DNA of 64,000 nucleotides from Candidatus Latescibacterota bacterium (GTDB lineage Bacteria > Latescibacterota > UBA2968), in contig OZ244028.1 of the NCBI GenBank assembly GCA_965214925.1, positions 3,592,205-3,656,204 on the forward strand. Direction: 5' to 3'. Position 1 is the stretch's first letter. The number at the start of each line of letters is the position of its first letter. Under the pieces are notes generated by a model that did no database searches, was not told the origin of the DNA, and saw only the letters and a list, made by a program, of their open reading frames with translations. Below, one piece after another: positions 1-64,000 of the stretch. The position numbers were made by a program, and so were the translations under genes.

Positions 1-441
1 ACGGACATTGCAAACCTCAAGCGCAAAGTCGAATCCGGCGGCGATATCGTTATCACACAGCTTTTTTACAACAACGATCACTTTTTTCGCTTTGTCGATC
101 GCGCGCGCGCAGCCTACATCACCGCGCCCATTGTGCCAGGCCTTATGCCCATCCTCTCGGCAGGGCAAATCCAACGCATCGCGTCTTTGTGCGGGGCCGA
201 GATCCCCGTGGACTTGCAGGACCAACTCAACCGCGCCAGAGACGATAAAGACACGGCCGTGCAAATCGGCATTGATCAGTGCATTGCCCAAGCGACCCAA
301 TTGCTCGAACAAGGCGCGCCGGGCATTCACTTTTACGTGCTCAACCAATCCACCCACATGCGCCGCATTATCAACGCCCTTCCCCTGAGCGCGGATGAAA
401 AATTTACGTCATCTGCGGTCAAATCTGCGCTTGGGTTGTGA
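1..441 (+). CDS. metF: 5,10-methylenetetrahydrofolate reductase, C-terminal part; the gene is truncated at the window start
   Basis: Frame-1 translation TDIANLKRKVESGGDIVITQLFYNNDHFF...PGLMPILSAGQIQRIASLCGAEIP matches conserved MetF C-terminal blocks. Stop codon at 439-441. Confidence 0.85.
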   Translation, partial: TDIANLKRKVESGGDIVITQLFYNNDHFFRFVDRARAAYITAPIVPGLMPILSAGQIQRIASLCGAEIPVDLQDQLNRARDDKDTAVQIGIDQCIAQATQLLEQGAPGIHFYVLNQSTHMRRIINALPLSADEKFTSSAVKSALGL

Positions 442-819
442 AAGGACCAGTCTTTTGAATACCAAACTTTTCGACCCGAAATTGATTAACAAACCCACTT
501 CTAACCGATATGCCTTCAAGTAATTTAATGTCTGTGCCATGTGTGCATCTTCCAATGCAGAGATAGCTTTCAATTCTACCAATACTTTTCCTTCGACCAC
601 AAAATCGGCTCTGCGCGTGCCAATGGGCTCTGACAATTCTTTGTAGAAAATGTGTTGCTCAATTTCACGCGCAAATGCCAACCCCGCCTGTGTCATCTCA
701 AACGCCAAGGCCCGCTGATAAATGACCTCTTGGAAGCCATTGCCCAAAAATTTATGCACTTCAAAGGCTGCCCCAATAATTTTTTCCGTTATCTCGCGAT
801 ATTTCAGACTGTTGCTCAT
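409..819 (-). CDS. GxxExxY-family protein (PD-(D/E)XK-like fold)
   Basis: Motif GNGFQEVIYQRAL is the GxxExxY signature. The probable start is the internal MSNSLKY at 819 rather than the upstream extension. Confidence 0.7.
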   Translation of the reverse strand: MSNSLKYREITEKIIGAAFEVHKFLGNGFQEVIYQRALAFEMTQAGLAFAREIEQHIFYKELSEPIGTRRADFVVEGKVLVELKAISALEDAHMAQTLNYLKAYRLEVGLLINFGSKSLVFKRLVLSQPKRRFDRR

Positions 820-842
820 TATCTCTTTTTTCCTCCCCTGAT

Positions 843-945
843 CGCGGATTGTCGCGGATGAAAGGATTGCGCGGATTAAACCCATTCCCTCTGCACGACC
901 CGTAACGTCTAATCCGCGCCATCTGTGTCATCCCCCTAATCCGCG
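843..945. promoter_or_regulatory. Cluster of five 8-bp CGCGGATT/AATCCGCG motifs, three forward and two inverted
   Basis: Forward copies at 843-850, 853-860 and 870-877; inverted copies at 911-918 and 938-945. The cluster lies in the upstream region of the GxxExxY gene and the 3' end of the methyltransferase gene. Related copies occur at 25887-25912. Confidence 0.3.
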
Positions 946-3900
946 ATCCACCGCAGTAATTTCTTCCTCCGTCAGCCTGTATAGCCCATAGACTAATCGA
1001 TCTATCTCCCCTTCCTGCTCCCCGGTGTCCACCGCCGGGTCGTCCGCTTTAGCTTGCAGGATGCGCTCCACCAAGCGAATGAACGGACGCTGCTTTTCGG
1101 CAGGGATTCCAGGGATGGGGATGACTTCAACCGAACTGCGAATCCATCGAGTTACTCCCATTCCAGAATTGAGTGCCGTGTTCCCCATAAACCAAGTGAT
1201 CAGGCGGGAGTTGAGTATCGCGCATAGATACTTAATTGCTTGCCCAGACATTATAAAGCAAGTGTTCACGCAGAACATTTCACCTTCGTTATAGGCAAAT
1301 CGCCCTTGCTCTGTCAGATCCATCCATACCAGCTTTTCTTTGGCAAATTCGTCGTGGTAGGCGCAGTTGCGGAGATTGTAAGGTGTCTTGCCTTTGTCCT
1401 GCCGCTTTTCCAGTCTCTGATAGAACGTGTCCAGATGGGCTTTGATGGCCGGGTAATCGTCAATGTTGATAGCGGGAACATCGCCGTATCCGCTGTGCGT
1501 ATCAATCAGCCATAACCCCGCCCATTGTGCTTGATACTGCTGAATATCCCGGCCGCGTAGCACAGGCTTGATGATCTCCGCGGAGTTCGGGTCTTTGGTA
1601 ACAAGTACCTGCCGGGTCGCATTGTCTATTATAAAAGCATTGTTGTAGCCGGTCTTGATACCCATGTTAATGGACACATCCCATTCTTTTAGCGGCGTCC
1701 CAATGGCCTCTATCTTGTCCATCACGCTCTGTTCGGTAGCCGAAAGCGCACTCCACGGCTTTTCACCTTGTGGTCGGAACTGTCCCCAAAGACTCGCGTC
1801 GGGCGGGAAGGTTTTATCGGTCAGACGGTCCATATCCACGGCCTTGCCGGTCTCGCCACTTTTGCCGTGACGCACGATCAGGATGTTCGTATCCACAATG
1901 GCGTTTTCAAAAACGTCCTTGCCCATTTCCAGCAGTTGCAGCGGCGTATGTTTCTCCGCGAAATAGCGGCGCGTCGCCTTGCCGTATTCCGCCTTTAGCC
2001 AACTGTTGGACGTGATGTAAGACAGCAGGCCGTGCTGCGGCTTCAGCAGTTGGCAACCTTTCTCGTAGAAAAGCTGGTAAACGTCGCCGGTGCGGGCGAA
2101 GGTGGCGTAGCCAGCGTCTTTGTAGAGCCGCCCCAATTCGCCGCGGTTTTTCTGCAACTGGATATACGGCGGATTGCCAATCACCACATCGAAGCCATCG
2201 GCGATGCCAAACATATACTCAGCGTCGAACCAATCCGCCTTTGCGTTCTGATCGTAGGGATCCCAATGCGCGATTTTATTGGCGTCGTCCTCGGGCAGGC
2301 CGGCCGCGTTCAATTCCCTTGCCAATGCCTCGCGCAACCTTTTGTCCTCGTTCTTGCACGCCAGCTTTTGTGGTCGCGTGGTCGCGTGAAAATGCCGCTC
2401 GCGGTTTTCCGCCAGTCTCGTTTTCAGGGTCTCGATCTGTTGACGGAACAAGTCCAGTTGATCCGCATCTTCGAGCTTCAGTAGCGTATTGGCCGCCACA
2501 AAGCGCGTCTCCAGATTGGGCAGCGGCTTGATGCCGAAGTTATCCGCGGCCTCATCTGCTTCCTGCTCAATGGCTAGCGAAATGAAGAAGCGCAACTTGG
2601 CGATCTGACAGGCGATGGACTGAATATCGACACCGAAGATGCTGTTTTGGATCAGGTACAGCTTGCGCCCGAAATCCGAGTCGCGGTAGTGCTCAAAGGT
2701 CTCGCTGATCTCTTTGAGTTCGGCATCGCGATCTTCCCAATCGTCCGTTTCGTACGCCGACCTCGTCCGTTCCATCGCGAGCTCTTTTTGCAACTGCTCC
2801 CAGCGGCTGTTGTCGGGGTCGAGCCGTTTTAAGGCCAAGGTCAGTTTGTGCAACACGCCCATGGGAAACGCGCCAGAACCGACCGCCGGGTCGAGCACCT
2901 TGATCTCGGAAATCGTCCGCATAATCCCTGCCGCTTCGTCTGCCTCAAAAAGTTCATGGGCATCGTTGAACTCATCCTCATAATCCAACAAATAGCGCAG
3001 CCGTTCCTGCCAGAAATCGCGGTCGCCATCATCGGGTCGCGCTTTTTCCGTCAAAAACGCCACCAACGCCTCATCCACCATGTAGTCCACTACGGCGCGG
3101 GGCGTGTAGTAGGAGCCGGTCTGCTTGCGGGCGGTGTCGCGGGTCTCTGGGTTGTAGGCTGCCAACAGGTTCTCAAACACTTTGCCGAGAAGCTCCGGGT
3201 CGAGCGCGACTTCCTGTTCGGCGGGCGTGTTTTCCTCCACCGTGAACTTGTAGCGATTGAATAGGGTGATCAGCCCGTCGGCGCACCCTGAGCCTGCCGA
3301 AGCGTCGTCAAAGAACAGGCGGTTGGGAATGCTCAATTTGTGGTAATGGACGTCGGAAAAGCAGTCAATGCGCCAACCGCCATACGTTGTAGCCTCCTCG
3401 CTGTCCAAGCAGTCGAATAGCCCGCCGTTGATAAAGGGCGTTTGGCAAAACAAGGCCAAGAGCGCGTCCGGGTCGCGCATTTCTTGCTTGTAGCGATAGC
3501 GGGAGAAATCGCGGTGGGTGGCGTTTTTCACTTGGCTAAAACCGCGCGTGTCGATTTCGGTGTTGAGAGTAGCGAAAAACAGGTTTTGCAACACCGCGCG
3601 ATAATAGGAGTCGCCACCGTCGCGGTCATAGTTTTTCAGCAGAGGGCGGATTTGCGCCTCAATGAACAGGGCGTCGGCGATGAGTCCTTTTTCCTTGATG
3701 AACCAGACGAATAGCAGGCGGGTGATGAGACGGATGACGTGTTCTTCGGCGTGCAGAGTTCGCGCTTCGCTGGTCGGGAACCGCGCCTCGTTGACCGCGC
3801 GCTCAAACCATTCGTACAAGTCTCGGTAGAACCGCCGGTTCAGTTCCTCGGTGTCCAAGGCGTCCAGCCAAGCGTCTAACAGGCCGTCAAAATTGTGCGC

Positions 3901-4602
3901 TCTGTCGTGCTTGCTCATCCACCCCAAGCGGTCGTCCAACGCCAAGTCCGCCAGTATGTCGAGATGGGCGCGGTGTGGATCGGCCGGGTCGATCTCCCGT
4001 ATCAGCGACACACTGCCCAGCACATCGCGCTCGGGATCGCGCCGATGCGGGCGGCGGTGAACAAAGGACAGGGAGAGGAGGCTGTCAGCGGTCTTGAACA
4101 GCACCACGGCCGGCATTGGAAATCGCTTGTTGATCTCGCGGGTAAATGCGGCGTATTGGCCGCGGGGGTAGGACGTGCCCTTTAGCTCCACAGCGGCAAA
4201 GAGGAAGCTACGCGCGTTGCCTGTGTCAAAATCGCCCGTGTTGAACAGCGCACTTGAACTGCTGGCGCAGTTGTACCCCGGTGGCGCGGGCGCGACTTCA
4301 TCATCGGTCAACTGAAAAATGAGCCGCACGGATTGGGCGTTCTCGCGGAATGCCTGCTCGGTGTGAACTGCTGGCGCAGTTGTACCCCGGTGGGTGTTTT
4401 CATTGGACGCTGGGAATTGCTCGATAAAGTCATCCGCGCTTCCCGAAAGTGCCACCGTGCGCTCGCTCTGATAGCCGAGGACTTTGAGCAGGGCTTTGCT
4501 ATCCGACAAAAAATCCCCGTGAACTGCTGGCGCAGTTGTACCCCGGTGGGGCACAGCCGCCAAAGCAGACCGAATGCGCGCTATGAGATCGCCATTGCTC
4601 AT
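928..4602 (-). CDS. Type IIG/IIL-like restriction-modification fusion protein (MmeI/PglX-like): N-terminal PD-(D/E)xK nuclease, central N6-adenine methyltransferase, C-terminal target-recognition region
   Basis: Methyltransferase motif I LDPAVGSGAFP and motif IV VIGNPPYIQ. N-terminal GDFDTGN...FAAVELK gives a D...ExK nuclease motif. Total ~1,220 aa. The probable start MSNGDL at 4602 has an AAGGA ribosome-binding site and overlaps the upstream helicase stop as ATGA. Confidence 0.8.
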   Translation of the reverse strand: MSNGDLIARIRSALAAVPHRGTTAPAVHGDFLSDSKALLKVLGYQSERTVALSGSADDFIEQFPASNENTHRGTTAPAVHTEQAFRENAQSVRLIFQLTDDEVAPAPPGYNCASSSSALFNTGDFDTGNARSFLFAAVELKGTSYPRGQYAAFTREINKRFPMPAVVLFKTADSLLSLSFVHRRPHRRDPERDVLGSVSLIREIDPADPHRAHLDILADLALDDRLGWMSKHDRAHNFDGLLDAWLDALDTEELNRRFYRDLYEWFERAVNEARFPTSEARTLHAEEHVIRLITRLLFVWFIKEKGLIADALFIEAQIRPLLKNYDRDGGDSYYRAVLQNLFFATLNTEIDTRGFSQVKNATHRDFSRYRYKQEMRDPDALLALFCQTPFINGGLFDCLDSEEATTYGGWRIDCFSDVHYHKLSIPNRLFFDDASAGSGCADGLITLFNRYKFTVEENTPAEQEVALDPELLGKVFENLLAAYNPETRDTARKQTGSYYTPRAVVDYMVDEALVAFLTEKARPDDGDRDFWQERLRYLLDYEDEFNDAHELFEADEAAGIMRTISEIKVLDPAVGSGAFPMGVLHKLTLALKRLDPDNSRWEQLQKELAMERTRSAYETDDWEDRDAELKEISETFEHYRDSDFGRKLYLIQNSIFGVDIQSIACQIAKLRFFISLAIEQEADEAADNFGIKPLPNLETRFVAANTLLKLEDADQLDLFRQQIETLKTRLAENRERHFHATTRPQKLACKNEDKRLREALARELNAAGLPEDDANKIAHWDPYDQNAKADWFDAEYMFGIADGFDVVIGNPPYIQLQKNRGELGRLYKDAGYATFARTGDVYQLFYEKGCQLLKPQHGLLSYITSNSWLKAEYGKATRRYFAEKHTPLQLLEMGKDVFENAIVDTNILIVRHGKSGETGKAVDMDRLTDKTFPPDASLWGQFRPQGEKPWSALSATEQSVMDKIEAIGTPLKEWDVSINMGIKTGYNNAFIIDNATRQVLVTKDPNSAEIIKPVLRGRDIQQYQAQWAGLWLIDTHSGYGDVPAINIDDYPAIKAHLDTFYQRLEKRQDKGKTPYNLRNCAYHDEFAKEKLVWMDLTEQGRFAYNEGEMFCVNTCFIMSGQAIKYLCAILNSRLITWFMGNTALNSGMGVTRWIRSSVEVIPIPGIPAEKQRPFIRLVERILQAKADDPAVDTGEQEGEIDRLVYGLYRLTEEEITAVDRGLGG
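4255..4549. repeat. Three direct copies of a 30-bp palindromic element TGAACTGCTGGCGCAGTTGTACCCCGGTGG inside the 5' coding region of the methyltransferase gene
   Basis: Copies at 4255-4284, 4364-4393 and 4520-4549. The core AACTGC-TGGC-GCAGTT is a perfect 6-bp inverted repeat. Copies 2 and 3 are translated as HRGTTAPAVH. A fourth copy lies at 26959-26984. Confidence 0.8.
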
Positions 4603-5555
4603 GTCTGATCCTTTGCAATAATCAGCCATGTTACCAATTCAAAATCAACATGGCTCGGTTTTGTGGATTTAGCCGGCAGTCTGAAATCGCGCGAGCCGCG
4701 AATGCCCAATTGTCGGATTTGCCTTGCGGTGTTCGCCCCGCTGATGTGGGCAATGACCGCGTCCAACAATTTGTTGTAACGCGCCATGTCCCGGCCGTTT
4801 TGGGTATCGCTGTCAAACTGATCGCAAAGTCTTTGAAGCGGTTCGGTCTTGCCAACAGCCGCGGATTCAAACAACTCGAGCACCTGTCTGGCATTGGCAC
4901 AACCGTAGCGAATATCGCCTGTCTGCCGTGCCGGCACAGGCAGGCCGCTGTCGCGGATGTACACGGCATAGTACGGATGAATTGGGCTGGCGGATTTTTC
5001 CCGCTTGTCCGCGCCGGCATTGCGCTGGCGCAAAAAAAATATCGCGCCCGAGCGTGCGATGTCGCCCTTCCCGTCGGTTACGGCGTATGATCCGTTGGGC
5101 GTTGCTTCCAGTTCCGCCTTGTTTTTCTTCAAATACCGCAACAACTGGGCAAAAAAGTAATCGAGCGTAAAGTCGCTCATAACGACGCCGTCGGACAACT
5201 CGTCCAAGTCCAGAACCTCTTCGCGCATTTTCTTTAATTGCTCGTCGCGGAAGTTAAGCTCCATCTGAATCTGGTCAGCCGGGTCTTCGTTCAACGGATC
5301 GTCGTCGCCGCTACCCGCCGCGTCCGCCAAAGCCATGCGCGCTTCAACGCGGTTTCGCAGGCGCAAATAGACGTCCATGTCCCGCGTGGGCCAGTAGTTG
5401 ATCATTTGCACCGATGGGTTGCGACTGCCAATGCGGTCAACGCGCCCGAAACGCTGGATGATACGCACCGGATTCCAGTGGATGTCGTAGTTGAGCACGG
5501 TGTCGCAATCTTGCAGGTTCTGTCCCTCCGAAATGCAATCGGTGGCAATCAGCAA
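4599..5555 (-). CDS. SNF2-family helicase, C-terminal (helicase C) fragment; the downstream half of a frameshifted PLD-SNF2 gene
   Basis: LIATDCISEGQNLQDCDTVLNYDIHWNP...QRFGRVDRIG matches SNF2 motifs V and VI. The frame is open upstream of the annotated Met (..ATDIDGEIDLLIATD) and is +1 relative to the upstream ORF. Confidence 0.7.
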   Translation of the reverse strand: MLIATDCISEGQNLQDCDTVLNYDIHWNPVRIIQRFGRVDRIGSRNPSVQMINYWPTRDMDVYLRLRNRVEARMALADAAGSGDDDPLNEDPADQIQMELNFRDEQLKKMREEVLDLDELSDGVVMSDFTLDYFFAQLLRYLKKNKAELEATPNGSYAVTDGKGDIARSGAIFFLRQRNAGADKREKSASPIHPYYAVYIRDSGLPVPARQTGDIRYGCANARQVLELFESAAVGKTEPLQRLCDQFDSDTQNGRDMARYNKLLDAVIAHISGANTARQIRQLGIRGSRDFRLPAKSTKPSHVDFELVTWLIIAKDQT

Positions 5556-5556
5556 A

Positions 5557-7887
5557 TCAATTTCGCCATCTATGTCGGTCGCGGGCGCGCCCGCGCGCCC
5601 GCGGCGCGAAGTTGGTCAAGATCGCGTTGAAATTATTGTCGCCAAACGCGGTGCGCGTGGCGTCGCCACAGACCATCGCCATGTGTATCTCGAGTTCGTT
5701 TGCCAAATCCGCCAAGTTCTCGTAAAGGTATGCCGCCGTGTCCTTGAATGTGGTGAACACCAGCATTTTGCGGTTGGTCTTGCCATCCTCGTCCATCGTC
5801 GGATTTCGCGCCTTGTCCCGAATGCGCGCCTTAATCGCTTCGAGCTTGCCGTCCCGCTCGGGCGTGATCTCGGCGACCTTTTTCCACACCGCGGTCAGAA
5901 CTTTTTTGTCGTTGAGCAAATCCTTCTTCCAGCGGGGCAAATCCAACTCGCGCAGGTGATAGGGCGTGCGCGCCCGATTGATCAGAAACTCCTCGTCGTC
6001 CTCGTCGTCATTCGGGAGGATGTCGGCTTGTTCGTCCAACAGCAGGTTTTGCCCATAGCGGTCTATCTTTTTTAACAGATCGTCAATTTTGCCGACCGTG
6101 CGCCCGAGGGTTTCCGTCAGCGCGTGCGCGGAACTCTCCAAGCGTTTGAGAAAGTTCGTCCGCATCATGCCGATGAGGAATCGCTCGCGGTCCTCCTGAT
6201 TGAACCGCAGTTGCTTTTTTTCATTCGCCAACCGCTTTTTTGCCTCTTCGCCGGTGACATAGCCAGATGGCCGGTAAATGGACAGGGCGAATTGCCCGAT
6301 TTGCTCGGACAAATCCCGATAGGAAAGTTCGCGCGTGACGTCGGTCAGCGGATAGCCATTTTCCGGCGGCAACTGCGTGGGAAAATCGCCGATGCGGTGC
6401 ATTTCCTCGGCATAGAACGTCTCGATCTGTCGCCGCGAGCGCGCGATGGAAACGCCGCCCAACAACAACAAAAAATCAGCCCCCAGCGAATCCAACAACT
6501 CGCCCTTGTCTTTTTTTTTCGCGTTGGACTCCCAGGCCTTGAACTCCTTTTGCGCCTGTCCGAGCAAGGTGCCGATATGTCCAATGCCCAGACTTTCCCG
6601 GAACACATCCTCGCGCTTTTCGGTCATCAGATAAATCTGATTGCGGAGGTCGATGAGCGAGGTATTGACCGGCGTCGCGGAAAGCATCAGCACCTTGGTT
6701 TGCGTGCCTTCTTTGATCACTTCCTCCAACAGCCGCGAGTAGCGGCTGTGGCGAATTTTGCCATCATCGTCCAATCGGGGCTTGGTATCATTGCGGAAGT
6801 TGTGCGATTCGTCAATGACCACCACATCGAGATTGCGCCAGTTGAAATTTGCCAGATCAATATCGCCGGCTCGTCCCCTGCTGCGAGACAAGTCCGTGTG
6901 CGACAACAACGTGTAGCCAAAGCGATCCGCGGCAAAAGGATTGTGGGCATGGGCGTTATACACCGGATATAGCGCCCAGTTTTCGCGCAGCTTTTTGGGG
7001 CACAAGACCAGCACGCGCTCGTTTCGCAACTCAAAGAACTTGATCACCGCCAACGCCGTGTAGGTCTTTCCCAAGCCCACGCTGTCGGCCAAGATGCAGC
7101 CGTTGTGCCGCAACAAACGGGCGATCGCGCTTTTGGCGCCGTCTTTCTGAAAGCCGTACAGCGCGTTCCAAATCCGCGTGTCGTACAGGTGCGTATCCTC
7201 GAGTTGGCTTTCGCCCTTTTGTCTGTCTTCTATATCTGCCCGAAACAACTCGTAGAGCGTTTTGTAATAGATAAATTCCGGCGCGCAGTCTTTGCCGATT
7301 CGCGCCAGCGCGGCCAACACCTCCTTTTTGACATCCACAGTCAACGCGCGGTCTGCCCACAGGTCGTCAAACCACGCGCGCAGTTCCGCGCAGATTTCCG
7401 CGTCGCAGGTCGCCAGGTTGATTTCCATATTTGCGCGCGTCCCCCCGCCCAAGCCGCTGCGCGTGAAGTTGGAACTGCCGACCACCGCTGCGCCGCGGTT
7501 GGGCGATTCCGCGAGATACATCTTGCCATGCAGAAAATTGGATTTGCCGACAGAGCGGATTTTGACCCCTTTGCCGCGCACCCATGCGGCGCATTGCCGC
7601 GCCACATATTTCTGCTGCAACGCGCGATTCGGCGAGAGTCTGCCTTCGGTCAGGTCAAAAAATTTCCGCGCGCGCTCGCCGGGGTCCAACTCGCCAACCG
7701 ATGCCGGATCTCCAAAGAGAAACCGCACATCCCCGACGCGGGCGAGCGCGTCCTTCAGCAATTCATAGCCGTAAATGGTAAAATACGCGGAAACCAGCCT
7801 GAATACCTTCGCGGAGGGCAAATGTCCGCGCAGATAATCCGCGACCCGCTCGCGGCGATTGTCCAGAATGTGTTCGTATTTTTGCAT
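5557..7887 (-). CDS. PLD-family nuclease domain fused to an SNF2 helicase N-terminal ATPase domain; the upstream half of the frameshifted gene
   Basis: HKD motif HGKMYL...GSSNFT. Walker A GLGKTYT, DEAH-like VVIDESHNFRN and motif III LMLSATPV. Start MQKYEHIL at 7887 follows a GGGGGAG ribosome-binding site. The ORF terminates inside the GC repeat at 5581-5608. Confidence 0.75.
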   Translation of the reverse strand: MQKYEHILDNRRERVADYLRGHLPSAKVFRLVSAYFTIYGYELLKDALARVGDVRFLFGDPASVGELDPGERARKFFDLTEGRLSPNRALQQKYVARQCAAWVRGKGVKIRSVGKSNFLHGKMYLAESPNRGAAVVGSSNFTRSGLGGGTRANMEINLATCDAEICAELRAWFDDLWADRALTVDVKKEVLAALARIGKDCAPEFIYYKTLYELFRADIEDRQKGESQLEDTHLYDTRIWNALYGFQKDGAKSAIARLLRHNGCILADSVGLGKTYTALAVIKFFELRNERVLVLCPKKLRENWALYPVYNAHAHNPFAADRFGYTLLSHTDLSRSRGRAGDIDLANFNWRNLDVVVIDESHNFRNDTKPRLDDDGKIRHSRYSRLLEEVIKEGTQTKVLMLSATPVNTSLIDLRNQIYLMTEKREDVFRESLGIGHIGTLLGQAQKEFKAWESNAKKKDKGELLDSLGADFLLLLGGVSIARSRRQIETFYAEEMHRIGDFPTQLPPENGYPLTDVTRELSYRDLSEQIGQFALSIYRPSGYVTGEEAKKRLANEKKQLRFNQEDRERFLIGMMRTNFLKRLESSAHALTETLGRTVGKIDDLLKKIDRYGQNLLLDEQADILPNDDEDDEEFLINRARTPYHLRELDLPRWKKDLLNDKKVLTAVWKKVAEITPERDGKLEAIKARIRDKARNPTMDEDGKTNRKMLVFTTFKDTAAYLYENLADLANELEIHMAMVCGDATRTAFGDNNFNAILTNFAPRARGRARDRHRWRN

Positions 7888-7922
7888 CTTGCTCTCCCCC
7901 CTCAATGAGCAGTGTTTTGCCC

Positions 7923-8762
7923 TCAGAATTTGTTATTCCAATCATCGGTTGCGTATTTCTCCGCGACGAGGCGTTGGGTTTCCGCGCGTTCGGCCGCGCT
8001 GAATGTCGCTTCGATCAGATGGATGTCAAAGGTCTCTTGGATGCCCTGCTGGATGGCGGCGGCCGCGGTGTCAAAATCAATGGTGCTTGCAAGGGCTTCT
8101 GAGAGCGAGATCGTGTGGCGGTCGAGTTCGCGGCGAAAGCGTTTTTGCAGGCCCGGTTTGTCATCGGGCAGCAGATCGACAATTTGTTTGTGTTCTGCGC
8201 CGAGCAAGAGAGATCCGTGCTGCAAGAGCATGGCGCCGATGCGCTGTTGCGCGCTGCCGATGAGTTTGCGACCTCTGAATGTGACTTCGTATTGCGCGGC
8301 ACTGGTAAAACACGGCGCGGTGAGGGCTTTGCCGCGCGGGCCGGGCTGTGTTTGGCGGCGGGATTCAAAGGTCGCGTCAACACCCAGGGCGCGAATCCCC
8401 GCCAGAAGACCCCGACTGATTTTGCGATACGCGTCGTGGATACTGCCCCCCATCGTGGGGTCGTCGGCAGCGCAGACCACGCTGTAGGTCAGTTCGTTCC
8501 AGTGTAAAATCGCGCGCCCACCGGTTGGGCGGCGGACAATGTCAATACCGCGCGCGCGAACTTTTTGGGCATCCACTTCGCGGCGGACGCGCTGCGCGTA
8601 TCCAAAGGAGATCGCGGGGGGTTGCCACCCGTAAACGCGAAACGCGGGCAAAGTGCCCTTTGCAACCGCGCGCACGAGGGCTTCGTCTGCCGCCATATTA
8701 AAAAAGGCGTTTCCATGTTGGGTATTTAGGAAACGCCATGTGGGGATGGTGCGGTGTGTCAC
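7923..8762 (-). CDS. Lipoate-protein ligase / octanoyltransferase family protein (BPL/LPL catalytic domain)
   Basis: GGRAILH block and overall LplA/LipM-like N-terminal pattern. Confidence 0.65.
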   Translation of the reverse strand: MTHRTIPTWRFLNTQHGNAFFNMAADEALVRAVAKGTLPAFRVYGWQPPAISFGYAQRVRREVDAQKVRARGIDIVRRPTGGRAILHWNELTYSVVCAADDPTMGGSIHDAYRKISRGLLAGIRALGVDATFESRRQTQPGPRGKALTAPCFTSAAQYEVTFRGRKLIGSAQQRIGAMLLQHGSLLLGAEHKQIVDLLPDDKPGLQKRFRRELDRHTISLSEALASTIDFDTAAAAIQQGIQETFDIHLIEATFSAAERAETQRLVAEKYATDDWNNKF

Positions 8763-8764
8763 GG

Positions 8765-9400
8765 TTAGTGCAAGCCCAAATGCCTGAGCGCGTCTTTTGC
8801 AGCCATCTGTTGGGCTTCTTTCTTGCTGCGACCTTGTCCCTCGCCGAGTCGGTCACCTTGAATGGTCACTTCAATAGAAAAAATTTTCCGATGGTCTGGC
8901 CCTTCTTCAGAGATGGGCAGATAGCGCGGATGGCCCTGTCCCGTGCCCTGCGTGTGTTCGAGAAGCAGGCTTTTGAAGTTGAGATAGTTGCCATCAGCCA
9001 GGATTTCTTCCACATCGGCCAGAATTGCGCGCTCGACAAATTCGCGCGCGGCATCGAGCCCGCCATCGAGGTAAATCGCGCCTAAGAGTGCCTCAAACGC
9101 ATCGCCGATGATCGAAGCGCGCTGGCGTCCACCCGATGAGACTTCTTCTTTGCTCAAATAGAGGTATTCTCCCAAGCGAATGTCGCGCCCTTTTTCCGCC
9201 AAGATCACTTTGCTGACGAGCAGAGACTTGATCTGCGTGAGTTCGCCTTCTCTTTTGTCTTTGAACCGGTGATAGAGATGTTCGGTCACGAGGAGATCGA
9301 GCACGGCATCGCCCAAAAATTCCAAGCGTTCATTGGAGGCAATGCTGCCTTCCTGAGTGACGTAAACATAGGACCTGTGTTTGAGGGCTTGTTCGAGCAA
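8765..9400 (-). CDS. rnc: Ribonuclease III
   Basis: ERLEFLGDAVL signature and C-terminal dsRBD (GEGQGRSKKEAQQMAAKDAL). The in-frame upstream extension encodes DLQRALGYTFSNTALLEQAL, so the true start is upstream of 9400, possibly non-ATG, up to about 9480. Confidence 0.85.
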   Translation of the reverse strand: MLEQALKHRSYVYVTQEGSIASNERLEFLGDAVLDLLVTEHLYHRFKDKREGELTQIKSLLVSKVILAEKGRDIRLGEYLYLSKEEVSSGGRQRASIIGDAFEALLGAIYLDGGLDAAREFVERAILADVEEILADGNYLNFKSLLLEHTQGTGQGHPRYLPISEEGPDHRKIFSIEVTIQGDRLGEGQGRSKKEAQQMAAKDALRHLGLH

Positions 9401-9541
9401 CGCGGTATTGGAAAAGGTATAACCGAGCGCGCGTTGAAGGTCTTCCTGAGAACGCGCTTTGTCGCCAATGGACCAGCGTTTGATCGTCTGTAAGACGGTT
9501 CTAAGTCCGATAAAACCGCCCCCTCTCAGTTCATTGTCTCG

Positions 9542-10792
9542 TCAGATGTCAAATTTACGCAGGATGAGGACGGCGTTGTGACCGCCAAAGCCAAAGGAGT
9601 TGCTGATGGCGATTTCAACGGGCATTTCCCGCGCGTCATTGGGCACGTAATCGAGATCGCATTCTGGGTCGGGTGTTTCGTAATTGATGGTGGGCGGCAC
9701 GACATCGCGGTGAACCGCTAGGGCCGTCGCAATCGTTTCAATCGCGCCCGAAGCACCCAACAGATGTCCGGTCATGGATTTTGTCGAACTGACCGCGAGC
9801 TTTTTGGCGCGCCCGCCAAATACAGATTTGATCGCGGCTGTTTCTCCCGGATCGCCCACGGGCGTGGATGTGCCGTGCGCGTTGATATAAGACACGTCTT
9901 CCAAATTGACCTGGGCTTGGCGCAGCGCGCGGCGCATGGCGCGCGCGCCCCCCTCGCCGCCGGGCGCCATATCGGTAATGTGATACGCGTCGCCGGTATA
10001 ACCCGCGCCCACCACTTCGGCGTAGATCGTGGCACCGCGCTGTCTGGCGCGTTCGAGTTCTTCCAAAACGAGCCCGCCCGCGCCTTCGCCAATGACAAAT
10101 CCATCGCGGTCTGCATCAAAGGGCCTGCTGGCGCGCGCGGGCGCGTCGTTGCGCGTCGAAAGGGTTCGCGCGGAAGCAAATCCACCGACGGACATCGGGG
10201 TAATCGCGGCTTCGGCCCCGCCCGTGATCATGACATCGGCTTCGTCATCCCAAATTTCGCGGGCCGCATTGCCAATGGCATGGGCTGCCGACGCGCAGGC
10301 GGTGACCGTGGTGTAGTTGGGGCCTTTGGCGCCCAGGTAAATAGATACCTGACCAGCGGACATGTCCGCGATCATCATCGGCACAAAAAGCGGGCTGATG
10401 CGCCGGGGGCCCCCATCGCGGTAAGCATCGTACTGGTCTTCAAAGGTTTTAATGCCCCCAATGCCCGATCCAAAGACAACCCCGACGCGTTCGGCTCGTT
10501 CGGCGGCGAGGTCGAGACCCGCATTTTCAACAGCCTGAACAGACGCGGCAATGGCGTATTGCGTAAAGAGATCCATGCGACGCTGGCTTCGGCGATCCAT
10601 GCCGTAGCGCGCGGGATCAAAGTCTTTGACTTCCGCGGCAAATTGCACGCGGAAATTGGTGGCGTCAAATTTTGTGATGGGGCCAACACCTGTTCGTCCG
10701 TTGCACAAGGCGTCCCAATAGCGCGCTGTGGTATTGCCATTGGGCGCGAGTGTGCCCATGCCGGTGATGACCACTCTGCGTTGTTTGTTCAC
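9542..10792 (-). CDS. fabF: 3-oxoacyl-ACP synthase II
   Basis: VVITGMG..., active-site cysteine region and C-terminal GFGGHN, typical of KAS II. Confidence 0.9.
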   Translation of the reverse strand: MNKQRRVVITGMGTLAPNGNTTARYWDALCNGRTGVGPITKFDATNFRVQFAAEVKDFDPARYGMDRRSQRRMDLFTQYAIAASVQAVENAGLDLAAERAERVGVVFGSGIGGIKTFEDQYDAYRDGGPRRISPLFVPMMIADMSAGQVSIYLGAKGPNYTTVTACASAAHAIGNAAREIWDDEADVMITGGAEAAITPMSVGGFASARTLSTRNDAPARASRPFDADRDGFVIGEGAGGLVLEELERARQRGATIYAEVVGAGYTGDAYHITDMAPGGEGGARAMRRALRQAQVNLEDVSYINAHGTSTPVGDPGETAAIKSVFGGRAKKLAVSSTKSMTGHLLGASGAIETIATALAVHRDVVPPTINYETPDPECDLDYVPNDAREMPVEIAISNSFGFGGHNAVLILRKFDI

Positions 10793-10877
10793 AGAATGAC
10801 CTCCTGAAGGCTTGAGAGGTGTTCTTGCACCCGTTGATCAAGGGGCGAGAACCCTTCCTCAGCCCTCAGTTCCCAAA

Positions 10878-11117
10878 TTAAGTCAAGCGTTCGTCTAAAT
10901 ATTTGATGGCATCGCCGATTGTTTCGAGCTTCTCGGCGTCTTCATCGGGAATTTCCATGTCAAATTCTTCTTCAAAAGCCATGACCAGTTCGACCGTGTC
11001 GAGCGAGTCCGCGCCCAGATCGTCGATAAAATGCGCGTCGGAATTGACACTGTCGGCATCGACGCCGAGTTGATCGACGATCAGGTCAGTAACTTTTTGT
11101 TGAATATCATCGGCCAT
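10878..11117 (-). CDS. acpP: Acyl carrier protein
   Basis: [19 protein letters not shown] phosphopantetheine-attachment motif. Start at MADDIQQ. Confidence 0.9.
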
Positions 11118-11227
11118 GTGATCCTCCTTAAAAAATAAAACAGTACAGAGTAACGCGATAAAAATAGAAATACTCCACGGTTTGTGAAATGCGACTAATC
11201 GCAACATTGCTTCATCGAAAGCGATGT

Positions 11228-11974
11228 TTACATTGCCATGCCGCCATCGACGACAACGACCTGTCCGGTGATATAGGCCGCGTCGTCAGACGCGAGAAAC
11301 GCCACAGCGGCCGCGATATCTTCGGGGGTGCCGAGTTTGCCTAGTGGAATTTGCGCGATCAATTGTTCTCGCGTTTTTGCGTCGAGTTTGTCGGTCATGT
11401 CCGTTGGAATAAACCCGGGGGCAACCGCGTTGGCCGTAATATTGCGACTGCACAATTCTCTGGCGACCGATTTGGTCAGGCCAATCAGCCCGGATTTGGA
11501 CGCGGCGTAATTGATCTGCCCGGCATTGCCCATGAGGCCGACGACCGATGAAACATTGATGATGCGACCGGTTCGCGCTTTCATCATGGGGCGCGCAACG
11601 GCTTTGATGCAATGGTACGCACCTTTGAGATTGACGTCGAGGACGGCATCCCACTCCTCGTCTTTCATACGCATCAACAAATTGTCGCGCGCGATGCCCG
11701 CGTTGTTGACGAGGACATCCAGTTTACCCCATGTGGCGAGGACGGTTTTGACCAGTGTATCAACGGCTTCGGCATTGGACACATCGGTTTGTCGCGCGAT
11801 GGCCTCTCGACCTTCCGCGCGAATTTTTTCGGCCACGCCTTCTGCGGCTTCCGCGCTTTGACTAGCGCAAATGGCGACATGGGCTCCTTCGCGCGCAAGG
11901 CGCAGGGCAATGGCCTCGCCAATGCCGCGAGACCCGCCGGTTACAAGAGCTGTTTTGCCTGTGAGTCGGTTCAT
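11228..11974 (-). CDS. fabG: 3-oxoacyl-ACP reductase
   Basis: TGGSRGIG Rossmann motif and SDR YxxxK (YAASK); located in the fab cluster. Confidence 0.9.
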
Positions 11975-11986
11975 AAAATATAGGGG

Positions 11987-12943
11987 TTAGGAGCGCGCCC
12001 CGGGGTTGCCCATCACCGTTTTAATTTTGAGCTTTTCAATGGCTTCCCACGTGCCGGCTTCACGGACTGCAATATTCCGATCAATCCGGCGCATGAGGCC
12101 CTTGAGCACATTGCCGGCCCCCACTTCAAGGGCATGCGTCATGCCCTCTGCGATGAGGCATTGCATCGATTCGGTCCAGCGCACCGGTGAAATGACTTGC
12201 TCGATCAACAGGGCTTTGAGCAGGTCTGGATCGCGCGTGGGTTCAGCCGTGACATTGGGAATCACGGGGATTCGCGCGTGGGCAAAGGGCACATCCGCGA
12301 GGATGTCGGTCAGCGCGGTGGTAGCCGGCTGCATCAAGGCCGAGTGAAACGCGCCGCTTACGGGCAAGAGCACCGCGCGTTTGGCACCCAGTGCGCGGGC
12401 TTTTTCCAGCGCGCGCTCAACGGCCCTTTCCTCACCCGAGAGGACCACCTGCCCCGGGCAATTGAAATTGGCTGTTGTGACATGCCCCGAAGAACTGAGG
12501 TCATCGCATAGTTGAGTCATCACGTCGTCGTTGAGGCCGAGCACGGCAACCATCGCCCCTGGCCGAGTTTTGCCCGCCACTTGCATGGCGTGCCCGCGCA
12601 CACTGACGACCCGAAAGCCATCTTCCACGCCCATCACATCTGCCGCAACAAGCGCGGCGAGTTCTCCAACACTGTGCCCCGCCACGAGGTCGGGTTTCAG
12701 ATTTCGCTTTTTGAGCACTTCAAGCGCGGCAATGCTGTGCCCGAAAATTGCCGGTTGGGTGACCGCGGTCTGTTTGAGGGACTCGGCAGGGCCGTTGAAG
12801 CAAAATGATTTGATGTCAATGTCGAGCACATCGTCGGCGAGGTCAAAAATTTTGCGCGCTTCTGGTGCGGCCCTGTACAGGTCGTGCCCCATGCCGACAA
12901 ATTGGGCGCCTTGCCCTGGAAATAGGAATGCTTTTTTGCCCAT
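11987..12943 (-). CDS. fabD: Malonyl-CoA-ACP transacylase
   Basis: FPGQGAQ and GHSVGE active-site motifs. Confidence 0.9.
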   Translation of the reverse strand: MGKKAFLFPGQGAQFVGMGHDLYRAAPEARKIFDLADDVLDIDIKSFCFNGPAESLKQTAVTQPAIFGHSIAALEVLKKRNLKPDLVAGHSVGELAALVAADVMGVEDGFRVVSVRGHAMQVAGKTRPGAMVAVLGLNDDVMTQLCDDLSSSGHVTTANFNCPGQVVLSGEERAVERALEKARALGAKRAVLLPVSGAFHSALMQPATTALTDILADVPFAHARIPVIPNVTAEPTRDPDLLKALLIEQVISPVRWTESMQCLIAEGMTHALEVGAGNVLKGLMRRIDRNIAVREAGTWEAIEKLKIKTVMGNPGARS

Positions 12944-13969
12944 CTAATAAGCCCATGTTAGCAGGGCACTGCCCCAGGTATATCCCGCACCAGCACTGGC
13001 GAGCAACACATGGTCGCCGCGATGGATTCGGCCCTGTTCCGCGGCTTCAGACAAGCCAATCGGAATGGTGGCGGCCGAGGTGTTGGCATAGCGGTCGATA
13101 TTGAGCACCACGCGGTCTTTGGGTAAATCCGTGCGTTTCACACACGCGTCGATGATGCGCTGGTTCGCCTGATGCGGCACAAACAGCGCGATGTCTTTGC
13201 CGACGAGTCCGTTGCGTTCGAGAATCTGAGCGGAAACCTCGGCCATTTTGGGCACCGCAAATTTGAAAACCTCGCGCCCATCCTGATAAACATAGTGCAT
13301 TTTCCGATCAACGGTCTCGTGAGATGCCGGATGCAGGCTGCCGCCCGCGGGTTGCCGCAGGTATGCCACGCCGCTGCCATCACAAGAGAGGATAAAGTCC
13401 TTAAGCCCCAAGCCGGGTTCGCCGGGTTCGAGCAACACCGCGCCCGCGCCATCGCCAAAGAGCACGCAGATTTCGCGATTGGCGTAGTCTGTGATGCTGC
13501 TCATTTTGTCCGCGCCAATGACGACCACGCGCTTGTGCGCGCCCGTTTCAATAAATTGCGCGCCAACCACCAGCGCGTACAAAAAACCGCTGCACGCCGC
13601 CGATAGATCAAATGCCCATGCCTTTGTGGCGCCGATTGCGTTTTGCACCAGACAGGCGGTTGCTGGAAATAACATGTCGGGCGTGATGGTCGCAACAATG
13701 ATCAAGTCGATATCCCTGGCATCGAGTCCTTTGGTGTGCAGAATGGATTCCAGAGATTTTACGGCCATAAAAGATGTGCCCAATCCCTCGCTGAGAATGC
13801 GGCGTTCTTTGATGCCCGTGCGAGACGTGATCCACTCGTCAGATGTATCGACCATTTTTTCGAGGTCGGCATTGGTCAGCCGGTGTTCCGGAACATAGTG
13901 CCCAACCCCGGTGACGGCGGCTGTAAATGGTTTTTTCATAAGCAAAAAATTAAAAGCCGTCGGTTTCAA
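12944..13969 (-). CDS. fabH: 3-oxoacyl-ACP synthase III
   Basis: KAS III pattern (GTGHYVP, ACSGF, terminal TWGSALL). The start is uncertain: 13969 or MKKPF at 13939. The gene abuts rpmF with no plsX between them. Confidence 0.9.
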   Translation of the reverse strand: MKPTAFNFLLMKKPFTAAVTGVGHYVPEHRLTNADLEKMVDTSDEWITSRTGIKERRILSEGLGTSFMAVKSLESILHTKGLDARDIDLIIVATITPDMLFPATACLVQNAIGATKAWAFDLSAACSGFLYALVVGAQFIETGAHKRVVVIGADKMSSITDYANREICVLFGDGAGAVLLEPGEPGLGLKDFILSCDGSGVAYLRQPAGGSLHPASHETVDRKMHYVYQDGREVFKFAVPKMAEVSAQILERNGLVGKDIALFVPHQANQRIIDACVKRTDLPKDRVVLNIDRYANTSAATIPIGLSEAAEQGRIHRGDHVLLASAGAGYTWGSALLTWAY

Positions 13970-14132
13970 TCACTTCGCGGCCCTTGTAATACCCGCAATT
14001 GCCGCAGACCCGATGGGGTACTTTTTGCTGCCCGCAGTTGGGGCACTCGTTAAACGTGGGGTGACGCAACTTCCAATTGGCGCGCCGTTTACCCGTGCGA
14101 GAATTTGAACTTCGTCGTTTGGGATTGGCCAT
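13950..14132 (-). CDS. rpmF: 50S ribosomal protein L32
   Basis: MANPKRRSS...CPNCGQQKVPHRVCGNCGYY zinc-ribbon L32. Confidence 0.85.
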   Translation of the reverse strand: MANPKRRSSNSRTGKRRANWKLRHPTFNECPNCGQQKVPHRVCGNCGYYKGREVIETDGF

Positions 14133-14253
14133 GAGAAATTCCTTTTAAATTAACGCTTTGATTTTTGTTTTTTGCCAGACGCAAAACAAAGCCGCGAGTT
14201 TCCCTCGCCTTTTACCTGCCTGCCGTCAGGCAGGTCTGTGTCTATCCGTGTTC

Positions 14254-14772
14254 TTATGTGGTTGCTTCTTCTTTGAGCACTCGCAGGGCATCCCATCGCG
14301 GATCACGACCTGCTTCTCGTTTGTGTTCCAGCAGTTCGTGGGGGTCTTGCTCATAGCGTTCGCAGGGGCCGGAAGGCGACGCAGCGCAGGTTGGAATCAT
14401 GGGCAGTTCGAGCAAAATATAGTCTTTCACGTCATTGCCCAGGTCAATTTCGCCGGGTTCTTCATTGAGCCAGATCAGCGTGTCGTCGTCATCATCGCTC
14501 ATCGCATCCGGGCGACCTTTTTGAAAAACGAATGTGTATGAGACATCAATGGGAAATTCGATGGATTCCAGGCAGCGCGCGCAGTCTGAGCGCACCCGAC
14601 AGGTGGTTTGCCCTTTGGCCGAGAGCGACTCGCCAAATCTGCTCAGCACGAGGCGCGTGTTTATGGCACCTGCGAATCGGACGTCTTCATCGGCCATGTG
14701 CAGGTCGGCAGGCGTCTCTTCAAATGCAAATTCGGTTTCGCCTTCCTGTATATCTCTCAGGTCAATTTTCAC
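14254..14772 (-). CDS. yceD: YceD/DUF177 family protein, the usual upstream neighbour of rpmF
   Basis: Acidic ~170-aa protein with CxxC...C pattern in the conserved yceD-rpmF arrangement. GTG start at 14772. Confidence 0.75.
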   Translation of the reverse strand: MKIDLRDIQEGETEFAFEETPADLHMADEDVRFAGAINTRLVLSRFGESLSAKGQTTCRVRSDCARCLESIEFPIDVSYTFVFQKGRPDAMSDDDDDTLIWLNEEPGEIDLGNDVKDYILLELPMIPTCAASPSGPCERYEQDPHELLEHKREAGRDPRWDALRVLKEEATT

Positions 14773-14775
14773 GGT

Positions 14776-14806
14776 AGCTTTCAGTGGTCAGTGGTCAGCA
14801 CCCGCC
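14776..14806. repeat. Dispersed element, copy A: AGCTTTCAG-TGGTCAG-TGGTCAG-CACCCGCC
   Basis: Sits immediately 5' of the yceD start codon and over the ndk stop. Related copies at 25557-25585, 29614-29639 and 31874-31904. Confidence 0.6.
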
Positions 14807-15228
14807 CGAAGCGAGACGCCAGAATCCCGCGTTCCAAAAAAGAAGGCCACTTCTTTGCCCGCGTTTTCCGGTGAATCTGAGGCGTGTACCGCGTTGTTTT
14901 GAATGTCGGTGGCAAAGTCTTTGCGAATAGTGCCTTCCGCGGCGTCTGCGGGATTGGTGCTCCCAATGGTTTGGCGCAAAAACGCGACGGCATTGTCTCG
15001 GTCGAGCACCATGGGCACACAGGGGCCAGAGGTCATAAAATCGAGTAGGTCATGGTAAAAAGGCCGTTGGCGATGCACTGCATAGAACTCGGCGGCCTGT
15101 TCTCGCGTGAGGCGCACCATTCTCAGGTCTGCCACCCGAAAATTTTTTTCTTCCAGACGGCGAATGATTTCACCAATTGCGTTTTGTGCAACTGCATCGG
15201 GTTTGATGATGAGCAAGGTGCGTTCCAT
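14788..15228 (-). CDS. ndk: Nucleoside diphosphate kinase
   Basis: LLIIKPDAV, active-site region NAVHASDS and terminal EVAFFF. Confidence 0.9.
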   Translation of the reverse strand: MERTLLIIKPDAVAQNAIGEIIRRLEEKNFRVADLRMVRLTREQAAEFYAVHRQRPFYHDLLDFMTSGPCVPMVLDRDNAVAFLRQTIGSTNPADAAEGTIRKDFATDIQNNAVHASDSPENAGKEVAFFFGTRDSGVSLRAGADH

Positions 15229-15356
15229 GCATGAACTCTGTGTGGGGAAATGCGGTTCGCGTCGGCTTGAGAATAGACAAGTTAGGATTTGATCTTTTTT
15301 TTGTCAACCCCATTTTTAGAAGCGTTCGCGCCTGTAATTTGTTCAAAAGAAAGGGG

Positions 15357-15385
15357 TTGACACGAGTCCAATTGGAGACTTTAAT
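15357..15385 (+). promoter_or_regulatory. Putative sigma70-type promoter of the ether-lipid operon
   Basis: TTGACA (15357-15362), 17-bp spacer, TTTAAT (15380-15385), about 50 bp upstream of the FAR start. Confidence 0.3.
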
Positions 15386-15435
15386 TAGGGCACTTTTGGA
15401 AAGTGATTTTTTTTCTGCATTTTGGGGTTTTTGTT

Positions 15436-17052
15436 ATGAGCGTCGTTATTCCATTTTTGAATCACAAAGTTCTTTTTGTCACGGGTGCAACGGGTTTTTT
15501 GGGCAAGGGATTGGTGGAAAAGATCCTTCGCCATGTGCCGGATATTGGACGCATCTATCTCATGGTGCGCCCCCGAAGCCGAGGGGCAGGCAAGCCCGTG
15601 AGCACCGAAGACCGCCTTCAACGAGAGGTTTTGCAATCCAATGCCTTTGCGCGATTGCGCGCGGAACTCGGAGATCGATTTGACGCTGTGATGCGCGAAA
15701 AAGTCACGGCTGTGCCGAGTGACTTGACAGAAGACCGCCTCGGCATGGACGCCGAGACTTATGCGCGGTTGACCCGCGAAGTCGATATCGTGATCAACAG
15801 CGCAGCCACTGTGGTTTTTGACGAACCTCTGGATCTGGCCCTGGCTCAGAATACCCTCGGTACCATGCGCGTGGTCGAATTTGCCAAAGCGTGTCGCAAT
15901 GCCGTGCTCGTACACGTTTCAACGGCTTATGTCAATGGGCGGCAAAAGGGCGTGATTTCTGAAGACGCGCCCGTGCCCGATCACACTGTGGCACAGCAGA
16001 TGGGAGAGGGGCGCGCGCCCGATTACCATCTGGATTCGGAGATCGAAAGCATCCTGGCATATCGCCGCGAAGTCGAGGAGGCGTCGCGAAGCCCCGATCG
16101 ATTTGCCGAATTTACGCGTTTGCTCAACCGAAAAGACCGGGGCAAGCGCGTGACCGCGCATCGGCGGGAACACCAGATGGAGGCGTTGCGCCAACGCTGG
16201 ATCAGAGAGCGGATGGTGGCGCGCGGCACGCAGCGCGGGCGCGCGTTGGGCTGGCACGACAGTTATTCTTTTACCAAAGCCATGGGCGAGCAGATGATCG
16301 CCAAGACCCGGGGCAAGTTGCCGACTGTGATCGTCCGACCGTCAATTATCGAGAGCAGTTTGTCCGATCCCGAGCCCGGATGGATCGAGGGGCTCAAGGT
16401 GGCCGACCCGCTCATTGTACACTATGGCAAGGGGCGTTTGATGGATTTCCCCGCGCGCCCAGAAGCGATTTTAGACATTATTCCCGTGGATATAATTATC
16501 AATGCGATCATCGGTGTTTTGCCTTCCATCCATGCGGGGTCCAATTTGAAGGTTTATCACGTGACAACAGGTGCAAATAATCCGGTCACCATGGGCGAGG
16601 TCGCCCACTATGTGTACGAGTATTTTGTGAAAAACCCCATGCGAGATCGCAATGGCAACCCCATTGCGGTGGCGAAGTGGTCCTATCCGACGTTGTCCCA
16701 ATTCCGTCGAAAGTTGCGTTATCAATACCAGTTGCCACTCAAAATGATGCAGTGGGCCCTGAACCGGGTGCCACTGGTCGATGTTTCAAAACAGAAACGA
16801 CATTTGTCAATATTAGACGCCACATTGGAAAATACGCTGTCATTAACCAACATTTACGCGTCTTATATTTCTTTGGATTGCGTGTTTCAAAACGACCATA
16901 TCAATCGGCTGTTTGACGGCATGGATGCAGAAGATAAAGCAATTTTCAATTGCGATGTCTCGCGCATCAATTGGCCCGCATACATCAAAGAGATCCACGT
17001 TCCCGGCTTGCAACGCCACGTGCTCAAAACAGATGTGGCGAAAGGAAGTTGA
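15436..17052 (+). CDS. Fatty acyl-CoA reductase (alcohol-forming, FAR1-like; NAD_binding_4 plus FAR_C domains)
   Basis: TGATGFLGKGLVEKIL Rossmann motif, YVNG active-site region and RPSIIESSLSDPEPGWIEG, which mirrors eukaryotic FAR RPSIV..EPFPGWID. Confidence 0.8.
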   Translation: MSVVIPFLNHKVLFVTGATGFLGKGLVEKILRHVPDIGRIYLMVRPRSRGAGKPVSTEDRLQREVLQSNAFARLRAELGDRFDAVMREKVTAVPSDLTEDRLGMDAETYARLTREVDIVINSAATVVFDEPLDLALAQNTLGTMRVVEFAKACRNAVLVHVSTAYVNGRQKGVISEDAPVPDHTVAQQMGEGRAPDYHLDSEIESILAYRREVEEASRSPDRFAEFTRLLNRKDRGKRVTAHRREHQMEALRQRWIRERMVARGTQRGRALGWHDSYSFTKAMGEQMIAKTRGKLPTVIVRPSIIESSLSDPEPGWIEGLKVADPLIVHYGKGRLMDFPARPEAILDIIPVDIIINAIIGVLPSIHAGSNLKVYHVTTGANNPVTMGEVAHYVYEYFVKNPMRDRNGNPIAVAKWSYPTLSQFRRKLRYQYQLPLKMMQWALNRVPLVDVSKQKRHLSILDATLENTLSLTNIYASYISLDCVFQNDHINRLFDGMDAEDKAIFNCDVSRINWPAYIKEIHVPGLQRHVLKTDVAKGS

Positions 17053-17057
17053 TCGCT

Positions 17058-19004
17058 ATGCCGACACGCGACAAATTAGACCCCCGTCCCTTGCACGAAA
17101 CCCTGCTCGACAATACAGAGCAGATGTTGGCGATTTACGACCAATCGGTTCAGTACCTGCTCGAAGCCGTGCGACACGATGGCTATTTTGACGGTCTCGC
17201 GCCCGACGCGCTCGTGTGGCCGAAAAACCAGAGCGGGGCGATGGATCTCGAGGCGTTGCAATTTCGCGCTCAGATCGTGGATGCGATTTTTCGCGGCCTG
17301 CCCGAGATTCGCAATGTGCGTTTGTACGAGGCATATCGCCCGTTTGCGGATCTGCTTCCGCAGTATCACGCGGGCAGCCGGATGTATTTGCAACTCCGAC
17401 GGCAATTTGTCGCGCGCGGCAGAGGTGATGCCCGAGATTTTTTGAAATTGTATCAATCCCTGTATTTGAAGGCACTGGCCGGGGGCGAGTTGCACGCGCC
17501 CGAAGCCGTGGAAGAGGCCCTGGCGCAAGTGCATATTACGCAGGTGCCAATGTCGCATGCGCGGGCTGTTGCCGAGGCCCTTGGCGATGTTGCGGTGGAT
17601 GACGATGCGCACTGGGCAGAGGGGTATGTTTGCGAAATAGATGGCGCGAGCGTGGAAGGCGCGTTGCGCGATTTGTTGCAAGACGTGGCACAGCGCACGC
17701 TCAATCTGATTGCCGCGGGCGGTTTGCTGGCAACGCGATACAACTATCTGACAAATTTTGGCTGGTTTGGCGTCTCGGTGTGGAAGGTCATTGTCGATGC
17801 CGAGGTGGCCCTGGCGCAGGTGCGCGGTGCCTGCCCGGAGTCCGTTCTGAATTTGATCGATGAGGATGTGGCGCGCATGAAGGCATTGTTGATCGAATTT
17901 TTGCACGCCCATCAGGAGGATCCCACAAAGCTGCGCTCCAAGTTGTATTGGTATGGGCAAGAGTACAGCTATTTGACGCGGGATATGATCGATCTCTCCG
18001 TTAAACTCCTCGGCGATGTCAACGCGCAGATCAATCGCCTAGGACAAAAAATTTCGCGCTTGGAAATGCCCCCCTTGCTCGCGGATACCGCGCGCGGGCG
18101 ATTTTTGGAATATCCCAATGTGGGACGCAGGGGGCAATTTTCACGCGCGCAGCGGGGAATGCGTTTTGCCAGATGGATGGCGTTGTCGCTCAGGGTGGGA
18201 TGGAAAAAAAAGAAATTGTTGCACAAAGAAGCCGATCCCATTCGCCGCCGCGAAGCCGGGTGGCGCGCATGGCTCAATTGGGGGCGTCGCACGCTGGATA
18301 TTTTCGATATTCGGGTGCGCGTTTATATCGATCCCCATTTTGAAGCCGTTGCGCGGGATTTGAGGGCCGACAGAGAAAACCGCCGCCTTCTTTTTTTGCC
18401 AACGCATCAGAGTTTGTTTGACCATCCGGTTTTGTACGAAGTCTTGCAGTCCAAAGCATTTTGGGATGCGATGGGCTGGGAAAGGCCCGAACCGTGTGTG
18501 ATTTTGGCGCGCACGGGACTGGCGCGTTCGGGCATCAAAATTGGGTCGAAACAGATCACGCAATTTGGAATGTCGTCTGAGGCTTTTGACCACATTCTGG
18601 AAAATGTCGATGGCTATGTCATGCTCGAGCGGTCCCGTACCGCAGGGCATACGACGCAACGCGTGGCGCGGGCATTGACAGAGCGACCAGGCGTTATTTA
18701 TCCCATGGCGACGACCGCGGCGTTTGCCATTCAGCAATTTCCGCTTCAGCATGGGGTATTTGCACAATTGCCCCAGGATGTGGTGATTGTGCCGATTGCC
18801 TATCGCGGCCTTCACGCGCTGTGGCCCAAATGCCCAAAGGGAAATATCAATATCAACCCGGGGCAGGTCGATGTGTGGGTCTCGCCGCCCATGCTGGGCG
18901 AGACCGCGCTGCTGCCCAAAAGGCGGTCGTTGCGGATTCAGTCCGAAGCTGCCGCGCTATTTCAAGCCGTGCATATTGCCACATTGCTGAATCCGGAAGA
19001 ATGA
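17058..19004 (+). CDS. GNPAT/PlsB-like glycerol-phosphate/DHAP O-acyltransferase (HxxxxD acyltransferase with a ~420-aa N-terminal extension)
   Basis: LFLPTHQSLFDHPVLYEVL is acyltransferase block I (HX4D), close to mammalian DHAPAT LPTHRSYIDFL. ATG at 17058 lies 5 nt after the FAR stop. Confidence 0.65.
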   Translation: MPTRDKLDPRPLHETLLDNTEQMLAIYDQSVQYLLEAVRHDGYFDGLAPDALVWPKNQSGAMDLEALQFRAQIVDAIFRGLPEIRNVRLYEAYRPFADLLPQYHAGSRMYLQLRRQFVARGRGDARDFLKLYQSLYLKALAGGELHAPEAVEEALAQVHITQVPMSHARAVAEALGDVAVDDDAHWAEGYVCEIDGASVEGALRDLLQDVAQRTLNLIAAGGLLATRYNYLTNFGWFGVSVWKVIVDAEVALAQVRGACPESVLNLIDEDVARMKALLIEFLHAHQEDPTKLRSKLYWYGQEYSYLTRDMIDLSVKLLGDVNAQINRLGQKISRLEMPPLLADTARGRFLEYPNVGRRGQFSRAQRGMRFARWMALSLRVGWKKKKLLHKEADPIRRREAGWRAWLNWGRRTLDIFDIRVRVYIDPHFEAVARDLRADRENRRLLFLPTHQSLFDHPVLYEVLQSKAFWDAMGWERPEPCVILARTGLARSGIKIGSKQITQFGMSSEAFDHILENVDGYVMLERSRTAGHTTQRVARALTERPGVIYPMATTAAFAIQQFPLQHGVFAQLPQDVVIVPIAYRGLHALWPKCPKGNININPGQVDVWVSPPMLGETALLPKRRSLRIQSEAAALFQAVHIATLLNPEE

Positions 19005-19130
19005 TCGGAATCGCGCGCTGTGCGTGATGGCTCTGTCCAATAGCTTTAGCCGATGATTTCTCGTTGTGCGATTTTGATTTATGCACACCCCTCATTTAGA
19101 CACCTCGGCGTTTTATCCGTGAGGAACGCA

Positions 19131-20981
19131 ATGGATGAATTAACAGTTGTCGCATTTTTGCTGGCGTTGTGCTTGGTGCTGGTATTTCTGCTCGTTAGCA
19201 GGCGTCGCGCGTTTGCTCGTGAAGGCGATCTTTCAGATGGGTCAGACGGCGAGCGATTTGCACATAAGTGGGGGTATGCAGATACGCGATTTGAATTTGG
19301 CGATGACGGAAACGTGTGGATGACGGGCGCGCGGTACCTATTGTGTGGCTATCAGATGCCTCATTTTTTGCCCTTTGTCGAAGAGATGCTCGATCTGCCC
19401 ATCCGCCCTGAAGACATGGGACAAGAGGTCGAACACCGCGACTTGCCCAAACCCATAGCAAACGATGGATTTTTGACTGCGGTGCGCGAGGAGCTCGGGG
19501 ACGACCGAGTTTCTCAAGAAGATATCGAGCGTTTGGTGCATAGCCACGGTCAGTTGAGCGTGGATGAGGTATATCAAATTTTGTACCATCGCCCCCCCGA
19601 ACGCTTGGTGGATGTGGTGGTGTTTCCAGAGGGCGAGACAGATATTCAGAAAATCGTTCAGCTCGCAAACGACCACAACGCAGTGCTGGTGCCCTATGGC
19701 GGAGGGACGAATGTGAGTGGCGCGCTCGCCATTCCCACATCGGAAACGCGCATGGTCGCGTCGGTAGATATGCGGCGCATGAATCGCGTGGTGTGGTTGG
19801 ATGAAGAAAATTTCCAAGCATGTGTGGAAGCGGGCATGTCGGGCGTGCAATTGGAGAACGCCCTGAACGCGCGGGGGTACACCGCGGGACACGATCCAGA
19901 CAGCTTGGAGTTTTCGACCCTGGGCGGTTGGATTTCGACCCACGCCAGCGGCATGAAAAAGAATCGGTATGGCAATATTGAAGATATTGTGCTAGAAGCC
20001 ACGTTGGTGACGCCAACAGGTGAGGTCCAGACGCGACATGCAACGCCGCGCAATTCAACGGGTGTGCAACCCCGGTCATTTTTGTTTGGCAGCGAGGGCA
20101 ATTTGGGGATCATTACCCGGGCGATTATCAAGGTCCACAAACAACCCCGAGTGCAGCAATTTGGCTCGCTGGTCTTTCCGTCATTTGAACAGGGGGTGGA
20201 TTACCTCAAGGCACTGAGGCAGACCGGACAGATTCCGGCGAGTATTCGGCTGCTGAACAACACGGAATTTCGTTTTGGACAGGCATTGAAACCCGCGGCA
20301 AAAGGCGTCGCGAAGATCGAGCAAGAGATTCAGCGTTTCTTCCTGTTCAAGCTCAAGGGCTTTGATCTGAAGCAGGTGGTGGCGTGTACGATTGTGATGG
20401 AAGGAACAAAAGACGAGGTCAGGCAACAGGTAAAGACGATTTTCCGTTTGGCGAAAAAGTACGGCGGTATTTCGGGCGGGGCGAGCAATGGCAAGCGGGG
20501 GTATATGCTGACGTTTGGCATTGCGTATATCCGCGACTTTTTCAGTCAGTTTCACATTTTGGGCGAAACATTTGAAACCTCTGTGCCGTGGACACATGTC
20601 CACGAGGTCATCGGCGCGGTGAAAAAGAAGTTGTTTGCTTTGTGTGAAAAATGCGGGATACCGGGCAAGCCCTATTTGGCCTATCGCGTGACGCAGACCT
20701 ATCACACGGGCGTGTGCATTTATTTTACCATGGGCTTTTGCGGACAAGGGCTTGAAGATGCCGTTGGCGTTTTTCAAAAAATTGAGCGCGCGTTGCGCCA
20801 AGAGATCTTAAACCAGGGCGGCTCTTTGTCGCACCATCACGGCGTGGGCAAACTCCGCAGGGGATTCTTGCCGCAAATTCAAAGTGAAAACAGCATCGCG
20901 GTCTTGCGGCAGATGAAAAGGGCAATGGATCCAAACAATGTCTTTGCCATTGGCAACGGCGCGTTTGGAAGTGAAAGCTGA
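19131..20981 (+). CDS. Alkyldihydroxyacetonephosphate synthase (AGPS, FAD-linked oxidase) with an N-terminal transmembrane helix
   Basis: FAD-binding PCMH-type blocks (VVFPEGETDIQKIV, PYGGGTNVSG, GGWISTHASG) and C-terminal HHHGVGK. Start MDELTVVAFLL at 19131 follows a GAGGAA ribosome-binding site. Confidence 0.8.
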   Translation: MDELTVVAFLLALCLVLVFLLVSRRRAFAREGDLSDGSDGERFAHKWGYADTRFEFGDDGNVWMTGARYLLCGYQMPHFLPFVEEMLDLPIRPEDMGQEVEHRDLPKPIANDGFLTAVREELGDDRVSQEDIERLVHSHGQLSVDEVYQILYHRPPERLVDVVVFPEGETDIQKIVQLANDHNAVLVPYGGGTNVSGALAIPTSETRMVASVDMRRMNRVVWLDEENFQACVEAGMSGVQLENALNARGYTAGHDPDSLEFSTLGGWISTHASGMKKNRYGNIEDIVLEATLVTPTGEVQTRHATPRNSTGVQPRSFLFGSEGNLGIITRAIIKVHKQPRVQQFGSLVFPSFEQGVDYLKALRQTGQIPASIRLLNNTEFRFGQALKPAAKGVAKIEQEIQRFFLFKLKGFDLKQVVACTIVMEGTKDEVRQQVKTIFRLAKKYGGISGGASNGKRGYMLTFGIAYIRDFFSQFHILGETFETSVPWTHVHEVIGAVKKKLFALCEKCGIPGKPYLAYRVTQTYHTGVCIYFTMGFCGQGLEDAVGVFQKIERALRQEILNQGGSLSHHHGVGKLRRGFLPQIQSENSIAVLRQMKRAMDPNNVFAIGNGAFGSES

Positions 20982-21004
20982 CCGCGCGAGGGACGTTTGA
21001 CGCC

Positions 21005-21538
21005 ATGCGGGAAACGACCAATGCGATGAAGGTGCGGGAACTCATGCGGCATCTCGGCGCGGAGGCGAGAGGCGAAGGCCGTATTTACCTCGTCGGTGGG
21101 AGTTCCGCGGTGCTGCTGGGCTGGCGGATGACCACCGTGGATGTCGATCTCAAGATCGACCCAGAACCCGTCGGTGTCTTTGATGCGATTGCACGCGCCA
21201 AAAATATCTTGAACATAAATGTCGAACTGGCGGCTCCCGACGACTTCATCCCCGCCCTTCCCAACTGGCGCGAGCGCAGCGCGTTCATCGCCCGGTACGG
21301 ACAGATCGATTTTTTCCACTACGACTTCTACGCGCAAGCACTCGCGAAGATCGAGCGCGGCCATGAACAGGATCTGCGCGATGTCCAAGCGATGCACCGG
21401 GAACGATTGATTGAACCGACGCGTCTGACCGCGCTTTTCAGTGCCATAGAGCCGACTTTGGTGCGCTATCCCGCGATTGATGCCGCGTACTTCCACGAGA
21501 AGGTGCAAAAAGCGGTGATCGCGATGGGAAAACAATGA
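21005..21538 (+). CDS. Nucleotidyltransferase-fold protein (Pol-beta superfamily, minimal-NTase-like)
   Basis: VGGSSAV...VDVDL fits the hG[GS]-x(9-13)-DxD NTase signature. ATGA overlap with the next gene. Confidence 0.5.
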   Translation: MRETTNAMKVRELMRHLGAEARGEGRIYLVGGSSAVLLGWRMTTVDVDLKIDPEPVGVFDAIARAKNILNINVELAAPDDFIPALPNWRERSAFIARYGQIDFFHYDFYAQALAKIERGHEQDLRDVQAMHRERLIEPTRLTALFSAIEPTLVRYPAIDAAYFHEKVQKAVIAMGKQ

Positions 21539-22137
21539 CCAAAGTACCTGAAAATCTGCCCGGCGCGGATCTCGTTGCGTCGGGCATCGAAGCCTTGCAG
21601 CGCGGCGAGACCACGGTTGAGGCCTTGCTCGTCGCCATCGGTGCGCCGCGTTTGCGCGCGGCCGGACTGGAAATTCCCCACGCGCCGGGATTGCCCGACC
21701 AGCCAGAACTCGCCCTCTATACGGCCCTCGGTGCCATGTATCCCCGAGATACGCACTCGCGCTACAATGGTCTTATTCGCCGCCTCGTCAGCTTTGAGCG
21801 CGCACTCGAGCACTTGGTCGCACGGGGTGAGTCGCGCGCTTTGGACGCAACGGCTGACGAATTTCGTTTAACAGACGATCACCAGGAACCCCAACTGAAG
21901 AGGAACAACGACCTGACAGACTATCGGGACCGCATCACTATCGCACCGGGTAAACGCGGCGGAAAGCCTTGCATCCGCAACATGCGAATCACGGTTTACG
22001 ATGTGCTGGAATGGCTGGCTTCCGGCATGAGCGAAACCGAGATTCTGGCGGATTATCCGGAACTGACCCAAGAGGACATCCGAGCCTGCTTGGCTTTCGC
22101 CGCTGATCGAGAACGCCAACTGGTTGCACTGTCTTGA
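21535..22137 (+). CDS. DUF433 domain protein (antitoxin-like C-terminal domain) with an unidentified ~120-aa N-terminal region
   Basis: C-terminus ITIAPGKRGGKPCIRNMRITVYDVLEWLASGMSETEILADYPELTQEDIRACLAFA matches DUF433. Confidence 0.5.
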   Translation: MTKVPENLPGADLVASGIEALQRGETTVEALLVAIGAPRLRAAGLEIPHAPGLPDQPELALYTALGAMYPRDTHSRYNGLIRRLVSFERALEHLVARGESRALDATADEFRLTDDHQEPQLKRNNDLTDYRDRITIAPGKRGGKPCIRNMRITVYDVLEWLASGMSETEILADYPELTQEDIRACLAFAADRERQLVALS

Positions 22138-22441
22138 AACTGCTACTGGATCAAAATCTGTCATTGCTTATCCGTATTCAACTCAGGTACGGCTCGTTGG
22201 TTTGGATCACGCCGATGATCTGGATGTCTGGAACTATGCTAAAGATCAAGGCTTTGTCATCGTTAGCAAAGATGCGGATTTCTCTGAATTCAGCTTGATC
22301 TATGGTCATCCGCCTAAGGTCGTCTGGCTGAGGTGCGGTAACAAGCCCAACTGGTATGTGTTGAACCTGCTACTCAATCACCGAAATAGAATCAGTGACT
22401 TTATCCGTAATAGAGAAACCGGTTGTCTTGAGATGTACTGA
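22134..22441 (+). pseudogene. DUF5615-family (PIN-like) toxin candidate, disrupted by a -1 frameshift near 22150-22175
   Basis: Frame 3 from TTG 22134 gives MKLLLDQNLS, the DUF5615 N-terminal consensus. The rest of the domain (VGLDHADDLDVWNYAKDQGFVIVSKDADF...VVWLRCGN) is in frame 2. Confidence 0.5.
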
Positions 22442-22528
22442 GGTGTGGACTTAAGGACATTTTGAGAAAAATAAAGAGATAACGGAATCAACCATGCAAA
22501 CTGAACTTTTCATTATTGACTTATACCT

Positions 22529-23365
22529 ATGTCAGCACATGCTTTGAAAGGCGCGATGTTTCGCGATAAAGTGGCGATCATTACGGGCGCGTCTTCGGGC
22601 CTGGGGGCCGCGCTGGCACTGGAACTGGCGAAACGAGGTACGCACTTAGCCCTGTTTGCGCGGCGCGAGGCAAAGCTCGCGGAGACAACCGAACGGTGTC
22701 GATCATGGGGTGTGTGCGCGCGCCCTGTGACAGGCGATGTCACACAGGCCGAGCATTGCGAACACTTGATCGACGCGGCGATAACAGAATTTGGTCAAAT
22801 AGATTATTTGATCGCCAATGCCGGGATCAGTATGTGGGCGCGATTTGACGAGGTGGAAGATCTGGGCGTGTTTCGGAAATTAATGGAGACAAATTATCTC
22901 GGTCTGGTCTATTGTGTGCATTCGGCATTGCCCTATCTGAAAGCTTCAAAGGGCATGCTGGTGGGCATTGCTTCTGTGCAGGGCAAAATTAGCGTGCCCC
23001 TGCACACGGGGTATGCCGCGTCAAAACACGCTGGGGTGGGTTTTTTGAACGCCCTGCGGATGGAAGTCGATGATGTACACATATTGACGGTCTTGCCGCA
23101 CTGGCTTCAGGGAACGAATTTGAGACAGAGCGCCTTTGGCAAAGATGGCGAAGCACTCGGCGCATCCTCACAGCGACACAATAAAGAGTCAATTTCCACA
23201 AAAAATTGTTGCAACGCTATTTTGAAAGCCATAATAAAACAAAAGCGCGAACTCGTGATCCCATGGAAACTCCGTACCCTGCCCTGGCTGCAACTGATCC
23301 ACCCCAAAATTGTCGAATGGCTGGTGAAGGACAAGATGAAGGATCAAGAGTCAAATGGCTGGTGA
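22529..23365 (+). CDS. Short-chain dehydrogenase/reductase (SDR)
   Basis: ITGASSGLG and YAASKHA. The 3' end carries a ~40-bp imperfect tandem duplication. Confidence 0.8.
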   Translation: MSAHALKGAMFRDKVAIITGASSGLGAALALELAKRGTHLALFARREAKLAETTERCRSWGVCARPVTGDVTQAEHCEHLIDAAITEFGQIDYLIANAGISMWARFDEVEDLGVFRKLMETNYLGLVYCVHSALPYLKASKGMLVGIASVQGKISVPLHTGYAASKHAGVGFLNALRMEVDDVHILTVLPHWLQGTNLRQSAFGKDGEALGASSQRHNKESISTKNCCNAILKAIIKQKRELVIPWKLRTLPWLQLIHPKIVEWLVKDKMKDQESNGW

Positions 23366-23469
23366 AGGACAAGGCATGTTCTGAAAAGACGTTATTCAGT
23401 ATGAAGGATCAAGATGCCCAGGATTAGGCATCGCTGCTTGTTTTGACACCGAGTTGAGGACAAAAAAAA

Positions 23470-25365
23470 ATGAACCCACAAGTATCCATTCCCAAGACTC
23501 AGATCGCTTCGTTTTGTCAAGCTCGAGGAATCAAGCGGCTTGCCATCTTCGGTTCTGCACTGCGTTCCGATTTCGGGCCGGACAGCGATATCGACGTGCT
23601 CGTCGAATTTGAGCACGGCCACACGCCCGGATTCTTGGGGCTCGCCGACATATCGGCCGACGACCTTGAAGGTATGCTGGAAGATGACTCCGATGTTGCC
23701 GATATCGCAGGGGCAACTGGAGGGACATCTGAAAATGTACAGCGAGAGCTCGCATTGCTTAACCACGCCATCGCAGAGTTAGAACAAGTTGAAGACGACT
23801 CCAAAGCACAAGTACTTGTTGAACAACTTACTGAGATATTCAACAATCACGCGAACGAAAAAGTGATTGTGTTCACCCAGTTTCGTGAGACTCAGCGCTA
23901 TCTTGAGGAAAAACTCAGAGAGCGAGGTTGGGGTGTCAGTCTTTTCCATGGGCAATTGAACCCCAAAGAAAAGGATCGCGCTGTGGAGCGTTTTCGCGAT
24001 GGCACCGGCCCGCAAGGCCCGCAAGTACTCATCAGCACAGAGGCGGGCGGGGAAGGGCGAAACTTGCAGTTCTGTCATCTGCTGGTCAACTATGACTTGC
24101 CTTGGAACCCGATGAAAGTCGAGCAACGCATCGGCAGAATCGACCGCATCGGGCAGAACCACCCAATTAGCATCTTCAATTTTGGGGTCAAGGATACCAT
24201 TGAGGATCGTGTACTCGAGGTATTGGAGAATCGTATCAGATTGTTCGAAGATACTGTGGGCGGCCTCGACCCAATTCTCGGCGATGTCGAGAGCGATAGT
24301 AAGAAAATCATGCGCGTCGCTGAAGATAAACGAGAGGCAGCTATCGCCAAATTAGGAAAGCGCGTGGAGGAAGATATACGCAACGCCAGGGAAGCAGGGG
24401 AACTGCTTGACGACTTCATTATGGACACAAAGTCGTACCGAAAAGAAATAGTCGAGCGTATCTTAGGGCAACCCTCGCCTGTTAACAATGACGACTTTGA
24501 GCAGTTTATTGGACAGAGCCTCGCCGATGTACGCACATACATCAAACAAACCGGAGATATGTACGAGTTGACTTTCCATGGTGACTTTTTCGATACCCAT
24601 CAGCGGCATCTCTTTCCCAGGGGACGGAAAATGAGGGCGGTGTTCCGTCCAGACAGCCGGTCCGACGCGGAGGATGTCGAATTTATGGCCTTCGGCCACA
24701 AAATCGTCAATGTCATTGTCGAACAAATTCTCAACGAGGAATATGAAGGAGTGACCGGCACCCGTCGCATTGCTGCGGACAGCGACCTATCTCCCACAGC
24801 CGGGTGGCTTTTCACCTACCAGTTCACCACGTCTGGTGCGCGTCCCATCGAAAAGGTCATGCCGGTTTTCGTGAGCGATAGTGGCGAGATTGATTTGCAG
24901 ACAGGACACCATCTTTTGCGGCGTGCTTTCCGGTTTGACAGCACAGAGACAGAAATCAATCGGGATGAGATTCCCAACAATCTTAACGAGAGTTATTCTC
25001 GGGCAGATGGGTTCGCTAACGCGGAGAGGGAGAGAATCCAGCGGAAGGCACAACAGGAGGCCACAGAGAGGGCTGACCGGGAAGTCTCCAGGATCGAGAA
25101 GTTATTCGACTATAAAGAACGTGGAGCTAGCGATAAGGTGAAAGCTGCTCGAACCACGCTGAATTGTCTTCGAGAAAGTGGCGATGAGTCGCAGCGTCAG
25201 ATTTTGCCTGTCTGGGAAGCCAATTTACGACGGGCCGAGGAATTATCCGCCAAATTGGCCGAAGATCGCTGTCGTCAGATTGCTGAGGTGGAGAAATATC
25301 GTCACCCACAAGTTGATTGGGCACTGAAGTCACTCGGCCGTATTGAGGTGGTAGTTCGCAAATAG
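23470..25365 (+). CDS. Chimeric ORF: truncated minimal nucleotidyltransferase N-terminus fused to the C-terminal half of a RapA/HepA-like SNF2 helicase; no DEXH ATPase N-domain
   Basis: AIFGSALRSDFGPDSDIDVLVEF (NTase) then VIVFTQF...VLISTEAGGEGRNLQFCHLLVNYDLPWNPMKVEQRIGRIDRIGQ (helicase C motifs IV-VI). No Walker A/B anywhere in the ORF. Confidence 0.6.
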   Translation: MNPQVSIPKTQIASFCQARGIKRLAIFGSALRSDFGPDSDIDVLVEFEHGHTPGFLGLADISADDLEGMLEDDSDVADIAGATGGTSENVQRELALLNHAIAELEQVEDDSKAQVLVEQLTEIFNNHANEKVIVFTQFRETQRYLEEKLRERGWGVSLFHGQLNPKEKDRAVERFRDGTGPQGPQVLISTEAGGEGRNLQFCHLLVNYDLPWNPMKVEQRIGRIDRIGQNHPISIFNFGVKDTIEDRVLEVLENRIRLFEDTVGGLDPILGDVESDSKKIMRVAEDKREAAIAKLGKRVEEDIRNAREAGELLDDFIMDTKSYRKEIVERILGQPSPVNNDDFEQFIGQSLADVRTYIKQTGDMYELTFHGDFFDTHQRHLFPRGRKMRAVFRPDSRSDAEDVEFMAFGHKIVNVIVEQILNEEYEGVTGTRRIAADSDLSPTAGWLFTYQFTTSGARPIEKVMPVFVSDSGEIDLQTGHHLLRRAFRFDSTETEINRDEIPNNLNESYSRADGFANAERERIQRKAQQEATERADREVSRIEKLFDYKERGASDKVKAARTTLNCLRESGDESQRQILPVWEANLRRAEELSAKLAEDRCRQIAEVEKYRHPQVDWALKSLGRIEVVVRK

Positions 25366-25556
25366 CACCCTCCATACTTAAGGAAAGCCTATATTTTTTT
25401 TCATACCCGCCTGCCAACAATGTGGTGAGAAATATTTGACCACTGCTGCCGCAAAAGAGATTGAGCACCACACCGATTCAAACACGGATAAAGTCTCTGG
25501 ATAAATCTCATCGCCCTTTTTGAACTCATCTCATTATGAGGTGGGTTTTCTTTTTT

Positions 25557-25585
25557 AGCTATTGGCTATCAGCTTTCAGCCCGTC
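25557..25585. repeat. Dispersed element, copy D: AGCTATT-GGCTATCAG-CTTTCAG-CCCGTC
   Basis: Sequence similarity to copies at 14776, 29614 and 31874. Confidence 0.5.
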
Positions 25586-25793
25586 TCTCAAACCCTCTGG
25601 ATTCCGGCTTTCATCACCACAGACTTTTCACCTGAATGACGCGATTGCTGTCCCTTGTTCATCTCTGTTCATCCGTGGTTGCGTCTTACCTCTCGCGCCT
25701 GCCCCTGACGGCCCTGCCTACTGCCAGACAGTGCATTTGGCTTTTTTGTTTTCGGGCGGGCACAGGGGCCGCGCCTCTACCCTCGTGTCTTTC

Positions 25794-25823
25794 TGCACTT
25801 TGCACTTTGCACTTTGCACTTTG
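25794..25823. repeat. Microsatellite (TGCACTT / CACTTTG), about 4.3 tandem copies
   Basis: ctgcactttgcactttgcactttgcactttg read directly. It sits inside a ~380-bp CT-rich non-coding block (25540-25930) that also contains the AATCCGCG motifs. Confidence 0.85.
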
Positions 25824-25954
25824 TCTGACCTTTCGCTTTTCATCCGCGTTCATCTGCATTTATCAGTGGTTGCTTTTCGCTTTTCATCCGCGCAATCCGC
25901 GTCATCTGCTTAATCCGTGATCCGCCTTTTATCTTTCGCGTCTTACCTCTCTAT

Positions 25955-26969
25955 GTCAACCCATTGGACAATCATTGCAAATCCCGTTTCGGGACGGGGC
26001 CGTGCAAAACGCATGGGGGAGTTGGTCGCGGATTTATTGCACAATCGAGGTGTAGGTGCTGACCTGATGGTGTCGGAGGCACCGGGCGAGTGTGAACGCC
26101 TCGCGCGAAAAGCATTGGCGCGGGGCGTGCGACAGGTTGCAGCGTGTGGCGGGGATGGCACAGTCCATGAAGTGGTCAACGGCCTCGCAAATTCAGACGC
26201 TGTTCTAGGGATTGTGCCCTGTGGCCGAGGGAATGATTTGGCGCGCGCATTGGATCTGCCCAAAGATGTGAACCGCGTGGTCAATACGCTGGTGCATGGC
26301 GCGGATCGCGCGATTGATCTGGGAAAAATGAACTGCTGTCGCAATGGGACACCGCTTGGCGATCGGTTTTTTGCGACCATTGCGAGTTTGGGATTCGACA
26401 CCGCAGTCGCACAAAGGACGCGGTCTCAGTCACCTCGCTCTCGAGCTTTGGGATGGGGCGGAACCGCATCTTATGGACTGGCGATTTTGCAAACGCTAGT
26501 GGGATATCGGTCTCCGATGGTGCGCTTGAGAGGAGATTTTGGTATTTTTGAAGGGCGTATTCTGCTGGTTGCAACGGCAAACGCGCCGTTTTATGGGAGC
26601 GGAATAAAAATTGCCCCTCACGCCGTGGTCGACGACGGAATGCTGGACGTGTGCATTGTGGCAGATGTGCCGCGCCGGACGGTTTTGCGACTCTTTTCAA
26701 GCGTGTATTCCGGCGCACACGTCGACCACCCTGCGGTGCATATCGCGCGAACCAAAACCTTGCAGATTGAAGCGGTGGATACCTGCGATAGCCGTTCAGC
26801 CGATGATCCCATGTGGGTATTTGCCGATGGCGAACCCATGTGTGAGATTCCTGCAAAAATCGAGGTCGTTCCCAACGCGCTGACTGTGAAAACAATGCGA
26901 ATGTACGACGCGAGACGCAAGAGGCGAGAGGCCCCCAAAACCCCTGCCTGTGCGCCGATGAACTGCTGA
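25955..26969 (+). CDS. Lipid kinase, diacylglycerol-kinase catalytic-domain family (YegS/BmrU-like)
   Basis: ANPVSGRG, ACGGDGTVHEV and GRGNDLAR blocks. The start could be 25917 or 25955. The stop TGA lies inside repeat copy 4. Confidence 0.75.
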
Positions 26970-26984
26970 CGCAGTTGTACCCCG
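26959..26984. repeat. Fourth copy of the 30-bp palindromic element (variant TGAACTGCTGACGCAGTTGTACCCCG)
   Basis: 24/25 identity to the core of the copies at 4255-4549. The G->A variant creates the TGA stop of the lipid kinase gene. Confidence 0.75.
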
Positions 26985-27030
26985 CCGCGTCAATGCGTCA
27001 ATGCTTCTATTCATAAAAGGGAGGTTTGAG

Positions 27031-27705
27031 ATGATTCAGATGGCGGGTATTCAAAAGTGGTATTCCTCGCGCTTTATCAGAACGGTTGTCTTGCAGGGCA
27101 TTGATCTAAAGGTTGCATCTGGGGAGTTTGTCTCCATTATGGGGCCTTCTGGGTCGGGCAAATCCACGTTGTTGCACATTATGGGCATGCTGGATTCCTC
27201 AAACAAAGGCGAATACTTTTTTGATGGCAAAGCCGTGCATAAGATGCGCGAACGCCAGCGATCAGATTGTCACAAGGACAATATCGGCTTTGTGTTTCAG
27301 AGCTACCATCTGATTGACGAACTGACCGTGTACGGAAACATCGAAACACCTTTGTTGTACAAAAAGGTGAAGGGGGATGAACGCAAGGATCGGGTGAATG
27401 CCATGCTGGACGAGTTTGATCTGACGCAGAAGAGAGACTTGTTTCCCCACCAATTGTCGGGCGGCGAACAGCAGCGCGTGGGCATCGCGCGCGCGGTGGT
27501 GATCGAACCGCGCTTGATTTTGGCTGACGAACCCACGGGCAACTTAAATTCAACACAGGGCGAGCAGGTGATGAATCTGTTCACGCAGTTGCATGGCGAA
27601 GGTACAACCATTGTGCAGGTGACGCATTCGGAAAAATGGGCGGGCTATGGCAAACGCATTGTGCATCTGCTCGATGGGGAAGTGGTGAAGGATGAAGCGG
27701 TGTGA
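27031..27705 (+). CDS. ABC transporter ATP-binding protein (LolD/MacB-type), with no adjacent permease gene
   Basis: GPSGSGKST Walker [15 protein letters not shown] signature and [10 protein letters not shown] Walker B. AAGGGAGG ribosome-binding site. Confidence 0.85.
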
Positions 27706-28250
27706 ATCGGTGAATGCTTCGCGTGGATGAGGTCAGGTGATCGGCAGTTGACGGGTGCGGATTTGCCCTTTGGCAACACTGAGAACAGCTCCTCGTGCCA
27801 AACTACTTTGATGCTGGTGGAGGATCGTTAGAAGATACCGATTCACGTTTTGCGGGGTCATATTTCGAAGGCGAAAGATGATCACACTGGGAAGGATAAC
27901 TCGAGTGGCGGCGAGAATATTGGCGAAGTCCAAATCGTGGGTCAGGATGATGCGAGATTCTCGATTTCAAAAATGTCAATATCTGGCAGTCGGTCGAGTT
28001 GTTGGTCACTCAGATAAACCGCCTCGTATCCCTGCGATTTTAAAAAAGAAATGGTTTGAGGCGATATACCCCCATGTCGGCGAGAAAGTTCACAGTACAG
28101 CGGCCTCGAGTGGGTGAACGGATTCCTCAGCGAGCCACGCAGCATATTGAAGGGCCTGTTGAATGTATTCAACTTCGACATACAGCCGGCGCGCAGCACC
28201 CTGATCGCACGCTCAATTTCCATTTGAATCGTTTTCACAAGTTCTCGCGG

Positions 28251-28907
28251 TTATTGAGGTCTTTGCGTATCAAAACGAAAGCGCAATTGCACTTGTAAGT
28301 CGCCCTGGGAATTGGCGGAAACCGTCGCTTTGGGGAGCGTTTTGGATGCGATATTGGCTGCATTTAACGCGCTGGCAAAGCGGTTAAAAAGGAGCGCGCC
28401 CGCAAAGAGAAAACCGCGCGTGCGCGCCCAAGTGGCTTTGCTCCGCAACGCGCGAAATTGTTCGCGCGAAGCCCGCGAGTCCCACTCCCAAAAGTTGTCG
28501 GGGGTTTCTGTCAGGGGGTTGGACGACGCGCCTTCAACGTATTGCAATCGGGCATTGTAGTCGTAGATGCTGTCGAAGGCGGCCAAACGGTCGTAATGGG
28601 AGTTGGGCCTTTTGTCGGGGGTTGCACCCGCGCGCGCCGCAGCATACGCGCGGAAGGTGTTTTCGCGAGTGGCATTGAGTTTTTTGAATGCAAATAATCC
28701 CGTCCAGAACATGCCTTCGGAAAAGAAAAAAAACTTCACGGACTTTCGCCCGCCCGCATACCGTTCGCCCAGGCCGGGCAAAAGAACCGATAAAAACGCG
28801 GCTTTTTGAGGCGATTTCGCTTCTTGGGCGAATGCGGCAACAGGCGCGAGCAAGCATGCTATTGTGCACGCGGTCAGGATACGCAATTTTTGGGCAGATG
28901 GTTTCAT
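28251..28907 (-). CDS. Secreted hypothetical protein, tandem paralogue 1
   Basis: Signal peptide, then the conserved block KSPQKAAFLSVLLPGLGERYAGG shared with the neighbour. Confidence 0.5.
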   Translation of the reverse strand: MKPSAQKLRILTACTIACLLAPVAAFAQEAKSPQKAAFLSVLLPGLGERYAGGRKSVKFFFFSEGMFWTGLFAFKKLNATRENTFRAYAAARAGATPDKRPNSHYDRLAAFDSIYDYNARLQYVEGASSNPLTETPDNFWEWDSRASREQFRALRSKATWARTRGFLFAGALLFNRFASALNAANIASKTLPKATVSANSQGDLQVQLRFRFDTQRPQ

Positions 28908-28923
28908 GTGATTTCTTGGAAAA

Positions 28924-29595
28924 TTAAAACCTCGTTTTCAATTCAACCATTGATCGTCCCTCGATATCGACGGGCGTAATGTCAATCCACAAACTCGGCT
29001 CGGTTTGTTTTTCGAGCGCGTGCGTATAGGCCGAAGCGTGTATGGCACTGGCTATGTGATTGAGCACGGCTAGGCCAGTGACAACCGACGCGCGTTTGAG
29101 GTATTTGTTGCTGTCGTTGCGACGGGTTTCATAATCCTGTCGTCGGGCCGATTGCACGCTCTTGTTATTGGTCGTAAAGTCAGCCGCAACGTCGTCCCAG
29201 CCATGGACAAACTGATGGTATTTGCCAATGAGTTCGTAATACTGTTGCGTGTCTTTGTCTTTGGAGGGCAGCGCGTGGGTTTCGAAATACGGATCGGACT
29301 GGCTTTTGTTCCAGTCCCGCCACGCCCTGTACCGCGCTTCATGCCAATGCCGATCCGCATACGCTCGAAATTCTGCTTTAATGTCATTGCCTTTGCCCCG
29401 CCATAAAACATAAGCGGTCCATGTGAGGGCTTCCGCGCCCATAAATCCGACCGCGCGCAGTTTGGCTCCAGCGTAAAATTCACCCAACCCCGGTACGAGC
29501 AACGAAAGAAAGAAAGCCGTTTTCGGCGATTTTTCCGCGCCAGCCTGCCCGCATACCAGAAGTAAAACAAACGTGCAGATCGCAAATTTTCGCAT
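28924..29595 (-). CDS. Secreted hypothetical protein, tandem paralogue 2; C-terminal ...ELKTRF
   Basis: Signal peptide and KSPKTAFFLSLLVPGLGEFYAGA block. The terminal Phe suggests an outer-membrane beta-barrel-type C-terminus. Confidence 0.5.
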   Translation of the reverse strand: MRKFAICTFVLLLVCGQAGAEKSPKTAFFLSLLVPGLGEFYAGAKLRAVGFMGAEALTWTAYVLWRGKGNDIKAEFRAYADRHWHEARYRAWRDWNKSQSDPYFETHALPSKDKDTQQYYELIGKYHQFVHGWDDVAADFTTNNKSVQSARRQDYETRRNDSNKYLKRASVVTGLAVLNHIASAIHASAYTHALEKQTEPSLWIDITPVDIEGRSMVELKTRF

Positions 29596-29613
29596 GGGAA
29601 ATTTCCCGTGAAT

Positions 29614-29639
29614 GAGCTATCAGTGGTCAGCACACCGCC
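29614..29639. repeat. Dispersed element, copy B: GAGCTATCAG-TGGTCAG-CACACCGCC
   Basis: Lies about 20 nt upstream of the paralogue-2 start codon on the minus strand. Confidence 0.6.
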
Positions 29640-29759
29640 GGAAAGCACGAGACGCGAGCGGGGATGGGTGGCGTTACTCGCTTCGTTGCGTCGTCTGCCC
29701 GCCTTCGGCGAGTGCCCCGTTCTGTAGATGAACTGTAGGTGGCGTTGATTCGCACATTT

Positions 29760-30581
29760 TCAAGACGCGTCGCACAAGGTGCCCAGCAATTCTATCAGAG
29801 GGGCCATTGAGACATCATTGCAGATCACGACATCGTAAACGCGCAGATATTCAGTTCCGTGTTCTTTGACCACTTCATTCAAAAACCCCGCGCGAATGAC
29901 ACAGTCTAAATCGGCATCGTTCACCATCTGTGCATCTTCGATGGTATCTCCCAAAAGCAGGACGCAGCCCCGCGCGCCAATTGCCTGACGCGCTTTATTC
30001 AAACTGTGAATGATCGGCTCGCAAAACCCCGCCACCGCGCCATGGGCATCAAACATCAACTGATTTGCCGTCACTGTCACATTTGGCGTGTGCAATGCCC
30101 GCACCGCTAAGAACTGTGAAATCACATTGCCAATACCCGCGGATAAAATCAACAGGGGAACCGCTCTATCTGCCAACACCTTGAAGTAATCGACAGCATC
30201 GTCGCGCAGATGGATCAAATCTCGGTCTGCCATATCTGCGATCATCCTTTTGGTCAGCCCGTATTGCTGCATCATCGCAAACGCCGCCATCCACCAATCG
30301 CGCATGGCGTTCTGTTTCTCGCGCTCCGAAATCGTCCGCGAGACTTCGATGGGACGATATCGCGCGTACAAGCGATCCATCTCATGGCGATATGCGTCCC
30401 CCAAATACGCCCCGCGTACAATTGCCGAATAAGATGTCGCATCTTTGCCATCTTCGGTTCGCGCCTTTGTCAATGTGCGATCCCAATCGCTGACCACACA
30501 TAGCCGCTCGATTCCCGCGCGTTGAAAATGCGCGATTTTGCGCTGTAAGGTCTCGCGATCCGCGATCAATACCTGTTCCAT
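29760..30581 (-). CDS. HAD-superfamily hydrolase resembling eukaryote-type pyrimidine 5'-nucleotidase (UMPH-1 family)
   Basis: VVSDWDRTLT (DxDxT motif I) and overall ~270-aa length, with Lys/Asp blocks typical of cN-III-like nucleotidases. Confidence 0.5.
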   Translation of the reverse strand: MEQVLIADRETLQRKIAHFQRAGIERLCVVSDWDRTLTKARTEDGKDATSYSAIVRGAYLGDAYRHEMDRLYARYRPIEVSRTISEREKQNAMRDWWMAAFAMMQQYGLTKRMIADMADRDLIHLRDDAVDYFKVLADRAVPLLILSAGIGNVISQFLAVRALHTPNVTVTANQLMFDAHGAVAGFCEPIIHSLNKARQAIGARGCVLLLGDTIEDAQMVNDADLDCVIRAGFLNEVVKEHGTEYLRVYDVVICNDVSMAPLIELLGTLCDAS

Positions 30582-30656
30582 AGCACTGGGATAATCCCGG
30601 TTTGACCCTTCAAAAGATCTACGCGCTCAATAGACATCTGCCACAATTTCATTGCC

Positions 30657-31853
30657 TTACGCCTCAATCCGCTCGCTGATTTCACCCGTCTGTTTGTCCT
30701 TCACAATCCGCTTCAACCGGCCATCGGGCATGCGCTCGGTTTTAAGGGTGACAAACCGCTCGTCCGCTTCTACGGATGTGGTTTCCCGTTTCACTTCGCC
30801 GCCGCGCCAGTCCATCTCGATTGGGACCCACTGCTTTGTTTTTGCCGATTTGTAACACGCATCTATAATGGCATTGACAACATAGCCGTCATACAAGGTC
30901 TCCATTGGCTCGCGCCCTTCATCCCAGGCATTGAACATATCCACAAACATATCTGCATATCCCAATTCCGCCACCTCGTCGCCTACGGGAAAAAGCCATC
31001 CCGTATCTCCTTCGGCTTTCTCGGCCACATATCCCCCTTGTCCCACAGCCGTAAACATGTCAAATCCCGTGCACAACCAGTGGTTGAGCCAGATGGTTCC
31101 TTCGGTACCGGCGACCTCATCCCGCAAATCCATTCCCCCGCGAAATGCCCATCCCACCTCAAACTGTCCCATGGAGCCATTTTCAAACTTGATCAATCCG
31201 ATCCCGTGATCCTCTGCCACTACCGGATGCACGAGTGTATCGGCCCAACACATCGCCTCAACCGGTCGAATATCTTTGCCAATGAAATTGCGGATGATCT
31301 CTACACAATGACATCCCATATCCACGATGGCCCCACCGCCTGCCCGGTTCACATCCCAAAACCAATCGCTGTGCGGGCCGGGGTGAGTCTCGCGCGATCG
31401 CACCCACAATATCCGCCCCAATGCCCCATTTTTCACGGCCGCCAGTGCCTTCAGTGTTTTGGGTGGATACACCAAATCCTCTAAATATCCGCCAAACACG
31501 CCTGCCTTTTCCACGGCATTCAGGATGTGACCTGCCTCGTCAGCCGTGCGCCCCAAGGGCTTGGTACACAATACGGCTTTGCCCGCCTCGGCCGCCAGGG
31601 TCGCGGCTTTGAGGTGCATATCATTGGGCAATCCAATGACCACACCATCGGTCTCGTCGTCTTCAATTGCCACTTTTATATCCGTTGTCCACTTTGGAAT
31701 CTCCCATTCTTCCGCAAACGCCTTGGCTCGCTCTTCTGTGCGCGAATACACCATTTGAACCCGGTCAACACCCCGATGCCTGTGCAATGTCATGGTGTAA
31801 AACATCCCGATCAACCCCGTTCCCAGCATCGTCAACTTATGTCCTTCAGGCAT
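30657..31853 (-). CDS. Gfo/Idh/MocA-family NAD(P)-dependent oxidoreductase
   Basis: N-terminal Rossmann region [10 protein letters not shown] plus EKP-like central motif architecture. AAGGAG ribosome-binding site. Confidence 0.8.
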
Positions 31854-31873
31854 TTTGAACTCCTTTGAAAATA

Positions 31874-31904
31874 GAGCTATCAGCCTTCAGCTTTCAGCCC
31901 CGCC
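31874..31904. repeat. Dispersed element, copy C: GAGCTATCAG-CCTTCAG-CTTTCAG-CCCCGCC
   Basis: Lies immediately upstream of the ribosome-binding site of the Gfo/Idh/MocA gene on the minus strand. Confidence 0.6.
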
Positions 31905-32457
31905 TTTCCGCCCCAATCAGCGTAAAAGGTGCTTGCTTTGCTGACCGCCGACCACTTTCATGCGCCAACAGAAATTTTTTCTTTTTTATTCCCCCGGCAT
32001 ATCCCGTCAAATCGCCAGACGCGCCAATCACGCGGTGGCACGGCACCACAATCGCCACCGGATTGTTGCCATTGGCCGCGCCCACTGCTTGCGCTGCCCC
32101 AACGCTACCCAACGCGCGCGCGATATCGCCATAAGTTCGCGTCTCTCCAAAGGGAATTTTCAGCAACAATTTCCATACCCGCTTCTGGAAATCCGTTCCG
32201 TGCAAATCCAATGGCAAATCAAAAATTTTCAGCGTCCCGTCAAAATATATTGTCAGTTGCTCAACCGCCGCATCGATCACCGCATGCGCCACTGCCCGAG
32301 GCAAACCTATCTTCGCCCGCGCTGCTCGTTCACCCTCAAACGCAATTGCCCGCACCCCATCATCCGACGCCAACACGGTCAACGGCCCCAATGGACTCGC
32401 CACCTCGCCCCAAACCGTCTCCCCTGGCAATTTTTTCACACGCTGTAAGTCAAACAT
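31894..32457 (-). CDS. ogt: Methylated-DNA-[protein]-cysteine S-methyltransferase
   Basis: IVVPCHRVIG active site (PCHR) and HTH region. Probable start MFDLQR. Confidence 0.8.
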   Translation of the reverse strand: MFDLQRVKKLPGETVWGEVASPLGPLTVLASDDGVRAIAFEGERAARAKIGLPRAVAHAVIDAAVEQLTIYFDGTLKIFDLPLDLHGTDFQKRVWKLLLKIPFGETRTYGDIARALGSVGAAQAVGAANGNNPVAIVVPCHRVIGASGDLTGYAGGIKKKKFLLAHESGRRSAKQAPFTLIGAERRG

Positions 32458-32663
32458 GTCGCGCCTCAATTTCTCGATACATGGTCTTATATTGGGCAAC
32501 CCCTGTGGTTGCCCCTACGGGGTTGGGGGATTGGGGGACTTTCTCACTTCTCACTTCTTGAGGTCTCTCAAACCCGCGAACGCAGGACCTCGGCATACAA
32601 GTGTCGGCAGAACTGACGTTGTGATCGGTGCGCGCCACTAGGACAATGTCAATTCTTCTTGGA

Positions 32664-33113
32664 TCACCGCTTCATTATTAGGGCAACTTTTTTGCGGGGC
32701 TTGGAAATCGCAATATCCGGTTTTAAGGCAATCCGCGTATGGTCTATATGCTCAATTTTAGATGGCATGTGGTAAAATTCTTTTAAGTGGTTCCAATCTT
32801 TGTCTCTCAAAGTTGCCAATTGATCCAAGTAAAAACTTACCCAATAAACACCCAATTTCGATCTAAAATTTTCTTGCAAAAGTTTATTTTTTGCAATTTC
32901 AACGTATTTGTTGTCCAATTCAAAACCCATAAATTTTCTGCCCAAACGCTTGGCGGCCAACGCGGTTGTGCCGGTTCCGCTAACCGGATCGAGAATAATA
33001 TCGCCTTCATCTGAGGACATTAAAATGATTCTTTCCAATAGGTGCATGGGCAACTGACACGGATGTTTATCTCTGTATTTATTGTGTTTTACCCTGTGAA
33101 TATCTGTCCACAC
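32664..33113 (-). CDS. Beta-class DNA N6-adenine/N4-cytosine methyltransferase, C-terminal half (motif I); downstream part of a split gene
   Basis: HPCQLP, then DPVSGTGTTALAAKRLGRKFMGFEL (FxGxG motif I). In its own frame the upstream sequence reads LLHPFGPLVSDVWTDI. Confidence 0.7.
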   Translation of the reverse strand: MWTDIHRVKHNKYRDKHPCQLPMHLLERIILMSSDEGDIILDPVSGTGTTALAAKRLGRKFMGFELDNKYVEIAKNKLLQENFRSKLGVYWVSFYLDQLATLRDKDWNHLKEFYHMPSKIEHIDHTRIALKPDIAISKPRKKVALIMKR

Positions 33114-33616
33114 ATCGGAAACAAGGGGTCCGAATGGATGTAATAATTTTTTTTTTCGTAATCTTTTGCCAATAGACCTGATTTTCGCGTGCGTTCGTGG
33201 GGATAGCGAATTTCATAAAATTTCAATTGCTGAATGTCTTTTTTGGCAGAAAACAAAATGCCATAATGCGAAGGCTGCAATGTTTTTCCCATTGGAGCCG
33301 TAGGCGCGTCCCAACTTATCCAGTGCTTAAAATCGGCAATTTGATTGAGGTATGCCGTATAAAATGTGAGCCATTTCGGTATGTTGTGCAAAAAAATACT
33401 GCCCGTTGGTTTGGTGATGCGAACCATTTCAGTTATCCAAAGTTCGCACCAATCCAAATATTCTCGAAGTTTCAGGCGGTCTTTGTAACTGTTGTAAGAT
33501 TTTTTGAGATTAAAAGGGGGGTCGGCAAATGTGACATCCACCGAATGATCTGGCATCGTTTTGAGCAGTTCTAAACAATCCCCTTGAATAATATTGTTTA
33601 TGTATCGTTCAATCAT
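33089..33616 (-). CDS. Beta-class DNA methyltransferase, N-terminal half (motif IV DPPF); upstream part of a split gene
   Basis: IIQGDCLELLKTMPDHSVDVTFADPPFN. The ORF ends 20 codons after an A10 tract (T10 on the plus strand at 33147-33156). The start could be 33616 or 33712. Confidence 0.65.
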   Translation of the reverse strand: MIERYINNIIQGDCLELLKTMPDHSVDVTFADPPFNLKKSYNSYKDRLKLREYLDWCELWITEMVRITKPTGSIFLHNIPKWLTFYTAYLNQIADFKHWISWDAPTAPMGKTLQPSHYGILFSAKKDIQQLKFYEIRYPHERTRKSGLLAKDYEKKNYYIHSDPLFPMCGQIFTG

Positions 33617-33638
33617 ACACTTAAGAAATTGTTGAACA

Positions 33639-36164
33639 TCACGCCCCGGCAGTTTTGCCGAACACGCTGACGAACAACAAAAAATCGCTGAAATTGACCT
33701 GACCATCGTCATCTAAATCAAAGCGCGCGTCGGGATTATCCGCGCCATAAGCGGAAACAAACAGGAGAAAATCGCCAAAGTCGATCTTTCCACTGCCATC
33801 GAAATCCGCCTGATTGGCCACCTCGCGCAAGGGCAAAAACACAGCCGGCTGAGGGCGTATCGCCACCCCCCGAGGCCCATCGCTCAAACGCAGCGTTCTC
33901 AGAATCTGAAGCGACTCGGCATCAAAAACGACCAGATCATCCGAATCCTGATTGGTCACATACACCCGCGATCCGTCACGCGACACGAACAACTCGCGCG
34001 TTTCCTCGCCGCCCGGCAAAACATCTACGCGATGGGTGACGCGGTTTTGAGCCACATCGATGACGAGCAATTGCGCGTTCACGCGGTCTGTTGCGTATAG
34101 CCGAGAGCCATCGGGCGATAAGGCCATGCGAAAAATCCCGGAATCGTCTGTGCGAATCGTTGCAATTACAGACAACGCATCGGTATCCACCACCGAAATA
34201 CCGCCATCGCCATTCTCATCAAAGTCGCCCCCCGACACGTACAACCGCTTTCCATCGGCAGACAAAACCAGTGATCGCGGGTCGGCAATCACATTGACGC
34301 GCGCGATCGTCGCCCTGATTGAGGGGTCAATGACCAGAACCTGATCGCCTTCGATATCGGTGACATAAACGCGCGACCCGTCTAGGCTCACCGCCACGCC
34401 ATAAGGCCCGCGCTCTGCAACGGGCACCCGAATGCGCGCCGCGCGCGCGGTCAAGGTCGCCACCTCGAGGATCGAAATACTCCGATCCCGTGAATTGGTG
34501 ACATAAACCAAACGCCCATCCGCGCTCAAAGCGAGATCCAACGGCGCATTGCCGACCTCGAGAATCGCAGCCACCCGATGCGTGGCGGTCTCGATCGCCA
34601 TGACCCGATTTTCAGATGTACTGCTGCCCGATCCCGCATTGGCGACAAAGATATAGCGTTCATCAGGCGTCATCAACACACTCAGGGGCGTCTCTCCCGT
34701 GGGGATGCGCGCCACCTCTTTGCCCGGGCCCATATCGATAACGGCCAGTGCATTTGCCTCTCGCAGTGCAACAAAGGCCACGGGCGCGCCGGAAAGTGCC
34801 AGTACCTCAAACCGGAGCATGGGCAATTCCAGGGGTGGCAGCGGCGTCTCATTGCCATCGCCGTCGCGAGCGATCAACCGATATTCAATGATCGTTCCCA
34901 CGCGCTGTCCATCAATTTCAGCGGTAAAAACATCGTCACCTGCGCGCGCGGTTCGCGCCACCTGCACACTGCCGCCATTGATGCGATAGTGCAATTCAAC
35001 AGCCGCGACTCCCTCGTTGTCCGTCACAGTTGCCGAAAAGCGATAGGGGCCATTGGGATCCGGGGTATTGGTTGGAAAATTGGGTCGCTGAATAAAGGGC
35101 GCGCCGGGAGCAGAAGGCCCGAGCGCGAAGTCGATATTGGCGATGACTTGATCGATTTCAACGCGCACGATTTGGGCATTGGCCTGCCGAAACGCATTGT
35201 TGAAATACTCTATGTCGAAGTTCTCATCAAATGATGTCTGAAAAATACCGCCAAAATTCTCGGGCGAAATCGTGCGATGGTGGGGTTCAATAGCCATGTG
35301 ATAATCGCCCGGGGGCAAACCGAGGATTTCATACCGCCCATCGCTGCTGCTCCCCGTCTGCGCGCCAGTCGAACCCGACAGCGCGCTTGCAACAAAGACC
35401 TGAGTGCCCGCGCGATAAGCCACCACATGCACGCCAAACACGGGGCGCTCGGCCCCCAAGACCTGCCCACTCACACCGCCTGTTAGCTCTTCTACCGGGT
35501 AGATCGCCGTGATACCCGCGCGATCGTCGGGTTGAAGTGAACGCTCCTCCTGCGGTGCTTCGGGCGTATGATAGGGATACATGGTCGGGCGCACCTCGGG
35601 GTCGCCCACGAGCGGGGAGTGATCCAACCCCAACAGATGCCCGATCTCATGCGTCATCACGCCCTCGAGATCGACGTGATTGCGCGGGGTGTTATCCTCA
35701 TTGACCGAAAAGTCAAAATCTCGACCATTAAAAATAATATCCACATCCGTGATATACCCGTCATCGTTCCAGTTGATCCGCGCAATAGCAATGACGCCAG
35801 TACCCTCGGGCGCGTTCAAAATTTGTCCGGTCTCATCGTAAATAATCACATTGCGCCGATCGGAAGGCGAGGCGGGAATTTGCGTCGTCCCTTCGTATTC
35901 AAATGCAATAAATGCCGACGGCACCTCGCCCCAGCGATTAAACCCGCGTCGGGCAATACGCACCACATCGGCCTCGGCAAAGGGAAAACTCCCGGCATTG
36001 ACCACAAAGGGAATCCCAGCTCCGGCCCGAGAAGCGGACCAGCCAATGTTCACAATGCGCCCGCGCGTATTGCGATGGGTTTGAATGACATACCCTTCTG
36101 CCCCCATCCATAGGACGAGCACGAGGCCAACAACACAAATTTTTTTCACAGCATCAATCCTCAT
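33639..36164 (-). CDS. Secreted multidomain protein: matrixin-like Zn-metalloprotease + YVTN-type beta-propeller repeats + C-terminal dockerin-like Ca-binding repeats
   Basis: HEIGHLLGLDHS (HExxHxxGxxH); repeated RVYVTN/RLVYVTN/RLYATD blades; DFDGSGKIDFGDF...DLDDDGQVNFSDF dockerin pair. Confidence 0.7.
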   Translation of the reverse strand: MRIDAVKKICVVGLVLVLWMGAEGYVIQTHRNTRGRIVNIGWSASRAGAGIPFVVNAGSFPFAEADVVRIARRGFNRWGEVPSAFIAFEYEGTTQIPASPSDRRNVIIYDETGQILNAPEGTGVIAIARINWNDDGYITDVDIIFNGRDFDFSVNEDNTPRNHVDLEGVMTHEIGHLLGLDHSPLVGDPEVRPTMYPYHTPEAPQEERSLQPDDRAGITAIYPVEELTGGVSGQVLGAERPVFGVHVVAYRAGTQVFVASALSGSTGAQTGSSSDGRYEILGLPPGDYHMAIEPHHRTISPENFGGIFQTSFDENFDIEYFNNAFRQANAQIVRVEIDQVIANIDFALGPSAPGAPFIQRPNFPTNTPDPNGPYRFSATVTDNEGVAAVELHYRINGGSVQVARTARAGDDVFTAEIDGQRVGTIIEYRLIARDGDGNETPLPPLELPMLRFEVLALSGAPVAFVALREANALAVIDMGPGKEVARIPTGETPLSVLMTPDERYIFVANAGSGSSTSENRVMAIETATHRVAAILEVGNAPLDLALSADGRLVYVTNSRDRSISILEVATLTARAARIRVPVAERGPYGVAVSLDGSRVYVTDIEGDQVLVIDPSIRATIARVNVIADPRSLVLSADGKRLYVSGGDFDENGDGGISVVDTDALSVIATIRTDDSGIFRMALSPDGSRLYATDRVNAQLLVIDVAQNRVTHRVDVLPGGEETRELFVSRDGSRVYVTNQDSDDLVVFDAESLQILRTLRLSDGPRGVAIRPQPAVFLPLREVANQADFDGSGKIDFGDFLLFVSAYGADNPDARFDLDDDGQVNFSDFLLFVSVFGKTAGA

Positions 36165-36537
36165 TTTTGAGCACGGGTTCTGATCCCATTGCATCTATCA
36201 TCCAGACCTCGGCCTTGCCATCGCGATCAAAATCCGCTTCGGCATACGCCCTGAAACCATCTTCTGAAACGGTCACCCGATAGCGAAAGCGCCCGGGCGC
36301 GCGGTCGAGTTGTAAAATACGGCCGTTTTTCTCTCGATCAATAGGCAGATAAGTTCTGTTTTCTGCCCAATATGCGTGTTCCAAAACCGCAATGCGCTGC
36401 AACATAATGCGGGCGCGTTCTCGCTCTGCATCTTCGGGCGTGCGATCTGTAAAGCGATAAATCAACACCGCGCACAGCACCGCGCATAGCGCAAGCACAA
36501 TTCCCGCTCGATACAACTGGTCGCGATAGTTCCGCAT
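36154..36537 (-). CDS. Hypothetical membrane-anchored protein
   Basis: Single N-terminal transmembrane helix, no recognisable motif. ORF only. Confidence 0.3.
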   Translation of the reverse strand: MRNYRDQLYRAGIVLALCAVLCAVLIYRFTDRTPEDAERERARIMLQRIAVLEHAYWAENRTYLPIDREKNGRILQLDRAPGRFRYRVTVSEDGFRAYAEADFDRDGKAEVWMIDAMGSEPVLKNED

Positions 36538-38234
36538 TACGGCCTCTCTTCATGCCACCAGATTTTGGGTTCCAACCTTCCGGTCTCCGTCTCCCATCTC
36601 GCGCGCACCTCTGCGGTATCGGCATGCGCGATCAGAGGCTCGGCGGGCAAAAACGGATGGATTTGTCCAGACATCCACTGTGCATTGCCATCGCGATCCA
36701 AAAAGCCGGAAATGCGATAGGTGCCCGGAATTAAATTGGTCAACGCAAACGTCGTATCCCGCAAGACCTGTTCGACAAAAAAGTCATGCGTCATGCCCCG
36801 TGCCCAAATCACCACATTGGAAGAAGACGTCGTTCCAGAAACGCGCCCCAAAGCCGCGGTGTCCACCACTGAAAAGACAAATGCAATTGGTTCAGAGAGG
36901 CCATTGCCGCCAATGTCAAAAAGGCCATTCGGATTTCCAATGAGTCGAATTGTCTCACCACTTGCCCATGGATCATCCGCCACAAACACGAGATGGTTGG
37001 GTGCGGCCCATTCAAAATGCCCCTGGGGAACAACAGTCGAATCCGAGGCTATCCACAATTCGGACACCTCATCCAAACGCATGGCATCGGAAAAAAAAAT
37101 GCGAACCAGAGCCGTTGGCAAAACATGCGCGGCATTCTCCGCCGGCGCAATCGCCAGCACCTCGGGCGCGCGTCGGTCTCGCGTGGCATCGCCCCGCACG
37201 GTTGCATCAATGGTATCGCGATTGCCCCACTGATCTGCAACATCGATGAGAACCGCGTAGTCTGCCCTCCGAGTTTGCGGTTCGGTGATCAAACCCATCC
37301 CACTCGCGTCTGTGGGATCCTGATACATGTCCAACACAGACAGGTCGGGGATTTGCACGGACAAAATCCGCACGGGTTCGTCAAATCGCATCAGGATATG
37401 CTGTTGATCGGGTGTGCGCGCGGCAACGAGCACAGGGGCTGACGTGTCGCGCACCGCGAGCTTGAGATCGCCCAGGCGAACGCGATCCGCATCCGCGAGC
37501 ACCACGTCGCCGGGCGGAAGGGCCAGAAAATCCCCGGGCGAATACGTGCGGTCTGCGTTCTGATCGCCAAAAGCAAATACCCGATAGTGCCCAGGGCCCA
37601 ACCGCTTCAAGACAAAATGGCCCGTTTCGTCGGGTTGTGTCACATAAGCGGGGCGATCTCGCCCCGGGTCGGGCGCTGCCAGCAGCGAGAGATCATATCC
37701 CCAAACGAAAATTTGCCCGCTCCGCGCATCAGACGCCAGAACGCGGCCGCTGAGTTCCCCTCGATTTAAGCGATCCCCTGTGGCAAATCCAAAACTGTGA
37801 GAAGACCGCATGCGGTTGCGCCATTCATCGGCACTTTCCTGCCCCACCGTGACCAAATACGTTCGGTCGGCTTGCAGGCCATCGGGCAATCGGATTTCTA
37901 ATATTTCTCCACGCCATCGAAAATCGGGTTCCTCAGATCCCTGTGGCGATATAAACACTGCATGCTCGACCGATTTGCGATCCATCGGCTCGGAAAATCG
38001 AATGCGAATGGAGGTGTCCAATCCCACCCGTAGCGAACCATCCGCGGGCATTGTGGCAATCACCCTGGGCGGTGTTTCATCGGGTGGGCCGCCCGGCGGT
38101 GGCATCTGCCGCGCGCAGGCCACAAAAAAACAGAGAACGAAAAAAAAACAGATTCCCCCAACCCTTTGTTCTGAAAAGAATACCAAAATGACATCACCGC
38201 GTTTATAGGTTGGATTCGGCTGCGTCAGGTCCAC
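36537..38234 (-). CDS. Secreted protein with bacterial Ig-like (SbsA/Big-type) domains
   Basis: Signal/transmembrane N-terminus and repeated Ig-like blocks (RIRFSEPMDRKSVEHAV...). Confidence 0.4.
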   Translation of the reverse strand: MDLTQPNPTYKRGDVILVFFSEQRVGGICFFFVLCFFVACARQMPPPGGPPDETPPRVIATMPADGSLRVGLDTSIRIRFSEPMDRKSVEHAVFISPQGSEEPDFRWRGEILEIRLPDGLQADRTYLVTVGQESADEWRNRMRSSHSFGFATGDRLNRGELSGRVLASDARSGQIFVWGYDLSLLAAPDPGRDRPAYVTQPDETGHFVLKRLGPGHYRVFAFGDQNADRTYSPGDFLALPPGDVVLADADRVRLGDLKLAVRDTSAPVLVAARTPDQQHILMRFDEPVRILSVQIPDLSVLDMYQDPTDASGMGLITEPQTRRADYAVLIDVADQWGNRDTIDATVRGDATRDRRAPEVLAIAPAENAAHVLPTALVRIFFSDAMRLDEVSELWIASDSTVVPQGHFEWAAPNHLVFVADDPWASGETIRLIGNPNGLFDIGGNGLSEPIAFVFSVVDTAALGRVSGTTSSSNVVIWARGMTHDFFVEQVLRDTTFALTNLIPGTYRISGFLDRDGNAQWMSGQIHPFLPAEPLIAHADTAEVRARWETETGRLEPKIWWHEERP

Positions 38235-38240
38235 TTGTTT

Positions 38241-39128
38241 TCACGCCCTCGGATGCGCTTGTCGATAGGCTTTTTTTAAGCGTTCAACGCTGACGTGCGT
38301 ATAGACCTGTGTGGTTGAAAGGCTCGCATGACCGAGCAACTCTTTCACGGCATTTAAGTCTGCGCCCGCATCCAGCAGATGGGTTGCAAAGGCGTGGCGC
38401 AATGCATGGGGCGACAAAGACCGCCCGGTCGCTTTGCCGAGGTATCGGGTTACGCGCCCTTGAATACCGCTTGGACTGAGCGGGCGTCCGGATCGCGCCA
38501 AAAACAGGTGTTGTCGGTCGGTCGTCTGTTGAGAAATCAGTTCTCCTCGACGCGCCAGATACGCCCCCAATGCTGCCCGAGCAGGTTCACCGAAAGGAAT
38601 CAACCGCTCTTTGTTGCCCTTGCCGACAACCCGCACGAGTTTGCCGGTCAGGTCCAGCGCATCGAGTTTGAGGCCCGCGAGTTCGCGCAAGCGAATCCCC
38701 GCGCTGTAAAACAACTCCAATATCGCCCGGTCGCGCAATCCCAACGCGGTATTGGGCGATGGCATGGACATCGATCGCGCCACCTCTTCGACATCCATAT
38801 AAACGGGCAATATTTTGTCTTGCTTAGGCGGGCGCACATTGAGCGCTGGATTTTGCTCCAAATCGCCCAAATTGCACAAATAACTCAAAAACGTGCGTAC
38901 CGCGGCCAGCTTTCGGGCAACAGACCGCCGACCAAATCCCCTGTTGTGCAAAAAGCCCAAAAACCCCCGAACCGCGTTGCGATCAATCTGTTGCGCGCGG
39001 GTCACATCACACGCGTGCAAAAAAGCAGCGAATTGATCCAGATCCGTGGCATAAGCCGTACATGTGTGATCCGACAATCGCCGCTCGCGCGACAGATGGG
39101 TGAGGAATTGGGCAATGGTTGATCGCAT
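38241..39128 (-). CDS. xerC: Tyrosine site-specific recombinase XerC/XerD
   Basis: HALRHAFATHLL...LLGHASLSTTQVYTHV catalytic R-H-R-Y pattern. Adjacent to topA. Confidence 0.85.
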   Translation of the reverse strand: MRSTIAQFLTHLSRERRLSDHTCTAYATDLDQFAAFLHACDVTRAQQIDRNAVRGFLGFLHNRGFGRRSVARKLAAVRTFLSYLCNLGDLEQNPALNVRPPKQDKILPVYMDVEEVARSMSMPSPNTALGLRDRAILELFYSAGIRLRELAGLKLDALDLTGKLVRVVGKGNKERLIPFGEPARAALGAYLARRGELISQQTTDRQHLFLARSGRPLSPSGIQGRVTRYLGKATGRSLSPHALRHAFATHLLDAGADLNAVKELLGHASLSTTQVYTHVSVERLKKAYRQAHPRA

Positions 39129-39291
39129 GGCAATGATCAAAATCCTCTCGCTTCTCAGGCCGGGATGGCAATGTGAATGACATCTCGTTCAATGGGAAGT
39201 ATGGACTGGGCAAATGAGTCGCCGCGGTCGGCGAACTCGTTGGTATATTGAATAAACGCGGGGTGAACGTGACAGCACAATCGGGGGACAC

Positions 39292-41736
39292 TTACTTTTT
39301 GCGCGTTCTTCTCTTGTTTCTCTTGTTTGTCGCGGGGTTTGAAGCGATGATTTTCTCGCAGGCCGCGCGCGTCAAAGACGACGCATCCACGTTTTTTGGC
39401 ATGCGATAATTGTTCCCATTGTGCTTGATATAAGGGCCATAGCGACCAGCAATGACCTGAATGCCGTCAAAATCGTGGATGACGTGCTGGGACTGTCTGC
39501 CGCCTGACCCGCGTTGCATGAATTTTTCGAGGGTCTGGCGATCTAAGGACGCCGCATCCAATCCCCTGGGAATTTTGTAATTTTGACCGTCTTTGCGGAT
39601 ATAGGGGCCATACCGTCCCTTGAGCACCTGAAAGTCGTCAAAATCTCGAATCACATTCTTGGCTTTGCGATCTTTTTCCGCCGCCGCGATTGTCAGCGCG
39701 CGATTCAGCGTCATCGCAAACAGGTCTTCGCCCTTTGGGATGGAAAAAAAGTCGCGCCCCATTCGCACATAAGGGCCGTATCGGCCGATGTTGACCTCCA
39801 CCTCGTCACCCGCATCATTTTGACCGAGTTTGCGGGGCAATTCAAAATACTTGAGGGCATCGGTCAATTTGATATCAAAAATACGCTGATTTGGGGGAAT
39901 AGACGCAAACAAAGGCTTTTCGCTTTCCCGTGCCGTACCAATCTGAATATAGGGGCCGTATCTGCCAAAACGCACACTCACCTCGCGCCCGGTCTTGGGG
40001 TCTGTACCCAATTTGCGCCCGATCTTATCCACTGATTTTTTGTTTTCCACCCGCTTGTTAAACGGCGGATAAAACGCTTTTAACATGGCCTTCCATGAAT
40101 TTTTGCCCTGGGCAATCTCGTCAAAATCGCCTTCAATGTGCGACGTAAAACCCAAATTGACAATATCGGGAAAGTGCGCGATCAAAAAATCGTTGACCAC
40201 TTCGCCGATATCCGTGGGTTCGAGTTTCTTGTCGCGCGTGCGTTCCACATACCCCCGGCTCTGAATGGTCGAAATCGTCGGTGAATAAGTCGAGGGCCGT
40301 CCAATGCCCTCGCTTTCGAGCTTCTTGACCAGCGATGCCTCGGTATATCGCGCGGGCGGTTTGGTGAACAACTGCTCCAAGTGCAACTTCTTCAAATTGA
40401 GCACCTGCCCCTTTTTCACCGCGGGCAAAATGACATCTTTGTTGCTGATAGCCGCGTCTGGATCATCCGATCCTTCGGTATAAACTTTCAAAAATCCAGG
40501 GAACAAAATCCGCTGCCCCTTGGCTTCAAAAAGCAATTCGCCCGATTCGCCGGCCCGAATGCGAAGGGTGGTATAGGCCAGGCGCGCGTCGGCCATTTGC
40601 GTGGCCAATGTGCGTTTCCAAATCAAATCGTAAAGCCGAAACTGTCGCGCCTCGAGATGGGCTTTTACGCGAAGGGGTTTAATCAACAAATCCGCCGGAC
40701 GAATCGCCTCGTGCGCTTCTTGCGCGCCCTTGCTTTTATTGGCAAAGCCGCGCGGTCTCTCGATGGTATAATCCCGACCATATGCTCGCGCGATCACCTC
40801 CCGCGCCTGATTCACCGCTTGCTCGGCCAAATTCACGGAATCGGTACGCATATACGTAATCAAACCGCCGGTATAGCCGGGAATGTCAAAATTGCCTTCG
40901 TAAAGCTGTTGGGCAATCCGCATGGTTTGCGACACGGAAAATCCCAACTTGCGAGACGCCTCTTGTTGGAGTGTCGATGTCGTAAACGGAGGCACGGGTG
41001 ATCGCTTGCCCTCGCGTTCGACCACTTCGGCCACCACAAATTGCCCCTTCAGCGCGCTCGCTTCAATGGCCTTGGCCTCGGCTTCATTTTTCACAGACGC
41101 TTTTTTGCCATTTTGCCGCGTCAATTCGGCCTGAAATTCGGGATTTTTGAAATCGGACTTAATTTTCCAATATTCCTCGGGCTTAAACGCCCGAATCTCC
41201 CGCTCCCGATCGACAATAATTCGCACCGCCACACTCTGCACGCGCCCGGCCGACAGCCCACCTTTGACTTTTTGCCACAACAAAGGCGAAAGCTGATAGC
41301 CCACCGCGCGATCCAAAATGCGTCGCGCCTGTTGCGCATCCACCAGATTTTGATCCAGCGCGCGCGGATTTTCAAGCGCGTGTAAAATTGCAGATCGGGT
41401 AATCTCGTGAAAAACAATGCGCTTGATGGGCTGCTCCCTGAGCCTCAGCGCAGAAATCAAATGCCACGAAATGGATTCCCCCTCGCGGTCTTCGTCCGTC
41501 GCCAGATAAACGGTCGTATCTTTCCCAATCTCTTTTTTCAGTGCCTGAATAACCTTGCGCTTGTCTTGAGACACGACGTATTGGGGATCAAAACTCTCTG
41601 CATCAAAGCCCAATTCGTCCGCGGGCAGATCGCGCACATGTCCCATTGAAGCGGCGACTTTATAGTCCTTGCCCACAAATCGCGAAATGGTGCGTGCTTT
41701 GGCAGGCGATTCGACAATGATCAAATTTTTTGCCAT
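39292..41736 (-). CDS. topA: DNA topoisomerase I
   Basis: Toprim N-terminus (MAKNLIIVESPAKA), catalytic-Tyr region (GYTGGLITYMRTDS) and four C-terminal GRYGPYI/V repeats. Confidence 0.9.
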   Translation of the reverse strand: MAKNLIIVESPAKARTISRFVGKDYKVAASMGHVRDLPADELGFDAESFDPQYVVSQDKRKVIQALKKEIGKDTTVYLATDEDREGESISWHLISALRLREQPIKRIVFHEITRSAILHALENPRALDQNLVDAQQARRILDRAVGYQLSPLLWQKVKGGLSAGRVQSVAVRIIVDREREIRAFKPEEYWKIKSDFKNPEFQAELTRQNGKKASVKNEAEAKAIEASALKGQFVVAEVVEREGKRSPVPPFTTSTLQQEASRKLGFSVSQTMRIAQQLYEGNFDIPGYTGGLITYMRTDSVNLAEQAVNQAREVIARAYGRDYTIERPRGFANKSKGAQEAHEAIRPADLLIKPLRVKAHLEARQFRLYDLIWKRTLATQMADARLAYTTLRIRAGESGELLFEAKGQRILFPGFLKVYTEGSDDPDAAISNKDVILPAVKKGQVLNLKKLHLEQLFTKPPARYTEASLVKKLESEGIGRPSTYSPTISTIQSRGYVERTRDKKLEPTDIGEVVNDFLIAHFPDIVNLGFTSHIEGDFDEIAQGKNSWKAMLKAFYPPFNKRVENKKSVDKIGRKLGTDPKTGREVSVRFGRYGPYIQIGTARESEKPLFASIPPNQRIFDIKLTDALKYFELPRKLGQNDAGDEVEVNIGRYGPYVRMGRDFFSIPKGEDLFAMTLNRALTIAAAEKDRKAKNVIRDFDDFQVLKGRYGPYIRKDGQNYKIPRGLDAASLDRQTLEKFMQRGSGGRQSQHVIHDFDGIQVIAGRYGPYIKHNGNNYRMPKNVDASSLTRAACEKIIASNPATNKRNKRRTRKK

Positions 41737-41825
41737 TACAATGTCCTTTATGAAAGCGAATCTGCGAACTATCCGTCTATTCAGTCCAAAACCCAAAATA
41801 CATGCACGGGTTACAAAAGTCAAGG

Positions 41826-43871
41826 TCACGCCTTGCGACTCGTGCGCGTGGATCGCGCGATGAGCATTTCCGCGGCCATTGCCAGCAAGGCCATTCCCAA
41901 CACCCAGCGCCAGAGTTCCCGACCATGTCTTTGCGACAGGATGGCCGCCTTCAAATCAACCTCGCCATCCACAACGCGCAAGCGGTCTGTCCCAAACAAT
42001 GCCTCGAGCCGCGCCATAGAAACCGGGGTCAAATCGGGTTCGCGGTCATCAACCTGAACAGCAAAGCGATCCGCGAGACGCTCGCGCGCAAAAATTTCCC
42101 ACAGGCCCGGCACATCTACCGCGCCAACCGGCCACACCGATTGCAGGCCGCGCTGTTGCGGCCAAATCGTTTTGGGTTCTCGGCCCGGTGCCTGCAAAAC
42201 AGCTTCCCAAGCCTTGTCCTGACGCATATCTCTGTACACGACTTGCCCAACGCGATAGTCAGAATGCCCAAATGCCCCGGCTGCCAAATATCCGCTCAGG
42301 CGATGCACAAAGGGGACAAAAAAGCCGGAAAGCGGCGCGTCACTCCATCCCAAATTCGCGCCCACCGAAGACGCAAATAGCACCGCGCGCCCTTGGCCTT
42401 TGCGAGATTCGAGCAGGGCCGGCGTCCCCGAAGCAAAGGACAACACAGGTTGTGTATTTCGCGCGGGGCGAACCCGATGCGAAACAAAAAAACGCGGGCT
42501 TTGAAACGCGCCTTTGAGTTCGAGGCCCGACAGCATGGGATGATCGGGCAAAACCGTCTGTAAAGCTTGATACGCGCCCTCTAGCGTGCCCCGCGCGCCG
42601 AGCAATGTGGCCGGACAAAGCGCGGGCAACACGCGTTCATTGTAATGCCGGATATCGATTTGATCGCCCAAAAAAAGAGCCAGACCCATCCCGCGCGAGA
42701 TTCGCGTTTGCAAAGCGGCAATCGCGTCCACAGAAAGCCGCGCCACATTGCACAAAAAGACCACCTCAACACCCTCCAACACTTGATCTGATACGCGATC
42801 GGGTTTCACATGCGCCACCTCGCCCGAGACAACGGACAAAGCCTGTGCGAGATAATAAGACTCGCGGGACGCATCCGCGACCAGCAAAACGCGCACGCGA
42901 TCGGGAACGCGCACCACGGTCGCGCGCGCGTTGTCTGCATCGAGATCGTCTTCTCCTATTTCCACGCGCAGGGCAACAACTCCCCCTGTTTCGGGCACGA
43001 ATCGCGCGTGCAATTTGCGACGTCCGGCCGCAGGCACATGGGCAATGTGCTGCGCGATGCGCCGATCATCCAAAAATATCTGCACGGGCACGTCGCCCCG
43101 ATTGGCGTCGCCGTAATTGATCAGTTCGATCCCCAGCGTACTTGAACGCCCGACCTGTGGCGAACGGGCATGCACTTGCCCTATACCTATATTGGCAACT
43201 TGCGAGGGCCGCTCGGAAATGATGTACACCGACACACCGTCCAGGCGCGCCAGCGTATCGGGCAAGGTCGTCCAGCCATTGGACGCGCGATCCGTGACGC
43301 AATACAACTCGCGATTGGGCATCTGCGACCCGGACAAATGCGACCAAGCCAGTTGCACCCCCGCCTCAAAATCCGTGCTGCCAAATCCGGGTTGTAAAGC
43401 ATTTAGATGCAGCCTCAAACGCTCGGGTGAGGCCACCTTGACCTCCTCGACTCCCTCGTCGACCAGCACCAGACGCACATCGTCGCGATCATCAAACAAG
43501 GTCAAAAGCGCGCGCACCCTCAGAAGCGCGCGATCAAATAATGTGCCCTCGGATGTGCGGTATTGCATGCTCAATGAACGGTCGAGCAAAATAACCGCCG
43601 ACGTGCCCGCCTGCCCACTGCCCCCGCTCAAAGTTGGCCGCGCAAAAGCCAGCACCAGCAAAACAATGAGCAGGGTTCGCAATATGAGCAACACGAGGTG
43701 CTTTAATTTTATCCGCCGCATGCGGTCGTGCTGTAGGGTTTGCAAAAGCATCACATTTGAAAACGACACCGTTACGATACGACGCCGATTCAGCAGATGG
43801 ATCACGAGCGGCAACAGCGCCGCCCACAAACCGTGCAACAGCATCGGATTTGTAAATGAAAGACCGGACAT
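41826..43871 (-). CDS. BatA-like VWA-domain protein with N-terminal double-transmembrane domain
   Basis: FTNPMLLHGLWAALLPLVIHLLNRRR (TIGR02226-like) and vWA block ILLDRSLSM. Confidence 0.7.
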   Translation of the reverse strand: MSGLSFTNPMLLHGLWAALLPLVIHLLNRRRIVTVSFSNVMLLQTLQHDRMRRIKLKHLVLLILRTLLIVLLVLAFARPTLSGGSGQAGTSAVILLDRSLSMQYRTSEGTLFDRALLRVRALLTLFDDRDDVRLVLVDEGVEEVKVASPERLRLHLNALQPGFGSTDFEAGVQLAWSHLSGSQMPNRELYCVTDRASNGWTTLPDTLARLDGVSVYIISERPSQVANIGIGQVHARSPQVGRSSTLGIELINYGDANRGDVPVQIFLDDRRIAQHIAHVPAAGRRKLHARFVPETGGVVALRVEIGEDDLDADNARATVVRVPDRVRVLLVADASRESYYLAQALSVVSGEVAHVKPDRVSDQVLEGVEVVFLCNVARLSVDAIAALQTRISRGMGLALFLGDQIDIRHYNERVLPALCPATLLGARGTLEGAYQALQTVLPDHPMLSGLELKGAFQSPRFFVSHRVRPARNTQPVLSFASGTPALLESRKGQGRAVLFASSVGANLGWSDAPLSGFFVPFVHRLSGYLAAGAFGHSDYRVGQVVYRDMRQDKAWEAVLQAPGREPKTIWPQQRGLQSVWPVGAVDVPGLWEIFARERLADRFAVQVDDREPDLTPVSMARLEALFGTDRLRVVDGEVDLKAAILSQRHGRELWRWVLGMALLAMAAEMLIARSTRTSRKA

Positions 43872-44063
43872 ATCAGTTGTCAGTTGCCATAGAGATAGAG
43901 CAACCCCTTGCGGCTCCCCTATCACCGACACCTGTCTGCCAAGTGGTTGGGAGAGATGGGTTGCACGCGGGGCACAACGTCAGTAAAGCTGACCCCTGAA
44001 AGTCAACACAAAAAAACCCGCTTCGCAGCAAAGCAGGCGTTGGAATAAAATTTACGACATCCA

Positions 44064-44525
44064 TCAATATTTTTTATCTTCCGCTTCAATAATCGCCAGG
44101 GCCTCCTCGCGATCGCTAAGTCCAATCAAACGCTGTCTAAAATCTTCTCTTTTTAGAACCCTTGAAATGCGCGCTAAGGCTTTAATATGCGGCCCTGATA
44201 CATCCAAAGGCGAGACCAAAAGAAAAAAAATATAGGTCTTTTTGCCATCTAAAGCATCAAAATTTATGCCTTCAGACTTGATGCCCAAAACACCCCCCAA
44301 TGTCAGGGCGTATTCTGACTTCCCGTGGGGAATGGCAATGCCGTGTCCGATGCCGGTGCTCATAATTTCTTCGCGCGCCAACACGGCCTCGAGCACCTTC
44401 TCGCGGTCAATAATTTTATCGCCTACTTGAAGCGCGCCAACAAGCTCTTCGAGAACTTCCCGCTTGTTTTGCCCCTTGAGCCCGACGATGACCGATTTGC
44501 CCGACAAAATCTCCATCAACGTCAT
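44064..44525 (-). CDS. ptsN: PTS IIA-type nitrogen regulatory protein
   Basis: GIGHGIAIPHG with active-site His, and an EIIA-Ntr-like length. Confidence 0.7.
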   Translation of the reverse strand: MTLMEILSGKSVIVGLKGQNKREVLEELVGALQVGDKIIDREKVLEAVLAREEIMSTGIGHGIAIPHGKSEYALTLGGVLGIKSEGINFDALDGKKTYIFFLLVSPLDVSGPHIKALARISRVLKREDFRQRLIGLSDREEALAIIEAEDKKY

Positions 44526-44831
44526 GAATGCCCTTTCTTCAAGCCCGATGTGGGATCGCAAACTGCTTTCTGTCCTACAAAGACGGAACATAAAACGCCC
44601 CTTTAACAAAGTCAAGAAAATTAGGGAATACATTCGCCAGTGCAGACGCCTGCGCCACAAAAGTCATTGAGAAATCCGGCAAAAGTGTTTAACGTTCACA
44701 TGGTGTGCCGCGCGAGAAACCCAAAATCCAAACAGGCGTCTCAAAGTACACCAAAAAACAGAAATGCAAAGTAACCCCGGCCTGCTGCCCCAAACCAGCA
44801 GTTAGGCCCATTCCGCACAAAGGATTGTCTT

Positions 44832-47141
44832 ATGCTTCGAGTCTCGTATTCAACCCTGTATCTGATCTTCATCGGTTTTGCAAGCGCGGGATTCGCGCAA
44901 GACCGCGATCTCCACGACGTCATCCGCCGCTTGAAAGCCGATTTGCCGACCGCGTCTGATTCATCCGCGACCTATGCGCGCATGGGCCTGCTCTATTCGC
45001 GCCTCAAAGAAGCCGATAGCGCCGAAGTGGCCTTTCAAAACGCAATCGCCTTGCGTCCCGACCTCGCACTTGCCCACGCGGGGTTGGGGCGCGTGTACCA
45101 CGACCTGAAAAACAAACCCGCGCGCGCGCTGCCACACTTTAAAAAAGCGGTCGAAATCGACACCACCGACGCGGATGTTCACGACCGCCTCATCAAAACC
45201 CTGATCGCCCTCGACCAAATGGGAAGCCGCGCGCGAAAAGCCGCGTCGCAAACCATTGCGCGATTTCCCGACCTATCTTCGCCCTATCTGCTGCTCGCCC
45301 GCGCGCATAGCGAAGAAGGCAGCGCGCACCAAGTCGCGCTTTATTATTACAAAAAATACCTCCAACGCAATCCCGAAGATCGCGAAACCGCGTACCATTT
45401 TGCCTTCGCGCTCTACGAAGCCAAAGCATACCGCGACCTCGAAGACATCACATCGCGCATGCGGGATCCGCGCGCGCTGCCCTTGCTCGCCCAAGCCCTC
45501 ATTCAAAGGCGCGACCACGAAGGCGCGCTGGCCGCGTTTCAACGCTATATTAAAACCCTGCCCAAAGAAGAACAGCCCCTTTTTGACGACATCTCGTATA
45601 TTGGCTCAAAAGCCGAAAGCCGCGCGTATCGCCTCGCGTCCGCGTCTGACGACCAAACGCAGCGCCAGCGTTTTCTCGCCCGTTTTTGGCTGCAAAAAGA
45701 CCCCTTCAAAACCTCGGGGGGCGCGCTGCGTCGGGTCGAGCACTATCGCAGGGTATGGCATGCGCGAACCCACTTTGGCAAAAAGTGGCCGTGGGACCGC
45801 AGAGGAGAAATTTTCATTCGCTATGGCGAGCCCGACTACATCTCGACATCGCGCAAACTCAATGCGATTGTGCCGCTCGATGTCCAGCGCGTTCAGGAAC
45901 AAAGAGCTTATGCGATTTACGGCGAGGCAGGCATCGAGGCCAATTTCGTCGGGCCCGTCTATCCGATTCGCACGATGAAAGAAGGCGGCATAGGCCATGC
46001 ATTTACGGGCCGTTTGGGGTTCTCCGAATACCGCCCGGTCACGACGAGCAGCGGTTGGACCTCTGTGCCGTGGGAAGTGTGGATTTACAAAAACCTCGGC
46101 AATGGCGCGGAGTTCACGTTTACCGATGAATTTTTGAGCGGGAATTACGATTTTGCCCCTGTACCGTCGCTGACCGAAGAAGACCTCGCCCATGCCGAAT
46201 CTTCCGGACGCTCGTACATGAGCGTTATTCAACGCCTCAACGAATTTAACTCCGCCACGCTCGCGCAATCGCTATCGGCAACCGAACCCGAATTGTACAG
46301 CATAGAAGCCCTTGAACCCCTCGACTTTTACTTTGACGCGCTCACCTTTCGGGGTCCAGAGAACAAAACCGAATTGCAGGTCGTATTTGGCTTGCCATTA
46401 GACAATGTGGCTCTGCCCACGGACCCGGACACCACGGTTGTGGTTGAACGCCGCACCGCGCTGATCTACCCCCGCGCGCTCGATTTTCAAAATACCAAAC
46501 ACGCATTGGCAATTGACATTACCGATGACACTCGCGGTCTCGGTTTGCAAGCCCTGAGCGGCGTGCGCCACATCGCCGAACCCGGCGAATACGAATTGGC
46601 TGTTGAAGCGTGGCGGCAAAATACCAACCGCATTGGCGCGTATCGCCAACCCCATCTTCAATTGCCCGCGTACCGCGACAAAAGTCACTTGATGATGAGC
46701 GATATTCAGGTTGCTTCCCGCGTCACGGAAGCCCACCGCGCGCCCGACACATCCTTTGTGCGCGGCGACCTCTACATTCAGCCGCAGCCTTCGGCAACCT
46801 TCATCCTCGGCATGTCCATGTTCGTTTACTTTGAAATTTACAACCTCACACGCGATGAATTTGGGCAGACGCGCTATACCATCTCTTATGAAGTACAAAA
46901 ACGCCAAGAAGCCGGTTTTACACTCATTTCCCTGTTTGCCAAATTGGGCAAAAAAAATACCGAGGCCATTGGCCTCAGCTTTGATCAAGTGGGAACGGAG
47001 CCCGGCGAAAATACCTATCTCGAAATGCCCCTCGCCAACCTCGCGCCTGGCCGCTACACCCTCAAACTCACCATCACAGACAAAAATGCCGACCAGAACA
47101 CCACAAAAGATGCCGTATTCTTTATTTCGAGCACTCGGTAA
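44832..47141 (+). CDS. TPR-repeat plus GWxTD-domain secreted protein
   Basis: N-terminal signal peptide, TPR repeats, then FWLQKDPF...GKKWPWDRRGEIFIRYGEPD (GWxTD signature). Confidence 0.7.
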   Translation: MLRVSYSTLYLIFIGFASAGFAQDRDLHDVIRRLKADLPTASDSSATYARMGLLYSRLKEADSAEVAFQNAIALRPDLALAHAGLGRVYHDLKNKPARALPHFKKAVEIDTTDADVHDRLIKTLIALDQMGSRARKAASQTIARFPDLSSPYLLLARAHSEEGSAHQVALYYYKKYLQRNPEDRETAYHFAFALYEAKAYRDLEDITSRMRDPRALPLLAQALIQRRDHEGALAAFQRYIKTLPKEEQPLFDDISYIGSKAESRAYRLASASDDQTQRQRFLARFWLQKDPFKTSGGALRRVEHYRRVWHARTHFGKKWPWDRRGEIFIRYGEPDYISTSRKLNAIVPLDVQRVQEQRAYAIYGEAGIEANFVGPVYPIRTMKEGGIGHAFTGRLGFSEYRPVTTSSGWTSVPWEVWIYKNLGNGAEFTFTDEFLSGNYDFAPVPSLTEEDLAHAESSGRSYMSVIQRLNEFNSATLAQSLSATEPELYSIEALEPLDFYFDALTFRGPENKTELQVVFGLPLDNVALPTDPDTTVVVERRTALIYPRALDFQNTKHALAIDITDDTRGLGLQALSGVRHIAEPGEYELAVEAWRQNTNRIGAYRQPHLQLPAYRDKSHLMMSDIQVASRVTEAHRAPDTSFVRGDLYIQPQPSATFILGMSMFVYFEIYNLTRDEFGQTRYTISYEVQKRQEAGFTLISLFAKLGKKNTEAIGLSFDQVGTEPGENTYLEMPLANLAPGRYTLKLTITDKNADQNTTKDAVFFISSTR

Positions 47142-47224
47142 ATGAGCGTTGAGCAAACGGAAACTGGGATAAACGCGAATAAAGGGCCAATGCCGAGTTT
47201 ACGTCCTTGTCCACCACCAAATTT

Positions 47225-47764
47225 TTACCCCGTTTTAATCACATAGGTCTCTGCCGCGCGATCGTGAATCCCCTGTCTATCGGGATGGCGACGCGCCACT
47301 TGAATCAACACCAACCAACCCACTGCGCCGATCGCGCCGGTCGCCATGGCGACCGATGGAGCGAGCACCAATCGCGCCTCCTCCTCTATCCTCTCGATCC
47401 CCTCTCCATCCGCGGGACGCTGGTACAACTCTTCTGGCGTCAACAGAGCCATCGCGATAAACAGCACAAAAATCGGCGACCACTTCACCGCGGCGCGCCG
47501 AAACATTTGCGCGTAATCCAGTCCACCCCCATGAGCATCGATCACGCGCAACCCCAATAACATTTTGCCCGGGGTTTGCCCCTTGAGCACCCCAAATATT
47601 GCACAATACACCAGTATCAAAACAAAATCCACTGCCCACATGCCCGCGGGCGACATCGGCATGTTGCGCGCAATCACGGACAGTGCCACAATCAAAATTA
47701 CAAAATCCAACGCGGTCGCCAGCACGCGCCGTCCCATTCCGGCGATTTCGCTTTGCATCAACAT
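47225..47764 (-). CDS. RDD-family membrane protein
   Basis: GRRVLATALDFVIL...GQTPGKMLLGLRV pattern (R..D..D). Confidence 0.6.
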   Translation of the reverse strand: MLMQSEIAGMGRRVLATALDFVILIVALSVIARNMPMSPAGMWAVDFVLILVYCAIFGVLKGQTPGKMLLGLRVIDAHGGGLDYAQMFRRAAVKWSPIFVLFIAMALLTPEELYQRPADGEGIERIEEEARLVLAPSVAMATGAIGAVGWLVLIQVARRHPDRQGIHDRAAETYVIKTG

Positions 47765-47902
47765 TGTTTCACCTTTTCTCGCGTATTTTCAATTTTTTGC
47801 CGTTTAATAAACGCTTCCAATGGTTCAGTTACTCATCCATTTTTGTTTTTTCCCCACCAATACCAGGCATTATTTTTTTTGAGCGGTGGACAATATAGAC
47901 CC

Positions 47903-48685
47903 TCAGCGTTCCCGTCTCAAAATCAGCGCTTTTGTAACGCCTGCAACAACCCGTCGAGGCAATGCGCGCACGCAAAATGCCAGCACTTTATTGATATATC
48001 CGTGAACGGCCACGCGCTTGCGCTTTTGCAGTGCTCTGTAGCCGTATATTGCGACATCCGCGCCCGTGGGCAACTCGCGCGCGTCAAACAAGCGCGAACC
48101 CATGGCACCTGCTGTCCGTTGAAATCCCGTCTCTGTTGGCCCCGGGCACAGCGCGGTCACGGTCACGCCAGTGCCCTCTAATTCGTGGGCAACGGCATAG
48201 GAAAACGACAACACATAAGCTTTGGTCGCAAAATACACGGCCATCATCGGGCCAGGTTGAAATGCCGCGGTCGAAGCGACATTCAAAATTTTTCCCCGGC
48301 CTTTGGCAATCAAATCCGGCAAAAATAATTTGGTCAAATGCGTGAGCGCGACAATATTCACCTGCAACATATCCGCTTCCGCTGTCCAGTCTGTTTCTGC
48401 ATGCGCCCCGTAGACCCCAAACCCGGCATTGTTCACCAGATAATCCACGTTCCAACCGTTTTCCACGACCCGATCATAGACCTTCTTTGCTCCGCCCGGC
48501 AGCGACAAATCCGCCGCGATCACCAGGGCTTTTACGCGGTGTTCTTCGCGCACTTCTTTTGCCAGCGCATGTAACTTATCCCCAGACCGCGCGGACAAAA
48601 TCACATCACTCCCCTCTGCTGCAAACACCCGTGCCAATGCCAAACCAATGCCGCTCGACGCGCCTGTGATCAGTGCTGTTGCCAT
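47903..48685 (-). CDS. SDR-family oxidoreductase
   Basis: ITGASSGIG and YFATKAY. Confidence 0.8.
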   Translation of the reverse strand: MATALITGASSGIGLALARVFAAEGSDVILSARSGDKLHALAKEVREEHRVKALVIAADLSLPGGAKKVYDRVVENGWNVDYLVNNAGFGVYGAHAETDWTAEADMLQVNIVALTHLTKLFLPDLIAKGRGKILNVASTAAFQPGPMMAVYFATKAYVLSFSYAVAHELEGTGVTVTALCPGPTETGFQRTAGAMGSRLFDARELPTGADVAIYGYRALQKRKRVAVHGYINKVLAFCVRALPRRVVAGVTKALILRRER

Positions 48686-48711
48686 CCTGTTTCGACCTTT
48701 TTTTTAAATGC

Positions 48712-49644
48712 TCATTGCTCTCGAAACCACTCAATGGTGCGTCGCAACCCCCGCGCTGCTGGTACCTTGGGCTCCCATCCCAAGAGTTTTTTGGCGACGG
48801 TAATATCGGGTCGCCGCGCTTGAGGGTCGTCACCAATTTGTGCATTGGGCATCAGCGCGATCTCGCTTTTGCTCTCGGTCAACGCAATGATCGTTTTCGC
48901 CAGACCTAATATCGATGTCTCACCCAATGGGTTGCCGAGGTTTACCGGCGCGTGATAATCTGTGTTCATCAACCGATAAATCCCTTCAACCAAGTCCGAA
49001 ACATAACAAATACTGCGCGTTTGGCGGCCATCGCCGTACACCTTCAACGGTTCACCTGCCAGCGCCGAAGCGATAAAATTGGGAATGGCCCGCCCATCGT
49101 TTTTTCGCATACGGGGGCCATAAGTATTAAAAATTCGCACAATCCGCGTGTCGATCCCGCGCTCGCGGTAATAGACCATCGTCATCGCCTCGGCAAAACG
49201 CTTGGCTTCGTCATACACCGCGCGCACGCCCAAAGTATTGACATTGCCCCAATACGATTCCGGTTGCGGATGCACCAGGGGGTCGCCGTAAATCTCGGAC
49301 GTAGAGGCCAAAAGAAACTTCGCGTTTTTCGCGCGCGCCACCCCGAGCGCGTTGTATGTGCCGTGCGACCCGACCTTCATAATGCGAATGGGATAGCGCG
49401 AAAAATCACTGGGGCTAGCCGGGCTGGCAAAATGCAAAACATAATCCAGAGGGCCCTTCACATAGATGTAATTGATCACGTTGTGCTTGATAAATGTAAA
49501 ACCATCTCGGCCCAACAAGTGCGCGACATTTTTTGTCTGTCCGGTCAACAAGTTATCCATCACAATCAGTTCGTGCCCGTCATCCAACAAGCGGTCGCAC
49601 AAATGCGACCCCAAAAAACCGGCACCGCCTGTGAGTAAAATACG
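48712..49644 (-). CDS. UDP-glucuronate decarboxylase (UDP-xylose synthase-like NAD-dependent epimerase/dehydratase)
   Basis: [16 protein letters not shown] and YxxxK (YDEAKR). Confidence 0.8.
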
Positions 49645-49658
49645 CATACCATTCCCCG

Positions 49659-51002
49659 CTACAGTTTCACGACGTGATCCTTCTTTCCAGCCACATCCCG
49701 CGTGGCATTGCGCGTATCGACAATACAGCGCGCGCGCCGCACAACCCATTCGTAATCGCAAGTGCTGTGATCCGTCGCAATCACCACGCAATGGGCATCT
49801 TTTAGCCGTTTTGCATTCAAATCCACACCCTTCAAATCCAGACTTTCTACCTTGAGATGATCCACAAACGGATCGTGATACGAAATTTTCGCGCCCTTCT
49901 TCTGGAGCATGTCTAAAATATCCAATGCGGGCGACTCTCGAATATCACCCACATCGGGTTTATACGTCACGCCCAAAATCAGGATGTTTGACCCTTTCAA
50001 GCTGCGCTCGTATTCGTTGAGCACCGCGGCGATCTTATCCACCACATAGCCCGGCATGCTGCGCGTCACTTCGCTGGCCAATTCAATAAAGCGCGCGTGG
50101 TAATTCAACGACTTCAGCTTCCACGCCAGAAAGTGCGGATCAACCGGAATGCAATGCCCGCCCAACCCAGGGCCGGGATAAAACGGCATAAACCCAAACG
50201 GCTTGGTCGCTGCGGCATCGATCACTTCCCAAACATCCACCTCCAACCGGTCACACATCAACGCCACCTCATTAACCAAGCCGATATTCACACTGCGAAA
50301 CGTATTCTCCAGCAATTTGGTCATTTCCGCCGCTTGCGTCGACGATACCGGCACCACATCCCCGATGAATTGCCGGTAAAAACGCGTGCCTATCTTTTTG
50401 CAAGCCGGAGTCATACCCCCCACCACTTTGGGCGTGTTGGTCAGGGTATAAAGCTGATTGCCCGGGTCGACGCGCTCCGGGGAAAATACCAAAAAAAAAT
50501 CTTTCCCCACCGTCAAACCACTTTCCTCGAGCAGGGGCAAGACCAGTTCGCGCGTTGTCCCCGGATACGTCGTGCTCTCCAAAATCACCAGTTGCCCGCA
50601 GCGCAATCGGTTCTTGATCGCACCACATGCCTGTGCAATAAATGAGATATCCGGATCGCGCGTTTTATTTAACGGGGTGGGCACACACACCACCACCACA
50701 TCGACATCGCCGAGCACATCGCAGGCCTGCGTCGCCGCCAATTTTCCCGCTGCCTGAAGCCCTAACAACTCAAACTCCGACACGCCCTGCACGTCTGACT
50801 TTCCCGACGACACCAAATCCACTTTGCGCGCGGAGGTATCCACCCCGGTTACGGAAAACCCCACCTTACCCAATGCCACGGCCAAAGGCAACCCCATATA
50901 CCCCAACCCCATCACCGCTACCCGTGCGTCGCGCGCCGAGATTTTCTTTTCCAGCACCTGTTCGGGCGTTGCGATTTTATGGCACTCTTTTTTTTGTGCC
51001 AT
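49659..51002 (-). CDS. UDP-sugar 6-dehydrogenase family (Ugd/WecC/TviB-like)
   Basis: [20 protein letters not shown]-binding and catalytic GGHCIPVDP. Confidence 0.85.
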
Positions 51003-51924
51003 TATCCCCTCCCTCCGGTCCGATCATCCGCATCAACACGGCTTTTTGAATGTGCATGCGATTCTCTGCCTGATCCACAGCGATGCAGCGGTCACTCGCC
51101 ATCACCTCATCTGTCACCTCATAGCCCTTGTGTGCGGGCAAACAATGCATCACCAATGCGTGGGTCTTTTTGAGCAAATCGCCATTGATCTGATACGGCG
51201 CGAACACACTCGTGCGCCGCTGCTTCTCTTTTGCAAATTCTGGGCTGTTAAAAAATTCCATATCGATCCACGTATCGGTATATACAAAATCAGCATCGGC
51301 AACCGCGGCGTGCAGATCTGGCGTTTCCGCAAACAACCCGGTTGCGCGAGCCGCTTCGATCAGTTCGGGGTCTTCCGATGGCTTGTTGATCTCAGGCGTC
51401 ACAGCAGTGATGCGTAGACCGGCTTTTGTACACGCGGTCACCAGCGAATTGCACACGTTGTTCCAGATGCCCACATAAACCACGTGCGCGCCCTCGAACT
51501 TGCCCCGCACGTCCAATATCGACAGCAGATCGCCCAATGCCTGACAGGGGTGGTACCGGTCGCAACATCCGTTGATCACGGGCACTTCGGATCCGCTGGT
51601 CAGACGCTGCAAATCTTCGTGCCTGAGCATGCGCGCCATAATCACATCTGTATATCGCGACAACACCTGCGCTTCATCGCGCAAATCAGCCAACCCAAAA
51701 TTGGTGGTCGCCCAGTCCAAAAACACCGCTTGACCCCCCAGTTGATGCATGCCCACTTCAAAAGACACGCGGGTGCGCGTCGATGTTTTCTGAAACAACA
51801 TTGCCAGTGTCTGTCCCGTGAGCAAACCCGCATAGCGGTCAGGGTGCTTTTTTATCGCCAGACCCATTTCCACCGCACTGAAAATATCATCTGTTGACCA
51901 CGTCTTCAACGTCAAAAGATCCAT
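50977..51924 (-). CDS. Ornithine/aspartate carbamoyltransferase-family protein (OTCase-like)
   Basis: STRTR, HPCQALGD and HCLPAHKG motifs. Confidence 0.8.
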   Translation of the reverse strand: MDLLTLKTWSTDDIFSAVEMGLAIKKHPDRYAGLLTGQTLAMLFQKTSTRTRVSFEVGMHQLGGQAVFLDWATTNFGLADLRDEAQVLSRYTDVIMARMLRHEDLQRLTSGSEVPVINGCCDRYHPCQALGDLLSILDVRGKFEGAHVVYVGIWNNVCNSLVTACTKAGLRITAVTPEINKPSEDPELIEAARATGLFAETPDLHAAVADADFVYTDTWIDMEFFNSPEFAKEKQRRTSVFAPYQINGDLLKKTHALVMHCLPAHKGYEVTDEVMASDRCIAVDQAENRMHIQKAVLMRMIGPEGGDNGTKKRVP

Positions 51925-51983
51925 AGCCCATTCCTTCCCGTTGAACTTCTGCTTGCCCATACTTGCCTGCGATAGGTAGAGGC

Positions 51984-53000
51984 TTACAATTGCTCGCGCA
52001 CAACAGACAGCAAACGCCCGCGCACCTCATCGACAGCACCTTCGATGAGGCATCCCGATGCACATCTGTGACCCCCGCCATCAAATTGACGGGCGACGCG
52101 ATGGACATCCACTTTTCCCCTCGACCGCAAACTCACGCGCTGTTGCCCAGGCTCGTATTCCTTAAAAAACAATGCCACTTCAACGCCGTCGACCGATATC
52201 GCCTGATCCACCACCCCATCGAGATCGCCATTCATCGCATAGGTTTTGTGATCGACGTACAACGCGCTGACCCGTCCATTTTCGTGTCGTGTCATATTCG
52301 ATAGCGCGAACCCCAATGTTTTCACCGTTTGATACGTCTGACGCGAAAACAAACCCTCTGCAATCTGCTGCGGATCAGCACCGTGCTCAACGAGTTCTGA
52401 TGCCGCGCGCAGCGCGCGTTCTGGATGCGAATGCCTAAACAGTTTCGTGTCAAATGCAATCCCGGCATACAGACACGTGGCGATCTCTGGCGTAAACCCC
52501 GCGCCAGACGCGCGCTGCGGGATACAACTGGCGTGCCAGTTTATGAGCAAATAGATCAACTCGCTGGCTGCACTGGCACCCGCATCGATCACCCGCACAT
52601 CGCCATCTTCATCTTCGCCCACATGGTGATCGATCACCAACGTTTGGGTTGCGCGCCCAATAAGACCCGCCACATCGCCAATGCGTTTTTCCGACAACGT
52701 CGGTGCATCCACCACCACGAGCCGAGGCACAGGCGCGCAATCGGCCCCTGTACCGTGCGATGAACTTCGGACAAAGTTGCACACCGTTTCAATGCGATCA
52801 TAGCCCGGCAAAAATCGCAACTTGCGATCTGGCGTCTCATCCGCCAACACAATCCGATGCTTTCGCCCCTGCCGCGCCAACCAGTGACTCAACCCCAACA
52901 GCGCGCCTATGCCATCGCCATCTGCATTCACATGCGTTGTCAGCACCAGGTCATCTCCTGCCGACAAAAATTCCAGAGCCGATTGAAAGTCCATGCCCAT
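51984..53000 (-). CDS. nrnA: DHH/DHHA1 phosphoesterase (NrnA-like oligoribonuclease/pAp phosphatase)
   Basis: DGDGIGA, VIDHH and GGGH motifs. Confidence 0.75.
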   Translation of the reverse strand: MGMDFQSALEFLSAGDDLVLTTHVNADGDGIGALLGLSHWLARQGRKHRIVLADETPDRKLRFLPGYDRIETVCNFVRSSSHGTGADCAPVPRLVVVDAPTLSEKRIGDVAGLIGRATQTLVIDHHVGEDEDGDVRVIDAGASAASELIYLLINWHASCIPQRASGAGFTPEIATCLYAGIAFDTKLFRHSHPERALRAASELVEHGADPQQIAEGLFSRQTYQTVKTLGFALSNMTRHENGRVSALYVDHKTYAMNGDLDGVVDQAISVDGVEVALFFKEYEPGQQRVSLRSRGKVDVHRVARQFDGGGHRCASGCLIEGAVDEVRGRLLSVVREQL

Positions 53001-53096
53001 GTCCGTTCAATTGGAGTAACTTTGGGGATGCGCGCCGTCTGATTTTCAATTGTTTTCAACACGTCCGATTTTGAGTCTCGGCTGCCCGAACCCTTT

Positions 53097-53735
53097 TCAT
53101 TTTTTAGGGGCGGGCTTTTCAGATATCCTATTTTTTTTTCTGCGGATAGCCCGCAAACGCTTTGAAGTACTGTCCAAAATGCGTTGTCGCTCCTGCTGAG
53201 AATGGCGTATGGCATGAAAAAGACTCGCGCGTTTGCGCGCGGCTTGCAATGCCCGAAAATCCCGTTGATCCCGATCTCCCAGCCGAGACAAATACCGCAC
53301 GCGTTGGGCCGCATTTCTAAATGACCTCGCCGAAAACAACACCGCCAGTATCCCCCGCCGCCCTATTTTGTATTTCTCTCGAGCGCGCCGCGCCAGATCC
53401 CGTTCGAGACTTTTGAGCTGAGACTCGACCTGTCGAAGCTGTTGCTCGGTGCGATTGAGCTCACGCGCCAGATCCTGAGACGCGTGCTGCACCGCGCGCA
53501 ACGCATCTTCGATCTGAGCCGTATCGCGTTCTTGTTGATTCTGTGCCGACGCTTCCGACGACATTTGCAAGAGCACTTCTTCAGCCGCGATTCGCGCTTT
53601 CAAACTGTCCAGCGCGGCTCGCTCAGCCTTTAGCCGCGCCTCCAACTCGCCCACTGTCTGCGCCATTGTCTTTCCATTGATCGACAAGGCGATCAGAAAT
53701 GCCATCGCGCGCAATATATACGCTGCTCGCTGCAT
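53097..53735 (-). CDS. Coiled-coil secreted protein resembling the EnvC N-terminal region; no LytM/M23 domain
   Basis: Signal peptide plus long heptad-rich region. Located immediately downstream of ftsEX. Confidence 0.4.
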   Translation of the reverse strand: MQRAAYILRAMAFLIALSINGKTMAQTVGELEARLKAERAALDSLKARIAAEEVLLQMSSEASAQNQQERDTAQIEDALRAVQHASQDLARELNRTEQQLRQVESQLKSLERDLARRAREKYKIGRRGILAVLFSARSFRNAAQRVRYLSRLGDRDQRDFRALQAARKRASLFHAIRHSQQERQRILDSTSKRLRAIRRKKNRISEKPAPKK

Positions 53736-53774
53736 GTTGCACTTTCATACCAACGGGTGGACACAAGGCCGCCC

Positions 53775-54662
53775 CTACAATTCAATCGCCCCCAACACCC
53801 GGTTCAGCGACGACCAAGCACCTATCGCGCCCAGCACCGCGCCCAGCACCACCAGACCGAATCCCAGATCAATCGTTGGCGCGACCGCCAAATCCGGCAC
53901 GCGAACAGTCCACCACCACGACGCATAAGACAACATCAGGGACGCCAAAACTCCACCGGCAAAACCCTGAAGCGCACCCCCGGCCAAAAAGATCATCCGC
54001 ACAGTCGCGTCTGTCGCGCCCGCCAACCGCATAATCTCAATGGCATCGCGACGCGCCAGCACCATCAACTTTGACGTATTGCCCACGGCAAACGCGCACG
54101 CCAAACACAACACACCCCCTAAAACGAGTCCAACCTCCGTGATCACCTGAACAAATTCCTCTAACTTATCCACCCAAATTTCACCCACATCCACACTTTC
54201 CACACCTTCATAACCGCTTACGGCCCGTGCAACTGTCTGCTTGCGGCGCGGCATATCCAGTCCATGGGAAATGCGGACCCTGAGCGAAGCGGGCACGGGA
54301 TTGCGCGAGAGCGCATCGACCATGTCCGGACCAAATAGTGCCCGAAATTCTTTGGCAGCCACGTCCTGATCCACATACACAGTCCCGGCCACCTCGGGCA
54401 TCTCTTCCAACTTGCGGCGCAGTGCGAAGACGCGCTGTTGTGAAACGCCATCCCGAAAATAAATGTCTATCTCCACCTGAGCACGCAATTGGTCAACCAG
54501 CCCATATCCCCTCACAATCACCTGCCCAAACACCCCCCACACCAGCAGCGATACCCCCATGGTCGCCACAGAAATCACCCCCACTATCCCCGTGCGTGCA
54601 ACCCCTCGCCATGCCTCGCGCAACACCAGCAACAAACCCATGCCATTTTTCCGCCTGCTCAA
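53775..54662 (-). CDS. ftsX: Cell-division ABC transporter permease FtsX
   Basis: Four-TM FtsX topology with a periplasmic loop and a conserved C-terminal TM block. Translationally coupled to ftsE. Confidence 0.8.
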   Translation of the reverse strand: MSRRKNGMGLLLVLREAWRGVARTGIVGVISVATMGVSLLVWGVFGQVIVRGYGLVDQLRAQVEIDIYFRDGVSQQRVFALRRKLEEMPEVAGTVYVDQDVAAKEFRALFGPDMVDALSRNPVPASLRVRISHGLDMPRRKQTVARAVSGYEGVESVDVGEIWVDKLEEFVQVITEVGLVLGGVLCLACAFAVGNTSKLMVLARRDAIEIMRLAGATDATVRMIFLAGGALQGFAGGVLASLMLSYASWWWTVRVPDLAVAPTIDLGFGLVVLGAVLGAIGAWSSLNRVLGAIEL

Positions 54663-55324
54663 TGTGTAACCTGCTCAATCACCCCATCCACCAACCGCAA
54701 TATTCGCCGCGGATATCGCGCCACCAGCACCTCGTCATGCGTCGCCATGATCACAGCCATGCCGCGCGCCTGCATCTTCGCAAAAATCGCCATCACGTGA
54801 TCCGCCGCCTCGGAATCCATATAGGCTGTCGGTTCATCTGCCAACAGGACAAAGGGATCATTCACCAGTGCCCGCGCAATCGCCACCCGCTGTTGCTCAC
54901 CACCCGACAACACATCGGGATACGCATCGCGTTTGTGCAACAAATCCACATCCGACAACACCGCCAGTGTTTTGCGCTTCACCCAAGGCCGCGAAACGCC
55001 TATCACTTCGAGCGCGAAAGCCACGTTTTCATACACCGTGCGATCGCGCAACAATTTGAAATCCCGAAACACCACCCCCACGCGCCGCCGCATCCGCGGG
55101 ATATCCACTTTTCGAATCTGCTGCGAATCGCATTCCCCCACAAATACCACACCCGAACTGGGCAATTCCCCAAAAATAATCAACCTCAATATCGCGCGGT
55201 TTTCCACCCCTGTCTGCCCGACCAAATAGACAAACTCGCCCCGCTGGACTTCAAAGTCCACATTGACCAATATCGGTTGGCCCCGCTGTTCAACCCGCAC
55301 GTGTTGGAATTTAATCGCGCTCAT
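54659..55324 (-). CDS. ftsE: Cell-division ATP-binding protein FtsE, with a non-canonical Walker A
   Basis: [21 protein letters not shown] and ATHD are intact, but the P-loop reads GQTGVENRA where GxSGAGKST is expected (no Lys/Ser). Confidence 0.8.
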   Translation of the reverse strand: MSAIKFQHVRVEQRGQPILVNVDFEVQRGEFVYLVGQTGVENRAILRLIIFGELPSSGVVFVGECDSQQIRKVDIPRMRRRVGVVFRDFKLLRDRTVYENVAFALEVIGVSRPWVKRKTLAVLSDVDLLHKRDAYPDVLSGGEQQRVAIARALVNDPFVLLADEPTAYMDSEAADHVMAIFAKMQARGMAVIMATHDEVLVARYPRRILRLVDGVIEQVTH

Positions 55325-56097
55325 CTTTTATTTTTCAGCACAAAATGCACTCGATCCGACAACTCCGTTGGCGGTGCATACCCAAACCCGCCGTAGGCAC
55401 CCACCACTTCAAAAGGCGAAGCATCCACAATTTCTCCGATCTTCTCCAAAGAATAAATGCGCTGTTGATGCAACTCTTTTACCACTTCATTCGCGTCTTC
55501 AAAATGAATCTCAAATTTGTTGTACTGCACCCCCATCTCGTAATAACTGTGCCGCAAGTACGAAAACCCATCTCCGAAATCTTCTGACTGCATATTGCTA
55601 AAGTATTGCATCGAATTGCTCTCCGTACAAATATCGACCACAAAAACACCGCTCGGCGTCACCGCGCGATGCACTTCTTCAAACGCCTGCACCATCATTT
55701 CAGGTGACATCAAATAGTTAATGCTGTCGTACAAACACAACACCGCGTCACACGCGGGCAGATCGCCCAAATCAAGCAAATCGCGATGATAAAATGAAAT
55801 GGGATAGCGCAACTTGCGAACCTTCTGCACGGCCACATCGACCATCTCCCTGCACCCATCTGCGCCCAAAACATCAAATCCCCGGCGGTATATCTCAATC
55901 GCCAGACTGCCCGTGCCACAAGCCAGATCCAATACGCGGTTGGGGGTCACTTTGTGTCGGGCGAGCAACGACAACACATAGCGCGCCCAATGCACGTAAT
56001 CCACGTGTCGCATCACATAATCGTAAATGGCCGCCAAGCGGCTATAAGGTGCGGCTACTGTATCGGAGTTCGACATAAATGAAAAACGGCCAGCCAC
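55321..56097 (-). CDS. Class I SAM-dependent methyltransferase
   Basis: VLDLACGTGSLAIEI (motif I) and acidic motif II. Confidence 0.7.
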   Translation of the reverse strand: MAGRFSFMSNSDTVAAPYSRLAAIYDYVMRHVDYVHWARYVLSLLARHKVTPNRVLDLACGTGSLAIEIYRRGFDVLGADGCREMVDVAVQKVRKLRYPISFYHRDLLDLGDLPACDAVLCLYDSINYLMSPEMMVQAFEEVHRAVTPSGVFVVDICTESNSMQYFSNMQSEDFGDGFSYLRHSYYEMGVQYNKFEIHFEDANEVVKELHQQRIYSLEKIGEIVDASPFEVVGAYGGFGYAPPTELSDRVHFVLKNKR

Positions 56098-56139
56098 TGC
56101 CGGCCTTTACCTTTTTTCGCTTGGGTCATGATATCGCCG

Positions 56140-56412
56140 TCAAAAAAACTCTGCCGCCCGCGCTTCATCTCGAACAATGCGATAGAATTGAGGCGCGTCC
56201 TTCCGCGACACATTGCCCCGTGGAATCGCCGTCACCTCAAACTCCAACACGCGATCGGAAAATGCAATGCACACCCTTTGCCCGGCTTGTAAAATGCGAC
56301 TCGGCTTGGCCTTCTGACCTTCCACTGTCACAATGCCATTGTCGCACGCCCGCTTGCCCTCTGACCGCCGCCGCACCAGACAACACGTATTTAAATAGAC
56401 ATCCAGTCTCAT
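56140..56412 (-). CDS. S4-domain RNA-binding protein (Hsp15/YlmH-like)
   Basis: MRLDVYLNTCCLVRRRSEGKRACDNGIVTVEGQKAKPS S4 fold. Start chosen at MRLDVYL. Confidence 0.6.
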   Translation of the reverse strand: MRLDVYLNTCCLVRRRSEGKRACDNGIVTVEGQKAKPSRILQAGQRVCIAFSDRVLEFEVTAIPRGNVSRKDAPQFYRIVRDEARAAEFF

Positions 56413-56437
56413 GCTCTTCGCGCCTCTCGAGCGCAAA

Positions 56438-57679
56438 TTATTCCAACCGCACATCCACATACAACTTCGCTCGCGTTTCTGCCAACTTTTCATGGAACAA
56501 CGCCTGCAAACGCTCTTGTCGGGCAATCTCCTCTAAGGCATTGGCATCGTCATTGATCCGAAACAGATTCCACCCGCCTTCCACTTTCACGGGCAAACTC
56601 ACATCGCCCGGTTTGAGTGCCCGCACCACATCTGCGTATTCGGCCGGGAGATCGGCCTTGGGAAAACTCCCCAAAAATCCGCCGCGCGATGCCGTCTGTT
56701 CAAAATCGGAATGCGCGCGCGCGAGTTCGGCAAAATCAGCCCCGTCTTGAATCTGTTGATACAGTGCCATCGCCCTGTGCCGAGCGGCTTCTTCGTCTAT
56801 GGGCAACAAAAACAAAATGTGCCGCGCCCGCACTTGATCGTCCGATTTTTCCTCGACGCGGATAATGTGAAAGCCAAACTTCGACCGCACGAGGTCGCTC
56901 ACCCCCCCCACTTTGAGGCCAAATGCGACGTCCTCAAATGCCGTCACCATTGTACCGCGCCCAAAAAAGCCCAAATCCCCACCTTGAGCCGCGCTGCCCG
57001 GATCCTGTGAATATTCTCTTGCCAGAGCGGCAAAATTTTCACCCGCGCGAACGCGCGCCAAAACCGCTTCTGCCCGGGGGCGAATTTTGTCCGCCTGTTC
57101 TGTCGATGCCCTGGGTTCAACAAAAATATGACTTAACGACAGGATATTGGACTCGCCGCGCCGGTACTTTTCTTGAAATTCCTTCACGTACCGAGGCGAC
57201 ACACTCACCTGCTGCGCCAGCACCTCATACATACTGCGTTCCAAATACTGGTCGCGAAACTGCTCTCTGAACTCGTCTCGCATCTGTCGCTCGGTCAACC
57301 CCTGCTTTTTCAACTCTTCGGCAAAAGCCTCTGCGCCAAACTGCTCCTTGAGCTGGCGAACCTGCGCCCGCACCATCTCTTCCACGCGATCATCATCCAC
57401 CTCAATGCTGTCTTCTCGCGCTTTGGCCAGCAATAATTTGCGCTGAATTTCATTCTCCAGCACCTTATTAAACATATCCTCAAGTTCTGCCTGTGGCATG
57501 GTGCGAACATCGACCCCTCGCCCGATCAACGCCATTCGCAGTTTGTTCTCCACATCTGACTGCAACACGATCTCGTCATCTACCACAGCCACAATTTTAT
57601 CCAACAACACAGGCTCTGCACGCGCCGCGCCCAATAGCGCGAACAACCCGATCAACAAGGCAATAAACACAATTTTCAT
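56438..57679 (-). CDS. surA: SurA-like periplasmic chaperone/peptidyl-prolyl isomerase with two parvulin domains
   Basis: Signal peptide; two parvulin blocks (..FGFHIIRV.., ..GGWNLFRI..). Confidence 0.7.
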
Positions 57680-57748
57680 GCCGACAAACTCCTATTTTGC
57701 ACTCGGGCACGCCCGTCCAAGCCAATGGGACGCCGCGTCCGCGCTCTA

Positions 57749-58609
57749 CTATTCAATTTTTTCCAGATCTAGGGACCATTTCATCCGCCCTTTGAGCTCG
57801 GCGAGCAACTCCGCCCGCTGCTCTCGTCTCCGTTCAGCCAGAATGCGCTGTTGAATTTCGCCGCGCACATCGGACAAAGCGCGTGTGGAACCCGCTCCGC
57901 GGCGATCCATCACCTCGATGACATGGTAGCCTAACTCGGTCGAAACGCGCGTGCGATGCCCCAATTTGGCACCCCGACATGCCGACCAAAAAGAGGGATT
58001 GACCATATTCTCGGTAAAATATCCCAAATCGCCGCCCTCTGCAGCCGACAGATCGATGGACACCTCGCCAGCCACTTGCCCGAAAAACTCGCCCTTTTGC
58101 AGCCGTTCCCATGCTTGATCCATTGTATCCTCATCTTTTACAACGAGATGTCGCACCCTGATTTCGAGCTGTTCGCGCGCAAAATCCGCCCGATGTGCTC
58201 CGTAATAGTCGAGAATTTCGCCTTCTGTGACTTCGGCATTGCGCGCGTGCACGCGCGCCACCAATTCGCCCGCCAACAGTTGCCGAACCGCGCGATCAAT
58301 GCGATCTGCCAATTCGGGATCTCTATCGAGCTTTTGTCGCACGGCTTCTCGATACAACAACTCTTCCTCAACCCAATTTTCGGCCAACCTCCGCTTTTCC
58401 TCAACTGAAATTGTGCCTATAAACGGGGCGGGAATCCGCCGATCCAACGCCTCTTGGGTCAGGTAGCGATCTCCTACCTGTGCGACCGCGGTGCCTTTTG
58501 GCGACCCCCCGCACCCCCACAGGGCGAGCAGGGCGATCATCAGGGCAATTTTCAAACGCCCCGGCCGCATCACAAAGCGCGTCCTCGCTGCGGTCATAAC
58601 CCCTCGCAT
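57749..58609 (-). CDS. PpiC-type peptidyl-prolyl isomerase (PrsA/SurA-like)
   Basis: Lipoprotein-like signal (LLALWGCGG) and parvulin block LGYHVIEV. Confidence 0.65.
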   Translation of the reverse strand: MRGVMTAARTRFVMRPGRLKIALMIALLALWGCGGSPKGTAVAQVGDRYLTQEALDRRIPAPFIGTISVEEKRRLAENWVEEELLYREAVRQKLDRDPELADRIDRAVRQLLAGELVARVHARNAEVTEGEILDYYGAHRADFAREQLEIRVRHLVVKDEDTMDQAWERLQKGEFFGQVAGEVSIDLSAAEGGDLGYFTENMVNPSFWSACRGAKLGHRTRVSTELGYHVIEVMDRRGAGSTRALSDVRGEIQQRILAERRREQRAELLAELKGRMKWSLDLEKIE

Positions 58610-58663
58610 GTGGCTCTAACTATCAGGCGACAAATAAAGTTCCAAGTGACCGAATATATGCCC

Positions 58664-61600
58664 TCAAACCAGGCTCTGCAACACATTTTTCGCGGATTCC
58701 AACCGCGATCGCGGATTCTTTCCGGTCAGTGTAACTTCGATTCTCGGCGGCTCTCCCAGCGCAAATTCCAAGGGCAGAGGCGACTGCGTAACCATCCGTT
58801 CAATCTCCTGTCGCGTCAGCGTTTTTTCCGGACATAGGGTCATCGTCATCACCTGCCCAATGTGCAACTGCGACAATCTGAGTCGGCGCGCCAAAATTTT
58901 GACCTGTAAAATGTCCAACAACGCGGATGTGGGTTCGGGCAAAGGGCCAAAGCGATCCGCGAGCTCTTCCTCAATCGCCATGACCTCCACGGTTTGCCGC
59001 ATCTCGCCCAAGCGCTGGTAGAACTGCATTTTTTGATCCGCATCCGAAATATAATCGTCCGGAATATACGACGAGACCGACACCTGCACATCGGGCTCAA
59101 TCGCGGGTTCGGTTGAATTGCCATCGCCCTTGATCTGTTGCACGGCCTCGTCTAACAAGCGCGTGTACAAATCAAATCCCACGGCTACAATCTGTCCGTG
59201 CTGCTGTGCCCCCAGCACATTGCCCGTACCCCGAATTTCCATATCCCGCATTGAAACCTGAAACCCCGACCCCAAATCCGAAAATTCTTCAATGGCCCGC
59301 AATCGCCGCACCGCCGCTTTCCGAAGTGCTCGGCGCGAGGGCACAAACAAATACGCATACGCCCGCTTGTTTGACCGGCCTACCCGACCGCGCAACTGAT
59401 ACAACTGCGCCAATCCCAATCGATCCGCCCGATTCACGATCAGCGTGTTCACATTGGGAATGTCCAGCCCGGATTCCACGATCATGGTCGAGACCAGAAC
59501 ATCGTATTTGTGTTCAAAAAAGTCCAGCATCACTTTTTCGAGCTGTCGCTCGGGCATCTGACCATGCCCCATGCCAAAACGCACTTCTGGCACCAGGCGA
59601 TTGAGAAAGTCCATCATCGCCGGCATTGACTGAACGCGGTTGTGTACAAAATAGACCTGTCCGCCGCGATCCACTTCTCGCAAAATCGCCTCGGCAATGC
59701 GTTCTTCTTCAAAGGCCAGGACTTCGGTCTGAATGGGCAAGCGATCTTTGGGCGGGGTTTGAATCACCGACATATCGCGCGCGCCCATCAGCGACATGTG
59801 CAAGGTGCGCGGAATCGGCGTGGCGGTCAGGGTCAACACATCCACCAAGCGCCGCATTTCCTTCAATCGCTCTTTGTGCCGCACCCCAAAGCGGTGTTCT
59901 TCATCTATGACCAAAAGACCCAGTGATTTGAACGCCACGTCCTTTGACAACAACCGATGCGTGCCCACCACAATATCCACGCTGCCGTTCTTCATTCGCT
60001 CAAGGGTGCGTTGCTGTTCGGCCCGCGTGCGGAACCGGCTCATGACTGCCACGTACACGGGAAACTCGGAAAACCGCTCGCAGAACGTGCGATAATGCTG
60101 CTGCGCCAAAATGGTCGTGGGCGCCAAAACCGCCACTTGCTTGCCGTCTAAAATCGCCTTAAATGCCCCTCGAATCGCCACTTCTGTCTTGCCATATCCC
60201 ACGTCGCCACAAATCAGCCGATCCATGGGCGACCGCGCTTCCATATCCTTTTGCACAGCCTCTATCGCCGCCTGTTGATCCCGTGTTTCGCGAAAGGGAA
60301 ACGACGCTTCCAGCGCCTTCATCTCTGCGCCATCGGGCAAAAATGCCGTGCCCGGTCGGGCTTTGCGTTCCGCGTACAAAGACACGAGTTCTGCGGCCAT
60401 TTTGAAAATCTCTTTGCGCGTCCTTTCCTTCAGTCGCTCCCACGTCACCGTGCCCAACTTGCTCAACACAGGTACCGCGCCATCTCGCCCCGAATACTTC
60501 TGCACGTGATCCATCTGGTCCACCGGCACAAAAACCCGATCTCCACCCCGATATCCAATGGTCAGACAATCGCTGGACAAGCGGCCTATTTCAATCCGCT
60601 CTACGCCCTCAAACCGTCCGATGCCGTGATCCACGTGCACCACAAAATCGCCGCGCTGAAGGGCTGCCACCGTCTTGATCGGCGACGCATCTTGAAAACG
60701 GCGATACCGCCGACGCCGATGCACGCGGCTGTAAATCTCGTGGTCATTCACCAAAAAGACCTTGCCGGGGTGGTACACAAACCCGGATTGCAGCACCCCC
60801 ACGTAAATTGAGACCACATTGGCACTCTCTTCCAAAATTTCCTCCAACCGCGCCTGCTGCCCAACGCTTTCACACAGAATGACAACTTCATACGCGTCCA
60901 GCCAGTGCTTTCGCAAATCCTCCTTCAACACTTGCACATGGCCTTCGTAGTGCTGCCCGCCCTGCCCCCCCAAATCCACCACGTCCTCAGACGCGCCCCC
61001 CAACGCGCGATTCAATACCCGAGGCATTTGTTCCAATTGATGGAGCACGGTTTTTGGCTCTCGGAGCACACATCGCGTTGGCAGGGGTTCTGTTTCTGAT
61101 CGCCGCTTCTTTTTTCGCCGCGCGATTTCCTCACACGCCCGCCATGCATTATCCGCTGCGTCGGCAATGCCATCCGGATCGTCGAGGACGATCCAACATC
61201 CTTCGGGCACGTAATCCAACAAACCCGTTCGCGCGCGGTACAACACCCCCAAGTAATGCTCCTGCCCTTCAAAGATGCCTTCGCGATCGAGTAAGTTCCG
61301 CACCATGGGCAATTCGAGGCCCACATCCCGTTCTGCTTTTTCCAAATTTTCCAAATAGACATCCGCCATCATCAGCGGGAGCACGCTTTCGCGGCAAGGC
61401 AAAATCCGCGTGTGTTCCAACTGCGACACGGACCGTTGGGTACTTAAATCAAACGCCCGAATCGACGACACCTCATCACCCCAAAACTCCAGGCGCACCG
61501 GATGCGAATTGCCAAACGAACAAAAATCCAAAATGCCACCGCGCATCCCAAATTGCCCCACACCTTCCACCGTGGTCACCCGTTCATATCCGATTTCCAC

Positions 61601-62134
61601 GAGATGATCCGCCAGTTCCAAAGGCGCGATTTCCTGCGCCAGACGAACCGTCTTCACACTCAAGTCAAACAGGTCTGGGGACAATGTGTGTCCCATCAGC
61701 GCATCGACCGGCACGACCACAATGCCACCTATCCCGCGGTGCAACTGATCCAATGCCTCCATCCGCAATCCCACCACATCCAAATGCGGCGACCGCCCAT
61801 CCAAATGCGCCACATCCCACCCCGGGAAGTACCCCACATCTTCTACCAGCCGCTCCAAATCATTTCGCAGGGCCTCGCCGCGATCTTCATCCGCACACAC
61901 AACCACCACCGGGCCGGGCACGGTCTCTTCAACCCACGCGATAGCAAATGCCGAGAGCGACCCCGCTCCTCCGCGCATCGTCACCACCTGCTCGCCCGAT
62001 GCGAGTTTTTGGGCCAAGTCCCTAAATGGCGGCGAATTTTTAATCCGATTGTACAATTTTTCAACAGACATAATTTCCTTAAAATCGGTAAGAGGTAAGA
62101 GGGTGTCTTCCGCTCGCGTCTGACCTTTATGCAA
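58664..62134 (-). CDS. mfd: Transcription-repair coupling factor
   Basis: 1,156 aa. UvrB-homology N-terminus, RecG-like helicase motifs (GDVGYGKTEVA, DEEHRFG), TRCF C-terminal domain. Confidence 0.9.
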   Translation of the reverse strand: MHKGQTRAEDTLLPLTDFKEIMSVEKLYNRIKNSPPFRDLAQKLASGEQVVTMRGGAGSLSAFAIAWVEETVPGPVVVVCADEDRGEALRNDLERLVEDVGYFPGWDVAHLDGRSPHLDVVGLRMEALDQLHRGIGGIVVVPVDALMGHTLSPDLFDLSVKTVRLAQEIAPLELADHLVEIGYERVTTVEGVGQFGMRGGILDFCSFGNSHPVRLEFWGDEVSSIRAFDLSTQRSVSQLEHTRILPCRESVLPLMMADVYLENLEKAERDVGLELPMVRNLLDREGIFEGQEHYLGVLYRARTGLLDYVPEGCWIVLDDPDGIADAADNAWRACEEIARRKKKRRSETEPLPTRCVLREPKTVLHQLEQMPRVLNRALGGASEDVVDLGGQGGQHYEGHVQVLKEDLRKHWLDAYEVVILCESVGQQARLEEILEESANVVSIYVGVLQSGFVYHPGKVFLVNDHEIYSRVHRRRRYRRFQDASPIKTVAALQRGDFVVHVDHGIGRFEGVERIEIGRLSSDCLTIGYRGGDRVFVPVDQMDHVQKYSGRDGAVPVLSKLGTVTWERLKERTRKEIFKMAAELVSLYAERKARPGTAFLPDGAEMKALEASFPFRETRDQQAAIEAVQKDMEARSPMDRLICGDVGYGKTEVAIRGAFKAILDGKQVAVLAPTTILAQQHYRTFCERFSEFPVYVAVMSRFRTRAEQQRTLERMKNGSVDIVVGTHRLLSKDVAFKSLGLLVIDEEHRFGVRHKERLKEMRRLVDVLTLTATPIPRTLHMSLMGARDMSVIQTPPKDRLPIQTEVLAFEEERIAEAILREVDRGGQVYFVHNRVQSMPAMMDFLNRLVPEVRFGMGHGQMPERQLEKVMLDFFEHKYDVLVSTMIVESGLDIPNVNTLIVNRADRLGLAQLYQLRGRVGRSNKRAYAYLFVPSRRALRKAAVRRLRAIEEFSDLGSGFQVSMRDMEIRGTGNVLGAQQHGQIVAVGFDLYTRLLDEAVQQIKGDGNSTEPAIEPDVQVSVSSYIPDDYISDADQKMQFYQRLGEMRQTVEVMAIEEELADRFGPLPEPTSALLDILQVKILARRLRLSQLHIGQVMTMTLCPEKTLTRQEIERMVTQSPLPLEFALGEPPRIEVTLTGKNPRSRLESAKNVLQSLV

Positions 62135-62142
62135 GACAAACC

Positions 62143-62171
62143 TTGACCAAAGAGATCAACTTGGATATATT
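62143..62171 (+). promoter_or_regulatory. Putative sigma70 promoter for ssrA
   Basis: TTGACC (62143-62148), 17-bp spacer, TATATT (62166-62171), about 12 nt before the tmRNA 5' end. Confidence 0.4.
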
Positions 62172-62183
62172 TGCCCATGTGCT

Positions 62184-62551
62184 GGGGGCGACATGGTTTC
62201 GACGGGGGTGGAGCGGTGATGGCCGCGTGTCGAGGTGCCCGATTCCCTCGTAAAACAATTGGGAAAAAACGCAAGTGCGGACGATAACACGTACGCAATG
62301 GCTGCCTAACCAACCGTTACGCAGTCCGTTCTGCTAGGCCTCGCCTGCGTGGTCTGGACAGAGCGCCGACGAGAGCAGGCTGGTTCGGGGGTTTCCGCTC
62401 GAGGCCCTCCGGGCGAAATAAAATCGGGCTGGCATCTCAGCGCCCCTGTCTGTTGGGGCGCGGGGTGTGAGATTCCATAAATAGACTACACACGTAGACG
62501 CCATTGTCAAACTGCTTTCGGACGCGGGTTCGATTCCCGCCGCCTCCACCA
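62184..62551 (+). ncRNA. ssrA: tmRNA (SsrA)
   Basis: 5' GGGGGCGACAUGGUUUCGACGGG and 3' T-arm GGUUCGAUUCCCGCCGCCUCCACCA form a tRNA-Ala-like acceptor. Internal tag frame ..ASADDNTYAMAA ends at a TAA stop. Confidence 0.85.
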
Positions 62552-62560
62552 ACAACTTTG

Positions 62561-62600
62561 ATCGCAACTTCTATCAAATGGAAGTTGCGATTTTTTGTGC
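62561..62600 (+). terminator. Rho-independent terminator of ssrA
   Basis: Perfect 11-bp stem ATCGCAACTTC / GAAGTTGCGAT with a 9-nt loop, followed by TTTTTTGTGCTTGTTTT. Confidence 0.75.
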
Positions 62601-62621
62601 TTGTTTTAGAGGGTCACAACG

Positions 62622-63064
62622 CTAAAAAGGTTTCAGGATAGCCAACGCTACAATGATGACCGCGATGAGCGTCGCGACATAGCTGACAGTGCGAAAGTAG
62701 GCTGCGCTTTTGGTGTTTTCGCCGCGTTGGAATTTTTTGCGCTGGCGCGACATCACGCCGTGTAATCCGGCGAGCGCGATCACCAACAGCAGTTTGGCGT
62801 GCAGCCACCCGCCGATTTTGCCACCGATTGCAATGATCAAAAGAATACCCGTGATAAAGACGACGATCAGACAAGGGACGAGCAGAAGGCGGAGGAGGTT
62901 GCGTTCCATGTGTTGAAATGTGGCGTCCGTATCGGATCCCACAGCGGCGTTGGCGTGGTAGGCGAATAATCTCGGCAAATACAAAAGGCCGATCATCCAG
63001 CCGATGATGGCAATGAAGTGTGCGGTTTTTAGCCACAGATAGTATGCTATAAGAAAATTCACGG
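62622..63064 (-). CDS. hemJ: Protoporphyrinogen IX oxidase HemJ (CopD-like TIGR00701 family)
   Basis: YLWLKTAHFIAIIGWMIGLLYLPRLFAYHA...MERNLLRLL...WLHAKLLLV...ILKPF matches HemJ blocks. GTG start at 63064. Confidence 0.7.
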
Positions 63065-63072
63065 CGTGTTCC

Positions 63073-63864
63073 TCAGTCGTAGTTGCTGCTTTTGTGGTCG
63101 CCCATAAGGCGGCGTTGGCGCGGGGTGGCGCGGTCGAGAATTTGGGGGTCAAATTGAAATCGGTTGAGATAGGGGGGATATTTTTGCGCGATCATGCGTT
63201 TGGCATAGTGGACTTGAAGCAGATAGCGCGTTTGGTCGCTGGTATTGGCCGCGCCGCGATGCCAGACTTCGCTGCGGAAGATGACCACGTCACCGGCGTT
63301 GCACATGATGGATTTTTCAGTCTGGCCTTTCCAAGTCGTATCGCCATTGGGGCTCCGGCCCGAGAGGTGGCTGCCGGGGATGAAGTTGGTGGGGCCAATG
63401 GCTTCGGTGATATCATTGAGGTAGAAGTGCGCCGTGGTGATAAAGATGGGGAGGCGCGCGCGGGGGTCGGCGAGTATGTCTTCGGGCAGGCTTATGGGCA
63501 GCCAGTCCGTGTGGAGCTTTTGGTCGGGACGACCGGGGCCGGTCATCCATGCGGTCATGCCGATGCAATGGCAATCGCTGCCGTGTATGACTTCTGCAAT
63601 TGCGATGACGCCGGGGCAGTCGAGAAATTGAAGAAAATGAGGATGTCGGTTGAACGCGTTGTTGATGTGTTTGTTGATGTAGCCGGCGCGCGTGTATTTG
63701 TCAAAACTTTCCGGAAGGGGTGTGAGCGCGTCCATGTGATCGCGGAGTTTCGCAACCCGATTGCGCGTCAATACATTTGGCAGATAGACGTAGCCATCGC
63801 GATACAGGGCTTCGGTTCGATCTGCAAGCGTGTCGAAAGCAATGAGCGGAAGAGGGGCAGCCAT
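63073..63864 (-). CDS. Phytanoyl-CoA dioxygenase (PhyH) family Fe(II)/2-oxoglutarate oxygenase
   Basis: HTDW..(HxD) and a distal His/Arg block (VWHRGAANTS). Confidence 0.65.
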   Translation of the reverse strand: MAAPLPLIAFDTLADRTEALYRDGYVYLPNVLTRNRVAKLRDHMDALTPLPESFDKYTRAGYINKHINNAFNRHPHFLQFLDCPGVIAIAEVIHGSDCHCIGMTAWMTGPGRPDQKLHTDWLPISLPEDILADPRARLPIFITTAHFYLNDITEAIGPTNFIPGSHLSGRSPNGDTTWKGQTEKSIMCNAGDVVIFRSEVWHRGAANTSDQTRYLLQVHYAKRMIAQKYPPYLNRFQFDPQILDRATPRQRRLMGDHKSSNYD

Positions 63865-63893
63865 ATCAGGACTCCGGGGTGATGTGGTCTGTG

Positions 63894-64000
63894 AGATCGC
63901 GCAGGGCGATTACGCTGTATTCATTGTCTGCGAGATGTTGCATACAGCGTTCAAAAAACGCGGGTTCGGTATGCACCCATGGGTGATCGAGGTCGGGCAT
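63894..64000 (-). CDS. 3' end of an unidentified gene that continues beyond the window
   Basis: Open frame ...MPDLDHPWVHTEPAFFERCMQHLADNEYSVIALRDLTDHITPES ends at a stop at 63894. No assignable domain. Confidence 0.3.

Follow-up and report, generated by a model that had tools for sequence, protein, structure and literature searches.

Systems built from a helicase-nuclease and a methyltransferase have precedents in Hma (PMC11232893) and the BR systems (PMC12839542), and helicase-methyltransferase pairs are likewise known from ARMADA and DISARM (PMC12458937). DISARM class 1 consists of the SNF2 protein DrmD, the methyltransferase DrmMI, DrmA, DrmB and the PLD protein DrmC, and ARMADA of the Snf2 protein ArmA, the PglX-like ArmB and YprA. 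In the MANTIS system (Gao_RL, Type-2 BREX-related; MtsABCD), an HKD/PLD nuclease is located N-terminal to an SF2/Snf2 motor. MtsD of MANTIS is a PLD-SF2 dimer with catalytic residue H122 (10.64898/2026.09.23.753747), and the system also depends on MtsA, a DUF499 AAA+ ATPase, and on MtsB, a DUF3780 protein. Type IIG/IIL enzymes such as Eco57I, MmeI, Cj0031 and DrdV combine, on one chain, a helical spacer with a gamma-class N6-adenine methyltransferase and a target-recognition domain (TRD). In Type III RM and Type ISP (LlaGI) systems, a methyltransferase/TRD sets an asymmetric site and a helicase-type ATPase-nuclease restricts unmodified DNA. SauUSI, CglI/NgoAVII and BfiI cut DNA with an HKD/PLD nuclease, which in SauUSI and CglI/NgoAVII is coupled to ATP-driven helicase-like motors, whereas BfiI has no motor domain.

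The locus described here lies in a 64-kb window (the whole stretch of DNA that was analysed), in which ORF calls place three minus-strand genes at 409-819, 928-4602 and 4599-7887, with metF as left and an lplA-like gene as right flank. A first-pass annotation had proposed a candidate defence islet in a minus-strand block between metF and lplA; the genes were found at the positions it gave, and our analysis supports a defence-type islet with the following features.

409..819, minus strand: GxxExxY / PDDEXK_3 gene, likely start ATG 819 (TIGR04256, 131 bits, and PF13366)
928..4602, minus strand: gene for a 1,224-aa protein in which a DUF4391-like domain and a helical region precede a gamma-class N6-adenine methyltransferase and its TaqI_C-type TRD
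1114..1569, minus strand: TaqI_C-like target-recognition domain (TaqI_C, E 3.4e-13)
1813..2922, minus strand: methyltransferase catalytic domain (Pfam Eco57I, residues 662-907, and N6_Mtase)
2164-2175, minus strand: motif IV NPPY, residue 810
2863-2892, minus strand: motif I DPAVGSGAFP, residue 571
3958..4602, minus strand: N-terminal DUF4391-like alpha/beta domain, approximately residues 1-215
4254-4284, 4363-4393 and 4519-4549, minus strand: three in-frame insertions of ~30 nt, identical in sequence, inside the DUF4391-like domain
4599..4602, minus strand: ATGA overlap of the helicase TGA stop and the methyltransferase ATG start, read from the sequence
4599..7887, minus strand: PLD(HKD)-SNF2 helicase-nuclease gene, ~1,095 aa once repaired, interrupted by a frameshift
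5583..5585, minus strand: CCC run with a +1 insertion; three-frame translation shows the frame shift between NFAPRARGRA and TDIDGEIDLLIATDC
7357..7800, minus strand: N-terminal nuclease domain of the PLD/HKD type; its only HKD motif has H120 at 7528-7530

Comparison with named systems

With MANTIS (Gao_RL, Type-2 BREX-related), the window helicase shares the nuclease-before-motor order of the effector, the putative catalytic residue being H120 where MtsD has H122. MANTIS and the window pair also have in common an N6-adenine methyltransferase as self-marker and a small adaptor-like component. However, the islet contains neither a DUF499 nor a DUF3780 protein, neither is conserved among the related loci, and DUF4391 is a different family from the MANTIS components. 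The HmaA and BR helicase models of PADLOC match the window helicase weakly (24-53 bits).

DISARM class 1 and ARMADA resemble the window in combining a SNF2 helicase and a large N6-adenine methyltransferase with a PLD nuclease. Yet the window fuses the PLD domain to SNF2, DrmA and DrmB (the core of DISARM class 1) are absent from the 64-kb window and from pair-only loci, and no YprA helicase is present in the window or in the 67 pair-only loci. Against the DrmD model NF038317 the window helicase scores 61-67 bits and so falls outside that equivalog (cutoff 610), while two plasmid relatives that were scanned, L082 and L089, reach 153-157 bits. The large protein scores 61 bits with the PADLOC DrmMI model, 22 bits with MmeI_Mtase (cutoff 27) and 78.8 bits with the PglX model NF033452, too low for a BREX assignment (cutoff 500); brx or pgl genes are found neither among window ORFs of at least 400 aa nor as a conserved element of 80 related loci. 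This profile comparison, which had been suggested earlier, thus identifies an Eco57I domain, whereas PglX, DrmMI and MmeI stay below their curated cutoffs and are ruled out as identities of the large protein. The initial description of the locus as a split Type ISP enzyme or as DISARM without DrmA/B captures a reasonable likeness, with DrmD as nearest named relative in NCBIfam, though below the cutoff.

By analogy with the division of labor in Type III and Type ISP systems, the split Type ISP picture would be functionally apt. The components differ: in the window, an N-terminal PLD domain is joined to an SNF2 motor, in contrast to the Rad25-like or Type ISP motors with PD-(D/E)xK or Mrr nucleases. 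Type III systems combine a beta-class Mod with a Res carrying a C-terminal PD-(D/E)xK, whereas the window has a gamma-class methyltransferase with its own TRD, and Type ISP enzymes are single polypeptides, whereas the window and its homologs have two genes. Putative cleavage by an HKD/PLD nuclease links the window to SauUSI, CglI/NgoAVII and BfiI, none of which contains DUF4391. SauUSI, moreover, belongs to Type IV and has an SRA TRD of its own, and CglI and NgoAVII split nuclease and motor otherwise and have C5 methyltransferase partners.

The large protein follows the Type IIG/IIL layout, with a gamma-class methyltransferase and TRD on one polypeptide, and shares the FxNGGLF, YTP, FxGxG and NPPY motifs with these enzymes. 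Unlike them, it has no conserved PD-(D/E)xK triad in its head and is partnered by a helicase-nuclease gene. No named system in PADLOC or NCBIfam fits the pair, in agreement with the first-pass annotation, which did not recognize the arrangement as one, and our literature search on the helicase-methyltransferase module returned one passing mention.

The two proteins and the frameshift in this copy

The helicase gene starts at ATG 7887 behind the ribosome-binding site GGGGGAGAG. Pfam identifies PLDc_2 (E 8.7e-12; the RE_NgoFVII PLD match is weak) at ORF residues 36-183 in TTG-7905 numbering, or approximately 30-177 from ATG 7887, followed by SNF2-rel_dom and Helicase_C, so that the PLD (HKD) domain fused to a SNF2 helicase of ~1,100 aa was read correctly at the outset. 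The PADLOC model ‘C3a139 HKD+Snf2’ (PDLC01075) matches with 215+104 bits. The motifs are unbroken, namely HKD (H120-G-K...GSSNFT), Walker A GLGKT at 271, DESH at 359 and motif VI QRFGRVDR, and helicase homologs show no variation at the HKD, Walker A, DExH and motif VI residues (in alignment A1, H120, K122 and GSSNFT are invariant). Intact homologs measure 1,072-1,110 aa and share up to 81% identity; the AF2 model of the helicase is poor (pLDDT 51.7). The helicase is carried by 136 plasmids, and plasmid-borne copies adjoin RM, toxin-antitoxin and Abi genes.

In the window, one extra C in the CCC run at 5583-5585 breaks the gene into two ORFs, 5557-7905 and 4599-5555. Deleting this C gives NFAPRARGRAATDIDGEIDLL, in agreement with intact homologs, whose consensus is unbroken across the site (locus L004 reads NFAPMARGRAATAGGDIDLL), and the deposited genome annotates a helicase product of 776 aa (P0052). 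The +1 C insertion cuts the helicase off ahead of motifs V and VI. Provided that the assembly is correct, this makes the copy probably R-minus and M-plus: restriction would be dead, with methylation probably still active.

The methyltransferase, read from ATG 4602, corresponds to the recorded 1,224-aa product P0121. Its Eco57I, N6_Mtase and TaqI_C domains and its NPPY motif bear out the ~1,220-aa protein with N6-adenine methyltransferase motifs and a C-terminal target-recognition region seen earlier, and both DPAVGSGAFP and NPPY are kept in the homologs. Residues 901-1180, where the TaqI_C-like domain lies, are the most variable part (5% of columns at least 70% conserved, vs. 36–38% in the core), as would be expected of an RM system that diversifies its specificity. 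A relative from Lactococcus possesses a TRD shufflon that can invert.

The PADLOC model REase_MTase_IIG reaches 469 bits with the large protein, aligned from approximately residue 384 onward only. PF14335 (DUF4391) matches 15 of 24 members of the methyltransferase family (best E 7.9e-6), the match of the window protein itself being weak (E 0.37), and hhalign aligns the N-terminal domain with standalone DUF4391 proteins over 128-131 columns with moderate statistics (probability 89%, E 2.2e-6). Judged by its sequence, the domain is DUF4391-like and not a conserved PD-(D/E)xK nuclease; with the curated cutoffs for PglX, DrmMI and MmeI missed as well, the label of MmeI/PglX-like Type IIG methyltransferase-nuclease had to be abandoned. 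The core of the domain is modeled by AF2 with a pLDDT of ~90. The three ~30-nt insertions coincide with low-pLDDT loops and are missing from the 81%-identical homolog L081.

A conserved pair and its competing explanations

Helicase followed by methyltransferase is a conserved operon. Of 75 related loci that could be evaluated, drawn from many phyla, 67 have a methyltransferase homolog at most 4.5 kb downstream of the helicase on the same strand, and the identities of the two proteins correlate across loci, with Spearman coefficients of 0.77 (N-domain) and 0.70 (core). The co-occurrence analysis advised at the outset thus yields a two-gene operon, and the reported overlap of helicase stop and methyltransferase start is confirmed by the ATGA at 4599-4602; in the close homolog L081 both genes likewise overlap, by 8 nt. 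The 67 pair loci contain no conserved third gene and no other cluster in more than 10 loci, and none of brx, pgl, drmA/B and DUF499 is conserved with the pair among related loci. Some related loci have typical RM and defence hitchhikers between or beside the pair (DUF1016, Schlafen-HATPase-wHTH, Fic). The GxxExxY gene, which has the repeat TTCATCCGCG...TCAGGGGA on either side (381-399 and 834-862), had been considered a possible part of the module; because 0 of 80 related loci carry a homolog, it is a neighbor or hitchhiker outside it. The module itself is a widespread, unnamed RM-like pair.

On balance, we lean toward a two-component ATP-dependent RM-like defence module, in which the methyltransferase/TRD would mark self, the PLD-SNF2 protein would restrict in trans and DUF4391 would couple both. 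The module elements are present in the window: a C3a139 HKD+Snf2 helicase with HKD and helicase motifs, though its gene is frameshifted, and directly after it a DUF4391 domain, albeit with the weak PF14335 match given above, and then the methyltransferase.

A first alternative emerges from plasmid relatives. In loci L074, L076, L078 and L079 a standalone DUF4391 gene comes after the helicase, and next to it a gene for a Type III Mod-like methyltransferase, an order found on seven plasmids (E. coli, Acinetobacter, Acetobacter, Listeria, Enterococcus, Bacillus, Vibrio), six of which have a Res-like gene after the methyltransferase. These operons (e.g., E. coli pHS30-1 and Acinetobacter pMsp65) share with the window a C3a139-family helicase (35-39% identity over the full length; 472 bits with C3a139 for the L076 helicase vs. 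215+104 bits in the window) and the DUF4391 module directly after the helicase, with the methyltransferase next. They differ in that DUF4391 is a separate gene of ~185-320 aa instead of a fusion to the methyltransferase, and in that the methyltransferase is of the beta-class Type III Mod type (N6_N4_Mtase) instead of gamma-class Eco57I/TaqI_C. Given the Res-like gene in these four-gene relatives, PLD-SNF2 may be an add-on there and not the sole effector. Extended to the whole family, PLD-SNF2 and DUF4391 would be a portable add-on or backup effector on a self-sufficient RM or DISARM system, which could strengthen restriction or act against anti-restriction proteins, and the two-gene form a degenerate remnant. 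The B. cereus plasmid pJ75_1, the one place where DrmA and DrmB (DUF1998) were seen, directly upstream of the C3a139-family helicase of a four-gene relative, is consistent with such a role, as are the auxiliary nuclease effectors common in BREX and BR loci (PMC12839542). Nevertheless we consider it unlikely: the pair stands alone in the 67 loci, a Res-like gene is missing from the window islet and from most related loci, and the fusion of DUF4391 to the methyltransferase implies an obligate partnership.

Alternatively, the large protein could be an autonomous Type IIG enzyme (Cj0031/Eco57I-like) with an active N-terminal PD-(D/E)xK nuclease, and PLD-SNF2 an independent or auxiliary neighbor. 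The REase_MTase_IIG score points in this direction, and Milman et al. name such genes ‘Type II RM, Cj0031-like’ (PMC9881135). The nuclease head (D...ELK) of the first-pass annotation corresponds to D126...E139-L-K141 on a beta strand of the alpha/beta domain, and Foldseek with the AF2 N-domain model gives weak matches including Hjc and splicing endonucleases (E ~1). Conservation of D126 and E139 reaches 90% or more in the closest clade, so that a residual nuclease may exist there. Across 24-43 homologs, however, D126, E139 and K141 vary, and the invariant residues of the domain lie elsewhere (Q97, R155, N158, P164, H213). None of the PADLOC Type IIG profiles reaches further toward the N-terminus than approximately residue 384, leaving the first ~380 residues uncovered, and the domain matches DUF4391 instead; the proposed nuclease head is therefore not upheld. 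In addition, the 89% operon conservation and the overlapping stop and start codons argue against a chance neighbor, and an autonomous enzyme seems quite improbable to us.

A non-defence role, be it as a SNF2 remodeller aiding methyltransferase reach or spread for epigenetic regulation (a DDM1/LSH analog) or as a decayed RapA-like housekeeping gene, could draw on SNF2 family membership, weak RapA matches (21 bits), the housekeeping genes around the islet and a GC content without marked departure from the surroundings, but is very improbable in view of the RapA cutoff of 576, the family-wide invariance of the HKD motif, the 136 plasmids with the helicase beside RM, toxin-antitoxin and Abi genes, the hypervariable TRD with its invertible shufflon in Lactococcus, and the defence hitchhikers embedded in related loci.

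Proposed mechanism and implications

In the two-component module that we favor, the large protein would provide modification and specificity: the variable TaqI_C-type TRD would read a short stretch of DNA as target, and the gamma-class domain with its DPAVGSGAFP and NPPY motifs would N6-methylate adenine, by which self DNA is marked. As in MmeI and PglX-type enzymes, it probably modifies one strand of an asymmetric site (hemimethylation). It would act without a conserved nuclease of its own, the DUF4391-like domain taking the place of the PD-(D/E)xK head of Type IIG enzymes. The PLD-SNF2 protein, encoded upstream and translationally coupled, is the putative restriction subunit, whose SNF2 motor is expected to move along DNA that lacks the modification. 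By analogy with MtsD, SauUSI and BfiI, two copies of the protein may bring their single HKD domains together into one PLD active site that cuts the DNA. DUF4391 would then be the adaptor joining the motor-nuclease to whichever methyltransferase sets the target, fused to the methyltransferase in the window and encoded on its own, by a small gene, beside a Type III Mod-like partner.

More tentatively, as a proposal about which we remain somewhat doubtful, DUF4391 may be a dedicated adaptor, one that connects PLD-SNF2 translocase-nucleases of a single family to DNA methyltransferases unrelated to each other: to gamma-class Type IIG-like enzymes through fusion, to beta-class Type III Mod enzymes in trans, and sometimes with DrmA/B alongside. 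If true, many ‘Type IIG’ calls in databases would be nuclease-less specificity and modification subunits, and the family would represent a widespread, unnamed class of ATP-dependent restriction systems, of which the two-gene pair is the minimal form.

A helicase-nuclease gene overlapping a methyltransferase gene

ORF calling places three genes on the minus strand at 409-7905, with the C-terminus of metF to the left and an lplA-like gene to the right, as the first-pass annotation had described. The elements of this locus are:

4599-7887, minus strand: PLD (HKD)-SNF2 helicase-nuclease gene (the helicase); start most likely the ATG at 7887, preceded by the ribosome-binding site GGGGGAGAG
4602-4600 (methyltransferase ATG) and 4601-4599 (helicase TGA), minus strand: overlap of both genes as ATGA
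928-4602, minus strand: methyltransferase gene, 1,224 aa
4254-4284, 4363-4393 and 4519-4549, minus strand: three ~30-nt copies of CCACCGGGGTACAACTGCGCCAGCAGTTCA, in-frame insertions within codons 1-120 of the methyltransferase gene
409-819, minus strand: GxxExxY gene
381-399 and 834-862, minus strand: direct repeat TTCATCCGCG...TCAGGGGA bracketing the GxxExxY gene

The helicase combines the Pfam domains PLDc_2, SNF2-rel_dom, ResIII/DEAD and Helicase_C and has all its motifs (HKD, H120-G-K...GSSNFT; Walker A, GLGKT at 271; DESH at 359; motif VI, QRFGRVDR), which bears out the initial reading of a PLD nuclease joined to an SNF2 helicase. Its reading frame is broken into ORFs 5557-7905 and 4599-5555, and three-frame translation together with comparison to intact homologs puts the break between NFAPRARGRA and TDIDGEIDLLIATDC. 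When one C is taken out of the CCC run at 5583-5585, the protein reads NFAPRARGRAATDIDGEIDLL, the equivalent in the related locus L004 being NFAPMARGRAATAGGDIDLL. The frameshift, through which motifs V and VI are lost, sits in the deposited assembly, since the public genome annotates a truncated 776-aa product (P0052). Provided that the extra C does not stem from an assembly (homopolymer) error, the locus is thus likely R-minus and M-plus, and this copy of the pair is probably defective. The AF2 model of the helicase is poor (pLDDT 51.7), and a PDB sequence search returned nothing beyond generic SNF2 and methyltransferase matches.

The ATGA overlap proposed at first sight is read directly at 4599-4602. 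The methyltransferase, on record as P0121, contains Eco57I, N6_Mtase and TaqI_C domains (Pfam), with DPAVGSGAFP at residue 571 and NPPY at residue 810, in line with the N6-adenine methyltransferase motifs and C-terminal target recognition already noted. Its target recognition domain (TRD) is the least conserved part, as 5% of the columns reach 70% conservation vs. 36-38% in the core, as is usual where RM systems diversify in specificity. The three ~30-nt inserts contain a hairpin (AACTGC/GCAGTT), are translated as HRGTTAPAVH (two copies) and, in another frame, PPGYNCASSSS (one copy), and lie in loops that the model of the N-terminal domain predicts with low confidence. They are missing from the 81%-identical homolog at locus L081 and have no further copy in the 64-kb window; an exact 27-mer of the insert found no match in metagenome contigs.

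Promoter and terminator scans gave no signal above chance. Among the ORFs of at least 400 aa in the remainder of the window, brx, pgl, drmA/B and DUF499 are all absent. At 23470-25365 on the plus strand, a 631-aa ORF shows an unusual pairing of an N-terminal NTP_transf_2 (nucleotidyltransferase) domain with Helicase_C, the N-terminal helicase lobe not being detected.

A DUF4391-like domain at the head of the methyltransferase

A PD-(D/E)xK nuclease head (D...ELK) had been assigned to the methyltransferase. Its first ~215 residues (the N-domain) do read D126...E139-L-K141, but two alignments of diverse homologs (43 and 24 sequences) show free variation in these three columns: position 139 is also A, K, H, R or P, and position 141 is K in only about one third of the sequences. 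D126 and E139 are kept within the closest clade. The invariant residues of the N-domain in the same alignments lie elsewhere (Y44, Q97, F135, R155, N158, P164 and H213). The whole methyltransferase matches the PADLOC Type IIG profiles strongly (469 bits); scanned piecewise, this similarity starts only around residue 384 (profile position ~316), indicating that the nuclease-bearing part of Type IIG enzymes has been replaced, and the first 231 residues scanned alone match no PADLOC profile.

Instead, a Pfam scan matched DUF4391 (PF14335) in 15 of 24 N-domains (best E 7.9e-6), and profile-profile comparison aligned the N-domain with standalone DUF4391 proteins over 128-131 columns (89% probability, E 2.2e-6), both sharing the motifs P-x-P...LF and (H/R)KR...D...V. 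Judged from these sequence comparisons, the supposed nuclease head is a DUF4391-like domain. PADLOC has no model for DUF4391, and the domain turned up in two papers of the library searched, neither of which deals with defence.

Standalone DUF4391 genes occur among the relatives of the helicase. The four most divergent helicase loci in our set (L074, L076, L078 and L079) are without an Eco57I-type methyltransferase and encode a standalone DUF4391 protein followed by a Type III Mod-type methyltransferase, in L076 also with a Res-like gene. The helicase family is present on 136 plasmids, of which we inspected seven loci (E. coli pHS30-1, Acinetobacter sp. NEB149 pMsp65, Acetobacter, Listeria, Enterococcus, Bacillus cereus and Vibrio). 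The order helicase, DUF4391, site-specific DNA methyltransferase is found in all seven, with a putative DUF4391 gene in Enterococcus, and a DEAD/DEAH Res-like gene comes next in six; in Acetobacter an IS element follows the methyltransferase. The small gene of Listeria and Enterococcus is annotated as a 185-aa 'hypothetical', and the Listeria copy is recognized as DUF4391 by hhalign (96% probability). A tblastn search of plasmids with the N-domain itself gave no matches. Because plasmid and divergent loci keep both the PLD-SNF2 helicase and DUF4391 while the methyltransferase class varies, these two form the constant core, and DUF4391 is fused to the methyltransferase in the family studied here.

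Two plasmids show further arrangements. On B. cereus pJ75_1 (L089, 1628-15370), DrmA and a DUF1998 (DrmB-like) gene lie directly upstream of the helicase/DUF4391/Mod-like/Res-like cassette, which may represent a six-gene DISARM-like variant. Lactococcus cremoris pJM1F (L085, 1671-10164) encodes a PLD-SNF2 helicase, an Eco57I/TaqI_C methyltransferase, an inverted TaqI_C (TRD) fragment and an Mpi-family invertase, an arrangement that resembles a phase-variable TRD shufflon attached to a gene pair of this kind.

Conservation of the pair and relation to known systems

The repaired helicase has at least 8,000 homologs; intact ones measure 1,072-1,110 aa, with identity up to 81% among the matches listed. 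A locus scan with one genome per species yielded at least 595 relatives, of which 80 loci were retained. The closest of these come from MAGs labelled Binatia, Latescibacterota, Poribacteria, Caldilineaceae and Spongiisociaceae, the remoter ones from Proteobacteria, Verrucomicrobia, Cyanobacteria, Bacteroidota and Bacillota. Of the 75 loci with sufficient downstream sequence for scoring, 67 have a methyltransferase homolog, its N-terminal region included in the match, within 4.5 kb downstream of the helicase on the same strand, and the identities of both proteins covary across loci (Spearman 0.77 for the N-domain, 0.70 for the core). The pair is a conserved operon. When all neighboring ORFs of the 80 loci were clustered, no third conserved gene was present in more than 10 loci.

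The third gene of the islet, of the GxxExxY/PDDEXK_3 type, had been considered a possible member of the module; with a homolog at 0 of 80 related loci, this suggestion is abandoned. The repeat around it is private, without another copy in the window (chance expectation 0), and suggests a small, separately inserted cassette. The gene looks like a separately acquired hitchhiker.

At other loci (L022, L031, L033, L038, L040, L042, L043, L050, L052, L053, L056, L057, L066, L072 and L080), genes are lodged between helicase and methyltransferase, encoding DUF1016/YhcG PDDEXK, Schlafen(AlbA_2)-HATPase_c_4-wHTH and Fic proteins, or a 23S-IVS four-helix-bundle protein with a Zn ribbon. Type I RM and BREX loci harbor hitchhikers of the same kinds. 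In about 10 loci, the gene right after the methyltransferase encodes an SMC_N/ABC-type ATPase of ~500-560 aa (downstream in L020, L024, L034, L046, L048, L056, L059, L061 and L065; in L075 after an upstream-placed methyltransferase, ahead of the helicase), perhaps a third component that is optional, or a backup effector. The nearest intact homologous pair, at L081, lies in a defence island with a C5 DNA methylase, HATPase_c_3 (MORC-like) and AAA_14/DUF4143 at 14786-18152.

Profile comparison did not place the pair in an established family. A housekeeping RapA-like origin of the helicase, raised at the outset as an alternative, is dismissed at 21 bits vs. a cutoff of 576. Similarly, the scores were 78.8 bits for PglX/BREX (cutoff 500), 67 for the DrmD equivalog (610), 61 for DrmMI and 80 for PLD_Helicase (NF042964, 'PLD anti-phage protein'; 1100), with MmeI_Mtase below cutoff; Azaca and Hma were weighed as classifications and rejected. 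The pair shares its effector architecture with MANTIS/Type-2 BR systems, but lacks their DUF499 and DUF3780 (PMC12839542). Likewise, it has the dyad of Snf2 helicase and large methyltransferase of DISARM class 1 and ARMADA, yet not their YprA/DrmAB helicase (PMC12458937). Fusions of HKD domains with SWI2/SNF2 ATPases were described in RM contexts by earlier comparative work (PMC3417536), and a table of Milman et al. contains the entry 'Type II RM (Cj0031-like) CDS with an adjacent PLD+SNF CDS' (PMC9881135); we found no paper naming or testing the pair. The initial observation was largely correct. Its interpretation, an unnamed, split-RM-like pair of helicase-nuclease and methyltransferase, is right in spirit but mistaken about the nuclease head and the GxxExxY gene.

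Proposed mechanism and implications

The evidence best supports an ATP-dependent RM-like system. In it, the methyltransferase/TRD subunit would recognize the target and methylate adenine at N6, the PLD-SNF2 subunit would translocate and cleave in trans, and DUF4391 would couple the two, as architecture, operon conservation and precedent suggest for the latter two roles. The adaptor role is not extended to the methyltransferases of Lactococcus pJM1F and Nostoc, since no DUF4391 similarity is detectable in their N-domains. As the HKD domain is single, two helicase copies would be needed per active site; in the cryo-EM dimer of MtsD two copies form one active site, which the MANTIS authors liken to BfiI and SauUSI (10.64898/2026.09.23.753747).

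If this reading holds, thousands of 'Eco57I-domain/Type IIG' genes may carry the wrong annotation: rather than restriction enzymes complete in themselves, they may encode the M/S subunit of a system in two parts, with a separate PLD-SNF2 motor as its nuclease. DUF4391 would gain a concrete, testable role. The pair would join the methylation-based helicase-nuclease defences, a growing group (DISARM, ARMADA, Hma, MANTIS), as a minimal member, and its two genes, vs. four- to six-gene systems, offer an easier setting to learn how a methyltransferase hands over unmodified sites to a motor nuclease. The pair is also widespread, minimal and amenable to experiment. Plasmids of E. coli, Acinetobacter, Listeria, Enterococcus and Bacillus commonly carry the family, which therefore probably has an effect on horizontal gene transfer and phage therapy.

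Follow-up and report, generated by a model that had tools for sequence, protein, structure and literature searches.

The window, that is, the whole 64-kb stretch of DNA analysed here, contains a type IIG restriction-modification (RM) gene and a lipid-kinase gene, both of which carry copies of a short palindromic repeat (Table 1). The RM gene encodes one polypeptide in which an N-terminal PD-(D/E)XK nuclease is combined with a gamma-class N6-adenine methyltransferase and a TaqI-like specificity domain, and as read from its sequence it is intact, catalytic motifs included. The helicase partner upstream of the RM gene is frameshifted.

The 30-mer TGAACTGCTGGCGCAGTTGTACCCCGGTGG has exact matches on the plus strand at 4255-4284, 4364-4393 and 4520-4549, the expectation from dinucleotide-preserving shuffles being 0.00 matches. 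These three perfect direct repeats of 30-32 bp, spaced by 109 and 156 bp, lie inside a 300-bp stretch of the RM gene, in the same orientation and within its first 350 bp. In their core, AACTGC-TGGC-GCAGTT, the two 6-bp arms of the inverted repeat match perfectly, but the hairpin that they form is weak (about -5 kcal/mol when folded as DNA; z = -1.1 to -1.5). The true inserted unit is 28 nt long, since the first T and the last G of the 30-mer are part of the T[T]G target context common to all sites. On the minus strand, ORF 928..4629 has no stop codon in any of the copies. The positions, spacings and inverted-repeat core given in a preliminary description of this DNA were found exactly, and translation bears out its reading of an ORF that stays open through the repeats, with HRGTTAPAVH encoded by copies 2 and 3 and PPGYNCASSS, in another frame, by copy 1.

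It had also been considered that the true start codon might lie downstream of all copies, leaving them in a 5' UTR. This is contradicted by the ATG at 4602, which has an ATGA overlap with the upstream stop codon and an AAGGA Shine-Dalgarno sequence, by the database record, which gives the same 1224-aa gene call, and by the N-termini of the orthologues, which align upstream of copy 3.

The fourth copy, the variant TGAACTGCTGaCGCAGTTGTACCCCG at 26959-26984, does end the lipid-kinase gene, as had been noticed before: the TGA of its loop, at 26967-26969, is the stop codon of the ORF, whose product is a Pfam-supported DAGK/YegS protein. The Pfam domains end at residue 324, and the final three codons and the stop are supplied by the repeat. 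Because its tail and loop differ from those of the RM copies, the fourth copy is assigned by sequence to a different subfamily. The loop TGGC with the tail GGTG is common to the three RM copies and occurs in no other copy among the matches listed, and the GGTG-tail subfamily specific to them had 0 matches in a metagenome scan. Since the GGTG tail is unique to them, the three RM copies are considered siblings.

Table 1. Repeat copies and host genes in the window
Feature	Position	Strand	Description
Host RM gene	928..4602	-	1224-aa Eco57I-family type IIG enzyme; D..ELK, LDPAVGSGAFP and GNPPY motifs
Mini-element copy 1	4256..4283	+	28 nt, G-AACTGC-TGGC-GCAGTT-GTACCCC-GGTG; antisense to RM gene; exact match
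Copy 1 product	residues ~105-115, counted from Met at 4602		PPGYNCASS(S); frame differs from copies 2 and 3
Mini-element copy 2	4365..4392	+	28 nt, identical to copy 1; encodes HRGTTAPAV, residues 71-79
Mini-element copy 3	4521..4548	+	28 nt, identical to copy 1; encodes HRGTTAPAV, residues 19-27
Diacylglycerol-kinase / YegS-type gene	25917..26969	+	350 aa; Pfam DAGK_cat and YegS_C
Fourth family member	26960..26987	+	G-AACTGC-TGAC-GCAGTT-GTACCCC-GCCG; 3' end of lipid-kinase gene

Empty and filled sites

Empty and filled alleles were compared directly at five sites, one in an IS transposase gene, two in a MITE-like repeat of about 350 bp and two in the RM gene. At filled sites one T of 5'-T[T]G-3' is swapped for 28 nt; viewed on the coding strand of the RM gene, one A of C[A]A is replaced. 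The net gain per insertion is 27 bp, or 9 codons, and target duplication is absent. As this net length is fixed, insertion into a gene never shifts the frame. The element termini have only GAAC...GTTC in common. A junction with one base lost, no target-site duplication and almost no terminal inverted repeat matches, to our knowledge, no known transposition chemistry, and the element is called mobile because of its presence and absence patterns, not because of a mechanism. An IS91-like clean insertion 3' of CTTG or GTTC was excluded, the empty alleles retaining one T more than this model permits.

Three of these sites occur empty and filled in DNA that is otherwise almost identical. The IS transposase has 338-aa and 347-aa forms inside one 90% cluster, and its DNA reads ATGTC-A-ATCCCG when empty and ATGTC-[GAACGGGGTACAACTGCGCCAGCAGTTC]-ATCCCG when filled. 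Site 1 of the MITE-like repeat is found both empty (n = 50) and filled (n = 7), and site 2 is found empty (n = 6), with the exact core (n = 67) or with a 1-nt loop deletion (n = 2), the gap being exactly 27 bp.

For the RM gene, the comparison was made with its nearest orthologue, L118, which is 81% identical and in the nucleotide alignment has gaps of 27 and 30 bp. At copy 1 this orthologue is gapped, and the predicted empty site GCGCAAAGTGCG agrees with it at 12/12 positions across the junction. At copy 2 it has a 27-bp gap, with one base different between the predicted empty site GAAAACACC-A-ACACCGAG and the observed GAAAACACC-A-AGACCGAG. The event at copy 3 is inferred, the nucleotide-level comparison covering copies 1 and 2.

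Among 60 aligned proteins the three segments are present in this one only; the alignment of the N-terminus with orthologues, which the preliminary description had proposed, thus found them in 0 of 59. In the AlphaFold model of the RM protein (pLDDT 86.5, pTM 0.84), the inserts fall in low-confidence stretches, and all three copies are placed where the N-terminal nuclease-like domain is predicted to pass from one secondary-structure element to the next: copy 1 in a long loop preceding strand E133-140 (pLDDT <50), copy 2 between H56-62/68-70 and H76-88 (pLDDT 65 for block 71-80), and copy 3 in the loop joining helix 3-15 to helix 31-41 (pLDDT 59 for block 21-30). The stretches that flank and separate the inserts are conserved in the 59 orthologues and are modelled as confident helices and strands (block pLDDT 85-96), at variance with the earlier suggestion that the N-terminal ~150 aa are a dispensable linker. 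The TaqI_C specificity domain is about 1000 residues away from the inserts, at the opposite end of the protein.

Spread of the repeat family

The family consensus is TG-AACTGC-TNNN-GCAGTT-GTACCCC-G. The unit consists of a 6-bp hairpin with a variable 4-nt loop, the invariant GTACCCC tail and four further bases; a second subfamily has the stem AACTGGC/GCCAGTT, that is, one extra G:C pair (7 bp), with an identical tail. The core AACTGCNNNNGCAGTTGTACCCC matched at least 117 genome stretches, and among the matches listed the family is essentially confined to Latescibacterota, with 115 matches in 16 species genomes of this phylum and 2 outside it that are chance coding matches. Exact-core copies number at least 43 in one genome and at least 40 in another; for the source genome, the count covers the 64-kb window. 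The stem and the GTACCCC tail are nearly invariant over the 16 species genomes and loop positions 2-3 are nearly random, the invariance being largely an ascertainment effect of a scan that demanded the exact core.

The copies are spread over unrelated contexts, including MITEs, 9-mer arrays, a transposase gene and the stop codon of the kinase gene, and among the matches listed most of those outside the MITE-like repeat are not within credible genes. Many precede a gene start at short distance and have the sense orientation, and others are embedded in arrays of 8-9-mers (TTCGTTGAT, TTCGTCTAT, TTTTGTGCC) and in the ~350-bp MITE-like repeat. Where copies cluster, they form direct tandem arrays that repeat every 35-36 bp and have no spacers between abutting copies. 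Further in-frame intragenic copies were found in a DDE transposase, in the linker of a sigma-54 activator and in a third ORF; each of them is read in the RGTTAxAV frame. More than 130 core copies in other genomes, mostly non-coding, support the earlier view of a dispersed REP/MITE-like element within a coding sequence.

A metagenome scan for the generic core yielded 5 real contigs, all from a marine-sponge metagenome (MKWU01; PMC5649159); the remaining 11 stretches were chance matches, mostly of one A+T-rich locus, several of them in human-gut metagenome records. The scan of viral contigs for the core gave 0 matches, and when five element-bearing loci were compared with Rfam at E <= 1, nothing overlapped the hairpin. 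The sole real Rfam match in these five loci is an unrelated lysine riboswitch.

A mobilising enzyme was sought around the elements. With approximate sequences of IS608 TnpA and the E. coli RAYT (Y1) as queries, tblastn gave nothing below E = 0.8 in 0.94 Mb around elements plus the window. Clustering of 1828 ORFs from element loci for a recurrent neighbour recovered only DDE, IS4-like, Rpn-like and spurious MITE read-through ORFs, and no HUH gene. Inverted pairs within 2.5 kb, sought as transposase flanks, amounted to one among the 139 copies listed, both arms of which are MITE copies.

Origin of the copies in the RM gene

We suggest that the 30-bp repeat very probably represents a tiny non-autonomous mobile element of a Latescibacterota family, present in three sibling copies. 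The element entered the RM gene three times. These copies would be recent and local in origin, each derived from another of them or all from a single master. The element would be moved in trans by an enzyme recognising the GTACCCC tail and the single strand in its folded form. Those intragenic copies that survive would be the ones that landed in tolerant loops and stop-free frames, and the effect of the inserts on the RM enzyme may be neutral or mildly attenuating. We regard the insertions as a further instance of something rare yet already known, and not as a genetic switch.

The hairpin could instead be a host-functional site under selection at many loci, either binding a nucleoid, regulatory or recombination protein or serving as an RNA stability or processing hairpin, with intragenic copies that are by-products or are functional, for instance in nuclease attenuation. 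We consider such a role, which is compatible with mobility, distinctly unlikely. The stem and tail that are almost invariant in 16 species genomes while loops vary, and the many sense copies directly upstream of gene starts, speak in its favour, as does the frameshifted helicase partner, given which the RM locus may face relaxed or changed selection. However, the invariance is largely due to the exact core required in the scan, the hairpin is weak, and the copies occur in contexts as unrelated as MITEs, 9-mer arrays, a transposase gene and a kinase stop; presence and absence at identical sites is the behaviour of mobile DNA. The preliminary description had proposed that deletions between the three repeats turn restriction on and off or alter its specificity, and short direct repeats this close can indeed be lost through RecA-independent slippage: here three perfect repeats of 30-32 bp fall inside 300 bp, and a deletion between copies 2 and 3 would remove 156 bp in frame. 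Yet recombinational switching of the RM gene is unsupported, and we hold it to be very improbable. No deletion variant is present in protein databases, where the protein is the 1 member of its 90% cluster and the next relative has 81% identity. Deletions would be irreversible knock-outs and hence not phase variation, that between copies 2 and 3 taking helices 31-41 and 56-62, both of them conserved throughout the orthologues, and that between copies 1 and 2 frameshifting the whole R-M polypeptide, methyltransferase included. The specificity domain TaqI_C lies at the far end of the protein, and the identical element occurs in many unrelated places.

Practically no weight can be given to ordinary coding repetition, that is, an internal peptide duplication, or to a 5' UTR followed by a downstream true start. 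Two copies do encode the same peptide, HRGTTAPAVH, but copy 1 is read in a different frame, 59 of 59 orthologues do without the segments and yet align on both sides, upstream of copy 3 too, and 16 other genomes carry the identical DNA core in non-coding positions. The ATGA start/stop overlap and the AAGGA sequence at 4602 stand against the 5' UTR. Both readings are refuted by the copies in other genomes, the gaps in the orthologues and the nucleotide alignment with L118.

Within the mobile-element explanation, it is conceivable, though rather unlikely, that the hairpin, whose core is invariant in sequence across the phylum, is the mark of an undescribed insertion mechanism, by which a single T of T[T]G is substituted with no duplication, no second end and a frame-neutral gain of 27 bp. 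If this is true, a dedicated enzyme, for instance a single-strand hairpin integrase or a reverse-transcription-coupled process, would be decorating proteins with 9-residue loops, and the triple hit in the nuclease domain of the RM enzyme might be selected, with restriction attenuated and methylation kept, rather than merely tolerated.

For the RM gene itself the outcome is mostly deflationary, with the gene intact and switching without evidence. The family is of wider use for the problem of how the smallest bacterial repeats (REP- or SDR-like, <30 nt) move: an invariant 19-nt recognition core in at least 16 species, a reproducible junction at five sites and, in a multi-copy IS gene, empty and filled alleles that hardly differ otherwise make it unusually clean material. 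The search for the responsible enzyme is directly testable in sponge-associated Latescibacterota genomes. The insertions also offer a route by which genes gain 9-residue loops without a frameshift, and annotators should note that short identical peptides like (E/H)RGTTAxAVH in unrelated Latescibacterota proteins are element insertions and not homology.

Comparison with known repeats and mobile elements

Elements of the IS91 type and those derived from IS200/IS605 have a recognised hairpin and insert beside a short specific target with no target-site duplication; they go in cleanly on its 3' side and depend on two ends and a transposase gene. In the Latescibacterota element, NTTG at the left flank and GYTC in the tail resemble the IS91 targets CTTG and GTTC. 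In contrast, a base is lost here, the element has one hairpin only, and a search of 0.94 Mb plus the window with approximate queries recovered no HUH gene. The 28-nt unit also differs from a classical MITE, having no terminal inverted repeats beyond GAAC...GTTC and no target-site duplication, and losing one base on insertion. A CRISPR repeat was rejected on the basis of at most 3 exact copies per 8 kb at any locus listed and tandem copies without spacers; likewise, two hairpins 69 bp apart in the MITE are not a CRISPR mini-array, the "spacer" being constant and the upstream hairpin being the second insertion site.

By analogy, the closest known things are the small dispersed repeats (SDRs) of cyanobacteria and intragenic REPs. 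SDRs of heterocyst-forming cyanobacteria, which Elhai et al. are said to have described in Genome Research in 2008, are reportedly hairpin-forming sequences of 21-27 nt with compensatory stem changes, situated within short tandem repeats and minitransposons, and an SDR insertion is said to be present or absent in otherwise identical sequence. We know of no enzyme that mobilises SDRs. The Latescibacterota element shares with them a length below ~30 nt (28 nt), a conserved hairpin with compensatory stems (AACTGC/GCAGTT and AACTGGC/GCCAGTT, with the same tail), filled and empty alleles in otherwise identical sequence (the IS gene and MITE sites 1 and 2), and copies inside 8-9-mer tandem arrays and the ~350-bp MITE-like repeat. 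Insertion is site-precise in both; for SDR5, a passage in PMC4390886 places it between nucleotides 3 and 4 of HIP1, and cyanobacterial SDRs are cited in passages of PMC3116915, PMC4390886 and PMC2884548. The Latescibacterota family is, however, of another phylum and sequence, so that homology to SDR1-8 is unlikely and the two are likened by description. Moreover, one target base, the T of T[T]G, is replaced here whereas SDR insertion is clean, the 28-nt unit has the asymmetric invariant GTACCCC tail, and several in-frame insertions in protein-coding genes are documented for the Latescibacterota element.

REP and REPIN elements (Di Nocera et al. 2013, PMC3733652; Bertels & Rainey 2011, PMC3116915) are similar in their 20-40-bp palindromic stem-loop range (here 28 nt, the stem having 6 bp and the loop 4 nt), in their many dispersed and mainly extragenic copies (at least 43 and at least 40 in two genomes) and in a four-base tag abutting the stem, here GTAC. 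They differ in the tag itself, which is GTAG or CGTC in REPs (PMC3733652) and an invariant GTAC in all copies listed here (GGGGTAC-AACTGC on the complementary strand). The stem of the Latescibacterota element is only 6-7 bp long, direct tandem arrays take the place of REPIN pairs (one inverted pair within 2.5 kb among 139 copies listed), and no RAYT gene turned up in the sampled DNA (0.94 Mb of loci plus the window, approximate queries). A REP/MITE element in a coding region had been called unusual, yet intragenic in-frame REP-type insertions, sometimes two per gene, were already on record: REPs located in known genes add peptide segments in Opitutus terrae and Rickettsia conorii (PMC3733652).

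Finally, the Rickettsia palindromic elements, as a passage of PMC3733652 presents them, are palindromic repeats lying in frame in protein-coding genes and tolerated by their hosts. In-frame palindromic insertion into protein-coding genes is common to both families. RPE-1 measures ~100-150 bp and is found in Rickettsia only, whereas the Latescibacterota element is 28 nt long and keeps the frame by its fixed net length of 27 bp.

Three copies within the restriction-modification gene

The 30-mer TGAACTGCTGGCGCAGTTGTACCCCGGTGG has three exact matches in the window, all on the plus strand, with start-to-start spacings of 109 and 156 bp, and none in dinucleotide-preserving shuffles, even with up to three mismatches. 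The three-copy observation of the preliminary description is thus confirmed, and the variant fourth copy, with the loop TGAC, is also present (see table). The identity between copies 2 and 3 extends to 32 bp, and all three copies have TGGC as loop and GGTG as tail. This tail occurs in none of more than 130 other copies among the matches listed, where the usual tail is GYTC, and has no match in the metagenome collection. By this shared tail the three are siblings, and their position within 300 bp, identical and in the same orientation, versus one other copy in the rest of the 64 kb, suggests local amplification or repeated hits by one master. The fourth copy is directly followed by a short tandem repeat, a pairing also seen in other genomes, where the element goes with short tandem arrays.

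Coordinates of the repeat copies and associated features (window positions, unless another locus is named)
Feature	Position	Strand	Protein residues	Remarks
Copy 1	4256-4283 (30-mer at 4255)	+	~105-115	modeled in a long loop from strand 89-98/helix 100-103 to strand 133-140; pLDDT of block 44
Copy 2	4365-4392 (30-mer at 4364)	+	71-79	modeled between helices 56-62/68-70 and 76-88; pLDDT of block 65
Copy 3	4521-4548 (30-mer at 4520)	+	19-27	modeled between helix 3-15 and helix 31-41; pLDDT of block 59
Fourth copy	26960-26987 (match at 26959)	+		3' end of lipid-kinase gene
Tandem repeat	26984-27010			GCGTCAAT x2
Host ORF of copies 1-3	928..4629	-
PD-(D/E)XK_3 family gene	412-885	-		158 aa; Pfam E = 3e-36
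PLD-SNF2 helicase gene	4599-7905	-		782-aa and 318-aa ORFs; break near 5555-5570
RM orthologue P0095	L119 6001-10317		615-690	Y1_Tnp (IS200-like) domain
MITE-like repeat	L024 4570-4999			~350-400 bp; about 75 other copies, loci from OY282377, OZ251458, OZ242010
Arrays with hairpin units	L132 1-260; L094 1650-1830; L022 800-900			35-36-bp period
Lysine riboswitch	L028 6313-6503			Rfam RF00168, 87.6 bits

The host ORF matches the Pfam families Eco57I, N6_Mtase, and TaqI_C, and thus encodes an Eco57I-family type IIG restriction-modification (RM) enzyme. Its likely start is the ATG at 4602, which overlaps the upstream stop codon (ATGA) and is preceded by AAGGA at a distance of six bases; the identical protein in the public record (P0001) has the same 1224-aa call. 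Translation of the ORF bears out the frames and peptides described previously: copies 3 and 2 are read as ...AAVP-HRGTTAPAV-HGDF... and ...NENT-HRGTTAPAV-HTEQ..., respectively, and copy 1 as ...DDEVA-PAPPGYNCASS-SSALF..., followed by DFD...FAAVELK.

When the N-terminal 330 residues of the 60 best relatives (81-63% identity) are aligned with MAFFT, the three segments are present only in the window protein; all 59 others are gapped exactly there, and the flanking residues align well. At the nucleotide level, the closest orthologue (P0002, locus L118) lacks 27 bp at copy 2; its gap at copy 1 is 30 bp, made up of 27 bp and a further codon where the stretch varies in length. The exact gaps and aligned flanks thus indicate that the segments are lineage-specific insertions into a conserved domain. 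Ordinary coding repetition is refuted by their absence from 59 of 59 orthologues, and a downstream start, which would place the copies in the 5' UTR, by the alignment of orthologues on both sides of all three segments. The same conserved flanks speak against the suggestion that the N-terminus is a dispensable linker. In an AlphaFold2 model of RM residues 1-290 (alignment of 54 orthologues; pLDDT 86.5, pTM 0.84), the only low-confidence stretches are the three inserts, and the strand 133-140 bears ELK.

The repeats had also been proposed to drive on/off or specificity switching of the RM system by recombination. Direct repeats of 30-32 bp can mediate slippage deletions, and nothing found here shows such use of the RM repeats. 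A deletion between copies 2 and 3 would take out conserved helices and one between copies 1 and 2 would frameshift the whole enzyme, both irreversibly; the specificity domain lies ~1000 residues from the repeats, and the 90% cluster of the RM protein has a single member, the next relative being 81% identical. The switch is therefore not supported. The helicase gene just upstream is split by a frameshift within Helicase_C (an 8-bp gap versus L118). The orthologous loci L118 and L119 have it as a single ORF of 1066-1086 aa; the window gene is either a pseudogene or shows a sequencing error in a GC-rich run. Given this frameshift, the RM locus may be under relaxed selection, which would ease tolerance of insertions.

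Several features of the RM loci were noted separately. The Y1_Tnp domain of P0095, an orthologue from a TARA ocean metagenome, lies mid-protein (26.4 bits versus a cut-off of 23). Three further orthologues (P0068, P0101, and P0105) are about 100-190 aa longer than typical, with alignment covering only 57% of the query. The PD-(D/E)XK_3 family gene follows the RM gene at once; the downstream region differs in L118, where a small ORF and a protein with an acetyltransferase domain are encoded.

Empty and filled sites

Presence or absence of the element in near-identical DNA, together with its dispersal, shows that the preliminary reading of a mobile repeat inside a gene was right. An IS transposase gene (DDE_5/DDE_Tnp_1) has 338-aa and 347-aa forms in one 90%-identity cluster, with identical DNA on both flanks of the site; ATGTC-A-ATCCCG in the empty form corresponds to ATGTC-GAACGGGGTACAACTGCGCCAGCAGTTC-ATCCCG in the filled one, and VYV-N-PDQ to VYV-ERGTTAPAVH-PDQ. 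A MITE-like repeat of ~350 bp has two element sites. Site 1 is empty in 50 and filled in seven copies; of about 76 copies covering site 2 in the sampled loci, six are empty, with a gap of exactly 27 bp, 67 have the exact core, and two have a 1-nt loop deletion. Some copies have site 1 filled and site 2 empty. This repeat also holds a bidirectional terminator-like hairpin, CCTACTTTTTTTTGCTGTTGAAAAAAAGTAGG.

When the 28 nt are removed and one A is restored, RM site 1 becomes GCGCAAAGTGCG, matching the orthologue at 12 of 12 positions, and RM site 2 becomes GAAAACACCAACACCGAG, with one third-position difference. In element orientation, every compared case follows one rule: 5'-G AACTGC TNNN GCAGTT GTACCCC GNTN-3' takes the place of one T in 5'-T[T]G-3'. 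A net 27 bp are thereby gained, with no target duplication (IS gene, both MITE sites, and RM sites 1 and 2), and the termini have only GAAC...GTTC in common. Copies within 8-9-mer tandem arrays (TTCGTTGAT, TTTTGTGCC) obey the same rule, as taking the unit out and putting T back yields a perfect array. Of all features of the element, this clean, odd junction is the one of most interest; to our knowledge, it is produced by no known transposition chemistry.

Because of the 27-bp net gain, any insertion keeps the reading frame, and with the TGGC loop five of six frames lack stop codons. Besides the RM and IS transposase genes, a third ORF and a sigma-54 activator, the latter in its linker, have in-frame copies encoding RGTTAxAV(H/Q). 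The opposite outcome is seen in the fourth copy, whose TGAC loop terminates the DAGK_cat/YegS_C gene 26 residues past the last domain.

The arrays TTCGTTGAT, TTCGTCTAT, and TTTTGTGCC are interspersed with hairpin units; locus L132 has three alternating unit types, with a super-period of 107 bp. Two kinds of multi-copy ORF lie near elements, each in five loci (L027 and L092 being among the loci): one encodes an IS4-like transposase, the other a putative recombination nuclease, Rpn/YhgA-like, whose tail is a QGIE repeat.

Distribution and structure of the family

The core AACTGCNNNNGCAGTTGTACCCC matched at least 117 stretches in a search of 185,579 species, each represented by one genome. Among the matches listed, 115 are from 16 Latescibacterota MAGs, with copy numbers of at least 43 and at least 40 in two single genomes. 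The two remaining matches are isolated and coding, one in a folC-like gene of Lentisphaerales and one on a Rhodoferax contig, a number close to the chance expectation for 19 fixed bases. By these matches, the family is dispersed and restricted to a single phylum. The core has no match in IMG/VR viral contigs, no Rfam family matches the element, and in JGI metagenomes the real element occurs only on MKWU01 contigs, from a marine-sponge metagenome (PMC5649159). An unrelated lysine riboswitch was seen in one Latescibacterota locus (L028).

The 54 non-MITE copies left after dereplication give the consensus GATG|AACTGC|T(G/A)NC|GCAGTT|GTACCCC|GYTCCG...ATTC, with loop positions 2-3 nearly random. 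The two 6-bp arms of the core are perfectly complementary around a 4-nt loop, as first described, but they make a weak hairpin, which folded as DNA reaches about -5 kcal/mol, near shuffled controls. In a second subfamily, the stem is AACTGGC/GCCAGTT and the tail GTACCCC is unchanged; the compensatory extra G:C pair argues that the hairpin matters.

Comparison with known small repeats

Intragenic REPs in Opitutus terrae and Rickettsia conorii add extra peptide segments, sometimes two per gene (PMC3733652). REPs are defined by a GTAG or CGTC tag (PMC3733652), and GTAG REPs also by RAYT transposases (PMC3116915). The element has the tag GTAC instead, and neither inverted doublets among the copies sampled nor a Y1 gene in the sampled DNA was found; hence, we do not classify it as a REP.

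Closest in behavior are the cyanobacterial small dispersed repeats (SDRs). Elhai et al. in 2008 reportedly described these as hairpins of 21-27 nt that are nested in short tandem repeats and minitransposons, show compensatory changes, and are carried by only some of a set of otherwise identical sequences. Precise site choice is known for SDR5 in HIP1 (PMC4390886). The element differs from SDRs in its phylum, sequence, asymmetric invariant tail, and single-base replacement, and is a new family of an already recognized kind, the tiny mobile repeats.

Follow-up and report, generated by a model that had tools for sequence, protein, structure and literature searches.

A frameshift between motifs IV and V in a PLD-nuclease/SNF2-helicase gene adjacent to a type IIG-like methyltransferase gene of a Candidatus Latescibacterota bacterium

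In a 64-kb stretch of DNA from a Candidatus Latescibacterota bacterium (the window), a gene on the minus strand that encodes a PLD(HKD)-nuclease/SNF2-helicase fusion is present as two reading frames that are split at about 5575-5586. This raises the question of whether the gene was inactivated by a mutation, whether it is intact in the organism and only appears broken in the assembled sequence, or whether the shift is part of a switch or is overcome during expression. The break point lies within the second RecA-like domain (RecA2), at the boundary between helicase motifs IV and V. The upstream part (5557..7887, minus strand) encodes 776 aa from its ATG and is identical to database protein P0052. 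It contains the N-terminal PLD/HKD nuclease domain, the SNF2 RecA1 domain with the motifs GLGKT, DESH, and SAT, and the first half of RecA2. The PLD domain at the N-terminus is of the HxK type (FLHGKMYL...GSSNFT), and all of its near-invariant columns are kept. Past the shift, the upstream frame continues for nine out-of-frame codons until it reaches a TGA at 5559-5557, and the C-terminal end of this ORF reads ..NFAPRARGRARDRHRWRN or, in a longer form, ..NFNAILTNFAPRARGRARDRHRWRN. The frame one base over reads ..APATDIDGEIDLLIATDCISEGQNL.. (longer form ..GRAGAPATDIDGEIDLLIATDCISEGQNLQD..). This downstream part (4599..5582, minus strand, +1 frame, stop at 4601-4599) is open for 327 codons and comprises (A)TDIDGE, motif V (LLIATDCISEGQNL), motif VI (QRFGRVDRIG), and the C-terminal domain. 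In the database, it is a separate protein, P0374, with 318 aa from TTG 5555.

The domain assignments followed the same division. With the upstream part, Pfam detected PLDc_2 (8.7e-12, residues 36-183) and the start of SNF2-rel_dom, and with the downstream part, it detected Helicase_C only, covering the last 48 profile positions (63-110). When the two parts were joined, Helicase_C was matched over profile positions 13-110 with 60 bits, an extent that equals the match in the intact homologue P0001. As the joined parts regained the Helicase_C extent that is divided between the two ORFs, the frameshift is real in the sequence. All motifs of the SNF2 core (I-VI) are thus there, distributed over two frames, and no single polypeptide carries the complete set. 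The original prediction had described an SNF2 helicase ORF that switches to the frame one nucleotide over and there runs into motif V. The identity of the helicase and the course of the downstream frame were both right, and the frame switch itself was borne out by the two readings NFAPRARGRARDRHRWRN* and APATDIDGEIDLLIATDCISEGQNL together with the split of Helicase_C.

The comparison with orthologous loci that had been proposed along with the frame switch was carried out, and all 80 of the related loci fetched from reference genomes were intact and in frame at the position equivalent to 5575-5586. In more than 100 helicase homologues with 65-81% identity, the gene is one uninterrupted ORF of 1072-1110 aa. 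Identity reaches 81% for the closest helicase and 89% for the closest TopA, which stems from a different species. By its TopA, the organism falls close to metagenome-assembled Latescibacteria. In a set of 109 homologues, the upstream part kept 266 of 266 near-invariant columns and the downstream part 101 of 103, giving 367 of 369 for the whole helicase. The identity to relatives was equal on both sides of the shift, and the catalytic motifs were all kept in both halves. An excess of substitutions downstream of the shift, which would be a sign of decay, was not found, as the two deviations at conserved columns compare with a homologue mean of 2.3 and are thus typical of intact homologues. A further lesion in the downstream half was not found either. 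Since the conserved columns deviate no more than in intact homologues, the event is either recent or artefactual. The protein clusters of both halves and of the methyltransferase encoded next to them had one member each, all from the same contig of 4,699,647 bp, and a metagenome scan for strain variants, using the exact junction flanks with a variable gap, gave 0 hits.

The position of the surplus could be narrowed down by the linker from FAP to IDLL (NFAP to IDLLIATD), which is 40 nt long here and 33, 36, 39, 48, or 54 nt long in related loci. The upstream frame fits the homologue consensus NFAPRARGR(A/T/S) through R-A-R-G-R-(A), corresponding to codons 5601-5584, and the downstream frame fits the consensus from (T)-D-I-D-G-E, starting at 5579. 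As the fit ends at the former and resumes at the latter, the surplus base or bases lie within about 5575-5586 on the minus strand, between the Ala codon 5586-5584 and the Thr-Asp codons 5579-5574. The surplus could be either a single nucleotide, the removal of which gives a linker of 13 aa, or the four nucleotides CGCG at 5583-5580. When CGCG was removed in silico, the resulting linker RARGRATDIDGE had 12 aa, which is the commonest length among the nearest relatives, and it aligned without gaps to RARQRGNGIDGE of the homologue P0006. A shift placed further upstream, which would result in the reading GRAGAPATDIDGE, was ruled out, as the consensus RARGR is then lost.

The original prediction had also placed the switch inside an 8-bp GC tandem repeat. 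The duplication is indeed present: a period-8 run with 2.4 copies of CGGGCGCG extends over 5585..5603 on the minus strand, with complete copies at 5601-5594 and 5593-5586. A run of this length is expected 0.03 times per 64 kb and was observed twice, and it occurs in 0.3% of random GC-only 30-mers. However, the surplus sits at the 3' border of the repeat, where it belongs to the right arm of a palindrome. As the two CGGGCGCG 8-mers code for the conserved RARGRA in the upstream frame, and as deletion of one copy results in a linker of 32 nt in which the frame is still not restored, the 8-bp duplication is not the lesion. The palindrome is a perfect GC-only palindrome of 16 bp, CGCGGGCGCGCCCGCG, at 5580..5595, the right arm of which is completed by the surplus bases. 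As single-stranded DNA, it is predicted to form a 10-bp hairpin with -17 kcal/mol, which is ordinary for its composition (z -1.3), and about 6% of GC-only 30-mers contain a palindrome of this kind by chance. Quasi-palindrome-templated frameshifts are a classical mutational class. As in these frameshifts, an inverted repeat that was imperfect becomes a perfect 16-bp palindrome through the surplus bases; what sets the present case apart from the classical ones is that it is deduced from one sequence. An insertion templated by a hairpin or by strand switching (quasi-palindrome correction), rather than 8-bp slippage, may therefore have produced the surplus bases, which is suggestive only, because of the chance of about 6% for the palindrome and the unexceptional hairpin energy.

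The partner gene (928..4602, minus strand) encodes a protein of 1224 aa, an Eco57I-type gamma N6-adenine methyltransferase (NPPY) with a TaqI_C target-recognition domain, which also has a putative N-terminal restriction-endonuclease-like domain and a helical spacer. Its start codon, ATG at 4602-4600, shares bases with the stop codon of the helicase gene in an ATGA overlap (4602-4599), and the start at 4602 agrees with the N-termini of homologues and with database protein P0134. Pfam recognized the Eco57I methylase and TaqI_C domains, and the methyltransferase and recognition parts matched REase_MTase_IIG at 9e-141. A period-8 run of 19 nt, similar to that in the helicase gene, is found at 2370, where it is harmless within the intact methyltransferase ORF. 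Single-chain type IIG/IIL enzymes such as MmeI and DrdV combine an N-terminal PD-(D/E)XK nuclease, a helical spacer, a gamma methyltransferase, and a recognition domain. Because the architecture of the partner appears to be type IIG/IIL-like, with an N-terminal nuclease-like domain, the partner is probably not a plain methyltransferase.

As one of three options, next to slippage-prone switching and an assembly error, the original prediction had named a pseudogenisation of the translocase that leaves an active methyltransferase. In agreement with this, the partner ORF is open, NPPY is kept, and 293 of 294 near-invariant columns are retained. However, three identical copies of a 30-nt palindromic repeat element (4255-4284, 4364-4393, and 4520-4549, minus strand) are inserted in frame into the first approximately 125 codons of the gene. 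These insertions are absent from the methyltransferase homologues and coincide with low-confidence loops in the structure model of the partner. A CRISPR-like array was ruled out for these repeats, as they are irregularly spaced (79 and 126 nt) and located within an ORF. In addition, an arginine that is invariant in 112 homologues is exchanged to glutamine (GRDIQ[R]Y, codon 1537-1539). Due to the three loop insertions and the R-to-Q exchange at the invariant Arg, methyltransferase activity is likely, albeit not assured, so that the idea of an active methyltransferase left behind finds only partial support.

As to the identity of the module, the best PADLOC model for the broken gene was C3a139 'HKD+Snf2', which was matched at 4e-64 by the upstream half and at 2e-32 by the downstream half, the latter covering profile positions 684-921. 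PDB sequence matches of the motor were Snf2 and RapA. The helicase and methyltransferase genes are adjacent and on the same strand, and the pair is kept in most of the 80 related loci, which belong to Poribacteria, Latescibacterota, Binatia, Chloroflexota, and others. Across metagenome-assembled genomes (MAGs) of the four named groups, mostly long-read metagenome assemblies, the pair is 65-81% identical; among the MAGs carrying the pair, a sponge origin is confirmed for the MKWU contigs only. Directly downstream of the module lies a gene for a GxxExxY / PD-(D/E)XK_3 protein (409..885, minus strand). This association is loose: among the first 40 listed related loci, only two, L006 and L022, had a Gxx match. 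The other side of the module is occupied by a housekeeping operon of the order fabH-fabD-fabG-acpP-fabF-rnc-lplA-like.

Pairs of this kind have been noted before. The pairing of HKD-helicases with the coding sequence of a type IIG-like (Cj0031/Eco57I-type) methyltransferase as genomic context is listed in Table 3 of PMC9881135, which cites CDD cd09178 for fusions of HKD(PLD) with SNF2/SF2 helicases, and HKD+SF2 fusions count as restriction-like components (PMC10853773). The gene pair in the window resembles HKD(PLD)-SNF2 fusions with a type IIG-like partner in that the PLD domain is N-terminal and followed by SNF2, and in that the partner is adjacent and translationally coupled, but its helicase gene is frameshifted. 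We found no experimental study of the two-gene PLD-SNF2 plus methyltransferase form in the literature, and the family is known only from comparative genomics.

In its functional logic, by which a nuclease and an SF2 motor are combined with a gamma-class N6-adenine methyltransferase and a recognition domain, the module is like the ATP-dependent type ISP (LlaGI/LlaBIII) and type III (EcoP15I) restriction enzymes. However, type ISP enzymes are single polypeptides with an Mrr-type nuclease, and in type III systems, Res has a C-terminal PD-(D/E)XK nuclease and Mod is of the beta class. The module is composed of separate proteins, its nuclease is PLD-type and N-terminal, and its motor is Snf2-like. 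Weak matches to the DrmD and DrmMI profiles are reminiscent of Class 1 DISARM, and DISARM also has a PLD nuclease (DrmC). This assignment was rejected, as the halves score 67 and 64 bits versus the NCBIfam cut-off of 610. No gene for DrmA or DrmB (DUF1998) was found near the module, which is flanked by the fab genes, rnc, and the lplA-like gene. Membership in BREX, MANTIS/Gao_RL, or Hma was ruled out on architecture and scores.

The explanation that we favor, with moderate confidence, is that the two genes form an ATP-dependent restriction-modification-like module, the motor/nuclease gene of which has suffered a recent inactivating frameshift mutation. In the intact module, the methyltransferase protein would recognize its target via TaqI_C and mark the host DNA, and the PLD-nuclease/SNF2-translocase partner would travel along unmarked DNA and cut it in the manner of type I, III, and ISP enzymes. 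In the window, a surplus of 1 nt or of CGCG in the GC-only linker of variable length that separates motifs IV and V shifts the frame and leads to the stop nine codons further on; the added bases complete the 16-bp palindrome, which fits a hairpin- or strand-switch-templated insertion. We infer that the frameshift is recent because the downstream half shows no other lesion. The truncated product would retain the PLD domain and RecA1, but as it lacks motif V, motif VI, and the C-terminal domain, the motor should be dead and ATP-driven translocation should be lost. With the methyltransferase gene still open, DNA would probably be modified but no longer restricted by the helicase-dependent route. 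In this respect, the locus resembles frameshift-inactivated or phase-variable restriction genes, in which an indel within a repetitive tract has disrupted the restriction-type gene and the modification gene is open. If the mutation is real, the ATGA coupling to the methyltransferase would hold only if ribosomes start anew at TTG 5555.

A real mutation is supported by the fact that the module is also damaged elsewhere and that the three repeat-element insertions occur in the very same copy. Frameshifts at other positions were found in the helicase gene in 5 of 80 related loci and in the methyltransferase gene in 4 of 75, and with these numbers (5/80 versus 4/75), there is no support for the helicase being lost more readily than the methyltransferase in the related loci. 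In two genomes, a truncated module remnant of 165 aa adjoins IS3-type transposase genes, and one of these genomes also encodes an 88%-identical TopA.

The alternative that survives best is that the gene is intact in the organism and that sequencing or polishing introduced a spurious insertion of 1 nt or 4 nt at the GC-only palindrome, which we regard as possible, if doubtful. The high conservation suits this alternative as well: the shift is the only lesion, the near-invariant helicase columns are kept with equal identity on either side, and a consensus error would also yield a single lesion amid otherwise perfectly conserved halves. Moreover, the site is 100% GC and hairpin-forming, GC-only palindromes are hard sequencing templates, the source appears to be a chromosome assembled from a metagenome, the related records are long-read MAGs, and ENA contig names like ctg..._164x_l suggest long-read metagenome assemblies. 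In such assemblies, an occasional indel per approximately 100 kb is plausible. However, about 27 other genes with Pfam hits in the 64-kb window had complete domain coverage and none of them was split, and the general indel noise in the window is therefore low. The runs at the site are only 3 nt long, whereas long-read indel errors concentrate in longer homopolymers. The same module also has other real-looking, strain-specific changes, and the decay of homologous modules in other genomes includes an IS insertion, which is impossible as a base-calling error.

In contrast to a frameshift mutation, a phase-variable switch would imply that the CGGGCGCG units slip during replication, with three copies (48-nt linker, RARGRAGAPATDIDGE) as the ON state and the observed two copies as the OFF state. 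The addition of one 8-bp unit in silico indeed restored the frame, linkers of 48 nt exist in some more distant homologues (about 50% identity), and the period-8 run is longer than expected by chance in random sequence. However, whereas gain of a unit restores the frame, loss of a unit does not, and a three-copy allele would exceed the linker length of every near relative. Known phase switches use longer tracts; those of type III mod and type IIG genes consist of long homopolymers or many units and are strain-variable. Here, only 2.4 units are present, and their existence is explained by coding constraint, since the peptide that they specify is the conserved RARGRA. A comparable tract was found in no homologue, nor was a frameshift at this site, and the second period-8 run of the window, at 2370, has no consequence for the methyltransferase ORF that contains it. 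Since only the gain of a third unit restores the frame, since the tract is short, and since no homologue has one, we consider a slippage switch very improbable, even though phase switching is well known for restriction genes, an example being Cj0031, a type IIG enzyme (cited in PMC9881135). The slippage-prone switching that had been brought forward in the original prediction thus did not hold up well. We give similarly little credence to the more general idea that the GC-only tract is an ON/OFF mutational device for the restriction motor of a sponge symbiont, be it by gain and loss of 8-bp units or by a reversible palindrome-templated indel; if this were true, the population would be a mix of restricting and modification-only cells.

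Expression despite the shift, either by programmed +1 ribosomal frameshifting or through two polypeptides, the second initiated at TTG 5555, which together would rebuild an active motor, is the least credible explanation: TGA 5559-5557 and TTG 5555 are only 1 nt apart (TGA-N-TTG, 5559-5553), so that termination-reinitiation is possible and would keep the ribosome flow to the ATGA-coupled methyltransferase, and the linker is a region of variable length, but the break falls inside the RecA2 fold, a clear Shine-Dalgarno sequence was not found before TTG 5555, neither a slippery heptamer nor a prfB-like CUU-UGA context was seen in the 57-nt overlap, and as no homologue is split or shifted at this site, it is not a conserved recoding site. 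Even taken together, a slippage switch and recoding are very improbable at best.

The locus is therefore best described as a commonplace inactivation of a defence gene or as a sequencing error in it, and not as a new switch. For annotation, this means that a single disrupted gene, not two proteins, should be recorded for the two ORFs. With the favored explanation of a recent mutation, one more restriction-type gene would have been lost with its methyltransferase gene remaining open, in a symbiont lineage with a fast turnover of defence modules, which by itself matters little. Independent of the frameshift, the pair of a PLD-SNF2 protein and a type IIG-like methyltransferase is worth experimental attention.

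The methyltransferase gene contains three identical copies of a 30-nt repeat element, CCACCGGGGTACAACTGCGCCAGCAGTTCA (window 4255-4284, 4364-4393, and 4520-4549, minus-strand coding), all of which are in-frame insertions within the first ~125 codons. Two of the three are translated to HRGTTAPAV, and the remaining one is read in a different frame as PPGYNCAS. These insertions are absent from all 112 aligned methyltransferase homologues, and their positions correspond to the low-confidence loops of the methyltransferase model. A fourth, intergenic related copy with one mismatch is found at 26961-26978. The core of CCACCGGGGTACAACTGCGCCAGCAGTTCA was also detected in two sponge-metagenome contigs from Aplysina aerophoba (MKWU01; L081 933-957 and L082 2063-2087), where it sits within an intergenic two-hairpin element of ~110 nt (fold z -4.9) that is located after stop codons. 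Each intergenic copy of the element is preceded by an 8-bp tandem duplication. The repeat resembles a small element of the REP/MITE type that has spread into coding sequence.

Besides the period-8 run in the helicase gene, there is a second such run of 19 nt (GTGGTCGC x2.4; window 2370-2388). Its location within the methyltransferase ORF, which is intact, demonstrates that short tandems of this kind can exist without disruption of the frame. At the bracketed position of GRDIQ[R]Y, a motif in its recognition domain, the methyltransferase carries Gln (1537-1539, minus strand) versus Arg in 112 of 112 aligned homologues, an exchange that may affect DNA binding or activity. In two related loci, L019 (17649-18377) and L056 (9251-9568), the region for the C-terminal recognition domain is present again, in additional partial copies downstream of the full methyltransferase gene. 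These may be spare specificity cassettes, in the manner of the systems with programmed inversion that PMC9881135 describes for Cj0031-like enzymes.

Damaged modules also occur in other genomes. In two long-read contigs from ENA, of 5.93 Mb and 4.48 Mb (L083 and L084, both 10001-11731), the homologous helicase is reduced to a PLD fragment of 165 aa that is directly followed by IS3-type transposase genes, a clear case of decay in nature of a module of the type in the window. The genome of the 5.93-Mb contig is related to that of the window, as their TopA proteins are 88% identical. Among species-representative genomes, frameshifts at various other positions were found in the helicase homologues of L003, L037, L040, L068 (with six frame changes), and L075, as well as in the methyltransferase homologues of L017, L033, L037, and L060; these are either pseudogenes or long-read assembly errors.

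The window also encodes a tmRNA (62184-62551, plus strand; Rfam 197 bits; tag peptide ADDNTYAMAA) and, adjoining topA, a XerC/D-type integrase (38241-39140, minus strand). Based on the related loci L001-L022 and on matches to the helicase and methyltransferase proteins, the module proteins are 65-81% identical among the distant phyla Poribacteria, Latescibacterota, Binatia, Dehalococcoidia, and Caldilineaceae, while the TopA of the window clusters with Latescibacteria only. This discrepancy points to a horizontal spread of the two-gene module between these lineages, which seem to live in association with sponges.

Follow-up and report, generated by a model that had tools for sequence, protein, structure and literature searches.

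The dispersed elements of the window (the whole stretch of DNA analyzed, 64,000 nucleotides) are, judged from their sequence, a degenerate-unit variant of the class of oriented heptanucleotide direct repeats, occurring here in a new lineage. Read on the minus strand, each element runs from a G-rich tract through two to three tandem CTGANNN heptads to a terminal ...AG-CT, and the arrays of the window end in ...CTGA(T/A)AG-CT. The G-rich tract 5' of the array is a feature of the window's lineage, which stands near Poribacteria; its nearest MAGs carry the label Latescibacterota.

Architecture of the heptad arrays

Four copies had been located in the original prediction, and all four were found at the positions given there. 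The first, c1 (14807..14776, minus strand), reads GGGCGGGTG-CTGACCA-CTGACCA-CTGAAAG-CT, with the flank GGGCGGGTG at 14807..14799, the heptads at 14798..14778, and the closing CT at 14777..14776. On the same strand, c3 (29639..29614) reads GGCGGTGTG-CTGACCA-CTGATAG-CTC, c4 (31904..31874) reads GGCGGGG-CTGAAAG-CTGAAGG-CTGATAG-CTC, and c2 (25585..25556) reads GACGGG-CTGAAAG-CTGATAG-CCAATAG-CTA, in which CCAATAG is a decayed unit. The consensus first quoted for the family holds exactly in c3 and c4, whereas c1 starts with GTAGCTTTCAG and c2 with GGCTATCAG, c2 finishing in CCCGTC. The internal heptad is indeed tandem, as had been proposed, but it is better described on the minus strand as CTGANNN, with an invariant CTGA core that had been overlooked. 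The count of four was also incomplete, since two short copies had been missed: CTGACAA-CTGA at 43883..43873 (minus strand) and the two-unit array CTGACCCCTGA at 43989-43999 (plus strand), the latter opposite in orientation to the minus-strand genes. These two form an outward-facing arrangement within one spacer; two-unit arrays such as that at 43989-43999 are, taken alone, at about chance level.

The dispersed family itself is genuine. The pattern CTGANNNCTGANNGC has five matches in the window, all at c1 to c4, against 0.06 on average, and never more than 1, in 100 dinucleotide shuffles. With at most one mismatch, the three-unit pattern has 3 matches in the window (0.14 expected) and AGCTATCAG has 14 (5.25 expected). 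The doubled unit (NNNTCAG)x2 occurs eight times on the plus strand and once on the minus strand. The period of 7 nt puts the TGA of the core into successive reading frames, so that an array closes two to three sense-strand frames while the antisense strand stays open.

Two natures suggested for the element found no support. As a structured cis-regulatory RNA it lacks a fold signal (z-scores of the copies from -1.1 to +0.5, no better than shuffles for c1, c3, and c4), and an Rfam search of the copies gave zero matches even at E<=5. Nor are the copies REP-like palindromes: they are direct repeats in which no self-complementarity was found. No sigma-70-type promoter match overlaps any copy. Outside the array the copies share no similarity, and since similarity stops at the array edge, they do not derive from a longer mobile element.

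Gene junctions carrying the copies

In the window the arrays sit at cistron junctions, and the start-directed ones end 1 to 26 nt before the downstream start codon (start codons were confirmed by homology). Three of the four original copies lie in one orientation just 5' of start codons, as first noted, and the overlooked copy at 43883..43873 does likewise. The copies had been assigned to 5' untranslated regions, but c1 and c4 are not simply 5' UTR: the upstream reading frames, ndk and ogt, terminate at a TGA that belongs to the array.

The last CTGA of c1 lies 8 nt before the GTG (14772..14770) of yceD (DUF177; 14254..14772, minus strand), with no Shine-Dalgarno sequence there. The 172-aa product is the same as database protein P0121, and its N terminus, (M)KIDLRD, agrees with that of relatives, whose start is ATG. 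The TGA of the second heptad (14790..14788) is the stop codon of ndk (14788..15228, minus strand), leaving a junction of 15 nt. At 146 aa, ndk is 11 to 13 codons longer than in relatives (133 to 135 aa), because an insertion of ~58 nt, comprising the GC-rich tract and the array, shifted the stop into the array. At c4 the TGA of the first heptad (31896..31894) closes the ogt/MGMT open reading frame (6-O-methylguanine DNA methyltransferase; 31894..32499, minus strand), and the last CTGA lies 26 nt before the ATG (31853..31851) of a Gfo/Idh/MocA oxidoreductase gene (30657..31853, minus strand; product identical to database protein P0001, encoded on a 4.70-Mb contig) that has the Shine-Dalgarno sequence AAGGAG at 31865..31860. 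This junction is 40 nt long and, like that of c1, lies inside an apparent operon. Copy c3 falls within a 164-nt spacer between a UMPH-1-type nucleotidase gene and a gene for a 223-aa protein (28924..29595, minus strand; weak DUF5683 match), which had been called a secreted paralogue; its last CTGA is 24 nt before the ATG (29595..29593), and the gene has its own Shine-Dalgarno sequence. Since c3 and c4 are followed by such sequences, the array is not required there as a ribosome-binding site.

The copy at 43873-43883 ends 1 nt before the ATG (43871..43869) of a gene for a BatA_N/VWA protein, whose Pfam BatA match begins at residue 4 of the reading frame translated from the second codon. Two copies are directed away from any start, which argues against a start-linked role. 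One is c2, reversed relative to the flanking plus-strand genes and beginning 8 nt past the stem of a hairpin that resembles a terminator and carries a T run (25522-25548, tail to 25558); the other, at 43989-43999, lies 64 nt past the stop of a PTS-EIIA-like gene, just beyond another hairpin of terminator type, likewise with a T run.

Arrays in related genomes

Related loci were retrieved via the Gfo protein, so the sample is unbiased for the motif; with the window and locus L001 it totals 806 kb. Among arrays of at least three units at period 7, CTGA was the top 4-mer in the related loci (11 arrays, against 1 in 604 kb from other phyla). Arrays of at least two units numbered 75 at period 7 in the related loci, compared with 14 to 35 at most other periods and 63 at period 12. 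In the 806 kb, the array density of intergenic DNA was 13 times that of coding DNA (4.8 versus 0.37 per 10 kb).

The positional and orientation bias that had been put forward as a check was borne out in this sample: 34 intergenic arrays pointed toward starts and 15 toward gene ends (p=0.009), where many of the arrays counted are orthologous sites of related species and p-values overstate independence. In tandem spacers of the relatives taken by themselves, the excess of forward (22) over reverse arrays (14) was not significant (p=0.24). Outward-facing arrays adjoined 23 of 503 starts and 10 of 517 stops in the related loci; convergent intergenic regions carried an array in 1 of 67 cases, and divergent spacers of the chromosomal loci were enriched (13%). 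Forward arrays in the relatives stop 20 to 39 nt short of the start, immediately 5' to the Shine-Dalgarno sequence. Inverted pairs also occur: some Poribacteria spacers, such as L131 8608-8803, have this layout, with arms that pair in the predicted fold (z=-1.9), and in L001 and L123 a reverse unit lies upstream of the forward array.

At a single junction, arrays may be present, absent, expanded, or decayed among close relatives. Locus L203 carries (CTGACAA)3 12 nt upstream of yceD, behind an upstream gene that differs from the window's, and the yceD junctions of three other relatives have no array. The ogt-Gfo junction, with three units in the window, retains remnants of one to two units in L122, L123, and L001, and in L129 and L131 the Gfo orthologue has arrays upstream of it. 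Decayed units are frequent, CCGATAA and CCAATAG among them.

Heptad arrays in phage contigs

In IMG/VR, the intergenic DNA of many tailed-phage contigs, a diverse set, is filled with a GCTGANN unit, usually with four cores; no description of these arrays was found in the literature searched. Like the window arrays, they combine a CTGA core, a period of 7, and a ...CTGA(T/C)AG-CT end, with CTGATAG and CTGAAAG as the commonest units, and they are found at gene boundaries, in many cases immediately 5' of a start codon. Start codons cluster 5 to 15 nt past the last CTGA, mostly without a Shine-Dalgarno sequence, and 32 of 147 forward arrays supply the upstream stop. The core is constant across phyla and in phages of 35% to 72% GC.

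The phage arrays differ in that four cores are preferred, outward-facing inverted pairs are usual, position 7 is nearly always G, and stops and convergent spacers carry arrays as often as starts do; the window copies are single, of two to three units, and start-proximal. Sizes, counted on arrays that the search pattern had not picked out, were not geometrically distributed but peaked at four cores (108 arrays; 48 with three, 10 with five). Where a spacer held both orientations, the order was outward-facing in 52 cases and opposite in 2, the paired arrays mostly lying 4 to 35 nt apart. Reverse arrays began 0 to 20 nt past the upstream stop in 71 of 108 cases. Arrays adjoined 97 of 667 stops and 106 of 683 starts, and tandem, divergent, and convergent spacers carried them equally often (28% of convergent spacers). 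This parity argues against a purely translation-initiation role.

The variable positions of paired arms were not complementary (Watson-Crick pairs at N3-M1 in 18%, against 30% in permutations), and they showed no sense-strand G.U excess. No T run was found after the arrays. Clustering of 1,251 proteins from 115 array-bearing phage loci yielded no candidate binding protein: the clusters were terminase, portal, head, and methyltransferase families only, none common to more than 16 loci.

Comparison with known repeats

The closest parallels are heptanucleotide direct repeats with the unit TAACTGA, known from marine Beggiatoaceae, from Cyanobacteria, and from some Bacteroidetes (MacGregor 2015, PMC4679880). 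They share with the window arrays a tandem 7-nt unit containing CTGA (between two and six copies in a set), stops in the forward frames (in all of them for TAACTGA) with the reverse strand open, the absence of predicted RNA structure, and functionally unrelated downstream genes; 147 of 170 sets are directed toward start codons, 14 overlap an upstream ORF's end, and the downstream genes mostly lack a Shine-Dalgarno sequence (PMC4679880). The window unit, in contrast, is degenerate (CTGACCA, CTGAAAG, CTGAAGG, CTGATAG), whereas in the Beggiatoaceae genome heptamers related to TAACTGA are rarely repeated. The window's lineage also adds the G-rich 5' flank and the ...AG-CT end, most Poribacteria-type arrays lie upstream of a normal Shine-Dalgarno sequence rather than replacing it, and the Poribacteria-related host lineage (sponge-type MAGs) is absent from the reported hosts. 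In Geobacter metallireducens, 15 sites of five tandem MTYCTGA heptads are annotated as putative global regulator sites (PMC2700814). These too are tandem CTGA-core heptads in many genomic copies, but they have five units, belong to another phylum, and are described only in a supplementary alignment.

REP, BIME, and REPIN sequences resemble the arrays in being short, dispersed, intergenic, and often just 3' of stop codons, and REPINs are inverted pairs like those of the phages and Poribacteria. Each REP, however, is itself an imperfect palindrome, made by copying a master sequence and moved by a RAYT transposase, whereas the arrays are direct repeats with free variable positions and no similarity past their edges. 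The cyanobacterial STRR heptanucleotide repeats were reportedly described by Mazel et al. in 1990 as intergenic and tandem. The STRR2 unit, TTGGTCA, is one base per unit away from the TGGTCAG of the window. STRR arrays are longer than those of the window, have fixed units, and come from heterocystous cyanobacteria; they are not known to follow a start-codon rule.

Alternative explanations and a proposed role in translation

That the copies are halves of an intergenic REP-like hairpin, (NNNTCAG)n, spacer, (CTGANNN)n, which terminates, processes, or stabilizes transcripts, we consider unlikely. Single forward arrays in the window would then be half-sites or decayed pairs. The one-way order and close spacing of the phage pairs, the reverse arrays close behind upstream stops, the parity among phage spacer types, the Poribacteria pairs, the reverse units before forward arrays in L001 and L123, and the window spacer 43869-44064, with a reverse pair and then a forward pair, all fit it. 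Yet no inverted partner accompanies c1, c3, or c4, whose folding does not exceed that of shuffles, the paired arms lack complementary variable positions, no T run follows the arrays, and convergent chromosomal spacers, where terminators are expected, are almost array-free. A hairpin, moreover, needs complementarity and not an invariant GCTGA, and leaves the one-way order unexplained. Somewhat more doubtful is a DNA-level array whose heptads, as double-stranded DNA, would each recruit a small dimeric regulator or nucleoid protein. A model is provided by plasmid pSM19035, where the ribbon-helix-helix protein omega binds 7-bp heptad operators. The invariant core with other positions free, the strict period, the discrete four-core phage module, the symmetric phage pairs indifferent to a start or stop neighbor, the enriched divergent spacers, and the Geobacter authors' own annotation (PMC2700814) favor such binding. 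Against it, the phage proteins offered no candidate, the c1 and c4 junctions are odd places for operators, no sigma-70-like promoter overlaps a copy, and a double-stranded site gives no reason why the downstream gene's sense strand should keep carrying stops.

We give a similarly low probability to functionless arrays, either slippage-prone microsatellites or the footprints of very small mobile repeats, tolerated only where sense-strand stops are harmless and associated with gene starts as a by-product. The rapid turnover at shared junctions, the decayed units, and the excess of identical neighbors (24% of adjacent units, 10% expected) agree with this, as does the report, from Mrazek et al. 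(2007) as relayed in PMC4679880, that in most prokaryotic genomes heptanucleotides outnumber all other long simple-sequence repeats. Likewise, the insertion at c1, which lengthened ndk and changed the yceD start to GTG, looks more like tolerated damage than like design. Neutrality does not, however, predict orientation, either direction being harmless in a spacer (34:15 here, 147:12 in the Beggiatoaceae genome [PMC4679880]), one core across phyla and phages, or a nongeometric size peak; the 52:2 pair order needs a directional cause, and the lack of similarity beyond the array speaks against a longer mobile element. Least probable by far are promoter elements or a riboswitch or leader RNA common to three genes. 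Position and orientation 5' of the three genes, and the resemblance of CTGAC to TTGAC of the -35 box, point that way, but the promoter, fold, and Rfam searches do not, c1 and c4 lie within short junctions inside apparent operons, the downstream genes (yceD, the 223-aa protein, and the Gfo oxidoreductase) are unrelated, and a periodic sequence of variable copy number is unlike the build of a promoter or riboswitch.

The explanation we prefer, tentatively and at rather less than even confidence, is that oriented CTGANNN arrays act in mRNA on downstream translation; that they affect initiation or coupling in particular is put forward a little more guardedly. For the TAACTGA repeats, translational control has been proposed. 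A point against is the invariant C before TGA, which is left unaccounted for if only stop codons are needed. In mRNA the array would act not as a folded RNA but as an unstructured leader or intercistronic spacer in which an incoming ribosome is stopped just before the next start. It would occupy the loading site of a 30S subunit or of a single-strand-binding OB-fold protein, and a binder with a 7-nt footprint might be ribosomal protein S1 or a cold-shock-domain protein; one CspB protein binds per heptamer (PMC4679880). The array may in this way set or couple initiation of the downstream gene, sometimes replacing the Shine-Dalgarno sequence, as it may do at yceD and the BatA-like gene.

Copies in the window are short tandem arrays of a 7-nt unit

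The four copies originally predicted were all found at their positions. We read them most clearly on the minus strand, the sense strand of the genes neighboring the copies. On this strand, c1 (14776..14807) reads GGGCGGGTG-CTGACCA-CTGACCA-CTGAAAG-CT, c2 (25556..25585) reads GACGGG-CTGAAAG-CTGATAG-CCAATAG-CTA, c3 (29614..29639) reads GGCGGTGTG-CTGACCA-CTGATAG-CTC, and c4 (31874..31904) reads GGCGGGG-CTGAAAG-CTGAAGG-CTGATAG-CTC. The repeated unit is 7 nt long, with an invariant CTGA followed by three free positions; a G-rich tract lies 5′ of the units, and ...AG-CT closes them. Because c1 to c4 share the CTGA heptads, the G-rich tract, and the AG-CT end, the element is a short tandem 7-nt array. 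The consensus of the original prediction is exact in c3 and c4 but not in c1 and c2.

In the 64-kb window, CTGANNNCTGANNGC matched five times, always within the c1 to c4 loci (shuffle mean, 0.06), and three units with at most one mismatch were found three times versus 0.14 expected. Two short copies had been overlooked: CTGACAA-CTGA at 43883..43873 on the minus strand and CTGACCCCTGA at 43989-43999, which is reversed. A two-unit site at 10859-10869 (CTGAGGGCTGA) was left out; with no ...AG-CT end and a distance of 66 nt to the next start, it may be chance.

When the copies were aligned with 60 to 90 nt of flanking sequence, likeness was confined to the G-rich tract and the heptads; an apparent resemblance between c1 and c3 (GCGTCTCG...) did not extend to the other copies. 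Given this lack of flank similarity, the copies do not come from a longer mobile element. The G-rich tract (GGGCGGG, GGTTGGGG, GGGGTTGGGTGGTTGGG) precedes arrays in the window and in two loci of relatives (L001:6190-6231 and L203:1455-1490), all of one lineage, and is absent from Poribacteria and phage arrays.

Arrays lie at gene junctions and close the sense frames

Copy c1 lies within the 15-nt junction of ndk and yceD, where the TGA of its second heptad is the ndk stop codon and the yceD GTG, which has no Shine-Dalgarno (SD) sequence, follows 8 nt past the last CTGA. Copy c4 lies between the ogt/MGMT gene and the Gfo/Idh/MocA oxidoreductase gene (Gfo): the TGA of its first heptad is the ogt stop, and the array is followed by AAGGAG and then by the Gfo ATG, 26 nt past the last CTGA. 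The yceD and Gfo starts were confirmed by identical database proteins and by homologue N termini. Copy c3 ends 24 nt upstream of the ATG of a 223-aa gene, and the copy at 43883 ends 1 nt upstream of the ATG of a BatA/VWA protein, a start codon supported by a Pfam BatA domain that begins at residue 4. In the window as a whole, four copies thus end 1, 8, 24, and 26 nt upstream of starts, and two are reversed. Copy c2 is reversed relative to its plus-strand neighbors and lies downstream of a strong terminator-like hairpin. Each of the reversed copies (c2 and 43989-43999) directly follows a terminator-like hairpin with a T run (25522-25558 and, on the minus strand, 44020-44050); they lie where the next spacer segment begins, away from start codons. 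The open reading frame adjoining c2 (631 aa; window 23470-25365, plus strand) has an unusual architecture, joining a nucleotidyltransferase (NTP_transf_2/Polbeta) N terminus to a Helicase_C domain.

A period of 7 places successive TGAs in successive frames, so that three units close all three sense frames. The antisense strand is open across the arrays.

Folded RNA, promoter, terminator, and REP readings

The original prediction had suggested a cis-regulatory RNA or a small REP-like family. As structured RNA, both strands of c1 to c4 folded no better than shuffled sequences (z from −1.12 to +0.51). The sole gathering-score Rfam match in the window was tmRNA, and nothing was detected in 10000-45000 even at E ≤ 5; Rfam searches of array-rich phage and Poribacteria loci returned chance-level matches only. 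The tmRNA gene itself is full length (window 62184-62551, plus strand; RF00023, 197 bits). The REP-like reading also failed, as the window copies are direct repeats without self-complementarity; inverted pairs are restricted to relatives and phages and have noncomplementary variable positions. None of 15 promoter-like sites in 14000-32600 (sigma-70 −35/−10 hexamers, 16- to 18-nt spacing) overlaps a copy. Neither a GC-rich hairpin nor a T run, the features of an intrinsic terminator, is present in the arrays themselves; a terminator-like site at 25522-25548, just 5′ of c2, is separate from it, and no T run follows the phage arrays. What stands of the original interpretation is a real, oriented, start-proximal family.

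Arrays in relatives are mostly oriented toward start codons

The nearest GTDB representatives of the Gfo protein (90 to 91% identity) are from metagenome-assembled genomes (MAGs) labeled Candidatus Latescibacterota, with other close matches labeled Gemmatimonadota; the next tier (75 to 77%) is Candidatus Poribacteria. We assembled a group sample of 40 Gfo-centered loci, the further relative locus L001, and the window (806 kb), together with a control of 40 loci from other phyla (604 kb). As the group loci were picked by a protein, they are unbiased for the motif. CTGA arrays of period 7 with at least two units numbered 75 in the group (0.93/10 kb) versus 16 in the controls (0.26/10 kb, about chance), and those with at least three units numbered 11 versus 1. 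CTGA ranks first of all 256 4-mers for arrays of at least three units. Other periods mostly gave 14 to 35 CTGA pairs in the group loci, and period 7 is specific in both relatives and phages. Pairs at period 12 were also raised (63 in the window, L001, and L122 to L161), probably reflecting a coding repeat. The only control array of at least three units is cyanobacterial (L191:17218-17316, a Pleurocapsa MAG; CTGAGTG CTGAGTA CTGA). A second array in that locus faces it inward, the opposite of the phage rule.

Forty-nine of the 75 group arrays fall in the intergenic 12.6% of the sequence, corresponding to 4.8/10 kb versus 0.37/10 kb in coding sequence. The test posed with the original prediction, positional or orientation bias relative to start codons, revealed such a bias as run on the relatives: 34 intergenic arrays point toward a start codon versus 15 toward a gene end (P = 0.009), and outward-facing arrays lie within 45 nt of 23/503 starts versus 10/517 stops (P = 0.02), although these tests overstate independence because many arrays represent one orthologous junction in several species. 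For tandem spacers alone, the forward excess (22 versus 14) is not significant. An array is present in 8% of tandem spacers, in 13% of divergent ones, and in 1 of 67 that are convergent. In the relatives, forward arrays end 20 to 39 nt upstream of the start, just 5′ of the SD, and reverse arrays lie 3 to 20 nt past the preceding stop.

Arrays turn over at fixed junctions

The ndk-yceD junction carries no array in three relatives (L202, L204, and L206), where the ndk stop lies 11 to 13 codons earlier. The window ndk encodes 146 aa versus 133 to 135 aa in relatives (3′ end, 14788-14826), and the window junction contains an insertion of ∼58 nt made up of a GC-rich tract and three heptads. This insertion removed the ancestral ndk stop, so the open reading frame runs on to a stop now inside the array. 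The yceD start is GTG in the window and ATG in the relatives. In a further relative with a 5.48-Mb genome, (CTGACAA)3 lies 12 nt upstream of the yceD ATG (L203:1470-1500); the upstream gene there is different (no ndk), and the yceD start thus carries an array in two contexts.

At the ogt-Gfo junction, three relatives (L122, L123, and L001) carry one- or two-unit remnants (aTGATAGcCGATAACT; CTGATCGCT), whereas the window copy there consists of three units and is accompanied by 22 additional nt; the ogt stop lies inside the array region in all four. Two Poribacteria loci (L129 and L131) have arrays upstream of the Gfo orthologue, and a neighboring 360-aa gene has arrays upstream in about ten species, with unit and number varying. 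The site is therefore conserved and the sequence is not, a pattern that could stem from selection acting on a loose signal or from a mutational process particular to the site.

In a 91%-identical relative, a Gp49/HI1420-type toxin-antitoxin pair lies between ogt and Gfo (L001:2367-2955), replacing the junction that bears c4 in the window. In L127, L142, L152, and L160, the spacer 5′ of the Gfo orthologue (about 9800-9990) holds another dispersed palindromic repeat (tagtcgggaatcggagttccctcctac ... gtaggagcgatctccgaatcgcgac), possibly a MITE-like element of Poribacteria.

Tailed phages carry the same unit in four-core modules

A scan of the viral database IMG/VR with CTGANNNCTGANNNCTGATAGC gave more than 120 stretches among the matches listed, many with 2 to 7 copies; complete control scans with the same letters gave 19 stretches when the period was set to 8 and 67 when it was set to 6. 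Within 1.04 Mb of viral loci we counted 381 arrays of at least three cores, every one at period 7. The phage unit is GCTGANN, and its ending, ...CTGA(T/C)AG-CT, matches the window arrays exactly. Size peaks sharply at four cores (108 arrays, versus 48 with three and 10 with five, counting only arrays outside the search pattern), and a four-core array is present in 77 of 115 viral loci. Array-bearing viral loci range from 35% to 72% GC and contain several different terminase, portal, and head families, indicating diverse tailed phages. Examples among the viral loci (L002 to L121) are L030:1153-1214, L033:8-61, and L015:3305-3381. In one phage (L015, L030, and L033), many of the gene boundaries carry arrays, those behind the terminase and portal genes among them.

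Where both orientations share a spacer, the cores face outward in 52 cases versus inward in 2, usually with a gap of 4 to 35 nt. The arms can pair via GCUGA/UCAGC. The variable positions of paired arms are complementary in 18% of cases versus 30% expected, and there is no sense-strand G·U excess, which speaks against selection for a hairpin. Phage start codons cluster 5 to 15 nt past forward arrays, mostly without an SD, and the upstream stop lies inside 32 of 147 forward arrays. Arrays are as common by stops (97/667) as by starts (106/683), and their frequency does not differ among tandem, divergent, and convergent spacers. Clustering of 1,251 proteins from array-bearing phage loci identified no co-occurring partner: every cluster was a terminase, portal, head, neck, or methyltransferase family, and no family was shared by more than 16 of the 115 loci. 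A blastn comparison of a synthetic array with a collection of cultured phages returned no match, probably an effect of low-complexity filtering. No description of phage-type arrays was found in the literature searched.

Comparison with known repeats

The genome description of Geobacter metallireducens includes 15 sites, each with five MTYCTGA heptads in tandem, which it classes as putative regulator sites (PMC2700814). Oriented heptanucleotide repeats before start codons have been reported once, in 2015: a Beggiatoaceae genome contains 170 sets of two to six TAACTGA direct repeats (CTGATAA in the phase used here), of which 147 are directed toward start codons, the most numerous class terminating 1 nt upstream of the start (PMC4679880). 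Those repeats, also found in Cyanobacteria and a few Bacteroidetes, place stops in all forward frames and leave the reverse strand open, have no predicted RNA structure, and are followed by few SDs; a role in translational control, mediated by S1, cold-shock, or CsrA-type proteins, was put forward, CspB binding one protein per heptamer (PMC4679880).

The window arrays are likewise head-to-tail and 7 nt in period, with two or three units per copy. They are intergenic, and four of the six copies point to a start and end close to it, in line with the bias in the relatives; the three-unit copies have forward stops and an open reverse strand, and c1 and c4 overlap the upstream genes by holding the ndk and ogt stops. 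In contrast, the unit differs: the window has CTGACCA, CTGAAAG, CTGAAGG, and CTGATAG, with only CTGA common to both, whereas CTGATAA itself is present in Poribacteria arrays. With every positional feature shared and the unit sequence not, the window copies represent a variant of the TAACTGA class rather than the same family.

Cyanobacterial STRR sequences form long tandem arrays of the units CCCCAGT, TTGGTCA, or CAACAGT. No identical unit occurs in the window; the nearest pair, TGGTCAG and TGGTCAT, is one base per unit apart. Omega/RHH operators consist of contiguous 7-bp heptads, each bound by one ribbon-helix-helix dimer. The periodicity and the four-core size of the arrays described here are compatible with this arrangement, but no binding protein emerged from the phage-locus clustering.

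Possible mechanisms

The arrays are oriented and junction bound, carry sense-strand stops, lack structure, and show turnover at fixed sites. We infer that they act in mRNA. Our preferred reading, which we put forward tentatively, treats the array as a leader or intercistronic spacer without structure that serves as an all-frame terminator and as a factor-binding site setting or coupling initiation. A ribosome arriving in any frame would be terminated by the array immediately before the next start. The array would span the region from −5 to −45, the stretch in which binding of the 30S platform, of S1, or of a cold-shock-domain protein (7-nt footprint) would be expected, and could thereby set or couple initiation, sometimes without an SD (as for yceD, the BatA-like gene, and many phage genes). 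The C that invariably precedes TGA and the four-core module point to recognition by a factor and not to stop codons alone.

Of all the evidence, the start-stop symmetry of phage arrays weighs most heavily against a purely translational role. Three main rivals were set against the preferred reading. The inverted pairs of phages and Poribacteria favor an intergenic element that forms a hairpin, and each window copy would then be half of it; however, the arms show no covariation, and chromosomal convergent spacers are nearly free of arrays. The same symmetry, together with the module size, is compatible with a heptad operator on double-stranded DNA or a nucleoid-protein array, an explanation against which stands the failure to find a protein. 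Turnover at the junctions is what neutral slippage or a tiny mobile repeat would produce, but such a process leaves the orientation, the core common across phyla, and the size peak unexplained.

A bolder and, in our judgment, rather unlikely reading is that CTGA heptad arrays form one widespread, so far unrecognized class of gene-boundary signal across several phyla and many unrelated tailed phages. They would be read by a conserved single-strand-binding factor (7-nt footprint, S1 or cold-shock-domain type, four units per module) that directs SD-independent initiation or coupling at cistron junctions, with the window copies as small chromosomal instances. The phyla involved would be Poribacteria-related bacteria, Beggiatoaceae, Cyanobacteria, Bacteroidetes, and Geobacter.

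On its own, the window contributes a new lineage and a unit that is degenerate, which isolates the conserved features: CTGA, period 7, and gene-directed polarity. What makes the finding worth following is its link to a phage-wide class of arrays that obeys rules. Use of the same unit by phages at many gene boundaries, in four-core modules of fixed outward polarity, may matter more, as it raises what looked like an oddity of a few uncultured bacteria to a general signal that obeys rules. For annotation, arrays displace stop codons (ndk is 11 to 13 codons longer) and mark true starts. If the arrays act on translation, they would constitute a signal for initiation or coupling that lies outside the Shine-Dalgarno paradigm; if they act on DNA or RNA ends, they would be a new kind of intercistronic punctuation.
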